Shown here: positions 1 to 64,000 of the stretch, one piece after another | How the letters are laid out: every line of letters begins with the position of its first letter | Position numbering within the stretch: the first letter of the stretch is position 1 | Assembly (NCBI GenBank): GCA_965247895.1 | Contig: OZ252046.1 | Location: 3,319,155-3,383,154 of the forward strand | Direction of reading: 5' to 3' | DNA length: 64,000 nucleotides | Origin: Dehalococcoidia bacterium | GTDB lineage: Bacteria > Chloroflexota > Dehalococcoidia > UBA2979 | Translations under genes and position numbers: made by a program | The notes under the pieces: model-generated | The model's database searches: none | What the model was told of the DNA's origin: nothing | What the model saw: only the letters and a program-made list of their open reading frames with translations

Positions 1-231
1 GATGTCCTCGCGCTGGTAGTGGTGGCCGAGGATGACGGCGCGATCGCCGAGGCTGGCGCGCGCCTCGCGCACCCGCGCCACCAGCTCGTCGCTGCCGAGC
101 TTCCAGTACGCCTCGGGAATCTCGCGCTGCCAGGAGCCGAAGGACGCCTCCTGCGAGAGCGGCAGCGTCTCGATGCCGACATCAGACTCACACTGCAACT
201 GCGGGACGGGGCGGGCGATCGAGGAAACCAT
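1..231 (-). CDS. nadA: quinolinate synthase NadA, N-terminal portion; gene runs off the window start
   Basis: Minus-strand translation from ATG ~231 gives MVSSIARP...ARVREARASLGDRAVILGHHYQREDI, matching the conserved N-terminal NadA region. Not in ORF track because it has no stop in window. Confidence 0.5.
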   Translation of the reverse strand, partial: MVSSIARPVPQLQCESDVGIETLPLSQEASFGSWQREIPEAYWKLGSDELVARVREARASLGDRAVILGHHYQREDI

Positions 232-366
232 GGGGGAGGACCTCTCTGCGGCGCTGCGGACGCGAGAGCGCCGCGGCAGCGCGCTACACTTCGTGTACGA
301 AGTACGCGAAGTGACGGTGTACATAGTACGCGAACTCTCCGCGGGGCGTCAAACCTGCGGTATGAA

Positions 367-1230
367 CTACTCGGGCGAGTCGTCAAGCATGAGAGCGCCT
401 GCCGTCGGCGAAGATCGCCGCAGAGGCGCTAGAGGTGCCGTGTCGCGGACCCACTCTGTCGTCAATATGCGCTCGAACTCGTCTGGTCGCGACCAGATTG
501 CGATTCGAGAGACACCCTCGACGAGCGCAAAGTCCTCTTCCCGCCACACGTTAGTGGTGTCGTCGAACAGCGACACAAAGGACGTGGTTGGATGGCTGAC
601 CGTCAAGTGACTGAGGTCGGTGCACTCTGCGACAACGCGCTCGCTCAGGCGCCTCGCCCAGGATTGCGTGCCAGTGCTCAGGAGGAACACCAGCGATGTC
701 TTGGAATCGGCGACGATCTGGTAGTCGACCGTCCAGACGCGCCCCGACCTTCCGTTACGCCTAATGCTCCTCTCAAAGTCGAAGCTTCGCCCACGAAGCC
801 ACTCGTCTACATCGTCAGCGATCGTCCCGACCGTGCGCGTTTGCAGCGTGAACCAGATGTCCGAGACGCGGACACCAGCCTGGCCGAGACGTTGGACGGC
901 TTCACCAAGAGCGGAGGCCTCCGCGCAGCGGAGCGTCAACTGCCCACGGTCCACTTCTATGCCGAGCGTCAGACACACGTCCTCAACGAGACGGCGCTGA
1001 CTTGGTGTCAACTCGTCGCTGAAGGACTGCATCTGCAGCCAGCCCAACGCCTCCCCGTAATCAGTTAGGAGGTATTCAGTGCCGCGCTCCTCCACGAAGA
1101 CATCAACGATGTCGCCATCGGGGTACATGAACGGAGTCCGCACCTGCACCGCTCCCCCTGGCGCGATAGAGCATCGGAAGAGAGTCGGGAGACTGCCACG
1201 GAGCGACTCGCACAACTCGGAGGGGTTCAT
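367..1230 (-). CDS. hypothetical protein (~288 aa) in a low-GC islet; family not recognised with confidence
   Basis: ORF 367..1365; preferred start is the internal ATG at ~1230, preceded by AGGAGGAG SD. It overlaps the upstream gene stop as ATGA (translational coupling). GC visibly lower than surroundings. Confidence 0.5.
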   Translation of the reverse strand: MNPSELCESLRGSLPTLFRCSIAPGGAVQVRTPFMYPDGDIVDVFVEERGTEYLLTDYGEALGWLQMQSFSDELTPSQRRLVEDVCLTLGIEVDRGQLTLRCAEASALGEAVQRLGQAGVRVSDIWFTLQTRTVGTIADDVDEWLRGRSFDFERSIRRNGRSGRVWTVDYQIVADSKTSLVFLLSTGTQSWARRLSERVVAECTDLSHLTVSHPTTSFVSLFDDTTNVWREEDFALVEGVSRIAIWSRPDEFERILTTEWVRDTAPLAPLRRSSPTAGALMLDDSPE

Positions 1231-1679
1231 AGCGACAACTCCTCCTGCCAGTTCGGCAGTTGCAACTCGCCATCGTGCCGAATCGTGACCTCGTTCAAGA
1301 ATTCTTGCCACACCTCTACAGGCCGATCCCAGGGGGCAGTGATGTCCGAGGGGGCGTAAGCCCACTTGTCCATGAGCGCATCGGTCCAGCGGTGCTTGTG
1401 GACCGAACCAACGGACTCCCCACTCGGGTTCGTGTGCAACCTCCCAAGATCGAGCGCGTAGATGCGTCCCGTTCCTCGACGCAGAAGGACATAAGAGAGC
1501 TTACCAGCCTTCGGATTCCAGCGACCGGCGATCTCGAGAGAGTGCTCTGTAGATGAAAGTACGGCCACTCGGAACGTGCAGGCGGGCCAGCGATTCGCGT
1601 CCTCGCGCCAAGCGATATTGCCGTCGATCCGCTTCGTCGCGTCATTGAGGATAGTTTCAAACTCCTGCTGCGTGATCAC
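1227..1679 (-). CDS. hypothetical protein (150 aa), first gene of a 2-gene coupled module
   Basis: ORF 1227..1679 with non-biased composition (MITQQEFETILNDATKRIDG...). Its stop overlaps the start of the downstream ORF. Confidence 0.5.
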   Translation of the reverse strand: MITQQEFETILNDATKRIDGNIAWREDANRWPACTFRVAVLSSTEHSLEIAGRWNPKAGKLSYVLLRRGTGRIYALDLGRLHTNPSGESVGSVHKHRWTDALMDKWAYAPSDITAPWDRPVEVWQEFLNEVTIRHDGELQLPNWQEELSL

Positions 1680-1861
1680 GCGCCAGCCGTCTCCCTATCC
1701 GCCACCGGCAGGTTCCTCCACAACAACCTGGGCACCAGCACTTCGTCCAAGCGACCAAGTGCGGGACTGACGCCCCGTGATGCTACGAGATGGTCGGGTG
1801 TGGCAACAAGTTGGAGCCCCCGCCTTGCCGCCCGCAGGCCCGCCCCCCTACGATCGATCGT

Positions 1862-1950
1862 GGAGGGGTCGCATAGTGGCCTAGTGCGGGCGCCTGCTAA
1901 GCGCTTATCCCTTTTCGGGATCGCGGGTTCGAATCCCGCCCCCTCCGCCA
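1862..1950 (+). tRNA. tRNA-Ser (anticodon GCU), class II with long variable arm, CCA encoded
   Basis: GGAGGGG acceptor stem pairs with CCCCTCC. Anticodon loop CUGCUAA gives GCU. T-loop GGTTCGAATCC. Long variable arm UAUCCCUUUUCGGGAUC. 89 nt. Confidence 0.85.
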
Positions 1951-2030
1951 TACGCACCGCACCCGCCCCCGGGCCCCGCCCCGAGGCGAGATGCGCGCGC
2001 GGCGGCCCGCACGCCGGACGGAGTAGCCAC

Positions 2031-3365
2031 GTGCCCACCTTCCACATCTGGACGCTCGGCTGCCAGATGAACCAGGCCGACTCCCTGCGCCTCGCCGCCG
2101 GCCTCGAGCGCACCGGCTACACGCCGGCCGAGGACCCCGCGCGCGCCGACCTTGCCGTCGTCAACACCTGCGCCGTCCGACAGCACGCCGAGGACCGCGC
2201 CGCCGGACGCCTCCACGCGCTCAACCAGCGCCGCAAGCGCGGCGAGAGCTTCCAGATCGCGGTCATGGGCTGCATGGTCGGGCCCGAGGGCGACAGGGAG
2301 CGCGTCGCCCTCGCGCGCCGCTTCCCCTGGGTCGACGTCTGGGCGCGACCGCAGGAGTTCGACCCGATCCTCGAGGTGGCCGGGCAGGCCCGGGACGTCT
2401 CCGAGGGCGAGTTCTGGACCGAGACCTTCGGCGAACCGACCGGCCCGACGGCCTACGTGCCCGTCGTGCACGGCTGCGACAAGTTCTGCACCTACTGCAT
2501 CGTGCCGCTGCGCCGCGGCCGTGAGCGCTCGCGGCCCGTCGCCGAGGTGCTCGGCGAGGTGCGCCACCTCGCCGCCCGCGGGGTGCGCGAGGTCACGCTG
2601 CTCGGCCAGACCGTCGAGGCCTACGGCCACGACCTCGACGAGCGCGCCGACCTCGCCACGCTGTTCGAGGGCATTGAGGCGATCGAGGGCATCGCGCGCA
2701 CGCGCTTCCTCACCTCGTACCCGAAGGACATGACGGACCGCATCATCGACGCGGTCGCGGAGCTGCCGAAGGTCTGCGAGCACTTCAACATCCCCGTGCA
2801 GTCCGGCGACGACCGCATGCTGGAGCGGATGCGGCGCGGCTACACCGTCGCCGAGTACGAGGAGCGCGTCGAGCGCATCCGCCTGCGCATGCCGGACGCG
2901 GCGATCGCGACCGATGTGATCGTCGGCTGCCCGGGCGAGACGGACGAGGAGTTCGCGAGCACCGTCGCGCTGCTCGAGCGGATCGGCTTCGACGTGATTC
3001 ACGTCGCCGCCTACTCGCCGCGGCCCGGCACCTTCGCCTACCGCAAGCTCGAAGACGACGTGCCGCGCGAGGTCAAGAAGGCGCGCCTCAAGGTGATCGA
3101 GGCGATCCACGCGGAGAGCGCGGGCGCCCGCAACCGCGTGCTGCTCGGCCAGACCGTCGAGGTCCTCGTCGAGCGCGAGGAGGACGGCCACGCGAGCGGC
3201 CGCACGCGCGGCGGGCGGATCGCGCACTTCGACTCCGCAGGGCCCGTCGGCGGACTCGTCGGTGAACTCGTCGACGTGCAGATCGCGGAGGCGACCTCCT
3301 GGTCGCTGCGCGGGCAGCGCGCGGGGGCGCGTCGCGACGGCGATCTCCTGCTCACGGTCGTCTAG
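2031..3365 (+). CDS. miaB: tRNA-2-methylthio-N6-dimethylallyladenosine synthase MiaB (radical SAM methylthiotransferase)
   Basis: ORF 1800..3365. Conserved region begins at in-frame GTG 2031 (VPTFHIWTLGCQMNQADS...), preceded by GGAG. CxxxCxxC motif CTYCIVP and TRAM-like C-terminus present. Confidence 0.85.
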   Translation: MPTFHIWTLGCQMNQADSLRLAAGLERTGYTPAEDPARADLAVVNTCAVRQHAEDRAAGRLHALNQRRKRGESFQIAVMGCMVGPEGDRERVALARRFPWVDVWARPQEFDPILEVAGQARDVSEGEFWTETFGEPTGPTAYVPVVHGCDKFCTYCIVPLRRGRERSRPVAEVLGEVRHLAARGVREVTLLGQTVEAYGHDLDERADLATLFEGIEAIEGIARTRFLTSYPKDMTDRIIDAVAELPKVCEHFNIPVQSGDDRMLERMRRGYTVAEYEERVERIRLRMPDAAIATDVIVGCPGETDEEFASTVALLERIGFDVIHVAAYSPRPGTFAYRKLEDDVPREVKKARLKVIEAIHAESAGARNRVLLGQTVEVLVEREEDGHASGRTRGGRIAHFDSAGPVGGLVGELVDVQIAEATSWSLRGQRAGARRDGDLLLTVV

Positions 3366-3408
3366 GCGCCACGATGATCGCGGCCGTGGCCGGGACGCGA
3401 GCGGGGCG

Positions 3409-4053
3409 GTGACGAACGCGCCGGCCGTCGCCACGATCCTCGTGATCTTCGCCATCATCGAGGAGCGGCTGCAGGTGCTGCTCGTCTACCGCGACGAGCC
3501 GCCCGAGGCCGAGCTCTGGGCGCTCCCCGGCGGGCTCTGGGACGGCGGCCGCACGCTGGAGCAGGCGGCGCAGGCCAAGCTCTTCGAGGAGACCGGCGCG
3601 CGCGACGTCTACCTCGAGCAACTGTTCACCGAGTCCGGCCTCGACCCGACGCAGCAGGGCGTCGCGATCGCCTACTTCGCGCTGGTTGAGGCGGAGGCGG
3701 TGCGGCTGCGCGAGAGCGCGGACGACGCCTGGCGCCCGGCCTGGCTGCCGGTGGACGCGCTGCCGCCGCTGGCGTTCTCCAACGGCCGCGTGATCGCGCA
3801 GGCGGTGGAGCGGGTGCGCGCGAAGCTGGACTACACGAACATCGCCTACGGCCTGCTGCCGGAGCGCTTCACGCTGCGCGAACTCCAGGCCGCCTACGAG
3901 GCAATCCTCGCGGCGCGCCTCGACCGCCGCAACTTCCGCAAGCGCATGCTCTCGACCGCCGTGATCGAGGCCACCGAGGACGTGCGCCGCGAGGGCGCCC
4001 ACCGCCCCGCGCGCCTCTACCGCTTCACCAGCCGCGAGCCCGTCTTCCTCTAG
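3409..4053 (+). CDS. nrtR: NrtR-type regulator: Nudix hydrolase domain fused to C-terminal winged-helix DNA-binding domain
   Basis: Nudix box GGLWDGGRTLEQAAQAKLFEETG. C-terminal LPERFTLRELQAAYEAILAARLDRRNFRKRML...RPARLYRF is typical of NrtR. Start taken at in-frame GTG 3409. Confidence 0.7.
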   Translation: MTNAPAVATILVIFAIIEERLQVLLVYRDEPPEAELWALPGGLWDGGRTLEQAAQAKLFEETGARDVYLEQLFTESGLDPTQQGVAIAYFALVEAEAVRLRESADDAWRPAWLPVDALPPLAFSNGRVIAQAVERVRAKLDYTNIAYGLLPERFTLRELQAAYEAILAARLDRRNFRKRMLSTAVIEATEDVRREGAHRPARLYRFTSREPVFL

Positions 4054-4058
4054 CTGCT

Positions 4059-4099
4059 ACCCCCTCGCCCCTCGCGGGAGAGGGTTGGGGTGAGGGGGT
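4059..4099. terminator. GC-rich imperfect hairpin between convergent nrtR and lipoprotein genes; no U-tract
   Basis: ACCCCCTC...GAGGGGGT 8-bp stem plus inner CCCC/GGGG stem. Located between stops at 4053 (+) and 4125 (-). Confidence 0.3.
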
Positions 4100-4124
4100 C
4101 CGTTGCCCCATCGCGCGAGGCAGC

Positions 4125-6626
4125 CTAGTCGAGCTCGATGAAGCCGATGATCCGCAGCCAGCGCCCCTCCCCGACGACCTCGCCGTCGAGCAGGATCTTG
4201 CAGGGTTGCCCGGGGTTCTCGGGGCAGTCGGTGGTGGCGCGGGGAGGCGGGTGGAAGCGCGCGAGGTAGTCGGCGCTGTCCATCATCTCGGTCTCGCCCG
4301 TGTTCACGTCGAGGACGGAGACATCGGCGCGCTCCGCTTCGTGATCGAGGCGCTGGACATCGAAGCGAAACAGGTCGGGCCAGGCTCCACTCGACCAGGC
4401 GAACTGGTCAGCGGAAGCCCACTCCCAGTGGTAATCCTGCAAGGATGCAGCAGTCTCTACCGACCGGAGGACACGATCGGTCTCGAAGTCGCGGATGTCG
4501 AAACTCCGCCAGCTCCGGTCCGTGTATTCGTCGGAGCCCTCAGCTTGCCCGAGGACGATGTAGCGGGCGTCTGGCGAGAGGCAAGAGAGCGCAGCACCTT
4601 TGCTCGTGTACAGGTCCGTGACGCAGGGAACCAGGCGAAGCCTGCCGTCGAGCGTGCCGATCACGCCGTTGGCATACCCGTCTTCCCCAGCCGCCTTGAT
4701 GAGCCACAGCAGCACCGCTTCGGAGTCCGAGGTCCACGCGTTCTCACCCCAGTCACCCAACTGCACGTCCCAGTAGAAGCTGTCGCTGCGAAGTTTCAGA
4801 CCCAACGCGGAGGGGAGGTCGTCGTCCTCATGACGCAGAGTCTCGTCGCCGGAAGGAAGGCGGAGAACGGTGGTGTGGGCAGGATGATCCGTCGTGCCGT
4901 CATGGAGCCCGTGGAAGGTCACCACTACCTTGCGACCGTCGGGCGATACCCGGAACGCGTTCGGCCACGGTCGCCCTTCGTGCAGCGTTTCAATTTGGCC
5001 GTCCGGGGCAATCCAAACCAGCTCCTGGTCGATTGCCGCGACGAGGCCACCGTACGCGGCCTGTACGGAAGTGCCGCCTCGATAGTTCACGACGAGCCAG
5101 TCCCTGCCCGTGCCCTCGTCATAGGCGATCGCCAGCCTCGGCGTGGTTGGATGGGGCCTGTATACCTCATAGAGCAGGAGCGGGCCCACCATCTCTTCGC
5201 GAGGTGGCGGAGGCGGCGGGTCGGGCTCCACTGCGACGCTAATCGGTGAGATGCCTCGGACCTCGAGGTCACCCGCAGGCTCGATGAAGCCAAGATACCC
5301 GAACCACCCAGCTGCTCCTTCCCAGATGACCCGGCCGTCGTAACAAATCCGGCGCACGGAGGACCACGGGCCACAGTCGCTCCCGATAGGCCCCCGCAGC
5401 AGTGCTTCGACTTCGGAGGTGAGGGGCTGGACTTCCCCGGTGGCGACATCGAGAACCTTGGGAACGCCAAGGCCGGACTGAAAACCCACGCTCCAATCAG
5501 GTTCGGGAGGCAGTTCGTTGAAGAAGACGTGGCGCCGGTCCTCCCAGACCGGCTCCTTCGGGAGGCCCGGGCCCCACCAGCTGTCGCCTGCGTAGTCCCC
5601 GTGCTGATACAGGCCGCCGCCGTCCTGGGCCTGGACCGTCCAGAGCACATCCCCCGTCTCGAGATCGAACACGTCCAGGCTGGCCCACACGCTCCGGTCG
5701 TGGTGGGGGTTGAGCGAGATGGCGCCAACCGCTTCTCCAACGCGCAGGGCGTAGCGCAAGTCAACGGACACATGCCAGTCCTCCGGCAGCACATCGAACG
5801 TGCCGTCCAGCCGGAGGAGCCCGGGCCGCCTCCGTTCTTCTACCAGGAGTGCGGTACCGTCCCCATGCCAACGCTGCCGGAGGTCTTCTGATGAACCGAC
5901 GGAGATCGGGTCAAAACGCCTCCCGGTGTCCAGGAGTTCCTCGCCAGTGGCGATGTCGACGACGAGCACAGCAGCGTGGCGGGTGCCCCCGGAAGGGTTG
6001 ACGCCGTACACGATGGCTACTTTCGTTCCATCGGGTGAGACTTCGAGCCAGGAGATCTGGTCGTATTCGAAGAGGACGCTCTCCGTCTCGCCTTCGAGGC
6101 TGACGCGGCGGACTTCGTCTTCAGCCCAGACGACGAGACTCTCGCCCGCCACCTGCGCAGCGGACCGTTCCAGACCGCTCCCCAGGACGGTGTGCGGGTA
6201 GTCGAAGGCGACCCAATACCGGTCGGCGCTCAGATCGTAGACGTAGACAAGTCTCGTCTCCGTCCGCCCCCACGGTGGTCGGCTCCTGTCTACCTCCGAT
6301 ACTTCGTAGAAGACGAGCAGCGGGCCACTCACGGTCACGGGTGTGGGCGCCGGTTCGGGGGTCGGGGTCGGCGTGACTGTCGCCGCGGGTGTCGGGGTGG
6401 CCGTGGGCGTGGGGGTCGGCGGCGCGGTGGCGGACGGCGTCGGGGTCGGTGTGGGCGTCGTGACGAGGGTGGGCGTCTCCCTCTGAGTGGGACTTGGAGT
6501 GGCGGTCGTCGTTTGGGTGACTTGCGGCGTGGTAACGGGGACGGGCGCGATGCCCTCGTCGCCACTGCACGACAACGCTACTAGCAGCATCGGTATCGCC
6601 AGCGATCCGAGGAGTCCGCGCATCAT
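4125..6626 (-). CDS. secreted lipoprotein with Pro/Thr-rich linker and two tandem copies of a ~380-aa beta-propeller-like module
   Basis: ORF 4125..6689; likely start MMRGLL (6626). Lipobox LVALSC. PT linker TPTPTPTPSATAPPTPTPTATP. Two halves both begin GPLL(V/L)(F/Y)EV and end C..DG.V.GEG.W..I.GFIE(P/L). No HExxH or other catalytic motif recognised. Confidence 0.7.
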   Translation of the reverse strand: MMRGLLGSLAIPMLLVALSCSGDEGIAPVPVTTPQVTQTTTATPSPTQRETPTLVTTPTPTPTPSATAPPTPTPTATPTPAATVTPTPTPEPAPTPVTVSGPLLVFYEVSEVDRSRPPWGRTETRLVYVYDLSADRYWVAFDYPHTVLGSGLERSAAQVAGESLVVWAEDEVRRVSLEGETESVLFEYDQISWLEVSPDGTKVAIVYGVNPSGGTRHAAVLVVDIATGEELLDTGRRFDPISVGSSEDLRQRWHGDGTALLVEERRRPGLLRLDGTFDVLPEDWHVSVDLRYALRVGEAVGAISLNPHHDRSVWASLDVFDLETGDVLWTVQAQDGGGLYQHGDYAGDSWWGPGLPKEPVWEDRRHVFFNELPPEPDWSVGFQSGLGVPKVLDVATGEVQPLTSEVEALLRGPIGSDCGPWSSVRRICYDGRVIWEGAAGWFGYLGFIEPAGDLEVRGISPISVAVEPDPPPPPPREEMVGPLLLYEVYRPHPTTPRLAIAYDEGTGRDWLVVNYRGGTSVQAAYGGLVAAIDQELVWIAPDGQIETLHEGRPWPNAFRVSPDGRKVVVTFHGLHDGTTDHPAHTTVLRLPSGDETLRHEDDDLPSALGLKLRSDSFYWDVQLGDWGENAWTSDSEAVLLWLIKAAGEDGYANGVIGTLDGRLRLVPCVTDLYTSKGAALSCLSPDARYIVLGQAEGSDEYTDRSWRSFDIRDFETDRVLRSVETAASLQDYHWEWASADQFAWSSGAWPDLFRFDVQRLDHEAERADVSVLDVNTGETEMMDSADYLARFHPPPRATTDCPENPGQPCKILLDGEVVGEGRWLRIIGFIELD

Positions 6627-6692
6627 GAAGCGAGCACAGCGACGGGAGTCGCGAAAACCGCCGTTCGCCTGTGGGGGCAAGTTCGGCATCGT

Positions 6693-8246
6693 CTAGTTGC
6701 TCCGACCATCCTCGCAGGCAGGGAGGTCGAGAGCCGCGACACTGCGGTACCAGGTGAGCCCCTTCGGGATACAGCCGGTGAACTGGTTGTCCTGGAGATA
6801 CAGGAACGCCAGGTTGGTGAGGTCGCCCAGCTCCGGGGGGATCGGCCCGCTCAACTCGTTCTCACGGAGGTCCAACTGCCGCAGGTTAGCGAGGCGACCC
6901 AACTCCGGGGGGATCGGTCCGCTCAACTCGTTCTCAGCCAGCGACAGGTTCTCCAGACTTGTGAGGCGGCCCAGTTCCGCCGGAATTGGTCCGCTCAACT
7001 CATTCTCACTCAGCCACAGGCTTTCCAGATTGGCAAGGCCGCCCAGTTCCGCCGGGATCGGTCCGCTCAACTCGTTCCGACCGAGGCTCAACGTCCTCAG
7101 GTTAGCGAGTCGCCCCAGCTCCGGAGGGATGGGCCCGCTCAGCGCATTGCCACCGAGCCACAGGTACTCCAGATTGGAAAGTCCGCCCAACTCCGCCGGG
7201 ATCGGCCCGGCCAACGTGTTGCCAGCGAGGTTCAACCGCGTCAGGTTGGCAAGGCGGCCCAGCTCCACCGGGATCGGCCCGCTCAACGAGTTGGCACCAA
7301 GGGACAGGTGCTCCAGATTGGCGAGTCGGCCCAGCTCCGCCGGGATCGGCCCGCTCAACTCGTTCCCACCGAGGCTCAGGCGCTCCAGATTGGCAAGGCG
7401 CCCCACCTCTGCCGGGAGTGGTCCACTGAGCCTGTTGGTCCCGAGCTGCAGGTCGCGGAGGTTGACGAGGCGCCCCAATTCCGGCAGCGGGCCGCTCAAT
7501 TCGTTGTGGTTGAGATACAGGTACTCGAGCCTGGAGAAGTCTCGCAGCTTCGCCGGGATCGGCCCGCTGAGCTTGTTGCCCTGTAGCCACAGGGCGCGGA
7601 GGTTGACGAGGAGGCCCAGTTCCACCGGGATCGCGCCGCTCAGTTCGTTCTCGTTGAGATAGAGGTACGTCAGCGCAGAAAGGCGCCCCAGGTCCGCGGG
7701 GAGCGTGCCGCTCAACCCGTTCTCATCAAGGCCAAGTTCCGTGACGCGGCCCGTCCTCGATGTCCCCACGCCATACCACTCACTGAGCGGTCCGCTGGTG
7801 AGCCAGTTCGTGCTGTTGCGCCAGTTCGCACCGTCCGTGGCCTCGTAGAGCGCCACAAGAGCCGCCCGGTCGGAGGCTACGGCACTCTCCGGTGCGGTCA
7901 CCGTCGGGGTGGTGGGTGTGGTCGCAGCGGCGGTGGTCGCGACCTCAGTTGGGGCGGCGGTCGGCGTCGGCGCGGCGTCGGGGGCCGGCGTCGGCGTTGG
8001 CGTGGGCTGCGGCGTGGCCGTCGCACGAGGCGTCGCGGTAGCGGCAGGCGTGGCTGTTGTGGACGGCGTAGCGGTAGCGGCGGGTGTTGGCGTGGCCGTC
8101 TCGCGAGGCACAACGGTTGGCGTCGCGGCGGGCGTGGTGGTCGCAGCCACGGTGGGCGAGGGAGCCACGCGGTCCTCGCCGCCCTCGCAGGCGAGCGTCA
8201 GCAGGGCGAGCAGGACGAGCAGCACTCCCGCGAGTCCGCGTGCCAT
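6693..8246 (-). CDS. leucine-rich-repeat lipoprotein with ~14 tandem 24-residue plant-specific-type LRRs
   Basis: Signal/lipobox LLALLTLAC, PT-rich linker, then repeated NELSGPIPAELGRLANLExLxL units. C-terminal Cys-containing cap (CIPKGLTWY...PAC). Its stop lies 4 nt from the downstream lipoprotein start, so probably an operon. Confidence 0.8.
   Translation of the reverse strand: MARGLAGVLLVLLALLTLACEGGEDRVAPSPTVAATTTPAATPTVVPRETATPTPAATATPSTTATPAATATPRATATPQPTPTPTPAPDAAPTPTAAPTEVATTAAATTPTTPTVTAPESAVASDRAALVALYEATDGANWRNSTNWLTSGPLSEWYGVGTSRTGRVTELGLDENGLSGTLPADLGRLSALTYLYLNENELSGAIPVELGLLVNLRALWLQGNKLSGPIPAKLRDFSRLEYLYLNHNELSGPLPELGRLVNLRDLQLGTNRLSGPLPAEVGRLANLERLSLGGNELSGPIPAELGRLANLEHLSLGANSLSGPIPVELGRLANLTRLNLAGNTLAGPIPAELGGLSNLEYLWLGGNALSGPIPPELGRLANLRTLSLGRNELSGPIPAELGGLANLESLWLSENELSGPIPAELGRLTSLENLSLAENELSGPIPPELGRLANLRQLDLRENELSGPIPPELGDLTNLAFLYLQDNQFTGCIPKGLTWYRSVAALDLPACEDGRSN
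6761..7751. repeat. ~72-bp tandem nucleotide repeats encoding the LRR units
   Basis: Near-identical 72-nt periodicity visible in the sequence. It generates the spurious + strand ORFs 6697..7662 and 7308..7586. Confidence 0.8.
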
Positions 8247-8393
8247 CCGCGGGGCGATGCGTTCGATGAGGAGGCGTGCGTCGTCCAGGGCAGCCCCTCC
8301 GATCCGCCGGGCACCGTGTACGACTGTAGGACGTTTCGCGGGTTCGGAGAGTTCCGCCGGGCCGGGATCAGCCCGCCGGTTGGGCCTGCGCCG

Positions 8394-9155
8394 CTACAGG
8401 TCGATCAGGCCGCCGTCGACGCCGAGCTCGACGCCCAGCACGTAGGAGGAGTCGTCCGAGGCGAGGAAGAGCACCGCCTTCGCGATCTCGTCGGGCTGGC
8501 CCTCGCGACGCATCGGGATGAGGTGGCGGCGGATGTACTCGCGCGTCCGCTCGTCCATCGTGGTGTCGAGGATCGGCGTGTCGATCAGGCCGGGGCGGAT
8601 CGCGTTGACGCGGATGCCGCGCCGCAGCAGCCCCGCGCCCAGCGAGCGCGCGAGCGACCGCGCCGCCGCCTTCGAGGCGCCGTAGACCGCGCCCGCGGCG
8701 TAGCCCGTTTCGGACGCGGCCGAGGTCATGATCACGATCGACCCGCCGTCGTTCATCCTCGGAGCGGCCTTCTGGACCGTGAAGAACACGGACTTGAAGT
8801 TGAGCGCCGCGACCGCGTCGAAGTCCTCCTCGGTCACCTCGAGGAAGGGCTGCGGCGGACTGTCCCCGCCCGCGTTCACGACCACGATGTCGATCGGCCC
8901 CAGCTTCGCGGCGGCCTCTGTGAACAGCGAATCGAGGTCGTCGACCGAGGTGACGTCGCAGGGGATGGCGATCGCCCGCTCACCGAGGGCAACCGAGGCC
9001 GCGTCTATCCTCCGGGGATCACGCCCGCAGACGGCGACGCGCGCGCCCTCGGCAAGGAACAGTCGGGCGACGGCGAGGCCGATCCCGCTCGTGCCGCCGG
9101 TAACGACGGCGACCTTGCCCTCGAGCTTGCCGCCTCGTGCGCGTTCGGTCGTCAT
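8394..9155 (-). CDS. SDR-family NAD(P)-dependent oxidoreductase
   Basis: TGGTSGIG glycine-rich motif, NAG motif, and catalytic YxxxK (YGASKAA). Confidence 0.85.
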   Translation of the reverse strand: MTTERARGGKLEGKVAVVTGGTSGIGLAVARLFLAEGARVAVCGRDPRRIDAASVALGERAIAIPCDVTSVDDLDSLFTEAAAKLGPIDIVVVNAGGDSPPQPFLEVTEEDFDAVAALNFKSVFFTVQKAAPRMNDGGSIVIMTSAASETGYAAGAVYGASKAAARSLARSLGAGLLRRGIRVNAIRPGLIDTPILDTTMDERTREYIRRHLIPMRREGQPDEIAKAVLFLASDDSSYVLGVELGVDGGLIDL

Positions 9156-9236
9156 GGTTACTGCGGCCTCCTCTGCGGTCGGAGCGTAGGCAGGGGTGCG
9201 GGGGGCGGCAACCGTGCGCGGGCGGGGTGGCTGCTG

Positions 9237-9797
9237 CTATTGCGCGGTCCTCTCTCGGAGTAGGTTCGCGACGTATGCCATGAAGCGCGTGGTGCGATCG
9301 CCCGCGGTAGCGGACGGCGGTGGCGCGGACCCTTGCCGGACCTCGGAGAGTTCGTCGTGGGCGAGCGAACTCCTCCACTTCCGGAGACGTTCGTCCGTCC
9401 AGGTAGCGCGGGCAGCCCGCTTCTCGATCCAGAGTGCGCTCGCGTCCCGGCTGAGGCGGTCGTCGGCGACGCGGAGCGCGAAGTCCACGAGACGATCGTT
9501 CGTCGTGAACAGCACGAAGCCATTGCGGAACAGGAACCACGCCATGGCGGTGACCGCCAGCCGTTTGTTCCCGTCTACGTACGGGTGGTTCTTGTTCAGG
9601 CTGTAGTGCAGCGCCGCCGCCTTCTGTTGAGCGGTGCGGTGGTGCGGCCAGTGCGGCTGAGCGAGGGCCGACTCCAGACGCGCGGTTCCCTGCGGCCCGG
9701 CCAGCTGGAAGGCTGGGGTTCCGGGAAACTGATCCTGCGTCAGCGCCTCGACGATGCTGTGGATCTCTCCCTCGTCGAGGTAGTGGAGGCGGCTCAT
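9237..9797 (-). CDS. doc: Doc (death-on-curing) / Fic-fold toxin, 186 aa with C-terminal extension
   Basis: Doc-type motif HPYVDGNKRLAVTAMAWFL. AAGGAAG SD 5 nt upstream of ATG 9797. Confidence 0.8.
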   Translation of the reverse strand: MSRLHYLDEGEIHSIVEALTQDQFPGTPAFQLAGPQGTARLESALAQPHWPHHRTAQQKAAALHYSLNKNHPYVDGNKRLAVTAMAWFLFRNGFVLFTTNDRLVDFALRVADDRLSRDASALWIEKRAARATWTDERLRKWRSSLAHDELSEVRQGSAPPPSATAGDRTTRFMAYVANLLRERTAQ

Positions 9798-9919
9798 TTC
9801 TTCCTTGGTCGATTGCCACCAACGAGCGTGGGGCTATGGACGGCGTACCCGATGGGGTTGTGGTCAGCACGAATCGTCGGCACCGGCCCCGCGAGTGTCA
9901 GGACTGGCGCCTGCGCCTG

Positions 9920-10078
9920 CTAGTGTTTATCGAGTTCCTTGAGGGCAGGCGCCCACCGCGCGATCAGGGCGCGCAAATCCTCGCGCAGTTCCGCGCTGAG
10001 TCCGTTGCGCTTCTGCCCGGAGCCAGAGGTGGGCTCGGCGCTATCACGGCGTTGTGGCTCGGTCTGCTGCTTCACCAT
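9920..10078 (-). CDS. small ORF (53 aa) upstream of doc; possible N-terminal part of a disrupted antitoxin
   Basis: Hand translation: MVKQQTEPQRRDSAEPTSGSGQKRNGLSAELREDLRALIARWAPALKELDKH, then TAG. The same frame continues 40 more codons and ends in a TGA overlapping the doc ATG (ATGA). Below the ORF-track length cut-off. Confidence 0.2.
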   Translation of the reverse strand: MVKQQTEPQRRDSAEPTSGSGQKRNGLSAELREDLRALIARWAPALKELDKH

Positions 10079-10115
10079 GGCCCTACCAGCGTACACCACG
10101 GCAGGGCTCGAATCG

Positions 10116-10997
10116 CTACAGCAGCCCGGCGTCCCGGAGCTGCTGCAGACACGTCTCGCCGATCTGCGAGGGGGAGTCGGCGACCATCGCGCCGGCGGCG
10201 CGGAGGGCGGCCTTCTTCGCGTCGGCGGTGCCCGCCTTGCCGGCGATGATCGCGCCGGCGTGGCCCATGCGACGGCCGGGCGGCGCGGTCGCGCCGGCGA
10301 TGAAGGCCGTCACCGGCTTCGACATCTGCGCGACGTAGGCCGCGGCCTCCTGCTCGGCGGTGCCGCCGATCTCGCCGATCAGCACCACCGCCGCCGTGTC
10401 CGGGTCCGCCTCGAACAGCGCCAGCGCCTCGGCCTGCGTGGTGCCGATGATCGGGTCGCCGCCCACGCCGACGCTCGAGGACTGGCCGACGCCGGCCCGC
10501 GTCAGCTGGTCGACCGTCTCGTAGACGAGCGTGCCCGAGCGCGAGATCACGCCGACGCTGCCTTCGAGGTAGACGTCGGTCGGCATGATGCCGGCCCGCG
10601 CGCGGGCGGCGGGCGTGATGACGCCGGGGCAGTTGGGGCCGATCAGCGTCGTCTCCATGCCCTGCAGCGCGCGCTTCACGCGCACCATGTCCAGCACCGG
10701 GATGCCCTCGGTGATGCAGATCGCGACGGGGATGCCGGCGTCGGCGGACTCGAGGATGGCGTCCGCGGCGAAGGGTGCGGGCACGAAGATCAGCGAGACG
10801 TTCGCGCCGAACTCCTCGACGGCCTCGCGCACGGTGTTGCGGATCGGCGTGTCCTCGAGGACCTGGCCGCCGCGGCCGGGCGTGACGCCGCAGACGATCT
10901 GCGTGCCGTACTCGCGGCTGGTCTTCGCCTCGCGCTGGCCGGCGCCGCCGAAGCCCTGGATGACGACGCGGCTGTTCTCGTCCATCAATACGCCCAC
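10116..10997 (-). CDS. sucD: succinyl-CoA synthetase alpha subunit
   Basis: [11 protein letters not shown]... and CoA-binding/His-phosphorylation region GHAGAIIAG. Start may be the internal Met at 10985. Confidence 0.9.
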
Positions 10998-11028
10998 GTG
11001 TACGCTCCCTCGCCCTGGCCTGCTCGGC

Positions 11029-12186
<1,158 letters not shown>

Positions 12187-12273
12187 CGCGGGCTCCCGGT
12201 GCGGATGCGAGTGGGCGCGCCTCGGGGTTCCGAGGCGGCGCGGCGGATGGTAGCACCTGCCGGGGCGGGGGGC

Positions 12274-12597
12274 TCAAGGCAGGGACGCGTCGTCCGAGTC
12301 CAACCCCTCCGCGCGGAGTTCGCGTCCGCGGAACCACGTTCCGTAGATGAACATGCCGACGACGCTGGCCAGATCCGCAGTGCCGATGATCGTTCCCGGC
12401 ACAGGGTGACCCGCGAGCACCATGGCCGTCGCTGCCCCGAGGAACGCCACCGCGACAACAGCGCCGAGCCAGAGGCCCCAGCGCGAGCGGGATACGCCGG
12501 CCTCGACCACGCTCGCGACAAGATCGCGCCGGTGCGCCGACTCTTGCTCTGCTAATTGACAGGATGCGTTCGGCGGAGCCCGGAAGCACGCTCTCAT
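12274..12597 (-). CDS. possible small membrane protein (2 predicted TM helices); uncertain
   Basis: ORF with hydrophobic stretches WGLWLGAVVAVAFLGAATAMVLAG and IIGTADLASVVGMFIYGTWF. Lies in a region crowded with overlapping spurious ORFs. Confidence 0.25.
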   Translation of the reverse strand: MRACFRAPPNASCQLAEQESAHRRDLVASVVEAGVSRSRWGLWLGAVVAVAFLGAATAMVLAGHPVPGTIIGTADLASVVGMFIYGTWFRGRELRAEGLDSDDASLP

Positions 12598-13064
12598 AGC
12601 CCGCGAGGATGTCAGGCGGTGGCAGCGGTCCCTCGAACGAGTGCGCGACGGCGACTACGGCACTTGACACCGATTGCTGCTGGTCTGCGCCGCCGTTGTC
12701 ATCAGGAGTATCGGGCAACTGCGTATCACGCCTCGTCTGCTGGCGTCGGCTCCGGCTTCACTGCGCCGATCGCCGCCCAGAGATCGTTCCCCACGGCTTC
12801 CCAGTCCGCCGCGAGCGCTTCGGCGTCGGACCTGCCCGGCCGACTGATGCGAACGCGCGGAGAGAAGACTCCCGCGAAGTCGAACAGGCTCGCGGCGCCC
12901 CCCAGGAGCGAGGGACGAACAACGGACACTCTCCGGTAGGCGTCCGCGCGAAGTTGCTCGGCGCTTCCCGCGTAGCGCCGCTTCCGTCTGCCCGATCCCG
13001 ATCGTACGGCCATGCGAACCTCCGGTGAGCAAGCAGTATAGCGTCAGGGCGCGGCTCGGTGCGG

Positions 13065-13106
13065 ATGTCACGGCTCTTCGGACGCACACCGCGCCAGCGC
13101 CCCGCC
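13065..13106 (+). repeat. partial duplicate of the proS 5' end located ~255 bp upstream of the real proS start
   Basis: atgtcacggctcttcggacgcac (13065-13087) matches atgtcacggctgttcggacgcac at 13326-13348 at 22 of 23 positions, then a more degenerate match. It opens a 22-codon mini-ORF MSRLFGRTPRQRPALTRYFPSR*. Confidence 0.5.
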
Positions 13107-13136
13107 TTGACACGGTATTTCCCGTCTCGCTAGCGT
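13107..13136 (+). promoter_or_regulatory. putative sigma70-like promoter upstream of proS (TTGACA-N18-TAGCGT)
   Basis: Perfect -35 hexamer, rare in this GC-rich genome. 18-nt spacer, then a -10-like TAnnnT. Confidence 0.3.
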
Positions 13137-13319
13137 TCTTCTCCTAACTTGGCCAGTGACAAGAGCCCCCGGGCTCTTCCGGCGGAAGCCGGATAGCTGG
13201 CCTTTTCTCATGCCTGCTCCGATGTCAGGCGTGTCGCTTCCTCTGCGGAAGAGCCGGGCGCTCGCGAATGCCGCCGCCCGCCTTTGCCGTCGCCGCCCTG
13301 CCTGCGTACCCTCCGAGGC

Positions 13320-15077
13320 ATGCGAATGTCACGGCTGTTCGGACGCACGTTGCGCGAGGCGCCCGCCGATGCGGAGACGGCGAGCCATCGGCTGCTGCTG
13401 CGCGCGGGCTGCATCGACCAGCTCATGGCCGGCGCCTACAGCTACATGCCGCTCGGCCGCCGCGCCCGCCTCAAGACCGAGGCCGTCGTCCGCGAGGAGA
13501 TGGACGCGGCGGGCGGGCAAGAGGTGCTGCTGCCCGCCATCCAGCCCGTGGAGATCTGGCGGCAGAGCGGGCGCGAGGAGGCCTTCGGCCCCGTGCTCTT
13601 CCACCTCAACGACCAGCGCGGGCGCGAGCTCGTGCTCGGGCCGACGCACGAGGAGGTGATCACCCGCCTCTTCGCCGACCACTCCAGCTCCTACCGTGAC
13701 CTGCCCGTCACGCTCTACCAGATCCAGACCAAGTTCCGCGACGAGGGACGGCCGCGCGGCGGCCTGGTGCGCGTGCGCGAGTTCACGATGAAGGACGCCT
13801 ACTCCTTCGATGCCGACGAGGACGGCCTCAGCGCCTCCTACGAGGCGATGTTCCAGGCCTACCGGCGCATCTTCGCGCGCTGCGGCGTGCCGACCGTCCC
13901 CGTCGAGGCGGACTCGGGCGCGATCGGCGGCAAGGGCTCGCAGGAGTTCATCTTCCTCAGCGAGGCCGGCGAGGACACCGTCGCGCTCTGCTCCGACTGC
14001 GGCAACGCCGCCAACACGGAGAAGGCCGCCTTCGTGCGCCCGCCCGCCGAGCCGGCGGACCCGCTCCCCCTCGAGGAGGTCGCGACGCCGGGAGCCACGA
14101 CGATCGAGCAGCTCGCCACGTTCCTCGATGTTCTCGAGGCGCAGACCGCGAAGGCCGTCTTCTACATGGCCGAGGGCGGCGGCGAGGCCGACGAGCCGAT
14201 CTTCGCCGTCGTGCGCGGCGATCTGCAGATCAACGAGGTCAAGCTCGCCAACGTTCTCGGCGGGCGCTCGCTGCGGGCGATGAGCGACGCCGAGGTGGAG
14301 CAGTTTGGCCTCGTCGCCGGCTCCGCTTCGCCGGTCGGGCTGGGCGATCGGATGACGGTGATTGCCGACACTTCCATCCCCGACTCGCCGAACCTCGTCG
14401 CCGGGGCGAACCGGCCCGACTTCCACCTGATCAACGTCAACCACGGCCGCGACTGGCAGGCGAGCGAGGTCGCCGACATCGCCCTCGTCGAGGACGGCCA
14501 CAGCTGCGGGGTCTGCGGCGAGGGCGTGATCGGGCTGCACCGCGGCATCGAGATGGGGCACGTCTTTCGCCTCGGGCAGATCTACTCCGAGGCCTTCAGC
14601 GTCGACGTGCTCGGGCCGGATGGTGTGGGCGTGGTGCCGACGATGGGCTGCTACGGCATCGGCGTCGATCGGATCGTCGCCGCGGCGGTCGAGGCGAACC
14701 ACGACGAGGACGGCATCAGCTGGCCGGCCTCGGTCGCGCCCTACGACGTGCACATCGTCGCGCTGGGTATGGACCGCGACCCGCAGGTCGCCGAGGAGGC
14801 CGAGGCGCTCTACGCCGAGCTGGCTGCGGCCGGCCTCGAGGTGCTGTTCGACGACCGCGACGAGTCGCCGGGCGTGAAATTCAACGACGCGGACCTGATC
14901 GGCCTGCCCTGGCGGCTCACCGTCTCCGCGCGCAACCGGGAGCGCGGCACCGTCGAACTGCGCACGCGCGCCACGGGCGAGGTGGAGCACGCGCCGCGTG
15001 GCGAGATCGTCGCCCGCGTGAGCGCTCTGCGCGCGGCCGCGATCGAGGCCCTCGACCCCGACATCGGAGCTGACTGA
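13320..15077 (+). CDS. proS: prolyl-tRNA synthetase (bacterial type with editing insertion domain)
   Basis: ORF 13284..15077; start at MRMSRLFGRTLRE (13320). Class II motifs and anticodon-binding domain present. Confidence 0.9.
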   Translation: MRMSRLFGRTLREAPADAETASHRLLLRAGCIDQLMAGAYSYMPLGRRARLKTEAVVREEMDAAGGQEVLLPAIQPVEIWRQSGREEAFGPVLFHLNDQRGRELVLGPTHEEVITRLFADHSSSYRDLPVTLYQIQTKFRDEGRPRGGLVRVREFTMKDAYSFDADEDGLSASYEAMFQAYRRIFARCGVPTVPVEADSGAIGGKGSQEFIFLSEAGEDTVALCSDCGNAANTEKAAFVRPPAEPADPLPLEEVATPGATTIEQLATFLDVLEAQTAKAVFYMAEGGGEADEPIFAVVRGDLQINEVKLANVLGGRSLRAMSDAEVEQFGLVAGSASPVGLGDRMTVIADTSIPDSPNLVAGANRPDFHLINVNHGRDWQASEVADIALVEDGHSCGVCGEGVIGLHRGIEMGHVFRLGQIYSEAFSVDVLGPDGVGVVPTMGCYGIGVDRIVAAAVEANHDEDGISWPASVAPYDVHIVALGMDRDPQVAEEAEALYAELAAAGLEVLFDDRDESPGVKFNDADLIGLPWRLTVSARNRERGTVELRTRATGEVEHAPRGEIVARVSALRAAAIEALDPDIGAD

Positions 15078-15147
15078 GGGGCCCCAGGACGCGCGAGCGC
15101 GAGGGTGCGTGCTACACTGACCGAGACACCAGCGCCTCCTTGCGAGA

Positions 15148-15172
15148 CGTGGGCCAGCGCCCACGTTTTTTT
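15148..15172 (+). terminator. Rho-independent terminator after proS
   Basis: CGTGGGC-CAGC-GCCCACG (7-bp stem, 4-nt loop) followed by TTTTTTT. A U-run is unusual in this genome. Confidence 0.7.
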
Positions 15173-15220
15173 GTAGCAAGGGCGGCTCCAGCCGGGGCAC
15201 CCCAGGAGCGGCGGCAGCAT

Positions 15221-16891
15221 ATGAAGAGCGAATTCGTCACCGCGATCGCGCAGCTTTCTGCGGAGAAGAACCTCGATAGCGGCACGGTCTTCGAGGCCGT
15301 CGAGGCGGCGATGGCCTCCGCCTTCAAGAAAGACGAACTTCAGTACGCCGAAATCGAGGTCAAGATCGATGTCGAGTCAGGCGACATTGAGGCCTGGCGC
15401 GTCTGGGACGTGATGCCCGACGAGGAGATCGAGGACGACGAGATCCAGGTCTCGCCCGAGCGCGCGGGCGAGATGGGCCATTCCGGCGCGGCGGAGGGCG
15501 ATCGCATCCGCGAGCCGCTGGAAGCCTCGCTCGATGCGGGCCGCATCGCCGCGCAGACGGCGAAGCAGGTGGTGCTGCAGCGGCTGCGCGAGGCCGAGCG
15601 CGAGGCGGTCTTCGACGAGTTCACGACGAAGCAGGGCGAACTCGTCTCCGGCACCGTGCTGCGTGTCGAGGCCGGCCGCCGCAACATAATCCTCGACCTC
15701 GGGCGGACCGAGGCCGTGCTGCCCTCCGCCGAGCAGGTGCGCCCCGAGCACTATCGCGTCGGGCAGCGGCTGCGGGTCTACGTCAAGGAGGTCTACCGCG
15801 CGGCGAAGGGGCCGCAGGTCGTCGCCTCGCGCTCGCATCCGGAGCTGTTGACGCGGCTACTTGAGCTTGAGTCGCCGGAGATCGCGAAGGGCACCGTCGA
15901 GATCGTCATGATGGCGCGCGAGCCCGGCTACCGCAGCAAGGTCGCCGTGATCTCGCGCCAGGACGGGATCGACCCGATCGGCGCGGTCGTCGGCGTGCGT
16001 GGGGCGCGCATCCAGAACGTGGTCAACGAGCTCGGCGGAGAGCGCATCGACGTGATCCGCTGGGATCCGAACGAGGCGGGCTTCGTCGCGAACGCGCTGA
16101 GTCCCGCCGAGGTCGTCTCGGTGCGCATCGACGGGGAGACGAACACCGCATTCCTCGCGGTGCCGGACAAGCAGTTCAGCCTTGCGATCGGCAAGGAGGG
16201 GCAGAACGCGCGGCTGACCGCGCGTCTGACCGGCCGCCGCATCGAGATCAGCCCAGAGAGCGTGCTGATCCGCAACGGCGACGATCTGTACCCGCCGCCC
16301 GAGCCGAACATGGACGCGCTCCCGCTGGCGCCCACCCCGACGCTTCCGACGCTTCCGGCGCTGCCGGACGTGGTCGCGCCCTCGCAGGCCGGCTACGCGC
16401 GGCCCGGGCTGCCCGGCGAGCACGAGCCGCTCGAGGCGCCTGCCGAGCCCGCCCCGCTCACGCCAGAGCAGGAGGTGCTCGCCGAGTTCGCCGAGCCTGC
16501 TGCCGCCGACGCGGCCCCGGCTGCGGCCGAGGTCGCCGTCGAGGAGGCTGCGACGGCCGAGGCGGCGTCCGCTCCCGCGCCGGTCGCGCCTCGATCCGCG
16601 CCCGGCGGGCTGCGCTTCGCCGAGGAGATCGGGGAGCTGCGCGACATCGACGACGAGCCGGACCGGCCGGCGCGGCCGGGCCGCGGCCCCGCACGCCGCC
16701 GCCGTCGTGGGGCGGAGCCGGCGCGCGAGCGCCAGCCGCGCGGTGGCCGCCGTCGCTTCGAGATCGCCGAGGAAGATATCGAGGAGGGGCTCAGCGAACT
16801 GCACGGCGACCTCCCGTACGACGCCGCCGACGCCGACGATGACGAGGATGACGAGGATGAGTACGGGGAGTACGACGAGTCCGAGGACTAA
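15221..16891 (+). CDS. nusA: transcription termination/antitermination factor NusA with long Ala/Pro-rich linker and acidic C-terminal tail
   Basis: ORF 15140..16891; start MKSEFVTAIAQL at 15221 with AGGAG upstream. S1 and two KH domains. Tail ends DADDDEDDEDEYGEYDESED. Confidence 0.9.
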   Translation: MKSEFVTAIAQLSAEKNLDSGTVFEAVEAAMASAFKKDELQYAEIEVKIDVESGDIEAWRVWDVMPDEEIEDDEIQVSPERAGEMGHSGAAEGDRIREPLEASLDAGRIAAQTAKQVVLQRLREAEREAVFDEFTTKQGELVSGTVLRVEAGRRNIILDLGRTEAVLPSAEQVRPEHYRVGQRLRVYVKEVYRAAKGPQVVASRSHPELLTRLLELESPEIAKGTVEIVMMAREPGYRSKVAVISRQDGIDPIGAVVGVRGARIQNVVNELGGERIDVIRWDPNEAGFVANALSPAEVVSVRIDGETNTAFLAVPDKQFSLAIGKEGQNARLTARLTGRRIEISPESVLIRNGDDLYPPPEPNMDALPLAPTPTLPTLPALPDVVAPSQAGYARPGLPGEHEPLEAPAEPAPLTPEQEVLAEFAEPAAADAAPAAAEVAVEEAATAEAASAPAPVAPRSAPGGLRFAEEIGELRDIDDEPDRPARPGRGPARRRRRGAEPARERQPRGGRRRFEIAEEDIEEGLSELHGDLPYDAADADDDEDDEDEYGEYDESED

Positions 16892-16943
16892 CCGCGGCGC
16901 AAGCGCGGCGAACGCGATCAGCGAATGGGACGGATACAAGGCA

Positions 16944-17282
16944 ATGGCCGCGGCCCGCACACGGACGCCCCCGCAGCGTAGCTGCCTGAGCTGCCGCGAG
17001 CGGCGAGATCAGCGATCGCTGACGCGGCTCGTGCGCGGCGCGGACGGCTCGGTCGGCGTGGACGAACGGGGACGCGCGCCGGGACGCGGCGGCTACCTCT
17101 GCGAATCGCCCGCCTGCTGGCAGCAGGCGATCGAGGAGGGGCGGCTGGATCGGGCGCTGCGGACCACTGTGAACGCCGCAGACCGCGCTACACTGCGTGC
17201 ATACGCGCAGCAGCGCGAGGCCAACCGGAGCGCCAGTACCGCGGCCGCCGGGACCGCACGGAACGGGGAACACGAGCGATGA
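16944..17282 (+). CDS. ylxR: YlxR/RnpM family RNA-binding protein (DUF448)
   Basis: RSCLSCRERRDQRSLTRLV...GRGGYLCESPAC motif. Start at internal Met 16944 of ORF 16707..17282. Stop overlaps the infB ATG. Confidence 0.75.
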   Translation: MAAARTRTPPQRSCLSCRERRDQRSLTRLVRGADGSVGVDERGRAPGRGGYLCESPACWQQAIEEGRLDRALRTTVNAADRATLRAYAQQREANRSASTAAAGTARNGEHER

Positions 17283-19087
17283 CCCAGGCTCCGGACCAGA
17301 CTGTTTCAGCGGCCGAGGCGCCGCGCGTCACGATTCCCCCGGTGGTCGTCATCAGCGACCTCGCGGGCCTGCTCGGCATCACGCCCGTCGACGTGATCAA
17401 GGAACTGATGAAGAACGGCGTGATGGCGACCATCAACCAGGTCGTGGACTTCGACACGGCCGCCGTCGTCGCCGCCGACCTCGGGTACTCGCCCGAGGAG
17501 GAAGGCGGCGAGGAGGCCACAGCCGCTCCCGGCGAGGACGAGCCCGCTTCAACGTCGCGCCGCATCATCGAGGAGGGCGAAGACGCGCAACCGCGCGCAC
17601 CCGTAGTCACCGTGCTGGGCCACGTCGACCACGGCAAGACGACGCTGCTCGACACGATCCGGCGCGCCAGGGTCGTCGAGGGCGAAGCCGGCGGCATCAC
17701 CCAGCACATCGGCGCGTATCAGGCCGCCGCCCCGGACGGCCGCATGCTCACCTTCATCGATACGCCGGGCCACGCGGCGTTCACGGAGATGCGCGCGCGC
17801 GGCGCGCAGGTCACGGACATCGCGATCATCGTCGTCGCCGCCGACGATGGCGTGATGCCGCAGACGCGCGAGGCGATCGCCCACGCGCGGGCCGCCGGCG
17901 TGCCGATCGTGGTCGCGGTCAACAAGACGGACCTGCCGAACGCCAACCCCGACCGCGTCAAGCAGGAGTTGATGGGCGCCGAGCTCGTGCCCGAGGAGTT
18001 TGGCGGCGACACCGTCGTCGTGCCGATCTCCGCGCTCGCCGGCGACGGCATCGACGACCTGCTCGAGAACGTGCTGCTCGTCGCCGAACTCGAGGAGTTG
18101 AAGGCCAACCCCGATCGCAGTGCGATCGGCGTCGTGCTTGAGGCGGCGACCGACCCGCGGCGCGGCATCGCGGCGACGATCCTCGTGCAGACGGGCACGC
18201 TGCGCCGCGGCGACGTGATCCGCGCCGGGCTGGCCTACGGCCGCATCAAGGCGATGACGGACTCGGGTGGGCAGCAACTCAAGGAGGCGGGCCCCTCGAC
18301 GCCCGTGACGGTGCTCGGACTGAGCGAGGTACCGGCCGCGGGTGAGGGCTTCATGGCCATCAAGGACGAGCGCAGCGCCCGCGCCGAGAGCGAGGAACTG
18401 CGCCGCGCAGCCGACCGCGAGGGCAACGTCCGCACCGGCGTGACCCTCGACACGCTCTTCGGGGAGATCCACCGCGGGATGGTGCAGGACTTCAACATCG
18501 TGCTCAAGACGGACGTGCAGGGCTCGATCGAGCCGCTCGTGCGCGCCATCGAGGCCCTCGCCGTAGACGAGATCAACGTCAAGGTGATCCACGCCGCCGC
18601 CGGGACGGTCAACGAGTCCGACGTGAACCTCGCGGTCGCCTCGCAGGGCGTGATCATCGCCTTCAACACCCGTCCCGAGACCGGCGCGCAGCGCCTCGCC
18701 GACGCGGAGCACGTCGAGATCCGCGAGTACCGCGTGATCTACGAGGTGATCGAGGACATCGAGCAGGCCGTGCGCGGGATGCTGCAGCCGATCTACGAGG
18801 AGCGCCGCGACGCAGTCGTCGAGGTGCGCCAGATCTTCCGCCGCGGACGGCGCAACTCGATCGCCGGCTGCCTCGTGCGCGACGGCCCGGTCACGCGCGG
18901 CTCGCTCGCGCGGGTGATGCGCGGCGGCGAGGTGATTCGCGAGGCGCGCATCGATTCGCTCAAGCGCTTCCAGGAGGACGCGCGCGAGGTCGCCGCCGGC
19001 CTCGAATGCGGCATCACCGTGGACGGCTTCGAGGCCTTCGAGGAAGGCGACGAGATCGTCACCTACCACATGGAGCAGGTGCGCTAG
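17279..19087 (+). CDS. infB: translation initiation factor IF-2 (short N-terminal form, 602 aa)
   Basis: G-domain [21 protein letters not shown]. Confidence 0.9.
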
Positions 19088-19168
19088 CGCGGCTTGCGCC
19101 GTCAGCGCGCGGGCGCCTGGCCCACCACTCCCCCCACGATCGGATTCGCCTGTGAGGACCTCGCCACG

Positions 19169-19531
19169 ATGAGCCGCCGCATGGAGAAGGTCAACGACCT
19201 CATGCAGTCGGAGCTGGCCGAGCTGCTGCAGCGCCGCGTCAAGGATCCGGTGCTGGTGGACGCCTTCCTCTCGATCCTGCGCGTCGATGTCGCGCCCGAC
19301 CTCTCGACGGCGCGTGTGCACGTGAGCGTGATGGGCGCCGACGACGGCGGCGCCGAGGTACTCGTCGCGCTCGAGCGCAGCTCCTCGTTCCTGCACCGCG
19401 AGCTGATGAAGCGGATCCGCATCAAGCGCGTGCCCCGGCTGCGCTTCGTGCTCGACGAGTCGATCGCCGAGGCGGATCGCATGACCGTGCTGATGCGCGA
19501 CCTCGCGCGCTCCGAGGGGCGCGAGCTTTGA
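19169..19531 (+). CDS. rbfA: ribosome-binding factor A
   Basis: MSRRMEKVNDLMQSELAELL...RVPRLRFVLD; start at internal Met of ORF 19094..19531. Confidence 0.85.
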   Translation: MSRRMEKVNDLMQSELAELLQRRVKDPVLVDAFLSILRVDVAPDLSTARVHVSVMGADDGGAEVLVALERSSSFLHRELMKRIRIKRVPRLRFVLDESIAEADRMTVLMRDLARSEGREL

Positions 19532-20460
19532 GCGCCGCCGCGCGCGCGGAGGCCCCGGCGCTGAGCGGCTTCCTCAACATCGACAAGCCCCCGGACATGA
19601 CCTCGTTCGATGTGGTGCGGGTGGTGCGGCGCGCGGCCGGCATCCGCCGCGTCGGCCACGCGGGCACGCTCGACCGCCCGGCCACCGGCGTGCTGCCGAT
19701 CGCCCTCGGGCCCTCGACACGGCTGATCGACTCGCTGATGGACGCGCGCAAGCGCTACCGCGCGCGGATCACGCTCGGCGTCGAGACCGACACCTACGAC
19801 GCCGTGGGCGAGGTGCAGGCAAGCTGCGACGCCTCCGGCGTCACGTGCGCCGACGTCGGAGACGCCCTCGACGCCTTCCGCGGCGAGCTGATGCAGACGC
19901 CGCCCGCCTTCAGCGCCGTCAAGCTCGACGGCGAGCGCGCCTGGCGCGCGGCCCGGCGCGGCGAGCAGCCGCAGCTCGAGCCGCGTCCGGTCACCGTCTA
20001 CGAGCTGACGCTCGACTCGTGCGAGCCGCCGGAGCTGGAGATCGAGGTCGAGTGCAGCAAGGGCTTCTACGTGCGCGCGCTCGCGCACGATCTTGGCAAC
20101 GCGCTCGGCGTCGGCGGGCACCTCGCGAGCCTCAGTCGCACCGCCGTCGGGCCGTTCCGCCTCGAGCACGCGACGACGCTCGATGACGCGGTGCTGCGCC
20201 TGGAGGCGGGGCTGAGCGATGAGCTGGTGCACGCCCCGGACGCGGTGCTGTACGACTGGCCGGCGGTGATCCTCGGCAAGCGCTCGATCGCGCTGGCGCG
20301 GCAGGGCCGCGATCTGCGCCCGCGGCCGATCGACGGGCGGCCCCCGGCGCGCGTCGGCGTGAAGGCGCGCGGCTACGGCGCGCACGGCAGGCTCGTCGCG
20401 CTGCTGGAGTGCGGGCCGATCCCCGGCACCTGGCACCCCTACCGTGTCTTCGCGGACTGA
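19528..20460 (+). CDS. truB: tRNA pseudouridine(55) synthase TruB
   Basis: GFLNIDKPPDMTSFDVV...HAGTLD catalytic Asp motif. TTG start overlapping the rbfA stop. Confidence 0.9.
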   Translation: MSAAARAEAPALSGFLNIDKPPDMTSFDVVRVVRRAAGIRRVGHAGTLDRPATGVLPIALGPSTRLIDSLMDARKRYRARITLGVETDTYDAVGEVQASCDASGVTCADVGDALDAFRGELMQTPPAFSAVKLDGERAWRAARRGEQPQLEPRPVTVYELTLDSCEPPELEIEVECSKGFYVRALAHDLGNALGVGGHLASLSRTAVGPFRLEHATTLDDAVLRLEAGLSDELVHAPDAVLYDWPAVILGKRSIALARQGRDLRPRPIDGRPPARVGVKARGYGAHGRLVALLECGPIPGTWHPYRVFAD

Positions 20461-22039
20461 GGCGGCCCCTTCCCGAGCACCGTGGGAGGGACTCGCGCGC
20501 TGGCTGCGGCGCGCTCCGCTGCTGCTGCTCGTGACTGCCGTGCTGCTGGCCGCCTGTGAAGGAGGCGGCGAGGGCGGCGAGGACTGCGAACCGGCAGCGG
20601 CGCCGGTTACGGGCCCGGCGCCGGAACTCGCCTCCGAGGCGCGGGCCTGGCCGCACGCGAACCGTGACCTCGCAGGCACGCGCGCGACCTTCGACAGCGG
20701 CATCAACTCGAAGACCGTCCAGCGGCTCGAGGTCGCCTGGGAGTACCGGCTGGACCAGAGCGGCAGCCCCAACGGGTCCGCCGCGACGAACCCGCTGATC
20801 CTCGACGGGACCGTCTACGTCTCCGACCTCGACAGTGACATCCACGCAATCGACCTCGGGACGGGGGAGCGGCGCTGGCGCGTCATCAACGACGCGCCGG
20901 TGTTCGGGCCGAACGGCGTGGCCGTCGGCTGGGGGCGCGTGTTCGCCTCCACCGGCGGCGTCTCGATCACGGCCTACGACGCCGCCTGCGGGGAGCGCCT
21001 CTGGGAGACGAAGCTCACCGGGGAAGGCCGCGGCGCCGTCAACTTCCAGCCGCTCGTCGCGGGCGATCTGGTGCTGGCGGCGACCTCGTCACTCTCGATC
21101 CCCGGCAGCCGCGGCTTCCTGTACGCCCTCGATCCCGCGACCGGCGAGGTCGCCTGGTCGTTCGACACGATCGAGTCGCCCGACCTGTGGGGGCATCCGG
21201 AGCTGAACAGCGGCGGCGGCGCCTGGTACCCGCCGGCCGTCGACACCGACGCAGGTCTGGCGTTCTGGGGCACGTCCAGCCCGTATCCGTTCCCCGGCGC
21301 GAGGGGTTTTCCCAACGCCGGCAGCCGGCCGGGTGACAACCGCTGGACGGACTCGGTGCTCGCGCTGGACCTCGAGAGCGGCGCGCTGCGCTGGGGCTAC
21401 CAGCAGATTCCGCACGACCTCTTCGACCGCGACAGCATCGTGACGGCGATCGCGACGATCGAGGGCCCGGACGGTCCGCGGCCCGTGGTGATCAACACCG
21501 GCAAGCACGGGCTCGTCGCCGCCTTCGATCCGTCCGACGGCACGCGGCTCTGGAGCACCCCGGTCGGCATCCACAAGAACGACGAACTGACCTCCTTCGA
21601 GGGCGAGCTGTGGGTGCTGCCCGGCGCGGTGGGCGGCGTGATCACGCCGATCGCGACGGCGCAGGGCGTCGTCTACGCAGTCGCCGTCAACGCCGCCACC
21701 TACTACGAGTCGCCCGAGGAGACCTCCTTCGGCTACACGACGGCGCTGGGCGAGCTGCCCTCGCAGGTCGTCGCCCTTGACGCGGCGAGCGGCGAGGTGC
21801 TGTGGGATGTCGAGCTGCGCGGCGACTCGTTCGGAGGCGCCACCGTCGTCAACGACCTGCTGTTCGTCTCGCTGATCCACGGTCAGGTGATCGCGCTCGA
21901 TCGCTCCACGGGGCGGCAGCTCTGGTCGCTGCAGCTGGAGGGCGGGATCAACGGCTCGCCCGCGGTCGCCGGCGACACGATCGTCGTGCCCGTCGGCCTC
22001 AGCGAGGAGCCGGCGATCGTGGCGCTACGCCTCGACTGA
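20444..22039 (+). CDS. PQQ-like beta-propeller repeat lipoprotein (BamB/quinoprotein-like fold)
   Basis: Signal peptide with lipobox LLAAC. Repeated motifs such as DGTVYVSDLDSDIHAIDLGTGERRWR and ALDPATGEVAWSF. Confidence 0.6.
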   Translation: MSSRTEAAPSRAPWEGLARWLRRAPLLLLVTAVLLAACEGGGEGGEDCEPAAAPVTGPAPELASEARAWPHANRDLAGTRATFDSGINSKTVQRLEVAWEYRLDQSGSPNGSAATNPLILDGTVYVSDLDSDIHAIDLGTGERRWRVINDAPVFGPNGVAVGWGRVFASTGGVSITAYDAACGERLWETKLTGEGRGAVNFQPLVAGDLVLAATSSLSIPGSRGFLYALDPATGEVAWSFDTIESPDLWGHPELNSGGGAWYPPAVDTDAGLAFWGTSSPYPFPGARGFPNAGSRPGDNRWTDSVLALDLESGALRWGYQQIPHDLFDRDSIVTAIATIEGPDGPRPVVINTGKHGLVAAFDPSDGTRLWSTPVGIHKNDELTSFEGELWVLPGAVGGVITPIATAQGVVYAVAVNAATYYESPEETSFGYTTALGELPSQVVALDAASGEVLWDVELRGDSFGGATVVNDLLFVSLIHGQVIALDRSTGRQLWSLQLEGGINGSPAVAGDTIVVPVGLSEEPAIVALRLD

Positions 22040-22057
22040 CCGAGGGCGCTCGTGAGC

Positions 22058-22990
22058 CTACGCCGCCGGTGACGCAGCGCGCTCGGTGACGAGGCGCAGG
22101 AAGGCGGCGACGCGCGCGTCGTCCGGCGCGTGCGCGCGGCGGACCGCGAGCAGCGTGCGCTCGGCGACAAGCTCGCGCCGCTGCGGGCGCAGCGAGGGCG
22201 TCCCGGCCTCGGCGATCTCGGCGGGCAGCACGCTCCAGCAGAGGCCGAGCGCCACCATCTGGCGCAGCACGGCCGGGTTGTCGCTCTCCAGCGTCACGCG
22301 TGGCCGCAGCCCGCGCAGCGCGAAGCCTTCGTCGATCAGCAGGCGCGTGCGGCGTCCCTGCGGAAAGAGCGCCCACTCGCCCTGATCCGGCGCCTCTTCC
22401 GTGTCCGGCGGCGCGTAGACGTAGAGCGGCTCGCGCAGCACCTCGGTCGAGCGGTAGCCCTCGGGCGGCGGCCCGACGACGAAGGCGACGTCCAGCTCGA
22501 AGCGCGCCAGCCGATCGAGCAGGACGGCGCTGCGATCGACGATCAGCCGCACCTGCACGCCGGGGCGGGCGTCGCGGAAGGCGCGCACGGTCTCCGGCAG
22601 CACGTAGAGGCTCGCCGCGTCGATCATCCCGATCCGCAGCACTCCGCCGCCGCCGGCCTCCAGCTCCTGCAGCCATTCCCGCAGCTCGGCGGCGCGGCCC
22701 AGCACCTCCGAGGCGAAGCGGGCGACCTCGGTGCCCGCTTCGGTCAGCCGCCGCCCCCGTCCCGCGCGCTCCAGCAGCGCCGCGCCGAGCCGCCGCTCCA
22801 GCTGCGCGATCGCCTGCGAGAGCGCGGGCTGGGTGACGCCGAGGCGGCGCGCCGCCTCCGTCAGCGAGCCATGCCGCTCCACAGCGCGGAGATACGCGAG
22901 CTGCTGCATGTGCACGTTGAGCGGCGCCGCCTCGATGGCCTCGATGGGTTCTGCTGCGTCGCCATCGGCGACCTCGGGGGGAAGTGTCAT
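22058..22990 (-). CDS. LysR-family transcriptional regulator, divergent from ino1
   Basis: HTH LTEAARRLGVTQPALSQAIAQLE. The start could instead be the Met at 22909 (MQQLAYLRAVE...). Confidence 0.8.
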   Translation of the reverse strand: MTLPPEVADGDAAEPIEAIEAAPLNVHMQQLAYLRAVERHGSLTEAARRLGVTQPALSQAIAQLERRLGAALLERAGRGRRLTEAGTEVARFASEVLGRAAELREWLQELEAGGGGVLRIGMIDAASLYVLPETVRAFRDARPGVQVRLIVDRSAVLLDRLARFELDVAFVVGPPPEGYRSTEVLREPLYVYAPPDTEEAPDQGEWALFPQGRRTRLLIDEGFALRGLRPRVTLESDNPAVLRQMVALGLCWSVLPAEIAEAGTPSLRPQRRELVAERTLLAVRRAHAPDDARVAAFLRLVTERAASPAA

Positions 22991-23125
22991 GGGGGCAGTA
23001 TAGATAAGCACGGCTTCTGTGTCTCATCATCGATTCGTATTGGAGTAATGGACGCGGCGCGCCTATCGTAGTTTGGAAGACCGCGCCGCGCTCCCGCGCG
23101 GAGTGGCGCGAACGGAGGTTGCTCG

Positions 23126-24220
23126 ATGGGCGATCCGATCAACGTAGCGATCATCGGCGTGGGGAACTGTGCCTCCTCGCTGGTCCAGGGCATCGAGTTC
23201 TACCGTGACGCGCGCGCGGACGAGACGATTCCGGGGCTGATGCACCCGCAGCTCGGCGACTACCACATCCGCGACATCCGCTTCAGCGCCGCCTTCGACA
23301 TCGACGTGAACAAGGTGGGCCACGACATCTCCGAGGCGATCTACGCGCCGCCGAACAACACCTTCCGCTTTGCCGACGTGCCGGCCACGGGCGTCACCGT
23401 GGACCGCGGCATGACGCACGACGGCCTCGGCAAGTACCTCTCCGAGGTGATCACGAAGGCGCCGGGCTCGACCGCCGACATCGCCGGCATCCTGCGCGCG
23501 ACGAACACCCACGTCGTCGTCAACTACCTGCCGGTCGGCTCCGAAGAGGCGACGAAGTGGTACGTGGAGCAGGTGCTGGCGGCCGGCTGCGCCTTCATCA
23601 ACTGCATCCCCGTCTTCATTGCCAAGGAGGGCCACTTCCAGCAGCGCTTCATCGACGCGGGCCTGCCCGTGATCGGCGACGACATCAAGTCGCAGGTCGG
23701 CGCGACGATCCTGCACCGCCTGCTGGCGCGGCTCTTCCTGGACCGCGGCGTGCGCGTGGACCGCACCTACCAGCTCAACTTCGGCGGCAACACGGACTTC
23801 CTCAACATGCTCGAGCGCGAGCGGCTGGAGTCCAAGAAGATCTCCAAGACCAACGCCGTCACCTCGCAGATCGACTACGAGCTGCCGGGCACCGACGTGC
23901 ACGTCGGGCCCTCCGACCACGTGCCGTGGCTGGAAGACCGCAAGTGGTGCCACATCCGCATGGAGGGCACGACCTTCGGCAACGTCCCGCTCAACCTGGA
24001 GTGCAAGCTGGAGGTCTGGGACAGCCCCAACTCCGCCGGCGTCGTGATCGACGCCATCCGCTGCGCGAAGATCGCGCTCGACCGCGGCATCGGCGGCCCG
24101 CTGCTCGCCCCCTCGGCCTACTTCATGAAGTCGCCGCCGGAGCAGTGGGTGGACCACGTCGCACGCGACGAGCTCGAGGTCTTCATCGCCGGGGAGGCGG
24201 AGGCGGCCGCGGCCGGATAG
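23126..24220 (+). CDS. ino1: myo-inositol-1-phosphate synthase (Ino1)
   Basis: Strong similarity by recall to mycobacterial Ino1: [86 protein letters not shown]. Confidence 0.9.
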
Positions 24221-24272
24221 CAGGCGCGCGAAGGCGCCCCGTCACGCGATCCGCGGGGTAGACTGCGCGCCG

Positions 24273-25151
24273 ATGGCCATCTACTGGGGGTTCCGGATCG
24301 CGGCCCTGCTCGTGCGTGCGATCCCGCTGCGTGCCTCGTATGCGGTCGCGCGGCTGGGCGGGCTGTGCGTCTTCTACCTCTGGCGCGGCGGCCGGCGGCG
24401 CTGCATCGCCAACATGCGCCGCGTCACCGGCGGGGACGAGGCGCGCGCGCGGCGGCTGGCTCGCCGCTCCTTCGGCTACTACGGCCTCTACCTCGTCGAC
24501 TTCCTTGGCATCACCGCCGTCTCCGGCCCGGAAGTCCGGCGGCGCATCATCTTCGACGAGTGGGCGCAACTTGATGAGGCGCGCGCCGGCAACGGCGTGC
24601 TCCTCGTGACCATCCACTTCGGCAACTGGGATCTCGGCGCCGCCGCGATGACGGAGCACGGCTACCCGATCTCCGTCATCGCCGATACGTTCGCCGACCC
24701 GCGGCTCGACGACCTCGTCTTCTCCTCGCGGCGGGGGATTGGGCTGCGCATCCTGCCCGCCGGGCGGCTCACGATGCAGCTCGTGCGCGCCCTGCGCGAC
24801 AACGAGATCGTGGCCGTGCTCGCCGACGTTCCGCAGCCCACGGGCGGCGTCGGCGTCGAGTTCTTCGGTGCGACGATCTCGGTCCCGGACGGGGCGGCGC
24901 GGCTGGCCCTGCGCACGGGAGCCAACGTGGTCGCGGCCACCGTGCCGCGCCTCGGGCCGTGGAGCGACGAGTTCACTGGTGACTTCCGGCGCATCGAGAT
25001 CGAGCGCAGCGGCGATCGCGATGAGGACGCGCGCGCGCTGACCCAGGCGATGTTCAACGCCTTCGAGGAGATGGTGCGCGCGCGGCCGGAGCAGTGGTAC
25101 ATCTTCCGCCCGCTCTGGCTGGACGACGCTGTGGCGGAGGCTGCGAGCTAG
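24273..25151 (+). CDS. LpxL/HtrB-family lysophospholipid acyltransferase, PatA-like (copy 1)
   Basis: HFGNWDL (HX4D-like) acyltransferase motif and N-terminal membrane-association helix. Same family as mycobacterial PatA. Confidence 0.75.
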   Translation: MAIYWGFRIAALLVRAIPLRASYAVARLGGLCVFYLWRGGRRRCIANMRRVTGGDEARARRLARRSFGYYGLYLVDFLGITAVSGPEVRRRIIFDEWAQLDEARAGNGVLLVTIHFGNWDLGAAAMTEHGYPISVIADTFADPRLDDLVFSSRRGIGLRILPAGRLTMQLVRALRDNEIVAVLADVPQPTGGVGVEFFGATISVPDGAARLALRTGANVVAATVPRLGPWSDEFTGDFRRIEIERSGDRDEDARALTQAMFNAFEEMVRARPEQWYIFRPLWLDDAVAEAAS

Positions 25152-25154
25152 CCC

Positions 25155-26045
25155 GTGCCTGGCTTCATCCTGCTGTGGTGCTGGGTGCGCCTCTTCGGGC
25201 GGCTGCCGCAGCGTGTGCTCTACCTCATCGCCGATCTCGGCGCGGCGGTTGCCTGGTACGCCTCGCCACGGTTGCGCAACGTCGCCCGCTCGCACATGCG
25301 CCGCGCCTGCGCACCGGAGGCGACGCCGCGAGAGCGCACCCGCGCCGCGCGCGGCTGCCTGCGCAGCGCCGCACGCTACTGGGCCGACCTCGCCTGGTCG
25401 GCCCACCGCCCGCCCGAGCGGGCGATCGATCGCCTCGAGGCCGTCGATGGCTTCGAGCACTTCTTCGCCGCGCACGACCGGGGTTGCGGCGTGGTCCTCG
25501 TCTCCGCGCACCTCGGCAGCCCGGAGCACATGATCCGCACCGTGGGTGCGCTGGGACTCGACGTGGTGGTGCTCACGGAGCCGCTCTCGCCGCCCGCGCT
25601 GCACCGCCTCGTACACGAGGTTCGGGCCGCGCCCGGCGTGCGCTTCGTGCCGGCGGACCTCCGCGGCGTGCGCGCCGCGATCGAGCAGCTGCGCAACGGG
25701 GGGATGCTGGCCATTCTCGCCGACCGCGACGTGCTCGGCAGCGGCCAGTTGCAGCAGTTCTTCGGCGAGCCGGCGCGCCTGCCGCGTGGGCCCGTCGAAC
25801 TGGCGTTGCGCGCCAACGCGGACATCGTCGTCGGCTTCGTGCGGCGTACGGAGCGGGGAGGCGTGCGCCTCAGCCTCGATCCGCCGCTCGCGCTGCCGCG
25901 CAGCGGGAACCGCGAGGCGGACGCGGCGGCGGGCATGGACCTGCTGCTGCGCGCGCTGGAGCGCGGCATCCGCGAGTCCCCGGATCAGTGGTTCGCACTG
26001 CACCCCGTCTGGGATGACACGACCCCGGCCGGGTCTGCCTCGTAG
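25155..26045 (+). CDS. LpxL/HtrB-family lysophospholipid acyltransferase, PatA-like (copy 2, paralog)
   Basis: Same architecture as copy 1 (VSAHLGSPEHM, ILADRD). Begins 4 nt after copy 1. Confidence 0.7.
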   Translation: MPGFILLWCWVRLFGRLPQRVLYLIADLGAAVAWYASPRLRNVARSHMRRACAPEATPRERTRAARGCLRSAARYWADLAWSAHRPPERAIDRLEAVDGFEHFFAAHDRGCGVVLVSAHLGSPEHMIRTVGALGLDVVVLTEPLSPPALHRLVHEVRAAPGVRFVPADLRGVRAAIEQLRNGGMLAILADRDVLGSGQLQQFFGEPARLPRGPVELALRANADIVVGFVRRTERGGVRLSLDPPLALPRSGNREADAAAGMDLLLRALERGIRESPDQWFALHPVWDDTTPAGSAS

Positions 26046-26074
26046 GCGCTGCTCGATGTGCGTAGAATGCCGCC

Positions 26075-26854
26075 ATGACCGATGACGCTTCCTCGGTCAT
26101 CCGCTTCGGCCAGGCCGACCTCCAGATCCATACGGCGCACGGCGATGGCATGGCGGATGCGCGCGCACTGCTCGACCACGTCGAGCAGCACACGGATCTC
26201 GACGTGCTGGCGGTGACCGACCACGACGACGTGCGGGGCGCGCTGATCGCGCGCGAGCTGCACGCGCAGGGCCGCTACCGCTTCGAGTTCGTCCCCGGCA
26301 TCGAGCTCACGACCCGCTCCGGCCACCTGCTCGCCCTCTGGATCGACGAGCCGCTGCCGACGCTGCGGCCGCTCGAGGAGTCCGTGGCGGCCGTGCACCG
26401 GGCCGGCGGGCTGGCCGTCGCGCCGCACCCGTTCTCCTGGCTCACGCGCTCGATCGGTCAGCGCGCGCTCGAGCGGCTGCTGGCGATCGACGACCCCGCG
26501 GCGCACCTCGACGGCATCGAGGTCGCGAACCCGACGATCGCGGGGCGCGTGACCGGCGCCAAGGCGCGGCGGCTCAACGCCGAGCGCTACGGCCTGGCGG
26601 AGACCGGCGGCAGCGACGCACACTTCCTCGAACACGTCGGCAGTGCGACGACGCTGTTCGAGGGCTGGACGGCGGCGGCCCTGCGGCGAGCGATCGAGGA
26701 GCGGCGCTGCTCCGGGGTCACGCACGGCGCGCCCGGACTGCGGACGCTCGGCGTGCGGCAGCTGGCCGCGCAGCAGGTGCGCGGGCTCGCCGTGACGCCG
26801 CGCAAGGTGGTTGGCGAGCGCTGGCGGCGGCTGCGAGGGGAGACGGCGCGATGA
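26075..26854 (+). CDS. PHP-domain metal-dependent phosphoesterase
   Basis: PHP motifs DLQIHTAHGDG, VTDHD, GIE, APHP, GGSDAH. Its stop overlaps the pimA start. Confidence 0.8.
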   Translation: MTDDASSVIRFGQADLQIHTAHGDGMADARALLDHVEQHTDLDVLAVTDHDDVRGALIARELHAQGRYRFEFVPGIELTTRSGHLLALWIDEPLPTLRPLEESVAAVHRAGGLAVAPHPFSWLTRSIGQRALERLLAIDDPAAHLDGIEVANPTIAGRVTGAKARRLNAERYGLAETGGSDAHFLEHVGSATTLFEGWTAAALRRAIEERRCSGVTHGAPGLRTLGVRQLAAQQVRGLAVTPRKVVGERWRRLRGETAR

Positions 26855-28026
26855 AGATAGCCCTCGTCTCGCCCTACGACTGGCTCACGCCCGGCGGCGT
26901 CAACAAGCACATCGAGCAGCTCTCGTCGCGCTTCGAGGAGTACGGCCACGAGCCGATCATCCTCGCGCCGGCCAGCGCTCCGGTGGACGACCCGCGCGTG
27001 CGTGTGCTCGGCCGCCCGACGTCCGTGCCCGCCTCGGGCTCGATGGCGCGCATCGCGCTCTCGCCACGACTGGGGCGGCGGGTGCGCGAGGTGCTGGAGC
27101 AAGAGGCCTTTGACGTGGTGCACGTGCACGAACCGCTGATGCCGACGCTGCCGATCCAGGTGCTGCGCAACTCGCGCGCGGCCAACCGGGACGTCGTCAA
27201 CGTCGGCACCTTCCATGCGACGAAGGACGGCGGCAACCGCCTCTACTCCTACGGGCGGCGGCTGCTCAAGCGCTGGTATCGTGAGCTCGACGGCAAGATC
27301 ACCGTCTCGCCACCCGCCGGGCGCTATGTGGGGCGTTACTTCCCCGGCTTCTACAACATCATCCCAAACGGCATCGAGGTGGAGCGCTTCGCCGATCCCA
27401 CGCTTGAGCCGATCGAGGGCCTCGACGACGGGCGCGTCAACATCCTCTACGTCGGCCGCGCCGAGAAGCGGAAGGGGCTCGCGCACCTGCTACGCGCCTT
27501 CGGCATCGTGAACGCGCGCGACCCGGGGACGCGCCTCGTGGTCGTCGGGCCGGACTCGCGCGGCAAGCGCCGCTACCGCGCCTCGATGGAGCACGCGGGC
27601 CGCCGCGGCATCCGCTTCGTCGACGACGTATCCGACGAGGATCTGCCCCGCTACTACCGCAGCGCCGACATCTTCTGCTCGCCGGCGGAGGGCCACGAGT
27701 CGCAGGGCTACGTGCTGCTGGAGGCGCTCTCCTCGGGCGTGCCGATCGTCGCCTCGAACATCGACGGCTACGCCTCGGTGGTCACGGACGAGGTCGAGGG
27801 GCTGCTCGTGCGCCCCCGCGATCCGATGGCGCTGGCGGACGCACTGACGCGGCTGGTGCGCAGCCGCGGGCTGCGCGAGGAGCTGGCGAAGGCGGGCCGT
27901 CAGCGCGTCGAGGTCTACTCCTGGCCGCGAGTCACGCGGCGGGTGCTCTCCTACTACGAGCGACTGCGCTACGATCGCGCTACCCACAGCCGCGCCGTGC
28001 GGGACGCCGCGCGGCGTCCCGACTAG
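26851..28026 (+). CDS. pimA: GT4 glycosyltransferase, phosphatidylinositol alpha-mannosyltransferase PimA-like
   Basis: N-terminus KIALVSPYDWLTPGGVNKHIEQL aligns with mycobacterial PimA RIGMVCPYSFDVPGGVQSHVLQL. Also VHVHEP and the C-terminal GT-B E-x7-E region. Confidence 0.8.
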   Translation: MKIALVSPYDWLTPGGVNKHIEQLSSRFEEYGHEPIILAPASAPVDDPRVRVLGRPTSVPASGSMARIALSPRLGRRVREVLEQEAFDVVHVHEPLMPTLPIQVLRNSRAANRDVVNVGTFHATKDGGNRLYSYGRRLLKRWYRELDGKITVSPPAGRYVGRYFPGFYNIIPNGIEVERFADPTLEPIEGLDDGRVNILYVGRAEKRKGLAHLLRAFGIVNARDPGTRLVVVGPDSRGKRRYRASMEHAGRRGIRFVDDVSDEDLPRYYRSADIFCSPAEGHESQGYVLLEALSSGVPIVASNIDGYASVVTDEVEGLLVRPRDPMALADALTRLVRSRGLREELAKAGRQRVEVYSWPRVTRRVLSYYERLRYDRATHSRAVRDAARRPD

Positions 28027-28071
28027 GCGCGGGTCCGCATTGAGGACGAGCGCGACGAGGAGCACGCGGCG

Positions 28072-28683
28072 ATGACGATGCTCCCGCGCCTGCTGCCCTC
28101 GCGCGTCCCGGCGCTGATCCTCGACCCGATCGTGCGGCTGCTGATCGCGCTGCGCATCACGCCGAACGTGATCACGGTCGCCGGCTTCCTCGGCGCCGTG
28201 GCTGGCGCCGCGCTGATCGCGAACGGCGAACTGCTGATCGGCGGCATCGTGGTCCTGATCGCGGGCGCCCTCGATCTGTTCGACGGTGCGCTGGCGCGGG
28301 CGACGGGCCGCGCCGGCCCGGTCGGCGCGCTGCTCGACTCGACGCTCGACCGCTGTTCCGAGGCGGTCGTGCTGTTCGGCGTGATCCTCTACGAGCTGGA
28401 TCGAGGCAACAGCGAGGAAGCCGCGCTGGTCTTCGTCGCGCTCGCGGGCTCGTTCCTCGTCTCCTACGTGCGCACGCGCGCGGGGGAGCTGGGCTCCGAC
28501 GTCTCGGCGGGGCTGGCGACGCGCCCGGAGCGCGTGCTGCTGCTGTCGGTGGGGTTGATGACGGGCTGGCTGCGCGTGACGCTGTGGATCCTCGCGATCG
28601 CCACGGTGCTGACGGCGCTGCAGCGGCTGGTGATCGCAATCGGCGCGCTGCGGCGCGCGCAGTCAGCGGAAGGCGGCGATTGA
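28072..28683 (+). CDS. CDP-alcohol phosphatidyltransferase, phosphatidylinositol-phosphate synthase (PgsA1/PIPS-like)
   Basis: DG..AR...G.....D...D motif (DLFDGALARATGRAGPVGALLDSTLDRCSE). About 6 TM helices, ~200 aa, typical for PIP synthases. Confidence 0.75.
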   Translation: MTMLPRLLPSRVPALILDPIVRLLIALRITPNVITVAGFLGAVAGAALIANGELLIGGIVVLIAGALDLFDGALARATGRAGPVGALLDSTLDRCSEAVVLFGVILYELDRGNSEEAALVFVALAGSFLVSYVRTRAGELGSDVSAGLATRPERVLLLSVGLMTGWLRVTLWILAIATVLTALQRLVIAIGALRRAQSAEGGD

Positions 28684-28684
28684 G

Positions 28685-29512
28685 GTGGTGAGCAGCGAAC
28701 CGGTCATCCCGCGCGAACAACGGCCAGCGATCGCGAACTACCTCTCGCAGCGCCTCGCCGGACCCGTCTCGGTCGAGACCTGGACGCAGCGCGAATCCAG
28801 GCTCGTGCGCACGGACCGCGACCCCTGCATGTTCTGCGAACCGGTCACCAGCGCCGCGAGGCAGCTCGCCGCGCTGCACCCGCTGATCTCGCTCACGCCC
28901 TACGACATCGACAAGCACGCCGACCGCGCCGCCGAGGCCGGCATCGAGCGCCCGCCCGTGACCGTGCTGCGAGGCCGCAACGGCCGCGAGGTCCGCTTCA
29001 CGGGCCTCTGGTCCGGCCTGCTCTTCACGGCCTTCATGGACGCCGTGGTCTACGTCGGCGCGGGCGTCGCGCCGATCAACCCGGAGACGCGCGAGGCGCT
29101 GCAAGCGATCGAGGAAGAGCTGCGGCTCGAGCTGCTCGTCGCGCCCTACGACCCGTACTCGGCCTACACGCTGCGGGTCGCCGCGGCGTTCGCCGTCGAG
29201 GCGCGTCGCGTGCGCCTCGAGGTGATCGAGATCTCCGAGTTCCCGCGGCTGGCGCAGACGCGGATGGTCACCGAGGTCCCGGTGCTGCTGGTCAACGGTC
29301 GCCGCTTCACGGGCGCCTGGGACGAGAACGACCTGCTGGAGCAGTTGAAGCGCGTCGCCGCCAGCGACTCGGAGCCGGTGATCCGCGAGCGCATCCTCGT
29401 CTCGCCCTTCATGGACGTCGACCAGGCGCAGGCGTTCGCCGCCCGCGAGGCGCAGGGCGTCGCCCGCCAGCCGCCCACGACCCCGGGCGGCCTCATCATC
29501 CCCGGCCGCTAG
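28685..29512 (+). CDS. thioredoxin-fold protein with two TRX-like domains (CxxC only in the first)
   Basis: CMFC redox motif; second domain ...VPVLLVNGRRF... lacks cysteines. The last 5 codons lie in a 44-bp sequence repeated at 31526. Confidence 0.5.
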   Translation: MVSSEPVIPREQRPAIANYLSQRLAGPVSVETWTQRESRLVRTDRDPCMFCEPVTSAARQLAALHPLISLTPYDIDKHADRAAEAGIERPPVTVLRGRNGREVRFTGLWSGLLFTAFMDAVVYVGAGVAPINPETREALQAIEEELRLELLVAPYDPYSAYTLRVAAAFAVEARRVRLEVIEISEFPRLAQTRMVTEVPVLLVNGRRFTGAWDENDLLEQLKRVAASDSEPVIRERILVSPFMDVDQAQAFAAREAQGVARQPPTTPGGLIIPGR

Positions 29513-29541
29513 CCGGGGCGGCGAGCGATGTAGATCGCGAT
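29498..29541. repeat. 44-bp direct repeat, copy 1 (relic of the metalloprotease gene 3' end)
   Basis: catccccggccgctagccggggcggcgAgcgaTgtagatCgcg matches 31526..31569 with 3 mismatches. Contains a 7-bp stem hairpin CCCCGGC-cgcta-GCCGGGG. The minus strand encodes ...IAIYIARRPG*, like the metalloprotease C-terminus GGAIYVARRPG*. Confidence 0.6.
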
Positions 29542-31528
29542 CACGGAGTAGTGAGTTCGAACGTCCCGCAGTTGCTGGTGCTGATGCTGGACCACTCCGC
29601 TTGTACTTCGAAGGCGACTCGTCCGGGGCCTGATGCGACGCGGTGGCTGTTGTCGCGGTAGACGCGGCACAGGTTGCCGGTGTTGGTGGCGGCGTACGTG
29701 CCCGGAGCGAGTTCGGAGGGCACGAGGTAGACGCCGTCACCGAAGGAGGCGAGGCGGCTGGGAGTGTGGAGTTCGAACGTACCGCAGTCCCTGACGCGGA
29801 TGCTAGGCTACTCGGGCATTACCTCGAAGGTTATCCGTCCGGGCCCGGACGCCACGAGGCGGCTGTTCTCGCGGTAAACGCGGCATGAGTTGTCTGGGTC
29901 GGCGGCGCGGTACGTTCCCGGTGCGAGTTCGGAGGGCACGAGGTAGACGCCGTCACCGAAGGAGGCGAGGCGGCTGGGAGTGTGGAGTTCGAACGTACCG
30001 CAGTCCCTGACGCGGATGCTGGGCCACTCGGGCATTACCTCGAAGGTTATCCGTCCGGGTCCGGACGCCACGAGGCGGCTGTTCTCGCGGTAAACGCGGC
30101 ATGAGTTGTCTGAGTCGAGGGCGCGGTACGTTCCCGGTGCGAGTTCGGAGGGCACGAGGTAGACGCCGTCACCGAAGGAGGCGAGGCGGCTGGGAGTGTG
30201 GAGTTCGAACGTACCGCAGTCGCTGACGCGGATGCTGGGCCACTCGGGCATTACCTCGAAGGTAATCCGTCCGGGCCCGGACGCCACGAGGCGGCTGTTG
30301 TCGCCGTAAACGCGGCATGAGTTGTCCGTGTCGGTGGCGCGGTACGTTCCCGGCGCGATCTCGGAAGGCACGAGGTAGACGCCGTCACCGAAGGAGGCGA
30401 GGCGGCTCGGAGTGTGGAGTTCGAACGTTCCGCAGTCGCTGACGCGGATGCTGGGCCACTCGGGCACTACCTCGAAGGTTATCCGTCCGGGGCCTGATGC
30501 GACGAGGCGGCTGTTGTCGCCGTAGACGCGGCATGAGTTGTCCGTGTCGGTGGCGCGGTACGTTCCCGGCGCGATCTCGGAAGGCACGAGGTAGGTGCCG
30601 TCACCGAACGCTGCGGGAGCCGCAGCCGTTGGTGTGGGTGCGGGCGTCGCCGCCGCTGCGGATGTTGGCGTAGGAGTGGGCGCGGCCATCGCCGCCGTGG
30701 GCGTGAGCGTAGGTGTGTGCGCGTCGGCCCCCGCCGCCGTGGGCGTGGGCGTGGGCGGGGCCGTCGCTGCCGCTGCGGACGTTGACGTAGGAGCGGGCGC
30801 GGCCGTCGTCGCCGCCGCGGGCGTCGGCGTAGGTGTGTGCGCGTCGGCCCTCGACGCTGTGGGCGTCTCTGTCCTCGCCGCCACAGGCGTGGGCGTAGGT
30901 GAGGGGATGGCGACCCTCGCTGCAGCGGGCGTTGGCTTTGGTGTGGGTACAGACGGAGCCGCGCGTTGAGCGCGGGTTGGTGTTGCGGTTACGGCGTTCG
31001 AGCGGCTGAGAGTCGGCGCGGGAGTCGATCGGCGCAGGGGTGTCGTCGTTGCAGTGCGGGGCGCCACCGTGGCGCGCGCTGTGGCCGGTGGTGTTGAACT
31101 GTCGTCCGACTGCATTTGTCCGACGATGGCTCGACCGACAATGCCGACCGCGAGGACAGCGAGTAGCAGAGTCCACGGCCCGATCCTCGATCGTGAGCGG
31201 CTTGGTGGTGACTCAGGGCTGGCTTGTCGCGGCCTGCTCCGGGTGCCCTGCGTGCCGATCGCGGTTCAGATCCCGAGGTGCGGCCACCCGTATCAGCACG
31301 CGGCGTTCCGGCCCGCCACATGTCGTACGCGCGCCGCTGCTCTGCCCTCGACAGAGTCTCGAACGCGGCGTTGAGCCGTACCATGCGGGTGGCATCCGGC
31401 TCGGAGCTGCTGTCCGGGTGGTACTTGCGGGCGAGGCGACGGTAGGCGGCTTGAATGACCTCGGGCGAGGCGTTCGTGGAGACCTCAAGTTCCTCGTAGA
31501 GATCGAAGTCGGGAAAGCCCTCGCTCAT
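29541..31528 (-). pseudogene. disrupted gene: N-terminal J-domain, TM helix, Pro/Thr-rich linker, 5 x ~60-aa Cys-containing tandem repeat domains
   Basis: Frame 1 (ORF 30989..31528) carries a DnaJ J-domain DFDLYEELEV...YRRLARKYHPD, then garbage-like R-rich text. A different frame holds the TM helix IGPWTLLLAVLAVGIVGRAIVG, the PT linker and repeats (ORF 29808..31115), with no start codon before the TM helix. The last repeat is cut by TAG at 29808-29810, where the other repeats have TGG (Trp). ORF 29541..29723 is the remaining tail. Confidence 0.55.
29545..30600. repeat. ~180-bp near-identical tandem repeats (about 5.8 units) encoding the repeated extracytoplasmic domain
   Basis: Repeated peptide FGDGVYLVPSE(I/L)APGTYRA.D.DNSCRVY(G/R)(D/E)NSRLVASGPGRITFEVMPEWPSIRV(S/R)DCGTFELHTPSRLAS. 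Units differ by only a few nucleotides. Confidence 0.8.
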
Positions 31529-31569
31529 CCCCGGCCGCTAGCCGGGGCGGCGCGCGACGTAGATGGCGC
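31526..31569. repeat. 44-bp direct repeat, copy 2 (true 3' end of the metalloprotease gene, overlapping the J-domain gene start codon)
   Basis: Same sequence as 29498..29541 with 3 mismatches. Confidence 0.6.
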
Positions 31570-32956
31570 CGCCGGCGAGCGCGCCCGCCAGCAGCAACGC
31601 AACGAGGCCGACCGCGATGCCCACGACGGTGTTCGAGCCGCCGCCGCCGGCGCTCGCTGCCGCGGCCGTCGGCTCGGCGCTGTCCGTGCCGGCTCCGGCG
31701 GCAGGGGACGCCGCCTCGCTGGTCGCGGTCGGCGAGGCCTCGTCACGGTCGCCGGAGCCGCCGCTGGCGCCGATTGAGGTCGGGATTGCGAGGGGGGCGC
31801 GGGTCGCCTCGGCGACCGGGGCAGCGGTGGCCTCGGTGCGCGGCGCGTAGTCGATCGGGTCGAGGCCCTTGGCCACGCGCCAGAGGTTGTAGAGCCCGTC
31901 CAGGTCGACTCCGTAGACCTGCTCAAGGCCGCTGTCGGTGGAGGAGCCCTCGCGGATGACGCGGAACAGATCGGCGAATTGCTGCTCGCCGAACTCCTCG
32001 ATCATGTAGTCCACCACGGACCAGGATTGGCCGTATTGGATGTTGATCAGGTTCGGGTTGTTGCTGGGAGACTCCAGGTTGCGCAGGCGCAGCGTGCGGT
32101 CCGCGGCGATCGCGAAGGCGACCGCGTCGTCGTACTCCAGCCGCGAGCTCTGCATGTAGACCGCCGTGCCCTCGTCGAGCCACGAGGGGATCCGGGTGAA
32201 GGGGCCGTCGCCGGCGACGGCGGTAACGATGTGCGCCGCCTCGTGGCGCACGACGTCGATCGTGGCGTGGAAGACGAACAGGAGATCGGGGCTGACCCGC
32301 TGGCCCCCGGTATTCACGAGCCGGTCGAAGACCGCGCCCCGCGAGCGCATCGCCAGCTCGCCGTCGTCCTCGGAGGCCCAGACCATCACGCGCACCGGGT
32401 ACGGAACCTTCACCTGCAGCAGCCGCTCGGTGGCTTCGAGGGACGAGCGGGTGCCCTCCAGCACGCGTTCGGCGCGGTCGTGGTTGGTGCCGTAGTAGTA
32501 GACGGTCACGTCGCCGCCCTGCACGAAGACCCAGGGGTAGCGCCCGTCCAGGAAGAGGTAGCTCTGCTCCTCGGTGACGAAGCTCTCGTCGTCGGCGCCG
32601 GTGAAGCGCCAGTGGTAGCGGAACTGCGACCCGACCGGGATGTAGCGCCGCGACGTCCGCGTCTCGAGGGTGAGCGAGATGTCGAACTCCACGCCGCCCT
32701 CGAAGTCCTCGCGGACCACGCTCCCGCCGACGTCCCCTTCCTTCGGGTTGAGCACGCGATAGACGAGTTCCGCCTCTTTGAGCCCGGCGGAAGCGGCGAC
32801 GCGCACGCTGAAGGTGACCGAGGTCGGATCCTCGCTGCGCACGCGCAGGTTGGACGCCTCGATGCCCTCCGCGCGTGTCGCGCCCGGCCAGGCGAGCGCG
32901 AGGGCGAACGCTGCCGCAAGGCCGACGGAGGCCGCTGTTCGCAGCGCGAGCGTCAC
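31538..32956 (-). CDS. secreted zinc metallopeptidase (HExxH, MA-clan-like) with C-terminal TM anchor
   Basis: Signal peptide, HEAAHIV zinc motif, Ala/Gly/Ser-rich linker, and C-terminal helix VVGIAVGLVALLLAGALAGGAIYVARRPG. Confidence 0.65.
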   Translation of the reverse strand: MTLALRTAASVGLAAAFALALAWPGATRAEGIEASNLRVRSEDPTSVTFSVRVAASAGLKEAELVYRVLNPKEGDVGGSVVREDFEGGVEFDISLTLETRTSRRYIPVGSQFRYHWRFTGADDESFVTEEQSYLFLDGRYPWVFVQGGDVTVYYYGTNHDRAERVLEGTRSSLEATERLLQVKVPYPVRVMVWASEDDGELAMRSRGAVFDRLVNTGGQRVSPDLLFVFHATIDVVRHEAAHIVTAVAGDGPFTRIPSWLDEGTAVYMQSSRLEYDDAVAFAIAADRTLRLRNLESPSNNPNLINIQYGQSWSVVDYMIEEFGEQQFADLFRVIREGSSTDSGLEQVYGVDLDGLYNLWRVAKGLDPIDYAPRTEATAAPVAEATRAPLAIPTSIGASGGSGDRDEASPTATSEAASPAAGAGTDSAEPTAAAASAGGGGSNTVVGIAVGLVALLLAGALAGGAIYVARRPG

Positions 32957-34081
32957 TTGCGGGCGCCCTCCTCGACGCCCACCTGCTCGCGCAGCCAGGC
33001 GTAGATGAAGTCGTCGATCTCGCCGTCGAGGACGGCGTTGGTGTCGCTCGTCTCGAGGTTCGTGCGCAGGTCTTTGGCCATGCGGTAAGGGTGGAGGACG
33101 TACGAGCGGATCTGGTTGCCCCAGCCCGGTTGCACGTGCACGCCCTTGATGCGGGCGAGCTCCAGCTCGCGCTTCTCCAGCTCGATCTCGAGCAGACGTG
33201 ACTTGAGGACCTGCATGGCGGATTCGCGGTTTCGAAGCTGGGAGCGCTCGTTCTGACAGGTCACCACGATACCAGTCGACAGGTGTGTGAGCCGCACGGC
33301 GGTGTCGTTCTTCTGCACGTTCTGCCCGCCGTGGCCGCTGGCGCGGTAGGTGTCCACGCGCAGCTCGTCGGGGCGGATCTCGATCTCGATGTCCTCGTCC
33401 TGCGCCTCCGGCATCACCTCGACGAGGGCAAAGCTGGTGTGGCGGGAGTTCGAGGCGTCGAAGGGCGAGATCCGCACCAGCCGGTGCACGCCTCGCTCCG
33501 ATCGCAGCAGCCCGTAGGCGTCCTCGCCGATGATGCGGATCGAGACGGACTTGATGCCCGCCTCGTCACCGGGGGAGATCGAGACCACCTGGGTGCCGTA
33601 CTCGCGGCGCTCGCCCCAGCGCAGGTACATGCGCAGCAGCATCTCCACCCAGTCCTGCGCCTCGGTGCCGCCGGCCCCGGCGTGGATCGCCAGCACGGCG
33701 CTGTGGTCGTCGTAGGGGCCGCCGAGGGTGAGCGCCACCTCCAGCTCGGTGAACTGCGCCTCAAGGCCGCCGAGTTCGTCCTCGATGTCGCCTTCGAGCG
33801 CGTCGTGATCCTCGCCGTCCGTGTCGTCGGCGAGCTCAACGAGATCGGCGAGGTCGGCGGAGCGCTGTTCGAGTGTTCGCCAGGTCTCGACCTGACGCTC
33901 GAGGCGGGCGACGCGCTTCATCAGCGCCTGTGCGCGTTCGGAGTCGTTCCAGAGGTCGGGGGCGGCGGCCTGGGTGCGAGCCTCGGTCAGCTCGCGCTCG
34001 CGTGCGGGCAGGTCAAAGCCGCACCTGCACATCGCGCACGCGCTCGAGCAGTTCGGCCAGTCGCTGCCGCAGGTCGTCCAT
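32953..34081 (-). CDS. prfB: peptide chain release factor 2, requiring programmed +1 frameshift
   Basis: Frame 0: ATG 34081, MDDLRQRLAELLERVRDVQVRL, then TGA inside the canonical CTT TGA C shift site (34013-34019) with an AGGUG SD-like element upstream. The +1 frame continues DLPARERELTEA... through SPF and GGQ motifs to 32953. Confidence 0.9.
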
Positions 34082-34201
34082 ACCTTGATGTTCGCACGGG
34101 TAGGCGCAGAGCGCGAAGGGGCGCGCAGGGTGGTACGCCTTGGCGCGGGCGCTCGCCCGTATACTGCTGTGCAGGACGTGCGCACGGGGAGCGGCGCGGC
34201 G

Positions 34202-34882
34202 ATGAAGAAGCGGCTCACGGTCAACGTGGACGCCGAGGTGATCCCGGCGGCGAAGCGCTACGCCCGAGACCGCGGCGTCTCGTTGTCTTCGCTTGTCGAG
34301 CGATCGCTGCGCGAGCTGGCTGCGGAGGACGGGGCGGCGGCGAGCGATGCGGAGCCCACGACGGCCGCCGAATGGGAAGCGAGACGAGCAGCGTGGTTCG
34401 CAGGCCTGCGCCGCAATCGCAGGCCCGCGGGCCCCAACGCCGACGGCCTCCACGACTTCCGCGCCGGGACGGGCGATGAGGATTCCGAAGAGGTCGCCAG
34501 GGCCTGGGCTACGCGGTGGCGCGCCTGGTTCAACGGCGAACTCCCGCCTCCCCGGCGCAGCAAGGATCCGCGGTACCGCTACCTCGACGAAGGTCTTGGG
34601 AAGACGTACGGCATCCGTTGGACGGAGGATGATGAACCGTCGGCCGCGGAACCGCCCGCGGGACGCGACGCCAGGCGGCCGGGAGGCGACCACACGGATG
34701 ACGATCGGGGATCGTGGCTTGACCGCTGGCTTGAGCAGGCAGGTCCGCCCACCGGCAAGCTCAAGCCCCCCACGGGCGACGACCCTCGCTACGAGTATTA
34801 CTGGTACAAGTACCGCCTCTGGGAGGGGAACGAGGAGGAAGCGTCGGTCGCGGACGACCAGCACGCCCGGGCGACTCGCTGA
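34202..34882 (+). CDS. vapB: VapB-like ribbon-helix-helix antitoxin with unusually long (~170 aa) Trp/Arg/acidic-rich C-terminal extension
   Basis: N-terminus MKKRLTVNVDAEVIPAAKRYARDRGVSLSSLVERSLRELA is typical of VapB/RHH antitoxins. Its stop lies 3 nt before the PIN gene. Start taken at internal ATG 34202 of ORF 33974..34882. Confidence 0.55.
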   Translation: MKKRLTVNVDAEVIPAAKRYARDRGVSLSSLVERSLRELAAEDGAAASDAEPTTAAEWEARRAAWFAGLRRNRRPAGPNADGLHDFRAGTGDEDSEEVARAWATRWRAWFNGELPPPRRSKDPRYRYLDEGLGKTYGIRWTEDDEPSAAEPPAGRDARRPGGDHTDDDRGSWLDRWLEQAGPPTGKLKPPTGDDPRYEYYWYKYRLWEGNEEEASVADDQHARATR

Positions 34883-34885
34883 CCC

Positions 34886-35287
34886 GTGATCCTCATTGAC
34901 AGTGACGTCCTGCTTGATGTCGTGCTCCGGAGGGAACCGCACATCGGGCCATCTCTGGCCTTCCTCACCCAGACCCGGGAAGCCGACGAACTCGCCTCCG
35001 TCGCCTGGCACTCCATCGCGAACGTCTACTACGTCGCGGACCGGCATCACGTGGACGCGAGGGACTTCCTCCTCCGCTTGCTGGACTGGGTCGACATCGC
35101 GCCGACCGATGCGGATTCCGTGCGCTACGCCGCAGCGCTGCCGATGGCGGACTTCGAGGACGCGCTGCAGGCGGCCGCCGCCCGCGCCTGCGACGCCAGA
35201 CACATCGTCACGAGGAACCTCGCGGACTTCGCCGACTCGCCGATTCCGGCGATCAGCCCGCGCGAGGCGCTCCGCAACCTGTCCTGA
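34886..35287 (+). CDS. vapC: PIN-domain ribonuclease toxin VapC
   Basis: MILIDSDVLLDVV... with conserved acidic residues. GTG start. Confidence 0.8.
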   Translation: MILIDSDVLLDVVLRREPHIGPSLAFLTQTREADELASVAWHSIANVYYVADRHHVDARDFLLRLLDWVDIAPTDADSVRYAAALPMADFEDALQAAAARACDARHIVTRNLADFADSPIPAISPREALRNLS

Positions 35288-35305
35288 CGACCGGGGGCCC
35301 GGCCC

Positions 35306-36184
35306 CTACGCCACCCCCGCAGCCCGCAGCGTGTTCACCAGCAGCATGGCGATCGTCATCGGGCCGACGCCGCCGGGGACCGGCGTGATCGCCGAGGCGA
35401 CCTGCGAGACGCCCTCGAAGTCCACGTCGCCGGCGAGGCGCCAGCCGCGCTTGCGCGTGGCGTCGTCGACGCGGTTCGTGCCGACGTCGATGACTACCGC
35501 ACCGGGGCGCACCATCTCTGCCGTCACCGTGTGCGGCCGGCCGGCCGCGACGACGAGGATCTCGGCCTCGCGGGTGACGGCCCCGAGGTCGCTCGTGCCG
35601 GTGTGCGCCAGCGTGACGGTGGCGTTCGCGCCCTCCGCCTTCTGACCGAGCAGCAGCGCTAGCGGCTTGCCGACCAGCGTCGAGCGGCCGACGACGACGA
35701 CGCGCTTGCCGGCGGGGTCCACGCCGGTGCGCAGCAGCAACTGCTGCACGCCCGCCGGGGTGGCGGGCACGAGGTGCGGCTCGCCCTGCACGAGCCGCCC
35801 GAGGTTCACCGGGTGCAGCCCGTCCACGTCCTTCAGCGGATCGACCGCCTCGGTGACGGTGCGCTCGTCGAGCTGCGGCGGCAGCGGGAGCTGAACGAGG
35901 ATGCCCGAGACCGTCGGGTCGGCGTTGAGCCCGCGCACGATCTCCAGCAGCTCGTCCTGCGAGATGTCGGCGGGCGGCGTGAGCGTCTGCGCGTCGAGGC
36001 CGACCTCCTCGCAGGCGCGCGCCTTGTTGCGGACGTAGGTGGCGGAGGCGGGGTCGTCGCCGACGAGGACCGCCGTGAGCTGCGGCGCTACGCCGCCGCC
36101 CTCGAGGTGCGCGCGCACGCGGTCGGCGACCTCGACGCGGATGTCCGCGGCGATCGCGGCGCCGCTGATGACCTGGGCAGTCAC
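35306..36184 (-). CDS. folD: bifunctional methylenetetrahydrofolate dehydrogenase/methenyl-THF cyclohydrolase
   Basis: YVRNKARACEEVG, GRSTLVGKPLALLL, PGGVGPMTIAML. Confidence 0.9.
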   Translation of the reverse strand: MTAQVISGAAIAADIRVEVADRVRAHLEGGGVAPQLTAVLVGDDPASATYVRNKARACEEVGLDAQTLTPPADISQDELLEIVRGLNADPTVSGILVQLPLPPQLDERTVTEAVDPLKDVDGLHPVNLGRLVQGEPHLVPATPAGVQQLLLRTGVDPAGKRVVVVGRSTLVGKPLALLLGQKAEGANATVTLAHTGTSDLGAVTREAEILVVAAGRPHTVTAEMVRPGAVVIDVGTNRVDDATRKRGWRLAGDVDFEGVSQVASAITPVPGGVGPMTIAMLLVNTLRAAGVA

Positions 36185-36223
36185 GCTTGAATCCTCACGA
36201 GCGGAGAGTATAGCGGTCCGCGC

Positions 36224-36685
36224 GTGCTAGAATCGCGCGCCGTGAGTACGCACGCCGTTGGCGTCGACATGATCGAGATCGCTCGCGTCGCGCGCGTGCT
36301 GCAGCGCCACCCCCGTCGCTTCCTGGAGCGTGTCTACACGCCCGAGGAAGTCGCGTTCTGCCGGGGCCGCGTGCCGGAGCTGGCAGCCCGCTTCGCGGCG
36401 AAGGAGGCGGTGATGAAGGCGCTCGGCACGGGCGCGCGCTCCGTCGCCTGGCGCGACATCGAAGTGCTCCCGGACCGGCGCGGCAAGCCGCTGGTCTATC
36501 TCTACGGGGGCGCGGCGGCGCGCGCGGAAACGATCGGGCTGGACGCGATGGACATCTCGCTCAGCCACCTGGCGGAGTTCGCCATTGCCGTCGTGGTCTC
36601 CTCGCAGGAGCGCCGCGAGCAGGAGCCCGATGTTGCGCGCGCGCGGCTCGTCGAACGGCTGCGCGCCTCGGGGCGGCTCCAGTAG
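36224..36685 (+). CDS. acpS: holo-ACP synthase (4'-phosphopantetheinyl transferase AcpS)
   Basis: VGVDMIEIARV...FAAKEAVMKALG. The start could be the GTG at 36242. Confidence 0.8.
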   Translation: MLESRAVSTHAVGVDMIEIARVARVLQRHPRRFLERVYTPEEVAFCRGRVPELAARFAAKEAVMKALGTGARSVAWRDIEVLPDRRGKPLVYLYGGAAARAETIGLDAMDISLSHLAEFAIAVVVSSQERREQEPDVARARLVERLRASGRLQ

Positions 36686-36751
36686 GCCGAAGTACGGTGA
36701 AACGAACGCTCGCGGCGAGGCGCCTGCGAGCGTAAGCGAGGGGAAGTATTC

Positions 36752-38299
36752 ATGAAACTGGTCACGGTCGAGCAGATGCGCGCCCTGGAGGCGGCCGCCG
36801 TCGAGGCGGGAACGAGCGAAGCGGAGTTGATGGAGCGCGCCGGGGTCGTCATCGCGCAGGAGACCTGGATTAACATGGGCGCGGTCGAGGGTCGCACCGC
36901 GATCGTCCTCGTGGGGCCCGGCAAGAACGGTGGCGATGGGCTGCTGACGGCGATCAGCCTCAAGGAGTGGGGCGCCGATTCCGCCGTCTACCTCGTGGGC
37001 GATCGCCGCGACGACGATCCGCTGCTGCAGCGTGCCGTCGAGGCCGGCGTCGAGACGCTGAGGGCTGCCGACGATCCGGACTGCGAGCAGCTGGTGGAGG
37101 CGATGCGCGGCGCGCAGGGCATCGTCGATGCGCTGCTCGGCACGGGACTGAGCCGCCCGATCGACGGGCCGATCAAGGACGTGCTCGACCGCCTCGCCGA
37201 GGCGCGCGCCGACCGCACGCTGCGCCCGCATCTCGTCGCCATCGACGTGCCCTCGGGCGTGAATCCGGACACGGGGACGGCGGACCCGGCGGTGGTGCGC
37301 GCGGACACGACGGTCGCGCTCGGCTTCGCCAAGGTCGGGCTCTTCGCGATGCCTGCCCGCGCGATCGCCGGGAACATCGCGGAGGTCGAGATCGGGCTGC
37401 CGGAGGGCGCGGGCGACGGGCTCCCCTACGAGGAGATCCGGATGCGCGATCTCCAGCCGCTCATGCCCTTCCGTTCCGACGATGCGCACAAGGGGGTCTT
37501 CGGCACGGCCGTCGTCGCCGCCGGTTCGAAGTTCTACCCCGGCGCGGCGCGGCTCGCCTCGGAGGCGGCGCTGCGGGGTGGGGCGGGGCTGGTCGTGCTC
37601 GCCGCGCCGGAGTCGATCCAGCCGATGTTCGCCGCGCTGTCGCCGGAAGTCACGCACCACCCGCTGTCGGCGGGTGGCGCCACGGCTGCCGCGGAGCTGC
37701 TGGGCGCGCTCGCGGGCCGCGAGGCCCTGCTGATCGGCCCCGGCCTCAGCGACACGCCGGACACGGTCGAGTTCGTGAGCGGCGTGCTCGAGGGCCTCGA
37801 CGCGGTCGAGGGGCTGAGTGCGGCCGTATTCGACGCGGACGCGCTGAACGCGCTGGCGACGATCCCGGACTGGCACGAGCGGCTGTCCCTGCCTCGTGTG
37901 CTCACGCCGCACCCGGGCGAGATGGCGCGGCTGCTCGGTGTGAGCGTCGAGGACGTGCAGTCCGACCGGCTGCGGCACGCCACCGGGTACGCGCAGCGCA
38001 CGGGCAGCGTGGTGGTGCTCAAGGGCGCGGGCACGATCGTCGCCCACCCGGACGGGCGTGCGCGGCTCTCCGAGTTCGCCAGCGCCGTCCTCGCGACGGC
38101 CGGAACGGGCGACGTGCTGGCGGGCTTCATCGTCTCGCTGCTCGCGCAGGGGATGGACCCCTTCGACGCGGCCGCGGCGGCGGTCTACATGCACACTGAG
38201 TCCGGTCGAGCGCTGGAGTCGGCGATGGGTCTGTCGACGGCGATCGCCCAGGATCTGCTGCGCGTGCTGCCCGATACGCGGAAGGCGCTCGACGGCTAA
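36752..38299 (+). CDS. nnr: bifunctional NAD(P)H-hydrate repair enzyme Nnr (YjeF-N epimerase plus ADP-dependent dehydratase)
   Basis: N-terminal YjeF_N (GPGKNGGDGL) and C-terminal carbohydrate-kinase-like domain (GTGDVLAG). Confidence 0.85.
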   Translation: MKLVTVEQMRALEAAAVEAGTSEAELMERAGVVIAQETWINMGAVEGRTAIVLVGPGKNGGDGLLTAISLKEWGADSAVYLVGDRRDDDPLLQRAVEAGVETLRAADDPDCEQLVEAMRGAQGIVDALLGTGLSRPIDGPIKDVLDRLAEARADRTLRPHLVAIDVPSGVNPDTGTADPAVVRADTTVALGFAKVGLFAMPARAIAGNIAEVEIGLPEGAGDGLPYEEIRMRDLQPLMPFRSDDAHKGVFGTAVVAAGSKFYPGAARLASEAALRGGAGLVVLAAPESIQPMFAALSPEVTHHPLSAGGATAAAELLGALAGREALLIGPGLSDTPDTVEFVSGVLEGLDAVEGLSAAVFDADALNALATIPDWHERLSLPRVLTPHPGEMARLLGVSVEDVQSDRLRHATGYAQRTGSVVVLKGAGTIVAHPDGRARLSEFASAVLATAGTGDVLAGFIVSLLAQGMDPFDAAAAAVYMHTESGRALESAMGLSTAIAQDLLRVLPDTRKALDG

Positions 38300-38505
38300 G
38301 GCGGCGGCTGCCGGTGGCGCCGTGGGCTCGGCGCTTGACGGGCAGAGGCGGGTAGCCACTACCATGTCGGGGATACGCGTAGACGCGGTAGCGGAACTGA
38401 GCCGCAAGGGGGGCGTCGCGCGGTGATTGCTCACCTCGTTCCATGGCTGTCACACGGGCTCTGTGGAGTTGACGCGCGCGCGCGCGTCGCGCCGGAGCTG
38501 GCGCC

Positions 38506-39513
38506 GTGAGCGCCGGTCCGGGTTCGTCGCAGTACGACCCGGTCGCGATCGTCTTCCCCGGCCAGGGCTCGCAGGCGCCCGGTATGGGCCGCCTCGTGCA
38601 CCAGCACTCGGCGCAGGCGCGGCTCGCCTTCGAGGAGGCGAGCGACGTCACCGGCATCGATGTCGCGCGCGTCTGCTTCGAGGGCGACGCCGACGAGCTG
38701 GCGGAGACGCGCTTGACGCAGCCCGCGGTGCTGACCACCTCGACGGCGATCTTCCGCGGCATGTGCGAGAAGCTGGGCGAGGTGCGGCGCTCGATCCAGC
38801 CGCGCCTCTTCGGCGGCCATTCGCTCGGCCTGTTCGGCGCGGCCGTCGCCAGCGAGGCGCTGACCTTCCGCGACGCGCTGCTGGTCGTGCTGGAACGCTC
38901 GCGCCTGATGAGCAGCTTCAACGAGGGCCGCCCCGTCGGGATGGCCTCGATCATCGGCCTCAACGGCGAGCTCGTGCAGGAGATCTGCGAGGGCGCGACG
39001 CACTCGCCCGCGGACCGCGTCGATGTCGCCAACCACAACCTGCAGACGCAGACCGTGATCAGCGGCGACGTCTCCGCCCTCGAACGCGCGATGGAGCACG
39101 CGCGCGAGCTGCAGGGGCGCGTGATCCGGCTGAAGGTCAAGGTCTCCAGCCACACCCCGCTGCACAACGAGCAGGCCGAGGAGTTCGCCGCGATCATCAA
39201 GGACGTGCCGATCAGCGACCCCGTGCGCCCGATCGTCTCGAACCGCAACTCACGCCTGCTGCACACCGCGGCGGAGCTGCGGGAGGAGTTCTCCGAGCAG
39301 TTGCGCGCGCCGGTCTTCTGGGAAGGCAACGTGCGCGCGATGACCAACCAGGGCGTGCACACCTTCATCGAGGTGGGGCCCGGGCACGTGCTCTCGCGCA
39401 TGGTGCGCCGCATCTCCAACCGCGTGGTCGCCGTCTCGCTCGACGACGCCGAGGTTGAGCCGATCCCGATCTCCGTCCTGCCGCTCGACGCTCTCGAGGC
39501 GCCGCAGGGCTGA
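38506..39513 (+). CDS. fabD: malonyl-CoA:ACP transacylase
   Basis: FPGQGSQ and GHSLG motifs. Confidence 0.9.
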   Translation: MSAGPGSSQYDPVAIVFPGQGSQAPGMGRLVHQHSAQARLAFEEASDVTGIDVARVCFEGDADELAETRLTQPAVLTTSTAIFRGMCEKLGEVRRSIQPRLFGGHSLGLFGAAVASEALTFRDALLVVLERSRLMSSFNEGRPVGMASIIGLNGELVQEICEGATHSPADRVDVANHNLQTQTVISGDVSALERAMEHARELQGRVIRLKVKVSSHTPLHNEQAEEFAAIIKDVPISDPVRPIVSNRNSRLLHTAAELREEFSEQLRAPVFWEGNVRAMTNQGVHTFIEVGPGHVLSRMVRRISNRVVAVSLDDAEVEPIPISVLPLDALEAPQG

Positions 39514-40763
39514 TGGCTCAGGCGCCGCGGCGAGTTGTGGTCACGGGCCTCGGGCTGCTCACGCCCCTGGGACTCGATGCCGAATCGACCTGGGACGGCC
39601 TGATCGAGGGCCGCTCCGGTATCGCCCCGATCACAGCCTTCGACACCTCCGCGTTCGAGTGTCCGATCGCCGGTGAGCTGCGCGGCTTCGACCCCGCCAA
39701 GCACGTCGATCCGAAGCTCGCGAGGCGCATCGACCGCTCCTCGGTGCTGGCGATCGCGGCCTCGAAGCAGGCCGTGCAGGACGCGCAGCTCGATCTGGAG
39801 CGGCAGCCTCCGGGCAGCGTCGGCATCGTGCTCGGGACGGGCATCGGTGGGGCGCACCTGCTGATCGAGAACCAGCAGCTGCTGGATCAGCGAGGGCCGC
39901 GCCGGGTCAGCCCCTTCATGATCACCAACTCGCTGCCGGACACCGCCTCCGGCCTCGTCGCGATCGCGCTCGGCGCGGGCGGGCCGAACATGGCCATCAC
40001 CGCCGCCTGCGCGACGGGCGGCGCGGCCGTCGGCGAGGCCGCGGAGATCATCCGCCGCGGCGCAGCCGACGTGATCCTCGCCGGCGGTTTCGAGGCCCCG
40101 TTGCATCCGATCTACTACGCCGGCTTCCAGGCGATGCGCGCCCTCGCCGTGCACGACGACCCGACGCAGGCCTCGCGACCCTTCGACGCCGATCGCAACG
40201 GCTTCGTGATCTCCGAGGGCGCCAGCGTGCTGATCCTCGAGGAGCTCGACCACGCGCTGGCGCGCGGCGCGCGCATCTACGCCGAGTGGGAGGGCGCGGC
40301 CACCGCCAGCGACGCCTTCGACATGGCCGCCGCCGCCGATGACGGGCGTGGCGTCGTGCGCGCAATGCAGCAGGTGTTCGCCGACAGCGAGGTGCCGCCG
40401 GGCGAGGTGGACTACCTCAACGCCCACGGCACGAGCACGCCGCTCAACGACCGCGTCGAGACCCGGGCGATCCGCACCGTCTTCGGCGAGGCTGCGGACC
40501 GCCTCGCGGTCTCCTCAACCAAGTCGATGCTCGGGCACATGATGGGCGCCGCGGGCGCGGTGGAGGCGGCGGTGGCGGTGCTCGCCTGCGATCGGCAGAT
40601 CGTGCCGCCCACGATCAACTATCGTACGCCCGACCCGGATTGCGACCTCGACTACGTGCCGAACGAGGCGCGTCCGATGGAGGTGCGGCACGCGCTGAGC
40701 ACCTCGGTTGGACTCGGGGGGCATAATTCGGTCCTGCTCTTCGGACGCTGGGAGGGTGTGTAA
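39513..40763 (+). CDS. fabF: 3-oxoacyl-ACP synthase II (KAS II), copy 1
   Basis: Active-site Cys (AACATGG) and His (NAHGTSTPLND, GHMMGAAG). Confidence 0.9.
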   Translation: MAQAPRRVVVTGLGLLTPLGLDAESTWDGLIEGRSGIAPITAFDTSAFECPIAGELRGFDPAKHVDPKLARRIDRSSVLAIAASKQAVQDAQLDLERQPPGSVGIVLGTGIGGAHLLIENQQLLDQRGPRRVSPFMITNSLPDTASGLVAIALGAGGPNMAITAACATGGAAVGEAAEIIRRGAADVILAGGFEAPLHPIYYAGFQAMRALAVHDDPTQASRPFDADRNGFVISEGASVLILEELDHALARGARIYAEWEGAATASDAFDMAAAADDGRGVVRAMQQVFADSEVPPGEVDYLNAHGTSTPLNDRVETRAIRTVFGEAADRLAVSSTKSMLGHMMGAAGAVEAAVAVLACDRQIVPPTINYRTPDPDCDLDYVPNEARPMEVRHALSTSVGLGGHNSVLLFGRWEGV

Positions 40764-42061
40764 TGGGCGGCCTCGATCCGAACGCGATGAGTACCCCCGC
40801 CGCCGGCGCGGCCCTGGCGGGGCAGCGCCGCATCGTCGTCACCGGCGTCGGCCTCGTCACCTCCGTCGGGATTGGCCGCGAGGCGACGTGGGACGCGCTG
40901 CTCGCGGGCGAGAACGGCATCGGGCCGGTCACGCTCTGCGAGTCCTCGGACCTCGGCTCGCGCATCGCCGGCGAGGCGCCGGACTTCGACCCGCTGAACT
41001 ACATCGACCGCAAGGCCGCGCGGCGCATGGACCGCTTCGTCCAGCTCTCGATCGCCGCGACACAGGACGCGCTCGAACAGTCGGAGCTCGACATCGCGCC
41101 GATCGCCGACGAGGTCGGGGCGATGATTGGCTCCGGCATGGGCGGCCTCACCTGGCTCGAGGATCAATTCAAGGTGATGTTCGAGAAGGGGCCGCACCGC
41201 GTCTCGCCCTTCCTCGTGCCGGCCTTCATCTCCGACATGGCCGCCGGCCAGGTCTCGATCCGCTTCGGCGCGCGCGGGCCGAACTTCAACACCGTCTCCG
41301 CCTGCGCCTCCGGCGCCGACGCGATCGGCACCGCGCTCGAGGTGATCCGCCGCGGGGACGCGCGCGCGATGATCACCGGCGGCAGCGACGCCTGCGTGAC
41401 GCGCATGGGCCTCGCCTCCTTCCACGCCTCGCGGGCGCTGTCCACGCAGCGCAACGACGACCCCGAGCACGCCTCGCGGCCGTTCGACATGGAGCGCGAC
41501 GGCTTCGTGCTGGCCGAGGGCGCGGGCACGCTGATCCTCGAGGAGCTCGAGTTCGCGAAGGCGCGCGGCGCCACGATCCTCGCCGAGGCCGTCTCCTACG
41601 GGCAGTCGGCCGACGCCTTCCACGTCACGCAGCCGTCCGCGAACGGCGAGGGCGCCGCGCGCGCGATGAAGATCGCGCTGCGCAAGGGCGGCGTCGCCGC
41701 GAGCGACGTCGGCTACATCAACGCGCACGGCACGAGCACGCCGCTCAACGACAAGTTCGAGACGATGTCGATCAAGGCCGTCTTCGGCGAGTCCGCGCTC
41801 GGCATCCCCATCTCCTCGACGAAGTCGATGCTCGGCCACACGCTCGGCGCGGCGGGCGGCATCGAGTCCGCCGTCACCGTGCTCTCGCTCCGCGACCAGC
41901 GGCTGCACATGACGCGCAACCTCGAAGTCCCCGACCCCGACTGCGACCTCGACTACATCGCCGAGGGCGCGCGCGACGTGGACATCGAGTACGCGATGAT
42001 GAACTCCCTGGGCTTCGGCGGTCACAACTCCTCCCTGATATTCCGGAGGTACCACGACTAA
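40763..42061 (+). CDS. 3-oxoacyl-ACP synthase II paralog, copy 2 (catalytic triad intact)
   Basis: Cys in VSACASG plus NAHGTSTPLND and GHTLGAAGG. Not a chain-length-factor type, since the Cys is retained. Confidence 0.9.
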   Translation: MGGLDPNAMSTPAAGAALAGQRRIVVTGVGLVTSVGIGREATWDALLAGENGIGPVTLCESSDLGSRIAGEAPDFDPLNYIDRKAARRMDRFVQLSIAATQDALEQSELDIAPIADEVGAMIGSGMGGLTWLEDQFKVMFEKGPHRVSPFLVPAFISDMAAGQVSIRFGARGPNFNTVSACASGADAIGTALEVIRRGDARAMITGGSDACVTRMGLASFHASRALSTQRNDDPEHASRPFDMERDGFVLAEGAGTLILEELEFAKARGATILAEAVSYGQSADAFHVTQPSANGEGAARAMKIALRKGGVAASDVGYINAHGTSTPLNDKFETMSIKAVFGESALGIPISSTKSMLGHTLGAAGGIESAVTVLSLRDQRLHMTRNLEVPDPDCDLDYIAEGARDVDIEYAMMNSLGFGGHNSSLIFRRYHD

Positions 42062-42077
42062 CCCGACCGCCCCGCCA

Positions 42078-43772
42078 ATGGACGCGCGGCTGATCGAGGG
42101 CTCCGGTGGACGCCGCTGGCGCATTCGCGCCGCGCCCGACATCGGCGCATTCGAGGGCGCCGAATGGCCGCCGCTGATCTCCGCCCTGCTCGCGAACCGC
42201 GGCGTGCGCAGCCTCGACGAGGCGATCGCGTACCTCGGCGAGCCGGGGGAGCTGACTGACCCCGCGCTGATGCCGGACCTCGACATCGCCGTCGAGCGGC
42301 TGGAGCGGGCCTGCGCCGGGGCCGAGACGGTCGCGATCCTCGGCGACTTCGACGTCGACGGGCTGACCTCGACGGCGATCCTCAGCGAGGGCCTGCGCGA
42401 CCTCGGCGCGCATCCGCTGCCCTACATCCCGGACCGCTTCAGCGAGGGCTACGGCCCCAACCCGCAGGCCGTCCGCACGCTGCACGCGCAGGGCGCCAGC
42501 GTGCTGGTGACGGCGGACTGCGGCACCTCGGCGCTGCGCGAGGTGGAGCTGGCCAACGAGCTGGGCATGGACGTGATCGTGATCGACCATCACACCGTGC
42601 CGGACGAGCTCCCCGATGCGCTCGCGCTCGTGAACCCGAAGCTCGGCGGCTCGCAGTACGGATCCGAGCCCGCCGCCGTCGGCGTCGCGCACAAGGTCGT
42701 CGACCAGCTCTACGTGCGGGCGGGCCGCGACGGATCGCCCGAGGAGCACCGCGCGCTCGTCGCCCTCGGGACGATCTGCGACCTCGCGCCGATGCTGGGC
42801 GAGAACCGCGACCTGGTGCGCATCGGGCTGCGCGCGCTGGCGCGCTCGCGGCGTCCCGGCCTGCGTGCGCTGGCGGCGGTGGCGAAGGTCGTCCTCGCCG
42901 AGGCTGATCCCGACCTCTGCGGCTGGCAGCTCGGCCCTCGGATCAACGCCGCCGGGCGGATGGCGCACGCCAGCACGGCGCTCGAACTGCTGCTGACCGG
43001 CGACGAGGATGAGGCACAGCGCCTCGCGGCCGAACTGGACCGGCTCAACCTCGAGCGCCGCGAGGAGACGACGGCCGCCCTCGATCTGGCCGGCGAGCTG
43101 CTGACGCCCGGGGAGCTGGAAGCGCCGCTGCTGATCGTCGCGAGCGAGCAGTTCTCCTCGGGTATCGTCGGCCTCGTCGCCGGGCGGCTCGCGGAGGCGC
43201 ACCACCGGCCCGCGATCGCGCTCCAGATCGCCGAGGGGGAGTGCCGCGCCTCGTGCCGCTCGATCGACGCCTTCGACATCACGGCGCTGCTGCGCCGCCA
43301 CGCCGACCTCTTCCTGCGCTTCGGCGGCCACCGCGCCGCCGCCGGCTTCAGCATCGAGGCGCATCGATTGCCCGAGCTGCGCGAGCGCCTCGTCGCCGAC
43401 GCCGCCGAGCAGCTGACGCCCGCCGACCTCACGCCGACGATCGACATCGAGGCCGAACTACCGGTCGCCGCCGTCAACGGTGAGCTGCTGCGCCACCTCC
43501 AGCAGCTCGGCCCGCACGGCATCGGCAACCCGACGCCGCGCTTCCTCGCGAGGGCGGTGCGCATCCTCAACAGCCGCGTCGTGGGCAGCGACCGGTCGCA
43601 CCTCCAGTTCACGCTCAAGGAGGGCCGCGTCACCTGGCGCGCCATCGCCTTCGGCCTCGCGGAGCACGCGGTCCCCGACGGCGAGGCGGCGGACATCGTC
43701 TACACGTTCAGCAAGGACAACTTCCGCGGCACCCTCCAGCTCGAGGTGCTGGACCTGCGGGCGGCGGGGTAG
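42078..43772 (+). CDS. recJ: single-stranded-DNA-specific exonuclease RecJ
   Basis: DHH motifs (GDFDVDGLTS, VIDHH) and DHHA1 region. Confidence 0.85.
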   Translation: MDARLIEGSGGRRWRIRAAPDIGAFEGAEWPPLISALLANRGVRSLDEAIAYLGEPGELTDPALMPDLDIAVERLERACAGAETVAILGDFDVDGLTSTAILSEGLRDLGAHPLPYIPDRFSEGYGPNPQAVRTLHAQGASVLVTADCGTSALREVELANELGMDVIVIDHHTVPDELPDALALVNPKLGGSQYGSEPAAVGVAHKVVDQLYVRAGRDGSPEEHRALVALGTICDLAPMLGENRDLVRIGLRALARSRRPGLRALAAVAKVVLAEADPDLCGWQLGPRINAAGRMAHASTALELLLTGDEDEAQRLAAELDRLNLERREETTAALDLAGELLTPGELEAPLLIVASEQFSSGIVGLVAGRLAEAHHRPAIALQIAEGECRASCRSIDAFDITALLRRHADLFLRFGGHRAAAGFSIEAHRLPELRERLVADAAEQLTPADLTPTIDIEAELPVAAVNGELLRHLQQLGPHGIGNPTPRFLARAVRILNSRVVGSDRSHLQFTLKEGRVTWRAIAFGLAEHAVPDGEAADIVYTFSKDNFRGTLQLEVLDLRAAG

Positions 43773-43779
43773 GGGCCCG

Positions 43780-44058
43780 TCACGCGCGGGTGGGCTCTGC
43801 CTCCAGGCGGCTTGCGCAGCGGCGGGCCTCGGCGGCGAAGGTGTCCTCGTCCGCCGCCCCGCTCACGACGGTCTCTGCAATCAGGGCGAGGCGCTCGACC
43901 ATCTCCGCCTCAGCAGGACCGATCTCGCGGCTGTCCGTAACTGAGACTTCCCAGCCGCGAACCGCGTCAAGATCCATCTCGCCGGCGAGGTAGGCGTTCA
44001 AGGTGAGCAGAAGCTCGTTCTGGAGTAGCGTCAGAGGCATCAGAGGACTTCCCGCCAC
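43780..44058 (-). CDS. hypothetical small protein (92 aa)
   Basis: ORF with balanced, non-Arg-biased composition in an otherwise empty convergent gap. No family recognised. Confidence 0.35.
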   Translation of the reverse strand: MAGSPLMPLTLLQNELLLTLNAYLAGEMDLDAVRGWEVSVTDSREIGPAEAEMVERLALIAETVVSGAADEDTFAAEARRCASRLEAEPTRA

Positions 44059-44195
44059 GAACCGGTACCCTTGCCGCAGATCGTACTACCTGTCTACCAC
44101 GCCGCCACAGTCCCCAACGCCTGACCCCACCTGCCCTCGCGCGCCCGTGCGGTGTAACATCCCGCCACCACGTGCGCGCGGGGGGTGCCGACACG

Positions 44196-46247
44196 ATGAA
44201 CGCCTACACGTCCGAACAGCTTCGCAACGTCGTCCTGCTGGGGCACAGCGGGGCGGGGAAGACGATGCTGGGCGAGGCGATGCTCTTCGCCTCCGGCGTC
44301 ACCAACCGCCTCGGCCGCGTCGAGGACGGCAACACCGTCTCCGACTACGACGCCGAGGAGCACGCCCGCACCTACTCGATCTCGCTCTCCGTGCTGCCCG
44401 TCGAGTGGGCCGGGCAGCGCCTCAACATCATCGACACGCCGGGCTACGCCGACTTCATCGGCGAGGTCGTCAGCGGCCTCGCCGCCGCCGACTCCGCGCT
44501 CATCACCGTCGACGCCTCCAGCGGCATCGAGGCCGGCGCGGAGCTCGCCTGGGATCAGGCGGAGGCGCGCGGCCTGCCGCGCTTCATTGCCGTCACGCGC
44601 ATGGACCGCGAACACGCAAACTTCGAGCAGGTGCTCGACGAGGTGCGCGATCGCTTCGGCGTGAAGGTCGTCCCGCTGGCGATCCCGATCGGGTCCGCCG
44701 ACTCCTTCGAGGGCATCGTCCACCTCGCCAGCGGCGACGCGCGCATGGGCGCCGACGCGACGGCCGGCCCGGCTCCCGACGACCTCGCGGACGCCATCGA
44801 GGCCGCGCGCGAGCAGCTGATCGAGTCGATCGCCGAGACCGACGATGAGCTGCTCGAGCTCTACCTTGAGGGCGAGGATCTGCCGCCCGAGCGTGTCGCG
44901 GCGGTGCTGGCGGCGGCGGTCGCGGCCGGCGACGTGGTGCCGGTGCTGCCGGTCTGCGCCGTCAGCGGCGTCGGCGTGCGGACGCTGCTGAACGAGCTTG
45001 CGAGGCTGCTGCCCTCGCCGCTCGGCAGGGAGCACGAGCTGGCCGACGGCTCCTGCACCACGGACCCCTCGGGCCCGCTGGTGGTGCACGTCTTCAAGAC
45101 GGCCGCGGACCCCTTCGTCGGCAGGCTGACGTTCATGAAGGTGCTGAGCGGGGTGCTCACGCCCGATGCGAACCCTTACAACCCGGAGCGGCGTACCAAC
45201 GAGCGGCTGGGGCATCTCTTCATCCAGCGCGGCAAGGAGCAGATCGAGACGCCGCAGCTGGCCGCGGGCGACATCGGCGTGGCCGCCAAGCTCGCCGAGA
45301 CGATGACCGGCGACACGCTCCTCGGCAGCGACGCGCAGAACGAGCGCGTGCCGGCCCTCCCGTTCCCGGAGGCGACGTTCCGCTCCGCGCTCCACCCGAA
45401 GACGAAGGCCGACGTCGACAAACTCTCCTCGGCCCTCCAGCGGCTGGTCGAGCAGGATCCGACGCTCGCGGTCGTCCGAGACGCGAATACGAGCGAGACG
45501 GTGATGTCGACGATCGGCGACGCGCAGGCCAACATCACCGCCGCGCGCCTCGAGAAGAACTACGGCGTCGAGGTAGACGTGACGATCCCGGTGGTGGCCT
45601 ACCGCGAGACGGTCACGACCAAGGCAAAGGCCGAGTACAGGCACAAGAAGCAGACTGGCGGACACGGCCAGTACGGCCATGTCGTCATCGAGGTCGACGC
45701 GGCCGAGCGCGGTGCGGGGTTCACCTTCGAGCAGAAGGTCGTGGGCGGGAACGTGCCGAGGCAGTTCATCCCCGCGGTCGAGAAGGGCCTGATGGAGACG
45801 CTTCCGGATGGGCCGCTCGCGCACGCGCCGATCGTCGATGTACGCGTGACGCTGCTCGACGGCTCCTCGCACTCGGTGGACTCCTCGGAGATGGCGTTCA
45901 AGCTGGCCGCCGCGCAGGCGCTGAAGCAGGGCTTCCTCGACGCAGGGCCGATCCTGCTGGAGCCGATCGTGCGGCTCGTGGTGCGCGTCCCCGGCGACCG
46001 CGTCGGCGACGTGATGAGCGACCTCAACGGCCGTCGCGGCCAGGTCCACGGCGTGGACACCGAGGGCGACTACAGCGTGATCCAGGGCGAGGCCCCGCTC
46101 GCCGAGATCCAGCGCTACGGCCCCGACCTGCGCTCGATGACCAACGGCCGCGGCACCTTCACCGTCGCCGTCGACCGCTACGCCGAGGTGCCGGTGCACG
46201 TGCAGGAGCAGGTGCTGAAGGAGCTGCAGGCCGCCGCCGAGGCCTAG
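44196..46247 (+). CDS. elongation factor G paralog (EF-G2-like GTPase)
   Basis: GHSGAGKTML, DTPGYADF, plus EF-G domains II-V. Start at MNAYTSEQL (internal Met of ORF 44172..46247). Confidence 0.85.
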   Translation: MNAYTSEQLRNVVLLGHSGAGKTMLGEAMLFASGVTNRLGRVEDGNTVSDYDAEEHARTYSISLSVLPVEWAGQRLNIIDTPGYADFIGEVVSGLAAADSALITVDASSGIEAGAELAWDQAEARGLPRFIAVTRMDREHANFEQVLDEVRDRFGVKVVPLAIPIGSADSFEGIVHLASGDARMGADATAGPAPDDLADAIEAAREQLIESIAETDDELLELYLEGEDLPPERVAAVLAAAVAAGDVVPVLPVCAVSGVGVRTLLNELARLLPSPLGREHELADGSCTTDPSGPLVVHVFKTAADPFVGRLTFMKVLSGVLTPDANPYNPERRTNERLGHLFIQRGKEQIETPQLAAGDIGVAAKLAETMTGDTLLGSDAQNERVPALPFPEATFRSALHPKTKADVDKLSSALQRLVEQDPTLAVVRDANTSETVMSTIGDAQANITAARLEKNYGVEVDVTIPVVAYRETVTTKAKAEYRHKKQTGGHGQYGHVVIEVDAAERGAGFTFEQKVVGGNVPRQFIPAVEKGLMETLPDGPLAHAPIVDVRVTLLDGSSHSVDSSEMAFKLAAAQALKQGFLDAGPILLEPIVRLVVRVPGDRVGDVMSDLNGRRGQVHGVDTEGDYSVIQGEAPLAEIQRYGPDLRSMTNGRGTFTVAVDRYAEVPVHVQEQVLKELQAAAEA

Positions 46248-46253
46248 CCGCCC

Positions 46254-46334
46254 GACCCTTGGGCCGCCTCAGGCCGGCGCGGGGCCGAGTTCCGGGTTGC
46301 GCCAGATCGTCTCGTACTGGCGGCTGCGGATCGC
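46254..46334. repeat. 81-bp direct repeat, copy 1 (orphan duplicate of the 3' end of gene 46984..47442)
   Basis: cccttgggccgcctcaggccggcgcggggccgagttccgggttgcgccagatcgtctcgtactggcggCTgcggatcgcg is identical to 46971..47050 except 1 nt. The minus strand encodes ...AIRSRQYETIWRNPELGPAPA*. Confidence 0.7.
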
Positions 46335-46406
46335 GCCGGGGTTTCTGTATTGGGCGCCCGTAACCTGTGGCACGTATTCCGCACGGTTCCGGCGAGGAGG
46401 CTGGAG

Positions 46407-46964
46407 ATGACGACTGCGGGGACGAGGCTCCTGACTGCCGACGATCTCCTGCGGCTCCACGATGAGGGCGTCCGCGGTGAACTGATCCGGGGAGTGCTTT
46501 CCGAGACTCTGCCGGCTGGACATGCACACGGCAGAATCGTGATGAAGCTGGGCTTCGAGCTGATGAGCTTCGTCGAGCCGCGGCAGCTGGGAACACTTGT
46601 TGGCTCGGACGCCGGTGTCTGGCTGGAGCGTGACCCCGACACCGTGCGCGAGCCCGACTTTGCCCACACCTCGGCTGAGAAGATCCCGTTGGACGCGTGG
46701 ATTGATGGCTACGCCGAGGTGGCGCCGGACCTCGTGGTGGGGGTCGCTTCACCCAGCGACAGCCGGCGCGAGGTCAACGACAAGGCGCTGATGTGGCTGA
46801 GCTACGGCGTGCGCCTCGTATGGGTCGTACACCCGGATACACGGACGGTCGACATACACCGGGAGGGCCGCACGGTCTCGACGCTCGCCGGTGACGACGA
46901 TCTCGACGGCATGGATGTGCTTCCCGGGTTCACCTGCCCGGTGCGCGCCGTGTTCGGGGGGTAA
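46407..46964 (+). CDS. Uma2-family (DUF820) putative restriction-endonuclease-like protein
   Basis: MTTAGTRLLTADDLLRL...PDLVVGV...; GGAGG SD before ATG 46407 (internal Met of ORF 46350..46964). Confidence 0.75.
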   Translation: MTTAGTRLLTADDLLRLHDEGVRGELIRGVLSETLPAGHAHGRIVMKLGFELMSFVEPRQLGTLVGSDAGVWLERDPDTVREPDFAHTSAEKIPLDAWIDGYAEVAPDLVVGVASPSDSRREVNDKALMWLSYGVRLVWVVHPDTRTVDIHREGRTVSTLAGDDDLDGMDVLPGFTCPVRAVFGG

Positions 46965-46970
46965 GGCGAA

Positions 46971-47050
46971 CCCTTGGGCCGCCTCAGGCCGGCGCGGGGC
47001 CGAGTTCCGGGTTGCGCCAGATCGTCTCGTACTGGCGGCCGCGGATCGCG
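46971..47050. repeat. 81-bp direct repeat, copy 2 (functional 3' end of gene 46984..47442)
   Basis: See copy 1. Confidence 0.7.
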
Positions 47051-47442
47051 TTGCCGAGTTCCTGCTGCTCGAGGGCGTAGAGCTCCGCGAGACAGTCCCG
47101 GGCGCGCGCCAACTCGGCCTCGCCCCCTGTCGCGCCGAGGCGCGCGACCACGTGCTCCCAGACGCCGGCCTCCTCGAGCGCTCCGACGCGCCGCGTCCAG
47201 GGGATCAGCGTGATCGAGTCCGGGCGCGGGAGCCGGGGGCGCAGTCGCTTCAGCGACTCGAAGCGCTCCCTCGGGTTGCGCACCATCGGCACGACGCCGA
47301 TGTAGGGGCGGACGAACTTGCCGGATCGCGTGTCCAGCAGCAGCGTCCGGCGCAGCATCGGGAAGTAGATCGAGACGACCGAGGCCTCCTCGATGTTCTC
47401 GCAGATGCCCTCGATGTCGATTTCGAAGCCTCCGTCAAGCAT
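46984..47442 (-). CDS. hypothetical protein (152 aa) immediately downstream of tyrS
   Basis: ORF with an 8-nt overlap onto the tyrS start. Its C-terminus ...GRQYETIWRNPELGPAPA is duplicated at 46254..46334. Confidence 0.5.
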   Translation of the reverse strand: MLDGGFEIDIEGICENIEEASVVSIYFPMLRRTLLLDTRSGKFVRPYIGVVPMVRNPRERFESLKRLRPRLPRPDSITLIPWTRRVGALEEAGVWEHVVARLGATGGEAELARARDCLAELYALEQQELGNAIRGRQYETIWRNPELGPAPA

Positions 47443-48679
47443 CGCTTGCTCCTGACTCCTTCACTCCATCGGGGTTCGCGACCAGCCGCAGGAAGCGCCG
47501 GCGCCCCACGCGCAGCTCGTCGCCCGGGTGGACCGTGCAGTCGAACGCCGAGACCGGCTCGCCGTTGACGCGCACCGCGCCCTGCTCGACGAGCCGTCGC
47601 ACCTCGGCGCCGCTCTTCGCAAGTTCGGCGTCCACCAGCACGCGGTCGAGGCGTCCCGATGGCGCGAGCGCGCCGTCCGGCGCGAGCGCGTACACCGGCA
47701 TCTCGTCCGGAGTCTGGCGGCGCTGGAACGTCGACTCGAAGTAGTCGCGTGCGGCCTCGGCCGCGGCGGCATCGTGCAGCCCGGAGGTGATCTCGAAGGC
47801 GAGCCGCTTCTTTGCCTCCATCGGCGAGCCCGCGAGCAGCGCCGCGATCTCCACGCCCGAGAGGTCCGTGAGCAGCGTGAAGTAGTTGCGCAGCGAGGAG
47901 TCCGGGATCGACATCACCTTGCCGAACAGGTCGTTCGGCGGCTCGTCGATGCCGATGTGGTTGCCGAGCGACTTCGACATCTTCTCGTGGCCGTCGGTGC
48001 CGGCGAGGAGCGGCAGCGTGATCGCGATCTGCGGACGTTGGCCGTACTCGCGCTGGAGCTGGCGGCCGGCCATCAGGTTGAAGAGCTGGTCGCTGCCGCC
48101 GATCTGCACGTCGGTCTCCATCGCGACCGCGTCGTAGGCCTGCATCAGCGCGTAGAGGAACTCGCTGACGTGGATCGGGTCGTGGCGCTCGAAGCGGCGC
48201 GCGAGATTGTCGCGCTCCAGGAACTGCGCCACCGTGAAGTGCGAGGCGAGGCGCAGCACCTCGCCGAAGTTGAGCTTGCCGAGCCAGTCCGCGTTGCGCC
48301 GCACGATCGTGCGCTCCCGGTCCAGGATGCGGAACACCTGGTCCACGTAGGTGCGGCTGTTCGCCTCGATCTCCTCCGGGGAGAGCATCGGGCGGGTCTT
48401 GTTCTTGTCCGAGGGGTCGCTGACGAGGCTGGTGAAGTTGCCGATCAGGAACGTCACCTCGTGGCCGAAGTCCTGGAAGGTGCGCAGCTTGCGCATCGTC
48501 AGCGTGTGGCCGAGGTGCAGATCGACCGCCGTCGGGTCGTAGCCGCAGTAGACGCGCAGCGGACGGCCCTCGGCGAGCCGCTCGCGCAACTCGCGCTCCA
48601 TCGTGCGGCGCGTCGCCTCGTCCCCGAACTCCGCGCCGCGCATGATCGCGGCGAACTGCTGCTCGATCGTTGCGCTCAT
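47435..48679 (-). CDS. tyrS: tyrosyl-tRNA synthetase
   Basis: HIGH-type motif DLHLGH, KMSKSLGN, C-terminal S4 domain. Confidence 0.9.
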   Translation of the reverse strand: MSATIEQQFAAIMRGAEFGDEATRRTMERELRERLAEGRPLRVYCGYDPTAVDLHLGHTLTMRKLRTFQDFGHEVTFLIGNFTSLVSDPSDKNKTRPMLSPEEIEANSRTYVDQVFRILDRERTIVRRNADWLGKLNFGEVLRLASHFTVAQFLERDNLARRFERHDPIHVSEFLYALMQAYDAVAMETDVQIGGSDQLFNLMAGRQLQREYGQRPQIAITLPLLAGTDGHEKMSKSLGNHIGIDEPPNDLFGKVMSIPDSSLRNYFTLLTDLSGVEIAALLAGSPMEAKKRLAFEITSGLHDAAAAEAARDYFESTFQRRQTPDEMPVYALAPDGALAPSGRLDRVLVDAELAKSGAEVRRLVEQGAVRVNGEPVSAFDCTVHPGDELRVGRRRFLRLVANPDGVKESGASDA

Positions 48680-49656
48680 GCGAACCAGGCCCGGGTCTCT
48701 TCGACGTCGCGGCGGATCTGCGCGATCAGCGCCTCGGGACCGTCGAATTTCTGCTCCGGGCGCAGGCGGTGCAGCAACTCCACCGAGGCGATCCGGTCGT
48801 AGAGGTCGCCCTCGAAGTCCAGCAGGTGCGTCTCCACCGAACGCCGCACCCCGTCGAAGGTGGGGCGCACGCCGATGTTCGTGCAGCTCTCGAGACTGCG
48901 GCCGCCGACCTCGGTGCGCGAGGCGTAGACGCCGTCGGCGGGAAGCGCGAGGTCGGGGCTGAGGCCGAGGTTGATCGTCGGGAAGCCGATCGTGCGGCCG
49001 CGCTCGTCGCCGTGAACGATCGGGCCGCGCAGCGCGAACGGGCGGCCCAGCAGGTCTTCCGCCTCCGCCATCAATCCGGCCGCCAGCGCTTCACGCACGC
49101 GCGTCGAGGAGACCGGCGCGCCGTCCTCCGGCAGCAGCTCGATCGGCTGCACCTCGAAGCCGAGGTCGAGCCCGAGTTCGGCGAGGCGCTCCGGCGTGCC
49201 CTCGCGGTTGCGTCCGAGGGCGAAGTCGCGCCCGATGACGATCAGCTTCAGCTCGGTCTCCTCGACGAGGATGCGCGCGAAGTCCTCGGCGGAGACCTGC
49301 GCGAGCTCGGAGGTGAACTGCACGACCGCGACGAAGTCGACGCCCGTGGTGCGGAGTTGTTCGACGCGCGTTTCGAGGGAGGTGAGGTAGGAGATCTCGA
49401 TGTCGGGGCGGAGCACGGTGATCGGGTGCGGGTGGAAGGTGACGATGCCGGCGCCGAGCTGGCGGGCGGCGGCCTCCGCGCGCAGACGCTCGACGAGCAT
49501 CCGGTGGCCTCGGTGGACCCCGTCGAAGACGCCAAGCGTCAGGGCGTGCGCACCCGGCGTGACAGCGCGGCGCAGTTCCTCGCGAATGAGTAGCACGTGG
49601 TGGACTGGCCCCCTCATGGCCGCCGTCGGCGCGACCGCGAGTGTCGATCGTAGCAC
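48676..49656 (-). CDS. ribF: bifunctional riboflavin kinase / FAD synthetase
   Basis: GVFDGVHRGH and the flavokinase C-terminal domain. The start may be the internal Met at ~49617. Confidence 0.85.
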   Translation of the reverse strand: MLRSTLAVAPTAAMRGPVHHVLLIREELRRAVTPGAHALTLGVFDGVHRGHRMLVERLRAEAAARQLGAGIVTFHPHPITVLRPDIEISYLTSLETRVEQLRTTGVDFVAVVQFTSELAQVSAEDFARILVEETELKLIVIGRDFALGRNREGTPERLAELGLDLGFEVQPIELLPEDGAPVSSTRVREALAAGLMAEAEDLLGRPFALRGPIVHGDERGRTIGFPTINLGLSPDLALPADGVYASRTEVGGRSLESCTNIGVRPTFDGVRRSVETHLLDFEGDLYDRIASVELLHRLRPEQKFDGPEALIAQIRRDVEETRAWFA

Positions 49657-49697
49657 CGGCCGGATCGCAGCTTCAAACGGCAGGGCCCGGCGCGCCC

Positions 49698-49766
49698 CTA
49701 TCCGTCGCCGGGTTCCTCCGTCACGGGCAGCGCGGGCTGCGGCGAGGCGCCCTCGATGCGCGCGAG
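49698..49766. repeat. ~69-bp direct repeat, copy 1 (orphan duplicate of the scpA 3' end)
   Basis: ctatccgtcgccgggttcctccgTcacgggcagcgcgggctgcggcgaggcgccctcgatgcgcgcgag matches 51114..51182 with 1 mismatch. The minus strand encodes ...[21 protein letters not shown]. Confidence 0.7.
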
Positions 49767-49779
49767 CGAGCGTCGCCTG

Positions 49780-50448
49780 CTATCCGTACCTATGGGCCAG
49801 GGCATAGGCCAGCCGGTCAGCCAGTGGGTGCTCATCGATCCTGCGCAGTTGGTCAACGAGTTCAGGCCGCGACTGCGGCAAAACGCCAGCATCGCTCAGG
49901 GCTGCGCGGGCGAGGTGCGTCAGCATCGAGACACTGAGTTCGGCGGCGGCGTCATGATCGCCGGCCGTCCGCATCTCGTCGTAGAGGCGTTGTGTCCTGT
50001 TCGCGCGCTCCCGTGCTTCGGTCGCCGACGGCAACACGAGTCGGTGGTTCCAGTTAGCCCGAAGTAGCGACCACCAGCCATTGCGCTCGAACAGCACCCG
50101 ACCGTAGCGCACCGTCCAGGAGAGGTAATCGTGACCGGCCTTGAGCTTTCGCGCGACGCCGGCCTGCTCGTACTGCCGCAGGTCTACATCGATCGGCGGC
50201 CGCGGCAGGCCGGGCCGACGTCCCCAGTACACCAGCACGATGTCGAGGTCGTCGCTGTGGTCGACGGCGCGGATGGCTGAGCCGGAGACGACGATCGCCT
50301 GAACCGCCAAGTTTCGGCTGGCGCCCGCCAGGGCGTCGAGCGTCCACGCTCGTGCGCCAGTGCTCGGCCACGACCGTACAGCAGTGAGCACGTCGCCCAG
50401 CGCTTGCGGTGGGCATGCTGACCGATCCGTCGTTTGCCGCTGCGTCAT
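49780..50448 (-). CDS. nucleotidyltransferase (Pol-beta superfamily) protein, possibly with a fused HEPN-like C-terminal half
   Basis: GS-x9-13-DxD nucleotidyltransferase motif (VVSGSAIRAVDHSDDLDIVLV). The C-terminal half contains RTAGDH, which fits the HEPN Rx4H pattern. Confidence 0.55.
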   Translation of the reverse strand: MTQRQTTDRSACPPQALGDVLTAVRSWPSTGARAWTLDALAGASRNLAVQAIVVSGSAIRAVDHSDDLDIVLVYWGRRPGLPRPPIDVDLRQYEQAGVARKLKAGHDYLSWTVRYGRVLFERNGWWSLLRANWNHRLVLPSATEARERANRTQRLYDEMRTAGDHDAAAELSVSMLTHLARAALSDAGVLPQSRPELVDQLRRIDEHPLADRLAYALAHRYG

Positions 50449-50636
50449 TCTGCGAGTAACGTTCCCACGGAGTCGACGTACTCCTCGATCGCGGCGGCAG
50501 TCTCCTCCGGACTCAGGTTCTCGGGGGGATAGATATCTCCGTATGCCTCGTGCTTGCGCGTCTCGTTCAGGTCGACAAGCAGGCCGTCTATGTATGGCAA
50601 GCCGTGCCCCTCGCTGAGGAGTTCGGCCATCTCCAC
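50445..50636 (-). CDS. small ORF (63 aa) translationally coupled upstream of the nucleotidyltransferase gene
   Basis: ATGA-type overlap with the downstream gene and acidic composition. Possible antitoxin or partner protein. Confidence 0.3.
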
Positions 50637-50666
50637 CTTGGCGTGGTGGGAGAGTGTAGCAGGGAA

Positions 50667-50701
50667 CCGTTGAGGCGCATGATGCCGATGCGCCTCAACG
50701 G
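50667..50701. promoter_or_regulatory. perfect 12-bp inverted repeat (CCGTTGAGGCGC-N11-GCGCCTCAACGG) just upstream of the small-ORF/NTase pair; candidate operator
   Basis: Seen directly in the sequence, about 30 nt upstream of the 50636 start codon on the minus strand. Confidence 0.35.
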
Positions 50702-51113
50702 TCGTCGCACTTCTGGGCAGGCCCCAGACTCACGGTCACCGTACCGAGGCCCCGTCATGCTCGCGTCGCCGATGACGCCGCCAGAAGTCTTCTGCGCTCG
50801 GACCAGATCGCTGCCCGGCGACTCGCGCCCGCCTGCGGCAGTGTCCGGCCCAGCATCGAATAGCAGGTGGTGGGTGGCGCGAGACGAGGCTATCGGGTCG
50901 GGTTGCTCGTGGCTGGCGACGCACACCTTGGCCTGCCCCCACAGGCGGTTGCTCGCTGAGGGCTTTTCGGACACCGAGACCGAGCGGCGTCTCGGTAGGA
51001 CGCGCCGGGCGTGCAGTCGCTTCAAGCTGCCGCGGGAGGTCGAAGAACTTGAGGCTCGCCCTGTTCGAACTCAGGGCGCCGGAGGTCGCTGCAGCGTTCG
51101 CTCGCAGCCCTCG

Positions 51114-51182
51114 CTATCCGTCGCCGGGTTCCTCCGCCACGGGCAGCGCGGGCTGCGGCGAGGCGCCCTCGATGCGCGCGAG
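51114..51182. repeat. ~69-bp direct repeat, copy 2 (true scpA 3' end)
   Basis: See copy 1 at 49698..49766. Confidence 0.7.
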
Positions 51183-51974
51183 GGTGATCTCGCCGAAGGC
51201 GCCGTCCTGGCGCGCCTCCAGGTAGCCGCGGCGGACCAGATCCAGCACCGCGAGGAAGTCCACGATCACGACCAGCCGCGAGGTGGCCGCGCCGATCAGC
51301 TCGCGGAAGGAGACCGTGCGTTCCCGCTCGAGGCGCGCCATGAGCAGGGAGACGCGATCGCGCAGCAGCACGGGCTCGCGCGCCAGCTCCGGCTGCGGCT
51401 CCTCCGCGGGGAGCCGTTCCAGCACCTCGCGGAACAGCGTGTAGAGCTGGTCGGTGTTGACGCCGTCGAGCCCGCTCGCCGGCGGCAGCTCCGGCGGTGC
51501 GGCCTCGCGGCGGTAGGCGCTGCGGTGCTCGTCCTCCAGATCGCGCAGGTGCTGGGCGGCGCGGCGGTAGCGGCGGTACTCGACGAGCGCGTCGAGCAGC
51601 GCCTGCGGGTCGCGATCGTCCGCATCGTCGTCGCGGTCCTCGGGCTCGGGCGGGAGCAGGGCGCGCGACTTGAGCAGCAGCAGCCGCGCACCCGTGGAGA
51701 TGAACGCGGCGAGCGCGCCGAGGTCGATGTGGTCGCCGGTGCGCACGTGGGCCAGGTACTGCTCCGCGACGGTGACGAGCGAGACCTCGGTGATGTCGAG
51801 CTCGCGCCGCTCGATCAGGTGCAGGAGCAGTTCGAGTGGACCCTGGAACTTCGGCAGATCGAGGGCGAACGCGTCCTCCTCCTGCACCTCGGTCGCCTCC
51901 GAGGGAGCGTCCGTGGCGGAGGCGGGCGGCGCCTGGCCTTCGGCGGGATCGTCGGCGCGGTGAGGTGCGGTCAT
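51114..51974 (-). CDS. scpA: segregation and condensation protein A
   Basis: [39 protein letters not shown] plus a C-terminal winged helix. Start at internal Met 51974 of the 673-aa ORF 51114..53135. Confidence 0.75.
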
Positions 51975-51988
51975 CGGGCTCGCCGGGC

Positions 51989-53029
51989 TCAGGCCACGAC
52001 CCGCGGGCGCTCGGCGAGCGGGCGGCCGATCGCGCGGGCGAGCGCCGAGGCCTCCTGCATCAGCTCGTCGAAGTGCTCCGGGGTGAGCGACTGCGCGCCG
52101 TCCGAGAGCGCCTGGTCCGGGTCCGGGTGCACCTCGATCATCAGTCCGTCCGCGCCGACCGCCAGGCCGGCGGCCGCCATCGGCCGCACCAGGTACCAGT
52201 GCCCCGTCCCGTGCGAGGGGTCGACGATCACGGGCAGGTGGCTGAGCCGCTTCACGAGCGCGACGGCGTTGAGGTCGAGCGTGTTGCGCGTCGCGGTCTC
52301 GAAGGTGCGCACGCCGCGCTCGCAGAGGATCACGTTGCGGTTGCCCTGCGTGAGCACGTACTCGGCGGAGAGCAGCCACTCCTCGATGGTGGCGGCGAGC
52401 CCGCGTTTCAGCATCACGGGCTTGCCGCTCTTGCCGGCCTCGGAGAGCAGTACGTAGTTCTGCATGTTGCGCGCGCCGATCTGCAGCACGTCCGAGTGCT
52501 CCGAGACCACATCCACGTCGCGCTCGGAGAGCAGCTCCGTGATCACGGGCATCTCGAATTCGCGGCCCGCGCTGTGCAGCATCTCGAGCCCCTCGAGGCC
52601 GAGTCCGCGGAAGGAGTAGGGCGAGGTGCGGGGCTTGAAGGCTCCCCCGCGCAGGACGTGCGCGCCGGCCTGCCTGACCGCCGCCGCGGTCTCCCGCAGC
52701 TGCTCCTCCGATTCGATCGCACACGGGCCCGCCATCACCACCGGTCGCCCGGCGCCGACGCTGACGCCGTATCCGAGGTCGACAACGGTGTCGCTCTCGC
52801 GCACCTCGCGGCTGGCGAGCTTGTAGGGCCGTGAGACGCGCAGCACCTGGTCCACGCCGTCCATCGTCGCCAGCTCGTCGAGCAGGTCGGGGAAGACCTG
52901 CCCGAGGACGGCGATGACCTTGCGCTGCTCCCCGTGAATCACGTCGCCCTGCAACCCGAAGGACTCGATGCGCTGGAGCACGCCGGCGCTCTGTTCCTCG
53001 CCGCTGTCGATGCGCATGACGACGATCAC
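51989..53029 (-). CDS. 3-deoxy-7-phosphoheptulonate (DAHP) synthase, type I-beta with N-terminal regulatory domain
   Basis: [32 protein letters not shown]. Confidence 0.85.
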
Positions 53030-53427
53030 GCGGCGCCACCCTCCGTACCGGCCGTCCCACCAGCGGTCCCGGCGATGTCGGGACGCAGCGCGGTGGCTTC
53101 GTGCAGGTAGATGTGCTGGATCTCATCGGGACCACGGTCCGTGTTGACGTGCATCAGCAGCCGCAGGCAGCGCGGCAGCCCGCCGGGTACGGCCATCTCG
53201 TGCCCGCACAGCAGCGGCACGTCGACCCAGCCGACCTCACGCGCGGCGACGGCGGGGAACTCGGCGTTGAGGTCCTGCGTCGTCGTGAAGAAGACCGAGG
53301 CGATGTGCGAGCGCTCGACGTCGTTCGCCTCGACGACGGCGTGCAGCAGCTCCCTGGCCGCCTCAAGGATCGCCTCGCGCGTGTTCGCGCTCACGGACGT
53401 GGCGCCCCGGATGCCGCGAACCATCAT
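53026..53427 (-). CDS. aroH: chorismate mutase, AroH class
   Basis: VRGIRGATSV...ASVFFTTTQDLNAEFPAVAAR. Confidence 0.8.
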   Translation of the reverse strand: MMVRGIRGATSVSANTREAILEAARELLHAVVEANDVERSHIASVFFTTTQDLNAEFPAVAAREVGWVDVPLLCGHEMAVPGGLPRCLRLLMHVNTDRGPDEIQHIYLHEATALRPDIAGTAGGTAGTEGGAA

Positions 53428-54236
53428 GATGCCGCTGCCTCCGCTACCCGGCCGCTCAGCCGCTCCATCAGGCCGCGCACCGCCTCGTGACGCCGCTCGC
53501 GGGGCGCCTCCTGGATCGCTTGCACGACCGCGCTGCCGACGATCGCGGCGTCGGCGATGCGGCCGACCTCCTCGACATGCTCGCGCGCCGAGATGCCGAA
53601 GCCTACCGCGAGCGGGAGCGAGGCGCGCTCGCGCACCCGCGCGATGAACGCTGGCAGGTCCTCCGGCAGCTGCGCGCGCGCTCCCGTTACGCCGGTCACG
53701 CTCACGCAGTAGACGAAGCCGCTGCCGCGCTCGCCGACCGCCGCGATGCGCTCCGCGGTGGAGGTCGGCGCGAGCAGGTAGACGAGATGCACGCCGTTCG
53801 CCCTCGCGGGCTCCGCCAGCTCGTCCGCCTCCTCGACGGGCAGGTCGACGACGATCAGGCCGTCGACTCCGGCTTCCGCGGCCGCCCGCGCGAACGACTC
53901 CGTCCCCGGAGCGAGCATCGGGTTGAAGTATCCCATCAGCAGCAGCGGCGCGGAGACGCCGTCCTCGCGCAGCGTGCGGACACTCGCGAGCACGTCGTCC
54001 TGCGTCACGCCGGCGTCGAGCGCCTGCTGGTAGGCGGCCTGGTTGGTGACGCCGTCGGCGAGCGGGTCGCTGAAGGGCACGCCCAGCTCGACGGCGTCCG
54101 CGCCGCCCTCGAGCAGCGCGCGCACGATTCCCGGCGTCGCGTCCGGCTCCGGCCAGCCGCCGGGCACGAAGGCGATCAGCGCCGGGCGGCCCTCGGCCCG
54201 CGTGCGCTCGAACAACTGCGCGATGCGATCACTCAT
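53424..54236 (-). CDS. trpA: tryptophan synthase alpha chain
   Basis: LIAFVPGGWP, ELGVPFSDPLADG, GFGIS. Confidence 0.9.
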   Translation of the reverse strand: MSDRIAQLFERTRAEGRPALIAFVPGGWPEPDATPGIVRALLEGGADAVELGVPFSDPLADGVTNQAAYQQALDAGVTQDDVLASVRTLREDGVSAPLLLMGYFNPMLAPGTESFARAAAEAGVDGLIVVDLPVEEADELAEPARANGVHLVYLLAPTSTAERIAAVGERGSGFVYCVSVTGVTGARAQLPEDLPAFIARVRERASLPLAVGFGISAREHVEEVGRIADAAIVGSAVVQAIQEAPRERRHEAVRGLMERLSGRVAEAAAS

Positions 54237-54262
54237 GGGCGGTGCTCACTCGGGGCTTCACC

Positions 54263-54979
54263 TCAATCGAGGAAGATCAGTGTAGCGGCGAATGCGACGC
54301 CGTTGACGCCGGCGTGCGCCGCGATCGTGGTCCAGAGCGAGCCGGATTCCTCGTAGGCCCACGCCCACAACGCGCCGATGGCGGCGAAGGGCACGAGCAC
54401 GGCGAGGTTCACGTGGAAGATGCCGAACAGCGCGCCGCTCAGCGCCATCGCCGGGAGCGCACGCCAGTAGCCGCGCAGCCCGCGGAACAGCAGCCCGCGG
54501 AACAGTAACTCCTCGCTCAACGGCGCCCCGATGACGGTGGCGATGGCCAGCACCACCACGAGGGCGATGCGGTCGCGGTCGAACTCGATCGTGTTGCCAC
54601 CCTTGAACGCCTCGACGGGCAGTCCGAGCGTATCGAGCAGCGCGATCGCCGCGACGTAGCAGACGAGGATCACGTAGGCGCCGGCCCAGGCGATCGCCAT
54701 CGGGCCCCAGACGCGCGGTCGCACGAAGCCGAGCTCCGCCAGCGTGATCCCGCGCCGCGCTGCGAGCAGCAGCACCGTGGCCACGAGGATCAGGTTGAAG
54801 CCGACGATCGCGGCTGCGCCCGCGGCGTTGACGCCCACGCCTCGCTCCACCGTGGTGGCGAAGAGGCCCGCAAGCACGGCGAATGCGATGACGACGACGG
54901 CAAGGGCGGAGACCATGTCGCGCACGCGCCACAGCGGCGGAAGCGTCGCGATCCCCGGTTCGGCACGATCAGCGATCAC
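54263..54979 (-). CDS. CPBP-family (CAAX-protease-like) intramembrane metalloprotease
   Basis: SEELLFRG and FGIFH motifs; multiple TM helices. Confidence 0.75.
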   Translation of the reverse strand: MIADRAEPGIATLPPLWRVRDMVSALAVVVIAFAVLAGLFATTVERGVGVNAAGAAAIVGFNLILVATVLLLAARRGITLAELGFVRPRVWGPMAIAWAGAYVILVCYVAAIALLDTLGLPVEAFKGGNTIEFDRDRIALVVVLAIATVIGAPLSEELLFRGLLFRGLRGYWRALPAMALSGALFGIFHVNLAVLVPFAAIGALWAWAYEESGSLWTTIAAHAGVNGVAFAATLIFLD

Positions 54980-55031
54980 GTTGCGAGCGTAACAGGCGGC
55001 CTGCGCTGCCGCACCGCTGCCTGCGGTGAGC

Positions 55032-56246
55032 CTAGAGCGTGACGCCGAGCGCGTCGGCGACCGTGCCCATGTCCTTGTCGCCGCGCCCGCTGAGGTTGAC
55101 GAGCACCAGCTCGTCCTCGCCCAGAGCGGGGAGCAGCTTCGCGAGGTAGGCGAGCGCGTGCGCCGGCTCCAGCGCGGGGATGATGCCCTCGGTCTCGCTC
55201 AGCTGCCGGAAGGCAACCAGCGCCTCCTGGTCGGTGACGGAGACGTACTCGGCGCGCTCGCTGACCTTCAGCCAGGAGTGCTCCGGTCCGACGCCGGGGT
55301 AGTCGAGGCCGGCCGAGATCGAGTGCGCCTCGGTGACCTGTCCGTGCGCGTCCTGCAGCAGGTAGGAGCGCGAGCCGTGCAGCACGCCGGGCGTGCCCGC
55401 CGCCAGCGGGGCCGCGTGCCGCCCCTCCAGGCCCTCGCCCGCGGCCTCGACGCCGATCAGGCGCACGGGGTCGTCGATGAAGGCGTGGAAGAGCCCGATC
55501 GCGTTCGAGCCGCCGCCGACGCAGGCGAGCGCGATCGAGGGCAGCCGCCCCTCGGCCTCCAGCACCTGCGCGCGCGCTTCATGGCCGATCACGGCCTGGA
55601 AGTCGCGGACGAGCAGCGGGTAGGGGTGCGGCCCCACGACCGAGCCGAGCAGGTAGTGCGTGTTGCGCACGTTCGTGACCCAGTCGCGGATCGCCTCGTT
55701 GATCGCGTCCTTGAGCGTGCGCGAGCCGGAGTCGACGGTGCGCACCTCGGCGCCGAGCAGCTTCATGCGGAAGACGTTGAGCGCCTGTCGCCGCACGTCC
55801 TCCGCGCCCATGTAGACGACGCACTCGAGGCCGAGCAGCGCGCAGGCGGTGGCCGTCGCGACGCCGTGCTGCCCGGCCCCGGTCTCGGCGACGATGCGCG
55901 GCTTGCCCATGCGCTGTGCGAGCAGGCCCTGGGCCAGCGCGGCGTTGATCTTGTGCGCGCCGGTGTGGGTCAGGTCCTCGCGCTTGAGGTACACGCGAGG
56001 CGCGCGATCGCCCGCGATCCGCCGCGCGAGGCGGTCCGCGCGCGTGATCGGCGTGGGCCGGCCTACGAAGTCACGCAGCAGCCGCTCGAGCTCCTCGCGG
56101 AAGGCCTCGTCCTCGCGGGCGGTGGCGTAGGCCTCCTCCAGCTCGCTGAGCGCGGGCATCAGCGTCTCCGGCACGTAGCGCCCGCCGAAGGCGCCGAAGT
56201 AGCCGCGCTCGTCGGGCAGGGCGGAGCGGCCCACGGTGGTGGTCAT
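55032..56246 (-). CDS. trpB: tryptophan synthase beta chain
   Basis: HTGAHKINA (PLP lysine) and GGGSNA. Start at internal Met (MTTTVGRS...) of ORF 55032..56318. Confidence 0.9.
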
Positions 56247-56409
56247 GCTGCTGCCCGGGTTTGACGATCGGCGAGGGCCGCCGGCTCGATCACTGTCCGG
56301 AGCGTCTCCACGTGGCACCCTCTTCGCCGCGCGCGGTGTCTGTCGATGATAGCGCCGCCTCGGCTCAGCGGCTGTGGGGGTGCAGGGAGCTTCGGTGGTG
56401 GGCTGGCGG

Positions 56410-58587
56410 CTACTCGAAGCCGGGGTGGGCTGCCAGCACGGCCCTGTCCGGCTCGGGCGGCCGCTCCAGCGGCAGACCGATGGTCATCTCGGTGAACTCA
56501 CCCGGCTCCGACTCGACACGGATCGATCCTCCGTGGCGACGCACGATGTCGGCGGAGATCGCGAGCCCGAGGCCCGTGCCCTGGTCCGTCGGCTTGGTCG
56601 TGAAGAAGGGGTTGAAGATCTTCTCGATGACGTCGTCCGGGATGCCGGAGCCGTTGTCCCGGATGCGGATCTGGACCTCGTCGTCCTCCCGCCGCGTGAT
56701 CAGCGTGAGCATTGGGTGGTACTGTCCGCCTCCCGCTGCGCTGGCGAGGCGCCTCTCGTTGGTCGCGTGACAGGCGTTGCTGACCATATTGAGGAAGACG
56801 CGTCCCAGATCCTGCGGGATGACCTCGAGCTCTCCCGTCTCCGGGCCGAATTCCCGCTGGATATCGAGCTGGAAGTCGGGGTTGGTGGCGCGGGCGCTGT
56901 GGTAGGCGAGCAGCGCGTGCTGATCCACCAGCGCGTTGATGTCCATGGACTGCCACTCCTGCGAGCCACGACCCATGCTCAGCATGTCCTGCACGATCCG
57001 GTTCGCGCGCTCGCCGTGGGAGCTGATGCGCTCGACGTTGCTGGTCAGATCGCCGGTGATGTCGTCGACGAGGTCGCGCTGCTCGTCCGTGAGTTCCACG
57101 CCCTCCTCTTCGAGGATCTCCTTCAGTTCTTCCACCAGCTCGCCCGAGGCCTCGGAGAAGTTCTTCACGAAGTTCAGCGGGTTGCGGATCTCGTGGGCCA
57201 CCCCTGCCGTGAGTTCACCGAGCGCGGCCAGCTTCTCGCGCATGACGATCTGGTCTTGCGCCTGTTGCAGCTGGGCCAGCACGTCCTCGAGTTCGTCGTT
57301 CTTGCCCTGGAGTTCCTCCGCGAGCTCCTCGACGAGGTTGAGGCGCTGCACTTCCAGGGCGTGACGCCGGAACACGTCGAGGGCGGCGGCCATCTCCGCG
57401 ACCTCGTCACGTCCGCCGATGTCGGCCCGGATCTCCAGGTCGCCCTGGGCCATGTTGCGCATCCACTCGGAGAGCATCCCGATGCGCCGCAGCAGCACCC
57501 GTCCGATGAACAGCCAGGTGATCAGCAGCGCGCCCGTGATGCTGATCGCGAGGATGGCGAGCAGCAGCACGCGGCCCGTGAAGATCGCCTGGGTGGATGC
57601 CTGCGTGGCTTCCTCGGTGCTCGCCTGGGCCGCGCTGACCAGGCCGTTCACCTCCGCAACCAGCTCAACGGAGAGATCGCGATTGAGGTCGAGCAGCTCC
57701 GCCTGGCGTTCGGCGATCCGCAGTTCCGCGGCGAACAGATCGAACACAGTGTCCTCGCCCGAGCCGAGCGCGAAGAGACGCGCGAAGACCGGTGCCGCTT
57801 CGGCGTGGAAGGGAGAACCGACCAGCGCCGACAGGTTCCTGTCGACACGGCTGACCGTGGATTCGAAGCGCTCCCGCAGCGGCTCGATCAGCGACGCGTC
57901 GGGCAGGGTGAAGGCGTTGGCCAGGAGCTCGGTCGCGATGTTCACGTCCGCCTGCAACTCGGCGAGCCGCCGGTAGCGGACGAACTGGTCCTCGGAGAGA
58001 TGCTCCTCGCGCGGCGCCGGGGCCGCCGTGAGGCTGCGATACCCGGTCAGTGCGAAGAAGAGCTGGTCGTCGATGGCGGGGGCCAGGGCGTCGTCCAGGC
58101 TGGCCCGCACCTCCGTGAGTTCCAGTTGCAGCGCTTCCCGGCGCGTGGTCAGTTCGAACACGCCGGATGTCTCGCGCTCGAGAGCCTCGATGTTCGCGAT
58201 GATCGTGTCGGGGCGCTCGCGGATGCGCAGGACGCGCTCCTGCTCGCTGTCGCCCTGCTCCAGGGTTGCCATCTGCTGCTCGAACGAGACGTAAGCCTGG
58301 TCGATGTCGAGGACGACCTGGTCGAACTCTTCCGGACTGGCTGCGACGGTGAGGTTGGGAGCCGCGGCGACCAGGTTGCCGCTGTACTGGGCGACGCCGA
58401 ACGCGGCCGCCAGTTCCGGCACGCTGCCCTCGTTGACCTGGCTCTGGACGGCCCCCACCTGGTTGAACGAGAACCAGCCGACCAGACTGGCGGCGAGGGT
58501 GAGGAGGACCGCGCCGCCTATCGCCAGGTACAGCTGGGTCGAGATCCGGAAGCGGCTTTCGAGCAGGCGCTTCAGTTTGTCGACCAT
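56410..58587 (-). CDS. sensor histidine kinase (N-terminal TM, large extracytoplasmic/coiled-coil region, second TM, HAMP, HisKA, HATPase_c)
   Basis: H-box [12 protein letters not shown]-box [11 protein letters not shown]-boxes DNGSGIP and GTGLGLAI. Confidence 0.85.
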
Positions 58588-59843
58588 GTCTCCACATCCC
58601 GCAGCGTCTCAATCGGGTGGTAGCGGCCGTCGGCGCCGATCACCGTGATGAACACGGTGTCCGAACCCTGGTTGTCGCCTTCGCCGAAGCTGAGCACGAA
58701 GCCCTCGATGTCGATGGAGTCCATCCCGAGGATCGCGTTCACGAAGCAGGCCCGGTCGAGCTCACGACCGCAGCCCTCGAGTCCCGCGATGGCGAGCCGC
58801 CCCGCGAGGTAGCCCTCGAGCGAGACGAAGCCGGGGGTGGCGTCGGGCGAATAGAGCGCCAGGGCGCGCTTGTAGGCGGCGATCACCGGGAGCGAGTCGT
58901 CGTCCGGGAAGGGGACGACCTGGGTCACGACCACGCCTGCGCCGTCAGGGCCAAGCTCGCGCGCCAGCGCGTTGCTGCCGACGAACGAGACGTTCAGGAA
59001 GACCGGGTTGAAACCGGTGGTCCGGCCCCACTTGATCAGCGCAGCCATCGGCTCATAGGCGCCGATCATGATCACGGCCTCGGGTGCGCCCTCGCGAAGG
59101 TCCAGGAGCGCCGTCTTCACGGCCGTCGTGTTGCGGGGATACAGGCCGACGGCGACGGGTTCGAGCCCTCGCCGCTGCAGTGCGGCCAGCGACCCCTGGT
59201 AGCCGGCGCGGCCGTAGGAGTCGTCCTGGTACATGATGCCGATGCGCTCGATCCCGAGGTCGCCGATCAGGCGGGCCACCATTTCCTCGGTTTCCTGGTT
59301 GTAGGAGGCGCGCAGGTTGATGATGTTGTCCCACCCCGGGTCGCGCAGGAAGGCGGCGCCGGTGAAGGGTGCGATGTATGGGACGCCTGCCTCCGCGGCA
59401 ATAGGTGTGGCTGAGCGCGAGGTGGGAGTGCCCACGGCGCCAATCAACGCGAATACCCCATCTTCCTCGATCAGGTAACGGGTATTGGCGATCGCGGCCT
59501 CCGGCTCGTAGGAGTCGTCGAGGGAGGTGAGTTCGAGTATGCGCCCGTGCACGCCCCCGGCGAGGTTGGCCTCGTAGAACGCGGCCTCGATCCCGATCCG
59601 CATGTTCTTGCCGAGCTCCTGCGCGGGTCCGTTGAACGCCGCGGACTGGCCGAACAGGATCCGGTCCCCGGTGACCCCTGGCGTTGTGGCCTCGACGGTC
59701 GCGGTCGGCTCCGGGGTAGCGTCGGTGACGACACCGTCATCCCCGTCGTCGCCGCCCCAGAAACAGCCTGCCAGGAGCGACGCTGCGAGCACCACACAGA
59801 CCCCAGCCAGCCTCACGACTCGCACGGGCCGATCCCGTCTCAT
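58572..59843 (-). CDS. periplasmic substrate-binding lipoprotein (LivJ / branched-chain amino acid binding fold)
   Basis: Lipobox LLAGC. Type I periplasmic binding fold. No ABC permease or ATPase genes adjacent. Its stop overlaps the kinase start. Confidence 0.8.
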   Translation of the reverse strand: MRRDRPVRVVRLAGVCVVLAASLLAGCFWGGDDGDDGVVTDATPEPTATVEATTPGVTGDRILFGQSAAFNGPAQELGKNMRIGIEAAFYEANLAGGVHGRILELTSLDDSYEPEAAIANTRYLIEEDGVFALIGAVGTPTSRSATPIAAEAGVPYIAPFTGAAFLRDPGWDNIINLRASYNQETEEMVARLIGDLGIERIGIMYQDDSYGRAGYQGSLAALQRRGLEPVAVGLYPRNTTAVKTALLDLREGAPEAVIMIGAYEPMAALIKWGRTTGFNPVFLNVSFVGSNALARELGPDGAGVVVTQVVPFPDDDSLPVIAAYKRALALYSPDATPGFVSLEGYLAGRLAIAGLEGCGRELDRACFVNAILGMDSIDIEGFVLSFGEGDNQGSDTVFITVIGADGRYHPIETLRDVETWSTN

Positions 59844-60259
59844 CTGACCTTGCGGGTGACCATCTTCAGACGATTCTTGCCCGACGAGCGCTCGTACTGC
59901 ACGTCGTCCATCAGCGTGCGCACGAAGTGGACGCCGAGGCCGCCCAGGCGCCTGTTTGCCACGCTCGACGTCAGATCGGGTGCGGGAGCGTCGTTCAGGG
60001 GGTCGAAGGGCCGCCCGCCGTCGACGATCTCGATCGTCACCGAGTCCCCTTCGGATGTCAGGGAGATCTCGAACTCGTGGGTATCGTCATCGTGCCCGTA
60101 GTCCATGATGTTCAGGCCCAGCTCCTCGAGCACCAGATTCACGCGGAAGAGCAGGTCGGGCGGCCAGTCGTCCTCTTCCGCCAGGTTCTCGATGGCGGCG
60201 ACAATCCGCTCCAACTCGTGGTGGGCGGTCTTGACGGTGAGTGAGAGTTCCGCGCTCAA
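59840..60259 (-). CDS. RsbW-like anti-sigma factor / serine protein kinase (GHKL ATPase)
   Basis: LVLEELGLNIMDYG and GLGVHFVRTLMD motifs. 139 aa. Confidence 0.75.
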   Translation of the reverse strand: MSAELSLTVKTAHHELERIVAAIENLAEEDDWPPDLLFRVNLVLEELGLNIMDYGHDDDTHEFEISLTSEGDSVTIEIVDGGRPFDPLNDAPAPDLTSSVANRRLGGLGVHFVRTLMDDVQYERSSGKNRLKMVTRKVR

Positions 60260-60263
60260 CTGC

Positions 60264-61415
60264 TCACTCCTGTCGGAGGGTCAGGCAGGTGACGTCGTCG
60301 TGCTGTGGCGCCTCTCCGGTGAAGTCGTTGACCACCTTCATGACTTCCATGCCGGTCGTTCTAGCGTCTTCGGCCAGGTGCCCGGGCCCGAAGTACTCGC
60401 GCAAGCCGTCGATTCCGAGCAGTTCGTCGTCGGTGTTGGTGGCCTCGGTCACGCCGTCGGTGTAGAGGATGATCGTGTCCCCGGGCGCGAGCGTGTAGCT
60501 CTCCTGGCGGTACTCGATGCCCGGAACCACGCCCAGGGCGATGCCGCCGGTGAGCGGCAGCAGGGTGGAGCTGCCGTCGGCGTGGATGACGAGCGGCGCG
60601 TCGTGGCCGCCGCTGGCGTACGTGAAGGTCCCGGTCGCGGGACTGTAGGTGGCGTAGAGCATGGTGACGAACATGCCCGCCGTGTCGTCTTCCTGGAGCA
60701 GGCTGTTGACCTCGGACAGGACGGGGCCGGGTTCCTGGAAGCTGATCGCCGCGCCCTTCAGCAGCGTGCGGCTGGACATCATGAACAGCGCGGCGGGGAC
60801 GCCCTTGCCGGACACGTCCGCGATGGCAAGGCCGATCTGGTCGTCCTGGAGGCGGATGGCGTCGAAGAAGTCACCACCGACGTTTCGGGCCGGCTGCATG
60901 GTTCCGAAGGTCTCGTAACTCTCGCTGCTGGGAAAGGCGGTCGGAAGGATCGACTGCTGCATCTTGCTGGCGACATCCAGCTCGTTCTGCAGCGTCACCA
61001 GCCGGTCGCGGCTCTTGAGTGCCTCGCGCCACTCCTCGACATGTTGCAGCGTGCGGTCGACGGTAATCCGCAGGTCGTCGAAGTCCAGCGGCTTGGTCAC
61101 GAAGTCGAACGCGCCGCGGTTCATGGCCGTGCGGATGTTCTGCATGTCACCGTAGGCGGAGATGATCACGGCGCGGATGTCCGGGTTGACCGAGGGGATC
61201 TGCTCCAGCAGCGTCAGGCCGTCCATCTCGGGCATGTTGATATCCGAGAGGACCATGTCGATTCCGTCGTCCTCGTTGAGCTTCTGCAGCGCCTCCACTC
61301 CGTTCCGGGCGAAGACGAACTCGTAGACGCCCTGCCTGATGTCGCGGCGCATGCGCTGGAGCATGAGGGGTTCGAGGTCAGGCTCGTCGTCAACAACCAG
61401 GATTTTGTGGGTCAT
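60264..61415 (-). CDS. response regulator receiver fused to PP2C/SpoIIE phosphatase (RsbU-like)
   Basis: REC (ILVVDDEP...DMVLSDINMP) followed by PP2C motifs GGDFFD, DVSGKG, YTDGVTEA. Confidence 0.85.
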   Translation of the reverse strand: MTHKILVVDDEPDLEPLMLQRMRRDIRQGVYEFVFARNGVEALQKLNEDDGIDMVLSDINMPEMDGLTLLEQIPSVNPDIRAVIISAYGDMQNIRTAMNRGAFDFVTKPLDFDDLRITVDRTLQHVEEWREALKSRDRLVTLQNELDVASKMQQSILPTAFPSSESYETFGTMQPARNVGGDFFDAIRLQDDQIGLAIADVSGKGVPAALFMMSSRTLLKGAAISFQEPGPVLSEVNSLLQEDDTAGMFVTMLYATYSPATGTFTYASGGHDAPLVIHADGSSTLLPLTGGIALGVVPGIEYRQESYTLAPGDTIILYTDGVTEATNTDDELLGIDGLREYFGPGHLAEDARTTGMEVMKVVNDFTGEAPQHDDVTCLTLRQE

Positions 61416-61464
61416 CGCGTGGTCTTGGGGGTGATCGTGTTTCGTTCAGGCTGGGTGACGCGGG

Positions 61465-61803
61465 CTACCCGCTGACGGCAGCCAGCGCCTCGTCGCGGGT
61501 GGCGTGAATCGGGATGATGGTGTCGAAGCCACTGATCGCGAAGACCTCGCGGATCGGGGCGTCGAGCGAGCAGAGGGCCATTGAGCCGCCATTGCCCTGG
61601 AGGGTTCGGGCCGTGAGCAGGATGACGCGGAGTCCCGCGCTGCTGATGTAGGAGATGTCCTCGAAATCAAGGACGAGGCCGCGATCGCTCTCCTCGATCG
61701 CCCCCTCGAGGGCTTCCTGGAACTCGCTCGCGTTGGAGCCGTCAAGGCGCCCCATCGGCTTGGCGATGACGGTCGCGCCCTCACGCTCCGCGTTGATCTC
61801 CAT
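61465..61803 (-). CDS. STAS-domain anti-sigma-factor antagonist (RsbV/SpoIIAA-like)
   Basis: LDFEDISYISSAGLRVIL with the conserved phosphorylatable Ser. Confidence 0.8.
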   Translation of the reverse strand: MEINAEREGATVIAKPMGRLDGSNASEFQEALEGAIEESDRGLVLDFEDISYISSAGLRVILLTARTLQGNGGSMALCSLDAPIREVFAISGFDTIIPIHATRDEALAAVSG

Positions 61804-62091
61804 AGGTCCGTCTCCTGACCCCTCGCTCCCGATTGGTGACAGGGCCGCAGTATAGGCCCCGCCGGGGTATAAAGGGGTGGCTCAAGCTGGCCGGCCAGCC
61901 TTGGACTCCCGCACTCCGCCCATCGTCGCCGACGAGCGGTCCGGAACACTCTCCGCTCGATCAGACTCTACGGCGGTCCGCCCTCCAGTGACACACTAAT
62001 GCCAGCCTGGACAACATCTTGCCGGATGTCGATATAACGTACCAGTGAGTTGTCCGCCCATCTTGCATAGGAGGTCACCAGCACCTGGAGG

Positions 62092-62157
62092 ATGGCGGTG
62101 GTACAGGCAACTCACGACATGCCCGAGTGCGACGACCACGAGCACCACTCCCACTAG
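62092..62157 (+). CDS. 21-codon His/Cys/Asp-rich mini-ORF (MAVVQATHDMPECDDHEHHSH) followed by an imperfect hairpin; speculative
   Basis: GGAGG SD immediately upstream. It lies upstream of the IS630 insertion and the His-rich CDF transporter gene. Hairpin AACCCCTTGTAAACAAAGGGTT follows. Confidence 0.15.
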   Translation: MAVVQATHDMPECDDHEHHSH

Positions 62158-62307
62158 CAGGGTGCTGAAAACCACCGAGGGCGCAGAAATGGAGCGTTTG
62201 GAGCACTGCGGAGTTACAAAAACCCCTTGTAAACAAAGGGTTTCTCATGCCCCGCAATCAGCCGATTCAGGGCCGAGACCGCCCGGGAAGACTTTTTCAG
62301 CAGCCTG

Positions 62308-63408
62308 CTAGTGTCCTGAGTTGGGAATGCGATTGAGATATCCGGTGAGGTTGTCGAAGATTTGGTCGGCGGTCTTGTGCCAGATGAAGGGGCGCGGGTG
62401 CTCGTTCCAGTCGGCGACCCAGGCCTCCACTGCACGGATCAGGTCAGCGGCGCCGTGATGAGTGCCGCGCCTGAGCCATTTGGTGGTGAGCTCCGCGAAC
62501 CAGCGCTCCACGAGGTTCATCCAAGAGCTGTAGGTCGGGGTGAAATGAAACGTGAACCGGGGATGACGCCGGAGCCAGCGCTGGATCTCCGGGGTGCGGT
62601 GCGTGGCGACGTTGTCCAACACGACATGCACCGCGAGTTCGTCGGGCACGCTGCGGTCGATGAGGGTGAGGAACTGCTTGAACTCCCGGGCACGGTGTCG
62701 CGGGGTCATGTCCGCGATCACGTGGCCCGAGGCGACGTCAAGCGCCGCGTAGAGATTGGTGGTGCCGTGACGGACGTAGTCGTGGGTCTGGCGTCGCGGA
62801 ACGCTCGGCATCATCGGCAGCATCGGGGCGGTGCGGTCGAGTGCCTGGATCTGGGTCTTCTCGTCAACACACAAGACGACCGCTGCCTCCGGTGGGTTGA
62901 GATAGAGTCCAGCCACGTCGCGCACCTTGTCGATGAATTGCGGGTCCGGCGACAGCTTGAAGTGCTCCACGAGGTGTGGCTTGAGGCCAAAGGCGCGCCA
63001 GATCTTGGAGATCGCCGTCTGCGACATCCCCACCGCGGCGGCCATCGATCTGGTCGACCACTGCGTCGCGTTGTGCGGTTGTTCTTCCAGTGTCTTGACG
63101 ATCACCGCTTCAATCTGGGCGTCGCTGATCGTGCGCGGTGCACCGGGGCGCGGCTCATCGCTCAGTCCATCGAGCCGCCGCTGCGCAAAGCGTCTGCGCC
63201 ATTTGCCCGCGGTCACCGGATGGCAACCAAGCGCCGCGGCGATCTCGGTATTCGGGGTCCCTTCTGCCGCAGCGAGCACGATCCGGCAGCGCAGCGCCAA
63301 CGCCTGAGCCGATGTCGGTCGGCGCGCCCACCGTTCCAGCGTCTCACGCTCATCGTCGCTCAGTACAACCGCCACCGTCGGCCGGCCAAGTCGGGTACTC
63401 ATGGACAC
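62308..63408 (-). CDS. IS630-family DDE transposase (366 aa, single ORF)
   Basis: N-terminal HTH (GRPTVAVVLSDDERETLERWAR), DDE region (CVDEKTQIQAL...VLDNVATH...SWMNLVERWF). Confidence 0.85.
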   Translation of the reverse strand: MSMSTRLGRPTVAVVLSDDERETLERWARRPTSAQALALRCRIVLAAAEGTPNTEIAAALGCHPVTAGKWRRRFAQRRLDGLSDEPRPGAPRTISDAQIEAVIVKTLEEQPHNATQWSTRSMAAAVGMSQTAISKIWRAFGLKPHLVEHFKLSPDPQFIDKVRDVAGLYLNPPEAAVVLCVDEKTQIQALDRTAPMLPMMPSVPRRQTHDYVRHGTTNLYAALDVASGHVIADMTPRHRAREFKQFLTLIDRSVPDELAVHVVLDNVATHRTPEIQRWLRRHPRFTFHFTPTYSSWMNLVERWFAELTTKWLRRGTHHGAADLIRAVEAWVADWNEHPRPFIWHKTADQIFDNLTGYLNRIPNSGH

Positions 63409-63490
63409 TCCAGCGTCTGCCCCACACGGGCAACACCCCGCTGTACCAACATCATACCCGCTTGTTTATCGCGTTAACAACTCAGGACAC
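62311..63490. mobile_element. IS630/Tc1-mariner family insertion sequence (~1180 bp) with ~24-bp imperfect terminal inverted repeats and TA target-site duplication
   Basis: Left end GTGTCCTGAGTTGGGAATGCG; right end reverse complement GTGTCCTGAGTTGTTAACGCG. Flanking dinucleotides are TA/TA (forming CTAG on both sides). Confidence 0.8.
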
Positions 63491-63665
63491 TAGGAGCGGG
63501 GTCCCGGCTCCACCAGCCTGGTCCGCCACTGGCGGACCAGGTCGCTGGACTGGTAGGACGAACCCGAAGGCCCATTCTTGAGGATGGTGTCTTCGGGTAT
63601 TGTTCGCCTCATGGGCTCGTCGATCGGGGCCCGAGGTTACCCGGCAGGGAGATGACTCAGCAGCC

Positions 63666-64000
63666 ATGTCCTCAACGCTGAGACCACCATCCGACACCCA
63701 CGACGACCACGCCGGGCATGACCACGACGACCACGACGACCACGCCGGGCATGACCATGACGACCACGGCCACGACGACCACGACCACGAGGGCCACGAC
63801 CACAGCCAACACCATCACGCTCACGATCTGCGGGGCCTCAGCCGTCGCAGACTGAGCCTCAGCCTGCTGCTGATCGCCGGCTACATGCTGGCCGAGGTCA
63901 TCGGCGGCCTGATTTCAGGCAGCCTCGCGCTGCTGGCCGACGCCGGGCACATGGCCACGGACGCGGCCGCGATCGGCCTCGCGCTATTGGCGATGTGGTT
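63666..64000 (+). CDS. cation diffusion facilitator (CzcD/ZitB-like) transporter, N-terminal part; truncated by window end
   Basis: His/Asp-rich N-terminus ([35 protein letters not shown]), then TM region with the CDF signature [14 protein letters not shown]. No stop in window, so not in ORF track. Confidence 0.7.

Follow-up and report, generated by a model that had tools for sequence, protein, structure and literature searches.

Three islets of accessory genes in a sponge-associated Dehalococcoidia genome are each flanked by a pair of direct repeats, and these repeats are very probably locus-specific duplications of the local target that were made by general recombination or repair. The islets vary among strains and occupy very short spacers that adjoin core-gene ends. 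Relatives without an islet carry a single copy of the repeat, so the repeats are genuine traces of gain and loss through recombination, and neither an integrase nor a transposon left them.

RESULTS

Direct repeats at the ends of three core genes

The sequence analyzed, here called the window, was a 64-kb stretch of the genome. It was compared with about 30 related loci from metagenomes and MAGs, and precursor forms were sought in about 20 genomes. When the window was compared to itself by BLAST, three direct-repeat pairs emerged; the only other dispersed repeats were a couple of paralogous KAS genes and, at proS, a weak pair of 28 nt. The three pairs, which the original prediction had located correctly, are 44, 81, and 69 nt long at sites A, B, and C, respectively (self-BLAST E values of 2e-10, 3e-37, and 5e-30), and their copies are 93 to 99% identical, with 3, 1, and 1 mismatches. 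At all three sites the pair flanks accessory cargo, and the copy with the higher coordinates forms the functional 3′ end of a core gene on the minus strand (the host gene). Each repeat carries the stop codon and the last 9 to 22 codons of the host gene; the exact numbers, 9, 21, and 22 codons plus the stop, replace the 15 to 27 codons first proposed. We found no sequence or structure common to the three repeats, which agrees with the prediction that they are locus specific and not a shared att site, and, except for a hairpin at site A, they fold no better than shuffled sequences.

Site A lies between a thioredoxin-like core gene on its left (28685..29512, plus strand; a weak match to Pfam Thioredoxin_3) and the host gene, a Peptidase_MA_2 gene (31538..32956, minus strand; Pfam E = 1.4e-24). 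The functional copy of the repeat (31525-31568) is the 3′ end of the peptidase gene and has the ATG of the cargo gene at its edge; the 44-nt relic copy (29496-29539) is identical to it at 41 of 44 positions. Besides 9 codons and the stop of the peptidase gene, the repeat holds the last 14 nt and the stop of the convergent thioredoxin-like gene, and the two stop codons overlap in a CTAG that is covered by a 7-bp GC hairpin. The relic copy combines the functional end of the thioredoxin-like gene with a nonfunctional end of the peptidase gene. Since these two genes overlap, a simple precursor could not have formed without cutting into one or the other. The cargo is a DnaJ-domain gene (29541..31528, minus strand; Pfam DnaJ E = 2.9e-17) whose product consists of a J-domain, a transmembrane segment, a Pro/Thr linker, and five 72-amino-acid (aa) repeats. 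In the window a frame change splits the gene, and there is an in-frame TGA (29808-29810) in the fourth repeat; in L012 the cargo is one open reading frame (ORF) of 518 aa. Four loci carry this cargo (the window, L008, L009, and L012), all with the repeats and the same joints.

Site B is flanked on the left by an EF-G-like core gene (44172..46247, plus strand). Its host gene (46984..47442, minus strand) encodes a hypothetical 152-aa protein that has no Pfam or NCBIfam match and occurs in identical form on five other contigs. The 81-nt relic copy (46255-46335) and the functional copy at the 3′ end of the host gene (46970-47050) are identical at 80 of 81 positions and comprise 14 nt of intergenic DNA, the stop codon, and the last 21 codons. 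Between them is a 634-nt Uma2 cassette (46336..46969, plus strand; Pfam Uma2 E = 1.7e-30), made up of 71 nt of upstream DNA that include a promoter-like sequence, an ORF (46407-46964), and 5 nt. The same cassette with the same joint between relic and cargo was found in L001 to L004, L006, L031, and L110; all eight carrier contigs, the window included, have the repeats and the same joints, and the repeat length among them is 81 to 105 nt.

At site C the host gene is scpA (51114..51974, minus strand; Pfam SMC_ScpA), and the downstream flank is the core gene ribF (48676..49656, minus strand). The functional copy at the scpA 3′ end (51114-51182) and the 69-nt relic copy (49698-49766), identical at 68 of 69 positions, hold the stop codon and the last 22 codons of scpA. 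The cargo (49767..51091, minus strand) consists of an NTase-fold gene (49780-50448, minus strand), the 5′-truncated remnant of a HEPN-like gene (50445-50636, minus strand), and about 450 nt of noncoding DNA, with a perfect hairpin at approximately 50666-50702. The 222-aa protein is predicted to have a nucleotidyltransferase fold (AF2 model with a pLDDT of 87.6; Foldseek matches to HalB and KNTase, E = 6e-7). As for the cargo identities first proposed, DnaJ, Uma2, and the NTase fold held up; the HEPN-like partner is a weak match (E = 0.007, for the version in strain L110). L110 is the only other carrier of this cargo and has the repeats and the same joints; its relic copy matches the functional copy of the window at every position, and relative to L110 the cargo in the window has deletions of 51 nt and about 210 nt.

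The sequences next to the two copies at site C differ. Between the scpA stop codon and the cargo are 22 nt of native scpA-ribF intergenic DNA of the L004/L009 type (51092..51113, minus strand); on the scpA side, homology continues past the repeat for 22 nt of native spacer. Following the relic scpA stop, this native block is replaced by a 19-nt block, GGGCGCGCCGGGCCCTGCC (49679..49697, minus strand), after which the native sequence restarts at GTTTGAAG. The 19-nt block was seen only in the window, L110, and L001. With the native 22 nt after the functional copy and the 19-nt allele after the relic, site C appears to have one novel joint and two allelic contexts.

Could strain bubbles have been flattened during assembly into a false tandem layout, or could the copies be a template and variable repeat pair like that of a diversity-generating retroelement (DGR)? 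The source population has coexisting strains that differ at exactly these sites, and at the few positions where the copies differ, the gene has G and the relic has A. We find either idea hardly credible. Assemblies made independently from different samples contain the same joints (eight contigs for site B, L008 and L012 for site A, and L110 for site C), so the repeat-flanked forms are not artifacts, a point on which the original prediction had advised caution, and the novel joints share no more than 4 nt with native sequence, which makes an assembly graph artifact implausible. As for a DGR, no reverse transcriptase is among the called genes of the window, cargo included, and the copies are 93 to 100% identical.

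Variation among related strains

All three sites are polymorphic hot spots among the approximately 30 related loci. Empty alleles in relatives, expected from the outset to hold a single repeat copy, were found at every site and have exactly one: four genomes at site A (L010, L011, L013, and L014), seven at site B (L007 to L010, L012, L014, and L016), and six at site C (L001, L004, L009, L010, L012, and L016). The repeats are, as in an insertion-duplication, copies of the local target. Other strains have different cargo at the same hot spots, with short repeats or none. In L007, site A holds unrelated cargo with a 16-nt repeat that is just the gene overlap. Site B has other cargo in L013, for which no flanking repeat was found, and in L005, the sequence of which is too short for a repeat check. 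The other cargo at site C in L002 and L003 has no flanking repeat, nor does the cargo at the prfB|folD site.

The islets do not all represent fresh insertions. Cargoes A and B are old and of single origin: they are common to two species-level clades and diverge in step with their flanks, and the relic copies at both sites remain like the functional copy of the same genome. Simple, repeat-free forms of cargoes A, B, and C were not found among about 20 genomes. Single-nucleotide polymorphism (SNP) patterns in the flanks are mosaic.

The one-copy empty sites are what would be left if the repeats served as substrates for homologous recombination and the islets were lost precisely, and either conversion or recombination with empty alleles may have kept the relic copy close in sequence to the functional copy. 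Two cases suggest deletion through the repeats. In clade II, empty site A comes in two kinds, which match the two copy types of L012; there the relic copy, with a 10-nt spacer, is of the type of the empty sister L010, and the functional copy differs. The second case is L001, which is empty at site C and has the 19-nt block otherwise seen only beside the relic copy.

Comparison with known element classes

Neither the cargo nor the rest of the 64-kb window contains an integrase, a transposase, or terminal inverted repeats, as predicted for a system without a classical integrase or insertion sequence (IS), and no site-specific recombinase was found in the cargo, the window, or any allele of the three sites (about 30 loci). 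We rejected an att-type integrase element because cargoes at the same site share no repeat (44 versus 16 nt at site A, 81 to 105 nt versus none found at site B, and 69 nt versus none at site C). A transposon or IS was rejected because there is no transposase, the cargo ends are unrelated between loci, and the duplications vary from 16 to 250 nt. Also rejected were a DGR (no reverse transcriptase; only 1, 1, and 3 mismatches, not restricted to A), an integron cassette (cargo ends without a conserved or structured element; no integrase), and a free-standing homing endonuclease (a nuclease-family protein in cargo B only; copies 93 to 100% identical).

The repeats might still be the attL and attR sites of integrase-less, cis-mobilizable elements that bring a replacement 3′ end and are moved by a tyrosine or serine recombinase encoded elsewhere. 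The layout does resemble that of 3′-end islands, in which one copy restores the gene, a relic lies at the far side, and empty sites are precise; identity segments of 44 to 81 bp are within the known range for actinomycete integrative elements; and in related genomes serine recombinases adjoin a Uma2 paralogue. However, three different “att” sequences within 22 kb would require three specificities, none of the approximately 30 site alleles has a recombinase, cargoes at the same site have different repeats or none, the repeats have no common core or structure, and at site C homology runs on for 22 nt of native spacer after the repeat ends. We therefore regard this explanation as very improbable.

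Further examples

Other cases, as had been anticipated, exist in the window and elsewhere. The fourth example in the window is a relic proS 5′ end (13060..13108, plus strand) that contains the first ∼15 codons, is a copy of 13321-13369, and precedes the real start, at 13325, by 261 nt. The duplicate, noted in the original prediction, is real and is also present in seven other strains (L114 to L119 and L121).

At the sucC|sucD site, L114 and L116 have an intact cargo gene of 222 aa and no repeat. L119 has the same left junction as L114 and L116 and has kept only a mid-gene remnant of the cargo. The remnant adjoins another copy of the sucD 5′ end, along with an entire spacer of the empty type; the repeat is 72 to 80 nt. 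As at site C, there appears to be a single novel joint.

Long target duplications also occur at Uma2 loci, of about 250 nt in L057/L058/L067 and about 125 nt in L068. Taken together, the repeat lengths of all examples form a continuum: 0, 16, 44, 69, 81 to 105, ∼125, and ∼250 nt. Uma2 is a PD-(D/E)XK nuclease, and the cargo could drive its own mobility if Uma2 acted as a homing or nicking endonuclease that makes staggered breaks, much as free-standing endonuclease ORFs in fungal mitochondria bring along a duplicate of a gene 3′ end. The family is hugely expanded in these symbionts (6,848 matches at E < 1e-20, with several copies per genome), at least two other Uma2 loci have the long duplications just described, and the cassettes are compact, running from promoter through stop codon; each of two unrelated loci has a cassette of 634 nt. 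Nevertheless, Uma2-driven mobility seems improbable to us. Two of the three cargoes in the window have no nuclease, the near-identity of the copies would leave a recognition site cleavable in the occupied allele, and cassette-end sequences are not conserved between loci. Most Uma2 loci are free of repeats, and, with tandem paralogues removed, the excess of repeat-flanked Uma2 loci over control positions was not significant (2/53 versus 1/179; P = 0.13).

DISCUSSION

Of the routes considered, the one that we favor, at about an even chance, is recombination between a cargo-bearing and an empty allele with one homologous side and one illegitimate joint (Campbell or HFIR type). Illegitimate recombination would first put the cargo into the spacer, and the result would be a simple form whose repeat is short or missing, as was seen for other cargoes at the same hot spots. 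A linear or recircularized fragment with the cargo and only one homologous flank, the host-gene end, would then recombine with a cargo-free allele, a step that one case supports; alternatively, a cargo-bearing allele could be partly overwritten by an empty one. The joints would be made by homologous recombination within the host gene on one side and by a single illegitimate joint on the other. Because the empty allele retains its own copy of the gene end, that segment would come to lie on both sides of the cargo, as in a Campbell- or HFIR-type insertion-duplication. Only products in which both neighboring genes are intact would survive, which would explain why the duplicated segment is always a gene end. 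Deletion and conversion of the RecA type, mediated by the repeats, would follow.

Several observations favor this route. The two copies at site C are in different spacer alleles, and the relic copy of L012 at site A is of the L010 type. In L119, the remnant of a cargo that is intact and repeat free in sister strains is joined to a second sucD 5′ end. One-copy empty alleles occur at all three sites, no repeat sequence is shared, and there is no recombinase in the window. There is also an experimental precedent in E. coli (PMC3240628).

Other observations count against it. All 4, 8, and 2 carriers of cargoes A, B, and C are repeat flanked, with no simple precursor found, and at site A the gene overlap rules against a simple precursor without gene damage. 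The 16-nt repeat of L007 is below the length that RecA needs, so some duplications, at the least, come about when the cargo is first inserted; homology of 44 to 81 nt is itself near the lower limit for an efficient RecA crossover. L119 could be derived by deletions from an unobserved repeat-flanked ancestor, and sites A and B are old, leaving site C and L119 as the places where a single novel joint is seen. Two alleles are suggested by the differing spacers at site C and the differing L012 copies at site A; the flank SNPs are mosaic, however, and instead of an allele that was already present, the 19-nt block may represent filler DNA. Finally, a route through homology shifts cargo only between alleles of one locus and does not explain its first arrival. 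The Campbell-type origin proposed in the original prediction is thus favored by the site C spacer alleles, L119, and the E. coli precedent; it is not proven, and the first arrival of the cargo is left unexplained.

A serious rival, possible though on the unlikely side in our judgment, is that break repair at the primary insertion created the target duplication. Two nicks, or a staggered or gapped break, 16 to 250 nt apart at a gene end would be filled in from both sides, and foreign DNA would be ligated or copied between them by NHEJ-like joining or MMBIR-type template switching. The copies would be identical at birth, and no homologous donor allele would be needed. Break repair fits the continuum of repeat lengths from 0 to ∼250 nt, the joints that look blunt with no clear microhomology, the repeats in every carrier of cargoes A, B, and C, and the 100% identity of the L110 relic at site C to the functional copy of the window. 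It also fits site A, where the gene overlap leaves only insertion with duplication viable and the L007 cargo duplicates just the 16-nt overlap. On the other hand, simple duplication of one resident sequence does not give the 22-nt and 19-nt spacers of site C, and L119 has the junction of the repeat-free L114 and L116 and ends in mid-cargo. To our knowledge, no bacterial process has been documented as routinely giving target duplications of 40 to 250 nt.

Recombination between cargo-bearing and empty alleles has its closest parallel in E. coli conjugation, in which recircularized fragments with one-sided homology integrated by a single crossover, and 56 of 60 integrants had duplications of 109 to 950 bp (Amarir-Bouhram et al. 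2011, PMC3240628). In the same work, true HFIR occurred at one-tenth of that frequency, and three of its four joints were without homology (PMC3240628). As in those Campbell-type integrants, the foreign DNA here lies between direct copies of a chromosomal segment, the repeats are locus specific, there is no dedicated recombinase, and there appears to be one illegitimate joint, in most cases lacking microhomology; homologous recombination can undo the structure. The differences are that the duplications here are shorter (44 to 81 nt in the window and up to ∼250 nt elsewhere), that the events are natural, some of them ancient, in an uncultivated lineage of Chloroflexota, and that a circular intermediate is only putative.

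HFIR is also known from natural transformation (de Vries and Wackernagel 2002; Prudhomme et al. 2002), and, as recounted in PMC3240628 and PMC2884548, it accounts for dimorphic or polymorphic small variable segments between strains. Going by these accounts, it shares with our sites an anchor of homology within a conserved gene and, apparently, the single illegitimate joint. Its classical products, again as described there, combine an insertion with a deletion of recipient DNA, whereas at our sites the illegitimate joint falls behind the point where homology begins, which gives a duplication instead. In E. coli, S. aureus, and S. pyogenes, 10 to 18% of variable segments are flanked by direct repeats, 66 to 94% of which are <30 bp and ascribed to slippage (Touzain et al. 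2010, PMC2884548). Like our islets, those segments are strain variable and at hot spots, and deletion between repeats is one source of their polymorphism (PMC2884548). Unlike them, the islets have repeats of 44 to 81 nt that always include a gene end, hold whole accessory genes, and persist across species-level divergence.

Genomic islands and cis-mobilizable elements that tyrosine recombinases insert at the 3′ end of a tRNA gene or a protein gene likewise have a duplicated 3′ end (attL/attR), an intact gene, and one-copy empty sites; here, by contrast, there is no integrase and no shared core, the extent of the repeat varies between cargoes at the same site, and homology at site C runs past the repeat into the native spacer. 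Fungal mitochondria reportedly have mobile endonuclease ORFs that bring with them a duplicate of the C-terminal portion of an atp6, cox, or nad gene. The order is the same as here (host gene, new 3′ end, cargo, and old 3′ end as a relic), but there the cargo is the endonuclease and the copies differ, whereas here two of the three cargoes are nuclease free and the copies are nearly identical.

The original prediction had taken the mechanism to be undescribed as a general one in this kind of genome. It is already known from laboratory work (PMC3240628) and so is not a new one; the islets of these Dehalococcoidia are a known kind of event, documented here in natural genomes.

Direct repeats and the gene ends that they copy

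A repeat search and self-BLAST of the window recovered all three direct-repeat pairs of the original prediction. Repeat A (29496-29539 and 31525-31568) is 44 nt long, with 41/44 positions identical (E value, 2e-10); repeat B (46255-46335 and 46970-47050) is 81 nt long, with 80/81 identical (3e-37); and repeat C (49698-49766 and 51114-51182) is 69 nt long, with 68/69 identical (5e-30). The three repeats are mutually unrelated in sequence. In every pair, the copy at higher coordinates, here called the functional copy, serves as the 3' end of a core gene on the minus strand, which encodes Peptidase_MA_2 at site A, a hypothetical protein of 152 aa at site B, and ScpA at site C; the other copy, across the cargo, is called the relic. 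The coding part that is duplicated amounts to 9, 21, and 22 codons, respectively, plus the stop. Because the two stops overlap in CTAG, repeat A also includes the last 14 nt and stop of a convergent thioredoxin-like gene; repeat B includes 14 nt of intergenic DNA. A comparison of the repeat folds with shuffled sequences found a hairpin only at site A, with z-scores of −1.8 to +1.7, and attC-like, hairpin-structured repeats were rejected on this basis.

The only other repeats of this sort in the 64 kb were two paralogous ketoacyl-synthase genes and a weak 28-nt proS pair. The duplicate of the proS 5' end is an additional example besides the three sites. Gene ends were always involved, 5' ends included (proS and, in relatives, sucD). 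Between the proS relic and proS itself (13110-13215) lies a promoter-like sequence, TTGACA...TAGCGT, followed by a GC-rich multihairpin element of ∼65 nt, TTGGCCAGTGACAAGAGCCCCCGGGCTCTTCCGGCGGAAGCCGGATAGCTGGCC, that ends in TTTTCTC. Two tandem copies of this element precede a DUF4238 gene in the related locus L120 (2998-3150). It has no match in Rfam and may be a small RNA or a repeated element.

Cargo genes

The DNA between repeat copies has a lower G+C content (0.63 to 0.68) than the ∼0.72 found otherwise. The product of cargo A has a DnaJ domain, a transmembrane segment, and 72-aa repeats. Its gene (29541-31528) contains 216-nt tandem repeats whose copy number varies among strains. The window's version has a frame change between the J domain and the repeat part, with an in-frame TGA (TGG to TGA) in repeat 4; in the related locus L012, the same cargo is a single open reading frame (ORF) of 518 aa. 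The window copy looks decayed or split.

Cargo B encodes a Uma2 protein. The 222-aa protein of cargo C has no Pfam match but has a nucleotidyltransferase (NTase) fold (AF2 pLDDT, 87.6; Foldseek matches to HalB and kanamycin NTase), and upstream of its gene is a 5'-truncated remnant of a weakly HEPN-like gene. Compared with positions 4070-5682 of L110, a second contig from the sample of L002, cargo C of the window (49767-51091) lacks 51 nt and ∼210 nt; these losses remove the 5' part of the HEPN-like gene and leave the NTase gene intact. L110 has a more divergent scpA allele beside the same cargo, which shows that recombination has occurred around this islet. ARAGORN called a tRNA-SeC in cargo C (50990-51085), with a T-arm-like GCCCTGTTCGAACTCAGGGC, but tRNA-linked integration was rejected: the call has no Rfam support, and ARAGORN makes no such call in L110, where the 51 extra nt interrupt the sequence. 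Sequence annotation searches with the 222-aa, 125-aa, and 152-aa proteins and the alternative cargoes gave no match at curated thresholds. Three other loci with members of the cargo C family (L111 to L113) have no target repeats. In L112 and L113 (3872-3920 and 6349-6397), a perfect palindrome of 43 to 49 nt, CGTCGGGGCGTCCCTTGTGGGCGCCCACAAGGGACGCCCCGA, which may be a dispersed REP-like element, flanks a 2.4-kb segment that includes the NTase homologue.

The window has other accessory DNA. An accessory-gene block at 4125-9833 holds an 855-aa ORF without a Pfam match, a leucine-rich-repeat protein built of 72-nt repeats (6693-8393), and a Fic/DOC gene (9237-9833). Sponge symbionts typically have repeat proteins of a eukaryote-like kind. 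Short 9/15-nt repeats at 63689-63814, CCACGACGACCACGCCGGGCATGAC, would encode a His/Asp-rich stretch.

Alleles in related genomes

The host lineage is sponge-associated Dehalococcoidia (Chloroflexota). Exact-protein look-ups with the peptidase and with the window's Uma2 returned no match, and relatives were reached instead by exact look-up of short neighboring proteins. This gave ∼30 homologous loci from independent metagenome assemblies and metagenome-assembled genomes, which form two clades at roughly 85 to 90% DNA identity.

At site A, the window's cargo is also present in L008, L009, and L012; L010, L011, L013, and L014 are empty with a single copy, L007 carries an unrelated 351-aa gene with a 16-nt repeat (CCCGGCCGYTAGCCGG), and L006 is rearranged. 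At site B, the cargo is shared with L001 to L004, L006, L110, and L031; seven loci (L007 to L010, L012, L014, and L016) are single-copy empty, and L013 and L005 have other cargo. At site C, only L110 shares the cargo; L001, L004, L009, L010, L012, and L016 are single-copy empty, and L002 and L003 have a different 780-nt cargo with no repeat. Empty sites in relatives had been expected to hold one copy of the repeat, and they do so at A, B, and C. Assembly error, which had also been raised, is excluded because identical joints recur in assemblies from different samples.

All three sites are multiallelic hot spots, and so is the prfB|folD spacer (34120-35303), which in the window holds a DUF6364/PIN (VapBC-like) module with no flanking repeat. 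In relatives, this spacer is empty, has a 30-nt filler, or has other cargo exactly at the folD stop codon. Variation was also seen at the recJ|EF-G spacer; in the window (43772-44100) this spacer holds a small minus-strand ORF, and in L006 (15255-16626) and L007 (15251-17564) it holds 1.3 to 2.3 kb of other DNA.

Age, homogenization, and loss

Cargoes A and B have diverged in step with their flanks. For cargo B, identity to the window was 98.7% in L002 (flanks, 98 to 99.7%), 95% in L006 (91 to 95.5%), and 80% in L031 (86 to 90%); for cargo A, it was 82 to 89% in L008 (91 to 95%) and 76 to 84% in L012 (84 to 87%). The joints between relic and cargo are alike in both clades: at site B, the distance from the repeat end to the ATG is 71 nt in both the window and L031, and at site A the cargo stop is followed by 1 to 3 nt and then the relic. 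Therefore, cargoes A and B are old insertions of single origin with many later losses, not fresh events.

Despite its age, the nonfunctional relic at site B is 95 to 100% identical to the functional copy of its own genome, and it has clade-specific variants (GGGGCCGAG in clade I and GGACCCGGG in L031). Because of this match, we infer either conversion between the copies or repeated refreshing of the relic from empty alleles; these data fit both. Traces of loss were also seen. Empty A sites in clade II are of two kinds, with and without a 10-nt spacer, which suggests crossovers on either side of the spacer between the two copy types of L012. L001, which is empty at site C, has a 19-nt block (GGGCGCGCCGGGCCCTGCC) found elsewhere only beside the relic copy, suggesting loss through the repeats. 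Very probably, general recombination or repair made the repeats as target duplications specific to each locus, and the repeats mediate precise loss.

Origin of the duplications

The chances are about even that the duplications arose through one homologous side and one illegitimate joint when a cargo-bearing allele recombined with an empty one, as the junctions of site C and a case at sucC|sucD (L119) suggest. Beyond the functional scpA copy at site C lie first 22 nt of native spacer, of the type that L004, L009, and L110 have, and then the cargo; on the far side come the relic, the different 19-nt block, and native sequence that resumes exactly at GTTTGAAG. The layout therefore contains a single novel joint, from the cargo end to scpA position −69, and, judged by their sequence surroundings, the copies appear to belong to different allelic contexts. 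SNP phasing around the site for donor versus recipient gave an uninformative mosaic pattern, and the 19-nt block could be filler.

A further hot spot is the sucC|sucD spacer. In L114 (968-1636) and L116, it holds a cargo gene for a 222-aa protein, intact and with no repeat. L119 (1492-1790) has the same left junction, but of that gene only a piece from the middle is left (LKEFHYDVTWAEFDG). This remnant directly abuts a second sucD 5' end with its ribosome-binding region and an empty-type spacer that is intact; the resulting repeat is 72 to 80 nt, 45 nt of which is 98% identical. A single recombination event between two allele types that were both observed would explain L119, which could also derive from an unseen repeat-flanked ancestor.

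In E. coli given DNA with one-sided homology, 56/60 integrants had duplications of 109 to 950 bp of the homologous segment, produced by single crossovers of fragments that had been partly degraded and recircularized; the frequency of true HFIR was 10 times lower, and three of its four joints were without homology (PMC3240628). One-sided recombination would also account for the tight cargo boundaries (stop plus 1 nt, stop plus 13 nt, and −35 box to stop codon). A fragment reaching usable homology on the far side would recombine on both sides and leave no repeat, and one ending within the cargo would leave junk of the L119 kind; intact cargo plus a repeat would result only if the fragment ended within the stretch, a few nucleotides long, that separates the cargo gene from the far flank.

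No repeat-free precursors of cargoes A, B, and C were found among the related loci, and a simple precursor at site A would damage a core gene because two core genes overlap there. In addition, the 16-nt repeat around the other cargo of L007 is too short for RecA, and therefore some duplications arise at primary insertion. These points favor target duplication by break repair at that step, which we consider a serious but less probable source of the repeats.

Recombinases, nucleases, and other element-specific routes

Routes that depend on a dedicated recombinase or on another element-specific process are unlikely. There was no integrase or transposase among the window's called genes or the gene calls at these sites in the retrieved loci. 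The repeats share no common core and are not unusually structured, and repeat extent differs between cargoes at one site. A diversity-generating retroelement (DGR) is excluded, as there is no reverse transcriptase and the copies have too few mismatches. A nuclease route driven by Uma2 fails to explain the two nuclease-free cargoes.

A census of flanking repeats, drawing on 77 metagenome loci, gave a raw excess at Uma2 genes (6/55 versus 1/179; P = 0.0008). Two raw positives were tandem paralogues and two were the same locus; after curation (2/53 versus 1/179; P = 0.13), the apparent excess was gone, and Uma2-specific mobility was rejected. Two further Uma2 loci do have target duplications, of ∼125 nt and ∼250 nt. 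A circular Uma2 element was likewise rejected, as the identical 127-nt ends of L054 are an IS1595 fragment. Tandem Uma2 paralogues occur in L111 (7826-8657; 96% identity over 149 nt, with a 683-nt period), L036 (3745-4557), and L092 (1645-3184), and unequal crossover between cassette-flanking repeats could be their source. A recombinase acting in trans, nuclease-driven mobility, and artifact jointly share what probability the other readings leave.

Relation to known systems and significance

The closest known systems are Campbell-type insertion-duplication and HFIR (PMC3240628), together with the direct-repeat-flanked variable segments of E. coli, S. aureus, and S. pyogenes, 10 to 18% of which have repeats, mostly <30 bp (PMC2884548). 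Particular to the window are the density (three in 22 kb plus the proS 5'-end example), the repeat length of 44 to 81 nt, the presence of a gene end in every duplication (a 5' end at proS and sucD), persistence over species-level divergence with homogenized copies, and the setting in uncultivated sponge symbionts. In the literature searched, we found no published account of Uma2 cassettes or of this layout in such genomes. The insertion architecture originally proposed is real, and its original interpretation is right in part. The islets are a well-documented natural case of a known kind of recombination product and not a new mobile element or mechanism, and the window reveals no new enzyme or element class.

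We think it improbable that the duplicated gene end is a maintained "homology address" of integrase-less cassettes or that an undiscovered dedicated activity makes 40- to 250-nt duplications. Under the address reading, a population of minimal cassettes (for example, Uma2, NTase/HEPN pairs, and repeat proteins) may exist in sponge-symbiont Chloroflexota and perhaps more widely among symbionts; their only "mobility module" would be the duplicate of the neighboring core gene. Host recombination would excise the cassette as a circle and reinsert it at the same locus in other strains, and, over species-level timescales, conversion would preserve the match between address and host gene.

Read as products of general recombination or repair, the islets make the window an uncommonly clear natural record of the way in which a compact genome gains and loses small accessory genes (defense and toxin-antitoxin-like modules, nuclease-family genes, and repeat proteins of eukaryote-like type) with no mobile-element machinery involved. 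Because gene ends are duplicated, both neighboring core genes stay intact; the duplications also make the islet reversibly deletable, with repeats kept homogeneous over long times. If the pattern is genome-wide, the footprint would be a simple marker of recombination-driven islets in metagenome-assembled genomes, and the frequency of one-sided (illegitimate plus homologous) recombination in the flexible genomes of uncultivated symbionts could be estimated.

What the first reader, a model, noticed from the sequence alone, without database searches (positions are those of the whole stretch)
29498..31569. Cassette 1: J-domain/repeat gene flanked by a 44-bp duplicate of the metalloprotease 3' end; the repeat contains a stop-codon-bearing hairpin
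Copy 2 (31526..31569) is the real end of the metalloprotease gene (...GGAIYVARRPG*) and also covers the cargo ATG. Copy 1 (29498..29541) is an out-of-frame relic (...IAIYIARRPG*) that now also supplies the last 5 codons and TAG stop of the thioredoxin-like gene. The repeat carries the hairpin CCCCGGC-cgcta-GCCGGGG with the TAG stop in its loop/stem, a plausible former terminator for the convergent gene pair.
Basis: seen in the sequence. Interest (0 to 1): 0.55.

Follow-up and report, generated by a model that had tools for sequence, protein, structure and literature searches.

The report
Decaying gene insertion with flanking duplication
A 2-kb stretch holding one now-broken gene for a membrane J-domain protein was inserted long ago between two tail-to-tail housekeeping genes of a Dehalococcoidia bacterium, duplicating about 40 bases of the junction; it is a well documented but ordinary example of how bacterial genomes gain, erode and lose small accessory genes.

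Summary
The repeat is real. Window 29496-29541 and 31525-31570 share 28 identical bases, then 13 of the next 16. The right copy is the true 3' end of a peptidase-MA gene. The left copy is a non-coding relic abutting the stop of a thioredoxin-fold gene. Between them lies one promoterless minus-strand gene: J-domain, one TM helix, Pro/Thr/Ala linker and five Rv1352/Rv1906c-type 72-aa repeats. In this genome it is a pseudogene (1-nt deletion at 31234/31235; TGG>TAG at 29808-29810).

Among 20 related Dehalococcoidia loci, outgroups have the two flanking genes as convergent neighbours, and one ingroup genome has their stops overlapping in the same palindrome. Eight genomes carry the J gene at this same junction, always with a relic repeat. 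J-gene divergence tracks the flanking genes, so the insertion is old and vertically inherited. It was later eroded by independent frameshifts and IS hits, and probably lost by repeat-mediated deletion.

No recombinase, attC, terminal inverted repeats or second location was found. The best reading is a one-off duplicative illegitimate insertion that survived because the duplication preserved both overlapping gene ends. Two younger cassettes in the window (81- and 69-bp repeats) show the same architecture. Ordinary; interest is low to moderate.

The parts
28685..29512 (+). Thioredoxin-fold (PDO-like) gene, left flank; its last 5 codons and TAG lie inside repeat copy 1
   Evidence: Pfam Thioredoxin_3 E 3e-5. 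NCBIfam TIGR02187 E 1.3e-34, below cut-off. Syntenic in all relatives.
29496..29541 (.). Direct repeat copy 1: relic of the last ~10 metalloprotease codons plus the palindrome; non-coding for the protease
29500..29518 (.). Palindrome CCCCGGC-CGCTA-GCCGGGG (copy 1), holding the thioredoxin-like gene's TAG and the relic's TAG
   Evidence: sequence. Fold. Not terminator-like by the scan.
29541..31528 (-). Cargo: a single promoterless gene (J-domain, TM, PT/A-rich linker, 5 Rv1352/Rv1906c-type repeats); a pseudogene here
   Evidence: GC3 0.76 against 0.93-0.96 in the neighbours
31300..31528 (-). J-domain coding part (HPD motif present: ...RKYHPDSS...)
   Evidence: Pfam DnaJ E 2.9e-17, residues 9-69
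31234..31235 (-). Site of a 1-nt deletion (GGAGCAG-GCC here, GGAGCAGCGCC in five relatives) that shifts the frame between J-domain and TM helix
   Evidence: alignment; frames
31119..31184 (-). Predicted transmembrane helix IGPWTLLLAVLAVGIVGRAIVG (in the shifted frame)
   Evidence: translation; conserved in all orthologues
29545..30608 (-). Tandem array of 216-bp (72-aa) units, 4.9 copies, encoding Rv1352/Rv1906c-type domains; copy number varies from 1 to about 8 among relatives
29808..29810 (-). In-frame TAG (TGG>TAG) in the fourth repeat unit
31525..31570 (.). Direct repeat copy 2: genuine 3' end of the metalloprotease gene plus the palindrome (31529-31547) plus the cargo ATG
31538..32956 (-). 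Peptidase-MA family metalloprotease gene with a C-terminal TM anchor, right flank
   Evidence: Pfam Peptidase_MA_2 E 1.4e-24; orthologues in L001-L016
46255..47050 (.). Context: 'cassette 2'. 81-bp direct repeats (46255-46335 / 46970-47050, 1 mismatch) flank a Uma2 endonuclease gene (46407-46964 +). The right copy is the real 3' end of a 152-aa gene.
   Evidence: Present in L019 (~98% ANI), empty in L020 (~95% ANI).
49698..51182 (.). Context: 'cassette 3'. 69-bp direct repeats (49698-49766 / 51114-51182, 1 mismatch) flank two small genes. The right copy is the real 3' end of scpA.
   Evidence: empty site in L020, other cargo in L019 and L021

Best explanation
The 44-bp repeat marks the two ends of an old insertion.

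Before the event, the metalloprotease and thioredoxin-like genes were convergent, and their stop codons overlapped (CTAG) in the loop of a GC palindrome. A DNA fragment carrying essentially one ORF landed in this junction by a non-dedicated, illegitimate recombination event. That ORF encodes a J-domain, a TM helix, a PT-rich linker and Rv1352-type repeats. The event duplicated about 35-44 bp: the last 9-10 metalloprotease codons plus the palindrome. Because the two stops overlapped, only an insertion that duplicated the junction could leave both core genes intact. This is why a repeat is seen here.

The duplication itself could have arisen in two ways. One is fill-in of breaks staggered around the palindrome. 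The other is homology-anchored or Campbell-type integration of a fragment carrying a copy of the protease end. This step is inferred, not shown.

The insertion predates the split of two species-level clades and was inherited vertically. The cargo has no promoter of its own and sits 9-15 nt behind the protease stop, so any expression would be by read-through. It is now decaying in most lineages. In the window genome it is a pseudogene. The two repeat copies act as substrates for occasional gene conversion and for precise deletion, which restores the convergent arrangement.
For: Ancestral arrangement:
- Outgroups have the two genes convergent, 27-45 bp apart.
- L004 has the overlapping-stop palindrome in single copy.

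Distribution of the J gene:
- It sits at the identical junction in WIN, L001, L003, L006, L014, L017, L018 and L038, with a remnant in L002.
- It lies in both 100%-bootstrap clades.
- Every locus that reaches the thioredoxin end has a relic repeat of 24-44 bp.
- J-domain DNA distances parallel the flanking genes (0.05-0.15 within clade A, 0.14-0.18 between clades). This points to vertical descent.

Decay:
- Independent lesions: WIN -1 nt and TAG; L001 +2 nt and IS21; L003 and L038 other frameshifts; L002 J-domain replaced.
- GC3 is 0.76 against 0.93-0.96 in the neighbours.

Loss:
- L005 (empty) is sister to L014 (occupied) at 100% bootstrap.
- L005's protease end is identical over 39 nt to L014's relic, including a 10-nt insertion that supplies a new TAA.

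Survivorship:
- Three different cargos at this junction are each flanked by repeats containing CTAG: J 35-44 bp, L009 16-19 bp, L016 12 bp.

No mobility machinery:
- No integrase in or near the cargo; the window is core genes apart from small islets and one IS630-like gene 31 kb away.
- No terminal inverted repeats, and no end motifs shared with the other two cassettes.
Against: - The molecular step that created the duplication is not shown.
- Three cassettes with 44-81-bp repeats in 64 kb is more than expected if such repeats are usually under 30 bp (PMC2884548). This hints at something more systematic.
- Relic and real copies partly co-vary within genomes. Both are CGT in L017, and the I/V codon occurs in all four real/relic combinations across species. 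This needs gene conversion or repeated excision and re-integration.
- The presence/absence pattern in clade B needs 3-4 precise losses, or re-acquisitions through flank homology. The data cannot separate the two.
- The +10-nt relic variant is absent from L006, although L006 groups (weakly, 62%) with a +10 genome.
Confidence: 0.7

Rival explanations
1. A lineage-specific, still unidentified integration pathway inserts short cargo just downstream of genes and generates long (40-80 bp) target duplications. Cassette 1 is an old product of it; cassettes 2 and 3 are recent products.
For: Three cassettes of identical architecture lie in one 64-kb window: a relic copy distal, and the real 3' end of a minus-strand gene proximal. 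Cassette 2 is a clean 81-bp duplication of native sequence, with an empty site in a ~95% ANI relative. All three sites are hot spots that hold different cargo in different relatives. Repeats this long are unusual for ordinary variable segments.
Against: Repeat lengths vary (12, 17, 35-44, 69, 81 bp). The cargos share no ends, no inverted repeats and no recombinase. Other cargos at the same sites lack long repeats. A scan of 509 kb of window plus fetched loci found no further cases. In cassette 3 the spacer after the relic differs from the spacer after the real copy. That fits homologous-plus-illegitimate recombination better than a staggered cut.
Confidence: 0.13
2. The repeat is an attL/attR pair left by a site-specific integrative element that targeted the metalloprotease 3' end. 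The integrase and the rest of the element were later deleted, or acted in trans.
For: An identical 28-bp core is followed by diverging arms, and the palindrome lies in the core. Empty and occupied alleles exist. Related Uma2 genes elsewhere ride on elements with large serine recombinases.
Against: The cargo is a single ORF with the same junctions in all eight genomes, and none has an integrase. The element was never seen at another site. The 28-bp identity is specific to the WIN/L002/L038 lineage and comes from a 6-nt loss at the left junction; other genomes share only 24-33 bp. The other two cassettes use unrelated repeat sequences.
Confidence: 0.08
3. The J gene moves among related species as a presence/absence allele by homologous recombination in the flanking genes. 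Under this reading the pattern reflects repeated re-acquisition rather than repeated loss.
For: Junctions are identical in all carriers. In L014 both repeat copies carry the L005/L014-specific TCC codon, as expected if a local sequence was duplicated or recombined recently. The topology needs 3-4 losses otherwise.
Against: J-gene distances are congruent with the flanks for every pair, so any donors must have been very close relatives. This concerns spread, not origin, and is compatible with the main explanation.
Confidence: 0.07
4. Assembly artefact: a mis-joined strain bubble creates a spurious duplicate.
For: The source is probably a metagenome-assembled genome.
Against: The copies differ at 3 positions. 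The same architecture is present in at least seven independent assemblies from different samples.
Confidence: 0.01

Closest known systems
Small variable segments / indels flanked by direct repeats, generated by illegitimate or homology-facilitated illegitimate recombination (Touzain et al. 2010, PMC2884548; de Vries & Wackernagel 2002 and Prudhomme et al. 2002 as cited there)
   Same: A 1-2 gene accessory segment in a core context. It is flanked by direct repeats, relatives have an empty site with one repeat copy, there are no mobility genes, and deletion between the repeats is plausible.
   Different: The repeats are longer (35-81 bp) than the <30 bp typical in that survey. The repeat duplicates the coding 3' end of a neighbouring gene and a palindrome shared by two overlapping stop codons. 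The insertion is old and shared across species.
Integrase-mediated genomic islands that target and duplicate the 3' end of a gene (tRNA/tmRNA islands; the ssrA islands of Dehalococcoides are recalled from memory, not checked here)
   Same: The element is bounded by a direct repeat that reconstitutes the 3' end of the target gene. Alleles are occupied or empty. The host phylum is Chloroflexota.
   Different: There is no integrase, the cargo is a single ORF, the element was not seen at any other locus, and the three cassettes use three unrelated repeats.
Integron gene cassettes
   Same: A promoterless single ORF directly behind an upstream gene, followed by an imperfect palindrome.
   Different: No attC core sites (no GTTRRRY/RYYYAAC in the repeat), no intI/attI/Pc, no array, and the 'site' is simply a copy of the neighbouring gene's end.
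Membrane-anchored J-domain co-chaperones (e.g. DjlA; the actinobacterial-type J-TM-PT-linker proteins P0024/P0026/P0032)
   Same: A J-domain with the HPD motif tethered to the membrane by one TM helix. P0024, P0026 and P0032 share the N-terminal J-domain, PT-rich linker and small C-terminal domain layout.
   Different: The C-terminal module here is a tandem array of Rv1352/Rv1906c domains. DjlA has the opposite topology. The window copy is a pseudogene.

Membership tests
Direct-repeat-flanked variable segment from illegitimate recombination | Presence/absence polymorphism among relatives, with the empty site holding one copy of the repeat | tested here: met
   L004 holds a single copy with overlapping stops. 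L005, L007 and L008 hold a single copy with a 10-nt scar. Outgroups are convergent neighbours.
Direct-repeat-flanked variable segment from illegitimate recombination | No transposase, integrase or terminal inverted repeats belonging to the segment | tested here: met
   The cargo is one ORF. There are no inverted terminal repeats. IS elements in L001 and L002 are secondary insertions.
Direct-repeat-flanked variable segment from illegitimate recombination | The repeat is a duplicate of local target sequence | tested here: met
   The relic aligns with the protease's last codons plus the palindrome in 7 genomes.
Integrase-type integrative element (attL/attR) | A site-specific recombinase gene in the element or demonstrably acting on it | tested here: not met
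   None in the cargo of any of 8 genomes, and none in the annotated window neighbourhood.
Integrase-type integrative element (attL/attR) | An identical core within otherwise diverged att sites | tested here: inconclusive
   A 28-nt identical core exists in WIN. Its extent differs between genomes and is explained by ordinary decay plus a 6-nt deletion.
Integron gene cassette | An attC site with conserved core sites (RYYYAAC ... GTTRRRY) | tested here: not met
   The repeat sequence contains no GTT (read directly).
Integron gene cassette | intI integrase, attI and Pc upstream of an array | tested here: not met
   The upstream genes are the metalloprotease and prfB; no tyrosine recombinase is present.
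DDE/HUH transposable element | Terminal inverted repeats or subterminal hairpins at the cargo ends, with a short target duplication of fixed length | tested here: not met
   The TIR score is no better than random. Duplication lengths are 12-81 bp.
Diversity-generating retroelement (TR/VR pair at a gene's 3' end) | A reverse transcriptase nearby and mismatches confined to template adenines | tested here: not met
   The mismatches are A/C, T/C and C/G. No RT was found among the annotated neighbours.
Intrinsic (Rho-independent) terminator | A GC-rich stem followed by a U-tract | tested here: not met
   A 7-bp GC stem is present but no T-run. It is not reported by the scan. Fold z-scores are -0.4 to -1.6.
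J-domain protein (PF00226) | A J-domain profile match with the HPD tripeptide | tested here: met
   DnaJ E 2.9e-17...RKYHPDSS....
Rv1352/Rv1906c domain family (NF053833 / PF27111) | A profile match above the curated cut-off | tested here: met
   NF053833 scores 50.2 bits against a cut-off of 25 on the intact L006 orthologue. PF27111 is listed for homologues. The local Pfam copy gave no hit.

The most novel reading that the evidence does not exclude
These sponge-type Dehalococcoidia may possess an undescribed, recombinase-independent or trans-acting way of integrating short promoterless or few-gene cargo immediately behind genes. It would copy 40-80 bp of the target gene's 3' end, so the target stays intact and the cargo stays excisable. 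The three cassettes in this window would be its products at different ages.
Probability: 0.12. Interest if true: 0.6.

Novelty: new member of a known kind. Interest (0 to 1): 0.28.

Why it matters
The finding gives an unusually complete life history of a small accessory-gene insertion, reconstructed from about 20 related genomes: the ancestral junction, the duplicative insertion, vertical inheritance across species, repeat-number flux, independent pseudogenisation, IS bombardment, and probable precise loss through the flanking repeat. It also shows a simple selective reason for long flanking duplications. Where convergent genes overlap at their stops, only insertions that duplicate the junction survive. 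Practically, annotation pipelines would mis-call the J gene as two or three ORFs, and the relic as part of an ORF. It does not reveal a new mobile element or system.

Tried and rejected
1. DGR-type TR/VR pair: the mismatches are not adenine-specific and there is no RT.
2. Integron attC: no core sites and no intI.
3. Transposon: no terminal inverted repeats, and no end motifs shared among the three cargos.
4. The J gene's start and first codons as a diverged copy of the antisense thioredoxin 3' end, which would have made the original duplication ~60 bp: the alignment score is no better than random 30-mers. Only L002 has a real 57-bp repeat reaching into that region.
5. A donor with a native metalloprotease-J operon: the nearest other J-TM proteins (P0026) sit in an unrelated context.
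6. Canonical terminator: no U-tract and no exceptional stability.
7. Horizontal transfer of the J gene into L014: the distances are congruent with the flanks.
8. Exact-protein look-ups of the cassette 2 and cassette 3 cargo proteins: not on record.
9. Metagenome scan with the thioredoxin-like alignment: only four distant loci, useful only as further outgroups.
10. PDB sequence search with the repeat unit: no hit.
11. Search for further long-repeat cassettes in 509 kb of fetched sequence: none beyond the known ones.
12. Long repeats around other cargos at the same hot spots (L019 site 3, L021 both sites, L030): none.
Full report
**Observation**

The repeat is present and is not chance. The 28-mer TCATCCCCGGCCGCTAGCCGGGGCGGCG occurs exactly twice in the window, at 29496 and 31525. 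No dinucleotide-preserving shuffle gave two matches. Extended without gaps, the copies are 41/44 identical at a spacing of 2029 bp.

Copy 2 (31525-31570) is the true end of a 472-aa Peptidase_MA_2 gene on the minus strand (...GGAIYVARRPG*, stop 31538-31540). It also contains the ATG (31528-31526) of the next minus-strand gene. Copy 1 (29496-41) reads ...VIAIYIARRPG* on the minus strand. On the plus strand it holds the last codons and the TAG (29510-12) of a thioredoxin-fold gene. Both copies contain the palindrome CCCCGGC-CGCTA-GCCGGGG.

**Anatomy of the interval**

The interval holds a single minus-strand gene running from the ATG inside copy 2 to a TGA (29543-29541) that abuts copy 1. It has no upstream region of its own. 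It encodes the following modules:
- a J-domain (DnaJ E 2.9e-17, HPD present);
- a basic linker;
- one TM helix (IGPWTLLLAVLAVGIVG);
- a Pro/Thr/Ala-rich linker;
- 4.9 tandem 216-bp units encoding Rv1352/Rv1906c-type domains with two Cys each.

In the window it is broken twice. There is a 1-nt deletion between 31234 and 31235 relative to five orthologues, not in a homopolymer. There is also a TGG>TAG change at 29808-29810 in the fourth unit. Its GC3 (0.76) is well below that of the neighbours (0.93-0.96).

**Relatives**

A scan of one genome per species with the metalloprotease gave 16 loci, all Dehalococcoidia MAGs. Exact-protein look-ups added L017, L018 and L038. A metagenome scan added four distant loci. 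Synteny prfB - metalloprotease - [x] - thioredoxin-like (reverse) - pgsA - GT4 is conserved.

In the outgroups (L010-L013, L034, L035) the two genes are convergent with 27-45-bp spacers, in L011 and L012 containing another GC hairpin. Within the ingroup the junction takes these states:
- L004 has the two stops overlapping as CTAG in the loop of exactly this palindrome, in single copy.
- L005, L007 and L008 have one copy with 10 extra nt.
- The J gene sits at the same junction in WIN, L001, L003, L006, L014, L017, L018 and L038.
- L002 keeps only its first 19 nt, fused to a different N-terminal region.
- L009 and L016 carry unrelated cargo.

In all seven cases where its context is known beyond the window, the J gene is at this locus.

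**Age and inheritance**

A concatenated flank-gene tree gives two 100%-bootstrap ingroup clades. J carriers occur in both. J-domain DNA distances parallel the flanking genes for every pair: 0.05-0.15 within clade A, 0.14-0.18 between clades, and 0.117 for L006-L014. The insertion is therefore older than the clade split and has been inherited vertically, or exchanged only among very close relatives.

The gene is decaying:
- Four different frameshifts are seen (WIN, L001, L003, L038).
- L014, L017 and L018 have truncations.
- L001 has an IS21 inside the repeats and an IS481-like element beside the relic.
- L002 has a transposase-like gene in the repeats.
- Only L006 has an intact reading frame.
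- Repeat number ranges from 1 to about 8.

**The repeat across genomes**

Every carrier whose contig reaches the thioredoxin end has a relic of the protease end next to the thioredoxin stop:

| Locus | Relic repeat |
|---|---|
| WIN | 40-44 nt |
| L038 | 38 nt |
| L017 | 33 nt, identical to the real copy |
| L003 | 25-33 nt |
| L001 | 27 nt |
| L006 | 24 nt |
| L014 | a variant with 10 extra nt |

In most carriers the left junction reads TAGCGGCCGGGCGCYGGGATGA. WIN, L002 and L038 have lost 6 nt there, which is why the identity in the window runs on to GGGGATGA. Relic divergence from the real copy is 0-4 of about 22 nt. That is roughly what neutral decay over this time scale would give.

There are signs of exchange between the copies. 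L017 and L018 have CGT in the real copy, a variant otherwise seen only in relics. The Ile/Val codon occurs in all four real/relic combinations.

The best evidence for loss comes from L005. It is empty, it is sister to occupied L014 at 100% bootstrap, and its protease end is identical over 39 nt to L014's relic, including the 10-nt insertion that now supplies its TAA stop. This is the expected product of recombination between the two copies. The reverse, a duplicative re-acquisition in L014, cannot be formally excluded.

**Hairpin**

The 7-bp GC stem is real, but it has no U-tract and is not reported by the terminator scan. It does not fold better than shuffled sequence (z -0.4 to -1.6). Its position between convergent genes, and the presence of a different hairpin in the same place in outgroups, make a termination or 3'-end-stability role plausible. 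That role is not demonstrated.

**Why a duplication, and how**

Three unrelated cargos at this one junction are each flanked by direct repeats that include the overlapping stops: J at 35-44 bp, L009 at 16-19 bp, and L016 at 12 bp (GGCTAGCGCGGC). Because the stops overlapped, an insertion that did not duplicate the junction would truncate or extend one of two conserved genes. The repeat is therefore at least partly a survivorship signature.

The window holds two younger cassettes of the same architecture:
- a Uma2 gene with 81-bp repeats (46255-47050);
- a two-gene cassette with 69-bp repeats (49698-51182).

A ~98% ANI relative (L019) shares the first. A ~95% ANI relative (L020) is empty at both sites. 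An 83%-identity relative (L021) has other cargo without long repeats.

Cassette 2 is a clean duplication of native sequence. In cassette 3 the spacer after the real copy matches the empty-site spacer, but the spacer after the relic does not. That is what a homologous crossover in the gene combined with an illegitimate join would give: homology-facilitated illegitimate recombination, or Campbell integration of a circularised fragment. The mechanism is known from the literature cited in PMC2884548 and otherwise rests on my own knowledge.

The three cargos share no termini and no inverted repeats. No recombinase lies nearby. The window is core genes plus small islets (LRR, Fic, PIN/DUF6364) and an IS630-like gene 31 kb away. 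No further long-repeat cassettes were found in 509 kb of fetched sequence.

I therefore commit to sporadic, non-dedicated duplicative insertion (confidence 0.7). A dedicated long-duplication pathway is the main rival (0.13).

**What is shown and what is inferred**

| Status | Claim |
|---|---|
| Shown | The repeat itself |
| Shown | The ancestral convergent, overlapping arrangement |
| Shown | The insertion is shared and old |
| Shown | Pseudogene status in the window |
| Shown | Absence of mobility genes and motifs |
| Shown | Recurrence of CTAG-containing repeats around other cargos |
| Inferred | The molecular route of the original duplication |
| Inferred | Repeat-mediated deletion as the cause of empty sites |
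| Inferred | Gene conversion between the copies |
| Inferred | Read-through expression of the cargo |

**Comparison and verdict**

This is a new example of a known kind: a direct-repeat-flanked variable segment in a core-gene context. It resembles 3'-end-targeting islands and integron cassettes in layout but fails their defining features (no integrase, no attC). Its 'cassette' label should be read as descriptive only. Interest is low to moderate, at 0.28.

Noticed in passing
window 46255-47050: A Uma2-family endonuclease gene (46407-46964, +) is flanked by 81-bp direct repeats (1 mismatch) that duplicate the last 67 nt plus 14 nt downstream of a 152-aa gene. It is shared with L019 (~98% ANI). 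L020 (~95% ANI) has a clean empty site of 22 bp between the convergent stops. The closest Uma2 homologues elsewhere (76-78% identity) sit next to large serine recombinases and Replic_Relax genes.
   Followed up: partly
window 49698-51182: A two-gene cassette (a 222-aa gene at 49780-50448 and a small upstream ORF, both minus strand, no family hits) is flanked by 69-bp repeats of the scpA 3' end. The order is A-B-cargo-A'-B'-C. Spacer B matches the empty site of L020 and B' does not, which suggests a homologous crossover plus an illegitimate join. L019 and L021 carry different cargo at the same site.
   Followed up: partly
L002:11416-15629: In the closest relative, the J-domain is replaced by an unrelated ~200-aa N-terminal region. 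That region begins with the J gene's first 6 codons followed by 20 nt copied from the antisense thioredoxin 3' end, giving a 57-bp repeat shifted toward the thioredoxin gene. A transposase-like gene interrupts the Rv1352 repeats.
   Followed up: partly
L001:12774-16726: An IS21 (IstA/IstB) is inserted inside the J gene's repeat array. An IS481-like element lies between the relic repeat and the thioredoxin gene, so the junction is a recurrent landing site.
   Followed up: yes
window 6693-8393: A minus-strand gene with about 12 tandem 72-bp (24-aa) leucine-rich repeats: a eukaryote-like LRR protein, as reported for sponge symbionts. A Fic/DOC gene lies next to it at 9237-9833.
   Followed up: no
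window 33974-35287: A DUF6364 + PIN_3 pair (toxin-antitoxin-like) lies between prfB and folD. This slot is variable among relatives: L017 has only a 70-aa PIN fragment, L018 has both genes, and L038 has a UDG gene plus a 199-aa ORF instead.
   Followed up: no
window 62308-63465 and 63698-63800: An IS630-like DDE_3 transposase gene is followed by a short His/Asp-rich 9-33-bp tandem repeat at the window edge.
   Followed up: no
window 39459-42061: Two adjacent ketoacyl-synthase paralogues give 72-78% identical direct repeats at 1301-bp spacing (40153-40583 / 41454-41884). This is an ordinary tandem paralogy conserved in relatives.
   Followed up: no
L017:5961-5993 and 8857-8889; L018: In L017 the real and relic copies are identical over 33 nt and both carry a CGT Arg codon. 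Among real copies that codon is found only in L017 and L018, but it is common among relics. This suggests relic-to-gene conversion.
   Followed up: partly

Follow-up and report, generated by a model that had tools for sequence, protein, structure and literature searches.

The J-domain gene on the minus strand of the 64-kb window (the whole stretch of Dehalococcoidia DNA that was analysed) is, judged from its sequence, probably a pseudogene, a recently inactivated copy of a gene whose product would be a class C J-domain protein of about 662 aa with a membrane anchor. It runs from an ATG at 31528 to a final TGA at 29541-29543; its frame is disrupted relative to intact orthologues, and no alternative start rescues the product. 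The original prediction had left three options, namely a fresh pseudogene, a sequencing problem or a recoded gene, and the first of these is the best supported: by the types of lesion (a deletion outside any homopolymer, next to a substitution, and two transitions in repeat unit 4), by the intact state of 11 of 11 neighbouring genes, by independent lesions in relatives, several of which (IS insertions among them) are impossible as read errors, and by the dN/dS of the coding sequence. The fusion itself, in which a J-domain is joined through a transmembrane (TM) helix and a stalk to an array of repeated domains, is a rare but real bacterial gene.

The N-terminal domain matches Pfam PF00226 over the whole profile (positions 1-63 of 63, residues 9-69; 63 bits, cut-off 27.8, E=2.9e-17), and its HPD tripeptide (residues 37-39, between helices II and III, in the context ...ARKYHPDSS...) is invariant across the homologue alignment. 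Full-length DnaJ and CbpA models match only residues ~9-85, with 40-60 bits against cut-offs of 300-600. A whole-profile J-domain with HPD, and with no G/F region, zinc finger or C-terminal substrate-binding domains, is what defines class C (type III). The DjlA equivalog model PRK09430, whose cut-off is 162 bits, gives only 18.7, so the protein is not a member of that family. Most likely the gene product is a membrane-anchored J-domain protein of class C (type III) that was not previously described. A Pfam profile search of the protein returned no domain besides the J-domain; the local copy of Pfam did not include PF27111, and the repeat region therefore went unmatched, giving only noise.

As had been predicted, the J-domain is followed by a single TM helix, a Pro/Thr stalk and Cys-containing repeats (Table 1), and these are read in a different frame, displaced by -1 from that of the J-domain. 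Over ~280 nt the two overlap with no stop in either. The TM/repeat frame is bounded upstream by a TGA, also as first described, and between that stop and the TM helix it contains no ATG, GTG or TTG; its first start is the ATG at 31115, past the helix. Open frame A is authentic only for its first ~98 codons, to ~31234, and the remainder is out-of-frame read-through, 81 of its 179 residues being an out-of-frame translation of conserved TM/linker coding sequence. A second ORF, of 435 aa, spans 29808-31115. The stalk consists largely of Ala (49), Thr (40) and Pro (35), and PT stalks are also found in other envelope proteins of the window. A peptidase of 472 aa neighbours the J gene; an exact look-up in the contig collection gave no entry for it or for the 179-aa J ORF.

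Table 1. Features of the J gene and its borders (positions of the window)
Feature	Coordinates	Strand	Remarks
Open frame A (ATG 31528 to stop 30989)	30989..31528	-	179 aa; ORF listing
J-domain, residues 9-69	31322..31504	-	PF00226 match; HPD at 31412-31420
Frameshift lesion	31221..31240	-	comparison with in-frame relatives
Last upstream stop (TGA) in TM/repeat frame	31266..31268	-	
Single TM helix IGPWTLLLAVLAVGIVGRAIVG	31119..31184	-	sequence; RSRSR before, QSDD after
170-aa Ala/Thr/Pro-rich stalk	30609..31118	-	contains degenerate 39-120-nt repeats
Five tandem 216-nt (72-aa) Rv1352/Rv1906c-type domains	29544..30608	-	2 Cys per unit
Repeat units 1-5	30608-30393, 30392-30177, 30176-29961, 29960-29745, 29744-29544	-	
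In-frame TAG, unit 4	29808..29810	-	TGG in every other unit
Natural stop of J gene (TGA)	29541..29543	-	
44-nt direct repeat, 5' copy	31525..31568	.	PepMA C-terminal codons and stop, CTAG hairpin, J gene ATG
44-nt direct repeat, 3' copy, 93% identical	29496..29539	.	PepMA-tail relic (AIYIARRPG*), CTAG hairpin, end of convergent PDO/Trx-like gene

The repeat array was first described as about 5.8 domains of 60 aa. Tandem Repeats Finder (TRF) revises this to a period of 216 nt, or 72 aa, in 4.9 copies (score 1641, 91% matches, no indels), that is, five units. At the DNA level units 1-4 are 90-97% identical to each other, and unit 5 is 75-78% identical to the rest. The unit matches the Rv1352/Rv1906c model NF053833 with 54.7 bits (cut-off 25, E=9.6e-15, two stretches in a two-unit query), and its homologues are assigned to PF27111 by precomputed Pfam. 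Across 37 diverse units F1, G4, C26 and C59 are invariant, which bears out the two Cys per domain noticed at the outset, and V8, P14, G15, Y17 and G60 are conserved in at least 90%; both this Cys pair and the F-G-D-G...P-G-x-Y N-terminal motif are present in the repeat unit. Each domain probably holds one disulfide. Structure prediction, which had been proposed as a check, gives a confident all-beta AF2 model of one unit (pLDDT 90.6, 7 beta strands). A PDB sequence search with the unit found no match, and a Foldseek search of the model against the PDB returned nothing at E <= 0.001, the best hits being generic beta-sandwiches (E=0.24, TM about 0.47), so that the predicted fold is put no finer than "small beta-sandwich". 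The array is predicted to be extracytoplasmic in view of its secreted founder, the charges flanking the TM helix and the PT stalks on other envelope proteins of the window. That founder, Rv1352, is an O-glycosylated protein with a Sec/SPI signal that occurs in the culture filtrate of M. tuberculosis (PMC7053730).

Two lesions disrupt the window copy. One is a frameshift, at first placed at about 31266, which the in-frame relatives locate at 31231-31234, where the window reads GGAGCAG-GCCGCGAC and the relatives read GGAGCAGCGCAGCGAC. A single nucleotide is absent between 31234 and 31233, and an A>C substitution lies at 31231 (GGAGCAG then GCCGCGACAAGCC in the window versus GGAGCAGCGCAGCGACAAGCC in the syntenic relatives L001-L004). 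At this site the frame is kept in each of the six syntenic relatives (L001-L006), in L005 and L006 with a few bases different. The frameshift lies in unique sequence outside the repeats, with no homopolymer, and a JGI metagenome scan for the site, in either allele, gave 0 matches. The other lesion is the TAG. It does replace a TGG, as first reported, but it sits in unit 4 of 5 and not in the last repeat, and a unique CCC>CCT change lies in the codon after it. These are two transitions 4 nt apart, and both bases are absent from all other units in the window, L001 and L002; the TAG is therefore not a chimera of units.

The control relied on for frame integrity was a comparison of the neighbouring genes with their L002 orthologues, in which all 11 (about 9.5 kb) proved to be full length and in a single frame. 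A GC3 frame plot and codon-score gene tiling of the 64 kb, in which frame switches coincide with ORF ends, are too noisy in 70% GC DNA to prove the absence of other frameshifts. Elsewhere in the window, four contiguous same-frame ORFs at 4125-9833 were considered as nonsense-broken fragments and rejected as such, being four distinct genes.

The gene order RF-PepMA-J gene-PDO-CDP-OH-GT4 is common to seven genomes, and in six of them (the window, L001-L004 and L006) the J gene is broken, only L005 being fully intact among the syntenic copies. The damage differs from genome to genome. In L003 an IS21 element sits inside the array and 2 nt are inserted in the J/TM linker. L002 has an IS481-like element directly upstream and, besides this, a duplication of 5 nt and an insertion of 16 nt. 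Frameshifts occur in the stalk of L004 and in the last unit of L006. The GT4 gene of L001 is split as well, within 13 kb of the J gene.

A search for intact homologues in relatives, as the original prediction had proposed, was successful. The same J-TM-stalk-repeat architecture is unbroken in L005 (435 aa), P0010 (792 aa), P0012, P0013 and P0015, orthologues and paralogues together, and it is on this ground that the fused architecture is taken as a real gene. P0010, a paralogue whose array has five 216-nt units that are nearly identical, was recovered intact from the same sample as L002, and the identical protein came from contigs of two different assemblies; such arrays are thus not, as a rule, broken by the assembler. 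The distant intact paralogues lie in unrelated surroundings rich in IS elements and integrases, so that no partner gene is conserved; for this reason the idea that the gene works together with the flanking peptidase or disulfide oxidoreductase was rejected. A JGI metagenome protein-pattern scan found 80 loci that match the J-domain only, with an Rv1352-type unit in 0 of the 80.

Over the J-domain and TM segments dN/dS is 0.11-0.35, even in pairs of broken genomes. Between the window and L002 these segments differ by only 16 changes, 8 synonymous and 8 non-synonymous (dN 0.024, dS 0.070, omega 0.35), and the neighbouring genes give omega values of 0.06-0.53 with dN of 0.002-0.014. At the level of sequence divergence, the 0.11-0.35 range shows that the J gene was under selection until recently; long-standing pseudogenes are thereby excluded, and every lesion must be young. 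There is a faint hint that selection may have relaxed on the window's own branch.

Read from its domains, the intact protein would dock DnaK through an N-terminal cytoplasmic J-domain and trigger the DnaK ATPase. An Arg/Ser-rich linker would lead into the TM helix, whose flanks, RSRSR before and QSDD after, point to an N-in/C-out orientation under the positive-inside rule, and the stalk would carry five Rv1352/Rv1906c-type beta domains outside the cell, presumably displayed at the surface. A surface-exposed repeat array would thereby be coupled to the recruitment of Hsp70 on the cytoplasmic side of the membrane, comparable to the way DjlA brings DnaK there. In the window copy the 1-nt deletion at 31233/31234 would cut the J-domain off from the TM helix and all that lies downstream, and the TGG>TAG change would truncate the array even with the frame restored. 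The most that such a copy could yield is a soluble J-domain protein of 179 aa ending in a nonsense tail; it would make no surface protein. It is most likely dead, and its own significance is limited accordingly.

A possible but unlikely alternative is that the gene is intact in the organism and that one or both lesions are assembly or consensus errors, arising from mixed strains or mis-polishing at a GC-rich repeat locus of a MAG. The six broken syntenic copies apparently come from long-read metagenome assemblies and the intact L005 from a short-read one, to judge from contig names and, where the origin is visible, Mb-scale contigs; that six of seven copies are broken and the short-read copy is whole could reflect a consensus problem specific to this locus, and this counts against a pseudogene. 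The low dN/dS is that of a gene under selection, the split GT4 gene suggests an imperfect consensus in at least the L001 assembly, and the near-identity of units 1-4 invites read mis-mapping. That said, the deletion lies in unique, non-homopolymer sequence with a substitution alongside it, and the TAG is paired with a second change that is likewise absent from the other units. The run of 11 neighbouring genes shows no frame error, the IS elements and the 5- and 16-nt insertions of the relatives are real structural changes, and the five-unit array of P0010 is whole in the very sample that yielded L002.

A broader suggestion can be made, though only tentatively: that the J gene is a hot spot, inactivated repeatedly, independently and recently, in a clade of Dehalococcoidia that are probably associated with sponges. 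The suggestion draws on the seven syntenic genomes, six of them with differing lesions (point indels, a nonsense codon, IS21, an IS481-like element), and on purifying selection in the coding sequence. Such a pattern could fit fluctuating selection on a surface protein wired to cytoplasmic Hsp70, loss being repeatedly favoured, for example against phage or host recognition, with intact alleles persisting. In its explicit form, an on/off population polymorphism in which loss-of-function alleles recur and enjoy a passing advantage (in escaping phage or host recognition, for example) alongside intact alleles that persist in each population, the window would hold an 'off' allele. This is improbable. 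Different young lesions have struck one gene in at least six genomes whose historical dN/dS is low, the neighbouring genes of the window are untouched, the product is predicted to be surface-exposed, and distant paralogues sit in islands rich in IS elements and integrases; but neither a simple-sequence tract nor an invertible element for reversible switching was found, and locus-specific consensus errors would give the same pattern.

The presence of two ORFs, of 179 and 435 aa, might also be read as two separate functional genes, one for a soluble J-protein and one for an independently initiated membrane/repeat protein. This is very unlikely. The independent start that the original prediction named as a sign of two genes is not there: the sole second-frame start, ATG 31115, lies past the TM helix and would yield a product with no export signal yet with disulfide-type extracytoplasmic domains. 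Nearly half of the first ORF is the out-of-frame stretch already described, and the in-frame relatives encode a single polypeptide.

Recoding, in which the TAG would be read through or decoded and a programmed -1 ribosomal frameshift would link J-domain and TM helix, was rated less likely from the start and is scarcely credible: the stop-free overlap and the -1 direction of the shift would permit it, but there is no X_XXY_YYZ slippery heptamer anywhere in the J frame, no A/T run of at least 4 or G/C run of at least 5 within the 100 nt in which the shift would have to take place, none of the six syntenic relatives is out of frame at this point, L003 is shifted elsewhere, by its 2-nt insertion, and TAG, the most frequent stop codon of the window, ends 20 of 43 gene models, both flanking genes included. 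Reassignment of TAG (to pyrrolysine, for example) was rejected since TAG is not avoided as a terminator; the only unusual tRNA found is a tRNA-SeC, which reads UGA. That tRNA also prompted a look at selenoprotein read-through at the in-frame junction 19085-19087, which was rejected, the stop there being a TAG between infB and rbfA.

It is already known that class C J-domain proteins (JDPs) are very diverse, combining the J-domain with many other domains in 2,712 architectures (PMC10410713), and that membrane-anchored ones exist. DjlA of E. coli and other Proteobacteria resembles the window protein in being a class C JDP, with an HPD J-domain and no G/F region, zinc finger or C-terminal domains, and in having a cytoplasmic-membrane anchor with the J-domain facing the cytoplasm, as proposed here; it recruits DnaK to the membrane and has a link to envelope signalling via the Rcs system (PMC8215388, PMC11709261). 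The arrangement differs, however. DjlA has an N-terminal TM helix, a C-terminal J-domain and no extracytoplasmic domain, whereas the window protein has its J-domain at the N-terminus and would place about 530 residues outside the membrane. In DjlB and DjlC (tail-anchored JDPs of HscC) and in eukaryotic Sec63/ERdj-type JDPs a TM segment likewise holds the J-domain at the membrane, but with other partners and topologies and with no Rv1352-type domains or bacterial surface repeat array, so that only an architectural principle is shared. Rv1352 and Rv1906c of Mycobacterium tuberculosis (NF053833, PF27111) share with the window repeat a domain match above cut-off and the conserved Cys pair. The mycobacterial proteins are small, single-domain and secreted, in contrast to five domains in tandem on a PT stalk with a TM helix and a cytoplasmic J-domain, and the central loop of the domain is shortened in the window clade. 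No description was found in the literature of a bacterial J-domain joined via one TM helix to an extracytoplasmic tandem Rv1352/Rv1906c array.

The more interesting lead is not the window copy but the fact that the same gene is broken in differing ways in its close relatives. Should the intact family work as proposed, it would provide a direct physical link from a cell-surface structure to cytoplasmic Hsp70, in a phylum with poorly understood envelopes, and would give the first functional handle on the Rv1352/Rv1906c domain, which occurs in secreted antigens of M. tuberculosis.

The J gene of the window, on the minus strand, is laid out in two reading frames, a J-domain frame followed by one that holds a transmembrane (TM) helix, an Ala/Thr/Pro stalk and a tandem array. 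It is probably a fresh pseudogene of an undescribed protein joining a J-domain and a TM helix to Rv1352 repeats. The second frame, shifted by -1 relative to the first, is open from TGA 31266-31268 onward and, as the original prediction had it, lacks a start codon: no ATG, GTG or TTG precedes ATG 31115 in this frame, and that ATG falls after the helix. The arrangement that it described is real, and the details of its repeats needed correcting: the unit measures 72 aa rather than 60 (TRF period 216 nt), there are five units rather than about 5.8 (TRF 4.9 copies, 91% matches, no indels, score 1641), and the in-frame TAG lies in the penultimate unit (unit 4 of 5) rather than the last.

Features of the J gene, of the window and of relatives' loci (L001-L006, syntenic loci, with L002 the closest relative; L019-L021, loci of distant intact paralogues)
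Locus	Feature	Position	Strand	Content
Window	J frame	ATG 31528 to stop at 30989	minus	MSEGFPDFDLYEELEV...KYHPD...YDMWRA
Window	First coded stretch of TM frame, ahead of helix		minus	RQASPESPPSRSRSR
Window	TM helix	31184-31119	minus	IGPWTLLLAVLAVGIVGRAIVG
Window	Stalk after helix		minus	170 aa; 49 Ala, 40 Thr, 35 Pro
Window	Tandem array	end at TGA 29541-29543	minus	five 72-aa units
Window	44-nt direct repeat	29496-29539 and 31525-31568		copies 93% identical
Window	Convergent neighbour of J gene	28685-29512		119 bits vs TIGR02187 'PDO_seleno_TRX', under cut-off 185
Window	Two predicted envelope proteins	4125-6692 and 6693-8393	minus	N-terminal hydrophobic segment, then Pro/Thr-rich stalk; one has leucine-rich repeats
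Window	tRNA-SeC	50990-51085		anticodon TCA; predicted by ARAGORN, no Rfam report at gathering threshold
Window	Two ORFs (332, 150 aa)	367-1679	minus	visibly lower GC, atypical codon use; may be an integrated island
Window	tRNA-Ser	1862-1950		adjoins the two ORFs
L003	IS21-type insertion	~7300-9890		526-aa IstA-like ORF, IstB-like ORF; cuts array into 2 + 2 units
L002	IS481-like element	4805-5843		at 5' copy of the 44-nt repeat
L003	IS481-like element	just upstream of ~11381		at 3' copy, opposite orientation vs L002
L002	Array	7201-7870		+5 then +1 regain frame after about 100 codons
L001	Array	7135-8650		-1, +2, -1 add up to zero
L001	GT4 glycosyltransferase	10367-11541		split, 66-aa + 331-aa ORFs; one 391-aa gene in window and L002
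L019/L020	Distant intact clade (P0010, P0015)	7001-9379
L021	Distant intact clade (P0010, P0015)	7001-8143

Residues 9-69 of the J frame match the whole Pfam DnaJ profile (PF00226; E=2.9e-17, 63 bits vs a gathering score of 27.8), with the HPD tripeptide at residues 37-39. Matches to the NCBIfam DnaJ, CbpA and DjlA models are confined to this stretch of about 80 residues and score far under the cut-offs, so the product is placed among class C J-domain proteins (JDPs). From the window copy, no more than a soluble J-domain could be made, followed by 81 residues of nonsense sequence.

A two-unit query scored 54.7 bits (cut-off 25) against NCBIfam NF053833, "Rv1352/Rv1906c domain-containing protein", and PF27111 (Rv1352) is the precomputed Pfam assignment of repeat homologues; our Pfam scan was empty over the repeat region because the copy used lacked PF27111. 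Units 1-4 share 90-97% DNA identity, and unit 5 shares about 76% with the rest. Across an alignment of 37 diverse units, positions F1, G4, C26 and C59 are invariant, and AlphaFold2 predicts from it an all-beta domain of seven strands (mean pLDDT 90.6), for which sequence search and Foldseek returned no significant solved structural relative. The founder, Rv1352 of M. tuberculosis, has a Sec/SPI signal peptide, and its O-glycosylated form is present in culture filtrate (PMC7053730); non-replicating cells induce it strongly (PMC3670895).

The charges flanking the helix (RSRSR before, QSDD behind), the Cys pair of each unit and the Pro/Thr stalks of other predicted envelope proteins fit a predicted N-in/C-out topology, with the J-domain cytoplasmic and the array outside. 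Such stalks seem to be a general trait of exported proteins in the source organism, given the two further predicted envelope proteins that carry them.

Intact homologues, which the original prediction proposed to seek, exist in relatives, and the architecture is that of a real gene family. The product has 34 relatives among 5.8 billion proteins searched; uninterrupted J-TM-stalk-repeat proteins include P0010 (792 aa, five units), P0012, P0013 (712 aa, four units), P0015 (380 aa, two units) and P0023. A full HMMER pass covered 1.84 billion cluster representatives, with domains mapped locally on the best 150 hits; among these, about eight 50%-identity clusters combine J and Rv1352, and a TM segment lies behind the J-domain in 76 of 108 J-only hits. 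By genome scan the family sits in Dehalococcoidia (Chloroflexota) MAGs, and the Rv1352 unit occurred in none of 80 JGI metagenome loci picked by J-domain patterns. L005 belongs to the "SB06xx_bin" series, which also includes sponge-specific Entoporibacteria (PMC7883664), so a sponge origin is likely. The surroundings of the distant intact clade are rich in integrase, IS240, IS110 and rve genes, and an MmeI-type restriction-modification gene adjoins; its longer forms have an additional N-terminal segment of about 150 aa with its own TM helix.

The gene order RF - Peptidase_MA_2 - J gene - disulfide oxidoreductase-like - CDP-alcohol transferase - GT4 is common to seven genomes (the window and L001-L006). 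At the break, GGAGCAG-GCCGCGAC in the window aligns with GGAGCAGCGCAGCGAC in L001-L004, and L005 and L006 are likewise in frame there; by this syntenic alignment, the window lacks one nucleotide between 31234 and 31233 and has a different base at 31231. A JGI metagenome scan found no copy of the frameshift site, and a look-up of the window's proteins in the contig collection gave no match. The second lesion is the TAG at 29808-29810, in place of the TGG of every other unit. Another unique change, CCC>CCT, lies 4 nt away, and both changed bases are peculiar to this unit among all those of the window, L001 and L002.

The J gene is exactly flanked by the 44-nt direct repeat, which holds the CTAG common to both convergent neighbours' stop codons, a hairpin with a 7-bp stem, the J gene's ATG and the final codons of the peptidase gene (AIYVARRPG*); the 3' copy keeps a relic, AIYIARRPG*, and is itself kept in L001, L002, L004 and partly L005. 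This layout suggests that the J gene was inserted long ago between two convergent genes that overlap, and that their junction was duplicated. The end of the IS481-like element (…AACGTTCGTGGGAAGAAC…) abuts the hairpin CTAG in both L002 and L003, and the element seems to target this CTAG.

Nei-Gojobori dN/dS for the J+TM part only, with frames repaired, was 0.11-0.35 in all 21 pairs, pairs of broken genomes included, which argues that the gene was functional for most of the clade's history and that any inactivation in each lineage is recent. Between the window and L002 this part has only 16 changes (dN=0.024, dS=0.070, omega=0.35), and seven neighbouring genes have dN 0.002-0.014 and omega 0.06-0.53; some relaxed selection on the window copy would be compatible with these values, which are not decisive. 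Among the relatives, an IS21 element (istA/istB) interrupts the array of L003, and the J/TM linker that is hit in the window has independently gained 2 nt there. L002 has an IS481-like element immediately 5' of the gene, and its units hold insertions of 1 nt and 16 nt as well as a tandem duplication of 5 nt. L001 has three frame changes via four single-nucleotide indels, L004 a frameshift in the stalk and L006 one in the last unit. The array indels of L002 and L001 partially compensate one another, which may be accidental or reflect selection for a restored frame. That a surface protein has been inactivated repeatedly and independently across these relatives is conceivable, and on balance doubtful.

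Indirect evidence favours real mutation in the window. Each of the 11 neighbouring genes (about 9.5 kb in total) aligns over its whole length, without a change of frame, to its L002 orthologue (92.6-99.5% identity), both lesions are complex rather than homopolymer slips, and the relatives' lesions include IS elements, which cannot be read errors. In L002's sample, moreover, the array of the paralogue P0010, with five 216-nt units that are almost identical, was assembled intact, with an identical protein from contigs of two assemblies. These observations make assembly error rather unlikely as the source of the window lesions, even though the broken syntenic copies with contig names apparently all come from long-read metagenome assemblies (judging from contig names and lengths) and L005, the sole fully intact one, from an assembly of short reads whose repeats may be collapsed. 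Also against real mutation, L001, with its split GT4 gene, has other broken genes, through either lower consensus quality or wider gene decay. An on/off polymorphism in the population is distinctly improbable. Two separate genes are barely tenable and are taken as excluded, since the downstream product would have no membrane anchor. Expression by recoding is extremely unlikely: the J frame has no X_XXY_YYZ heptamer, the 100 nt where the shift must occur have no run of at least four A/T or five G/C, the syntenic relatives are in frame at this site, and TAG is a common stop, ending 20 of 43 predicted window genes, both neighbours of the J gene included.

What is observed is the set of domains and the order in which they stand, the lesions, and how the gene is conserved; beyond this, a function can be proposed for the intact protein. 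Its nearest functional precedent is DjlA, a partner of DnaK that serves envelope signalling at the membrane (PMC8215388, PMC11709261); the J-TM-Rv1352 protein, in contrast, does not score as a DjlA member and has the reverse domain order. As class C JDPs cover 2,712 architectures (PMC10410713), it ranks as a variant among them and not as a separate kind. Its cytoplasmic J-domain would recruit DnaK to the membrane, and the chaperone would thereby be brought directly under an extracytoplasmic stalk and an array of predicted disulfide-bonded beta domains.
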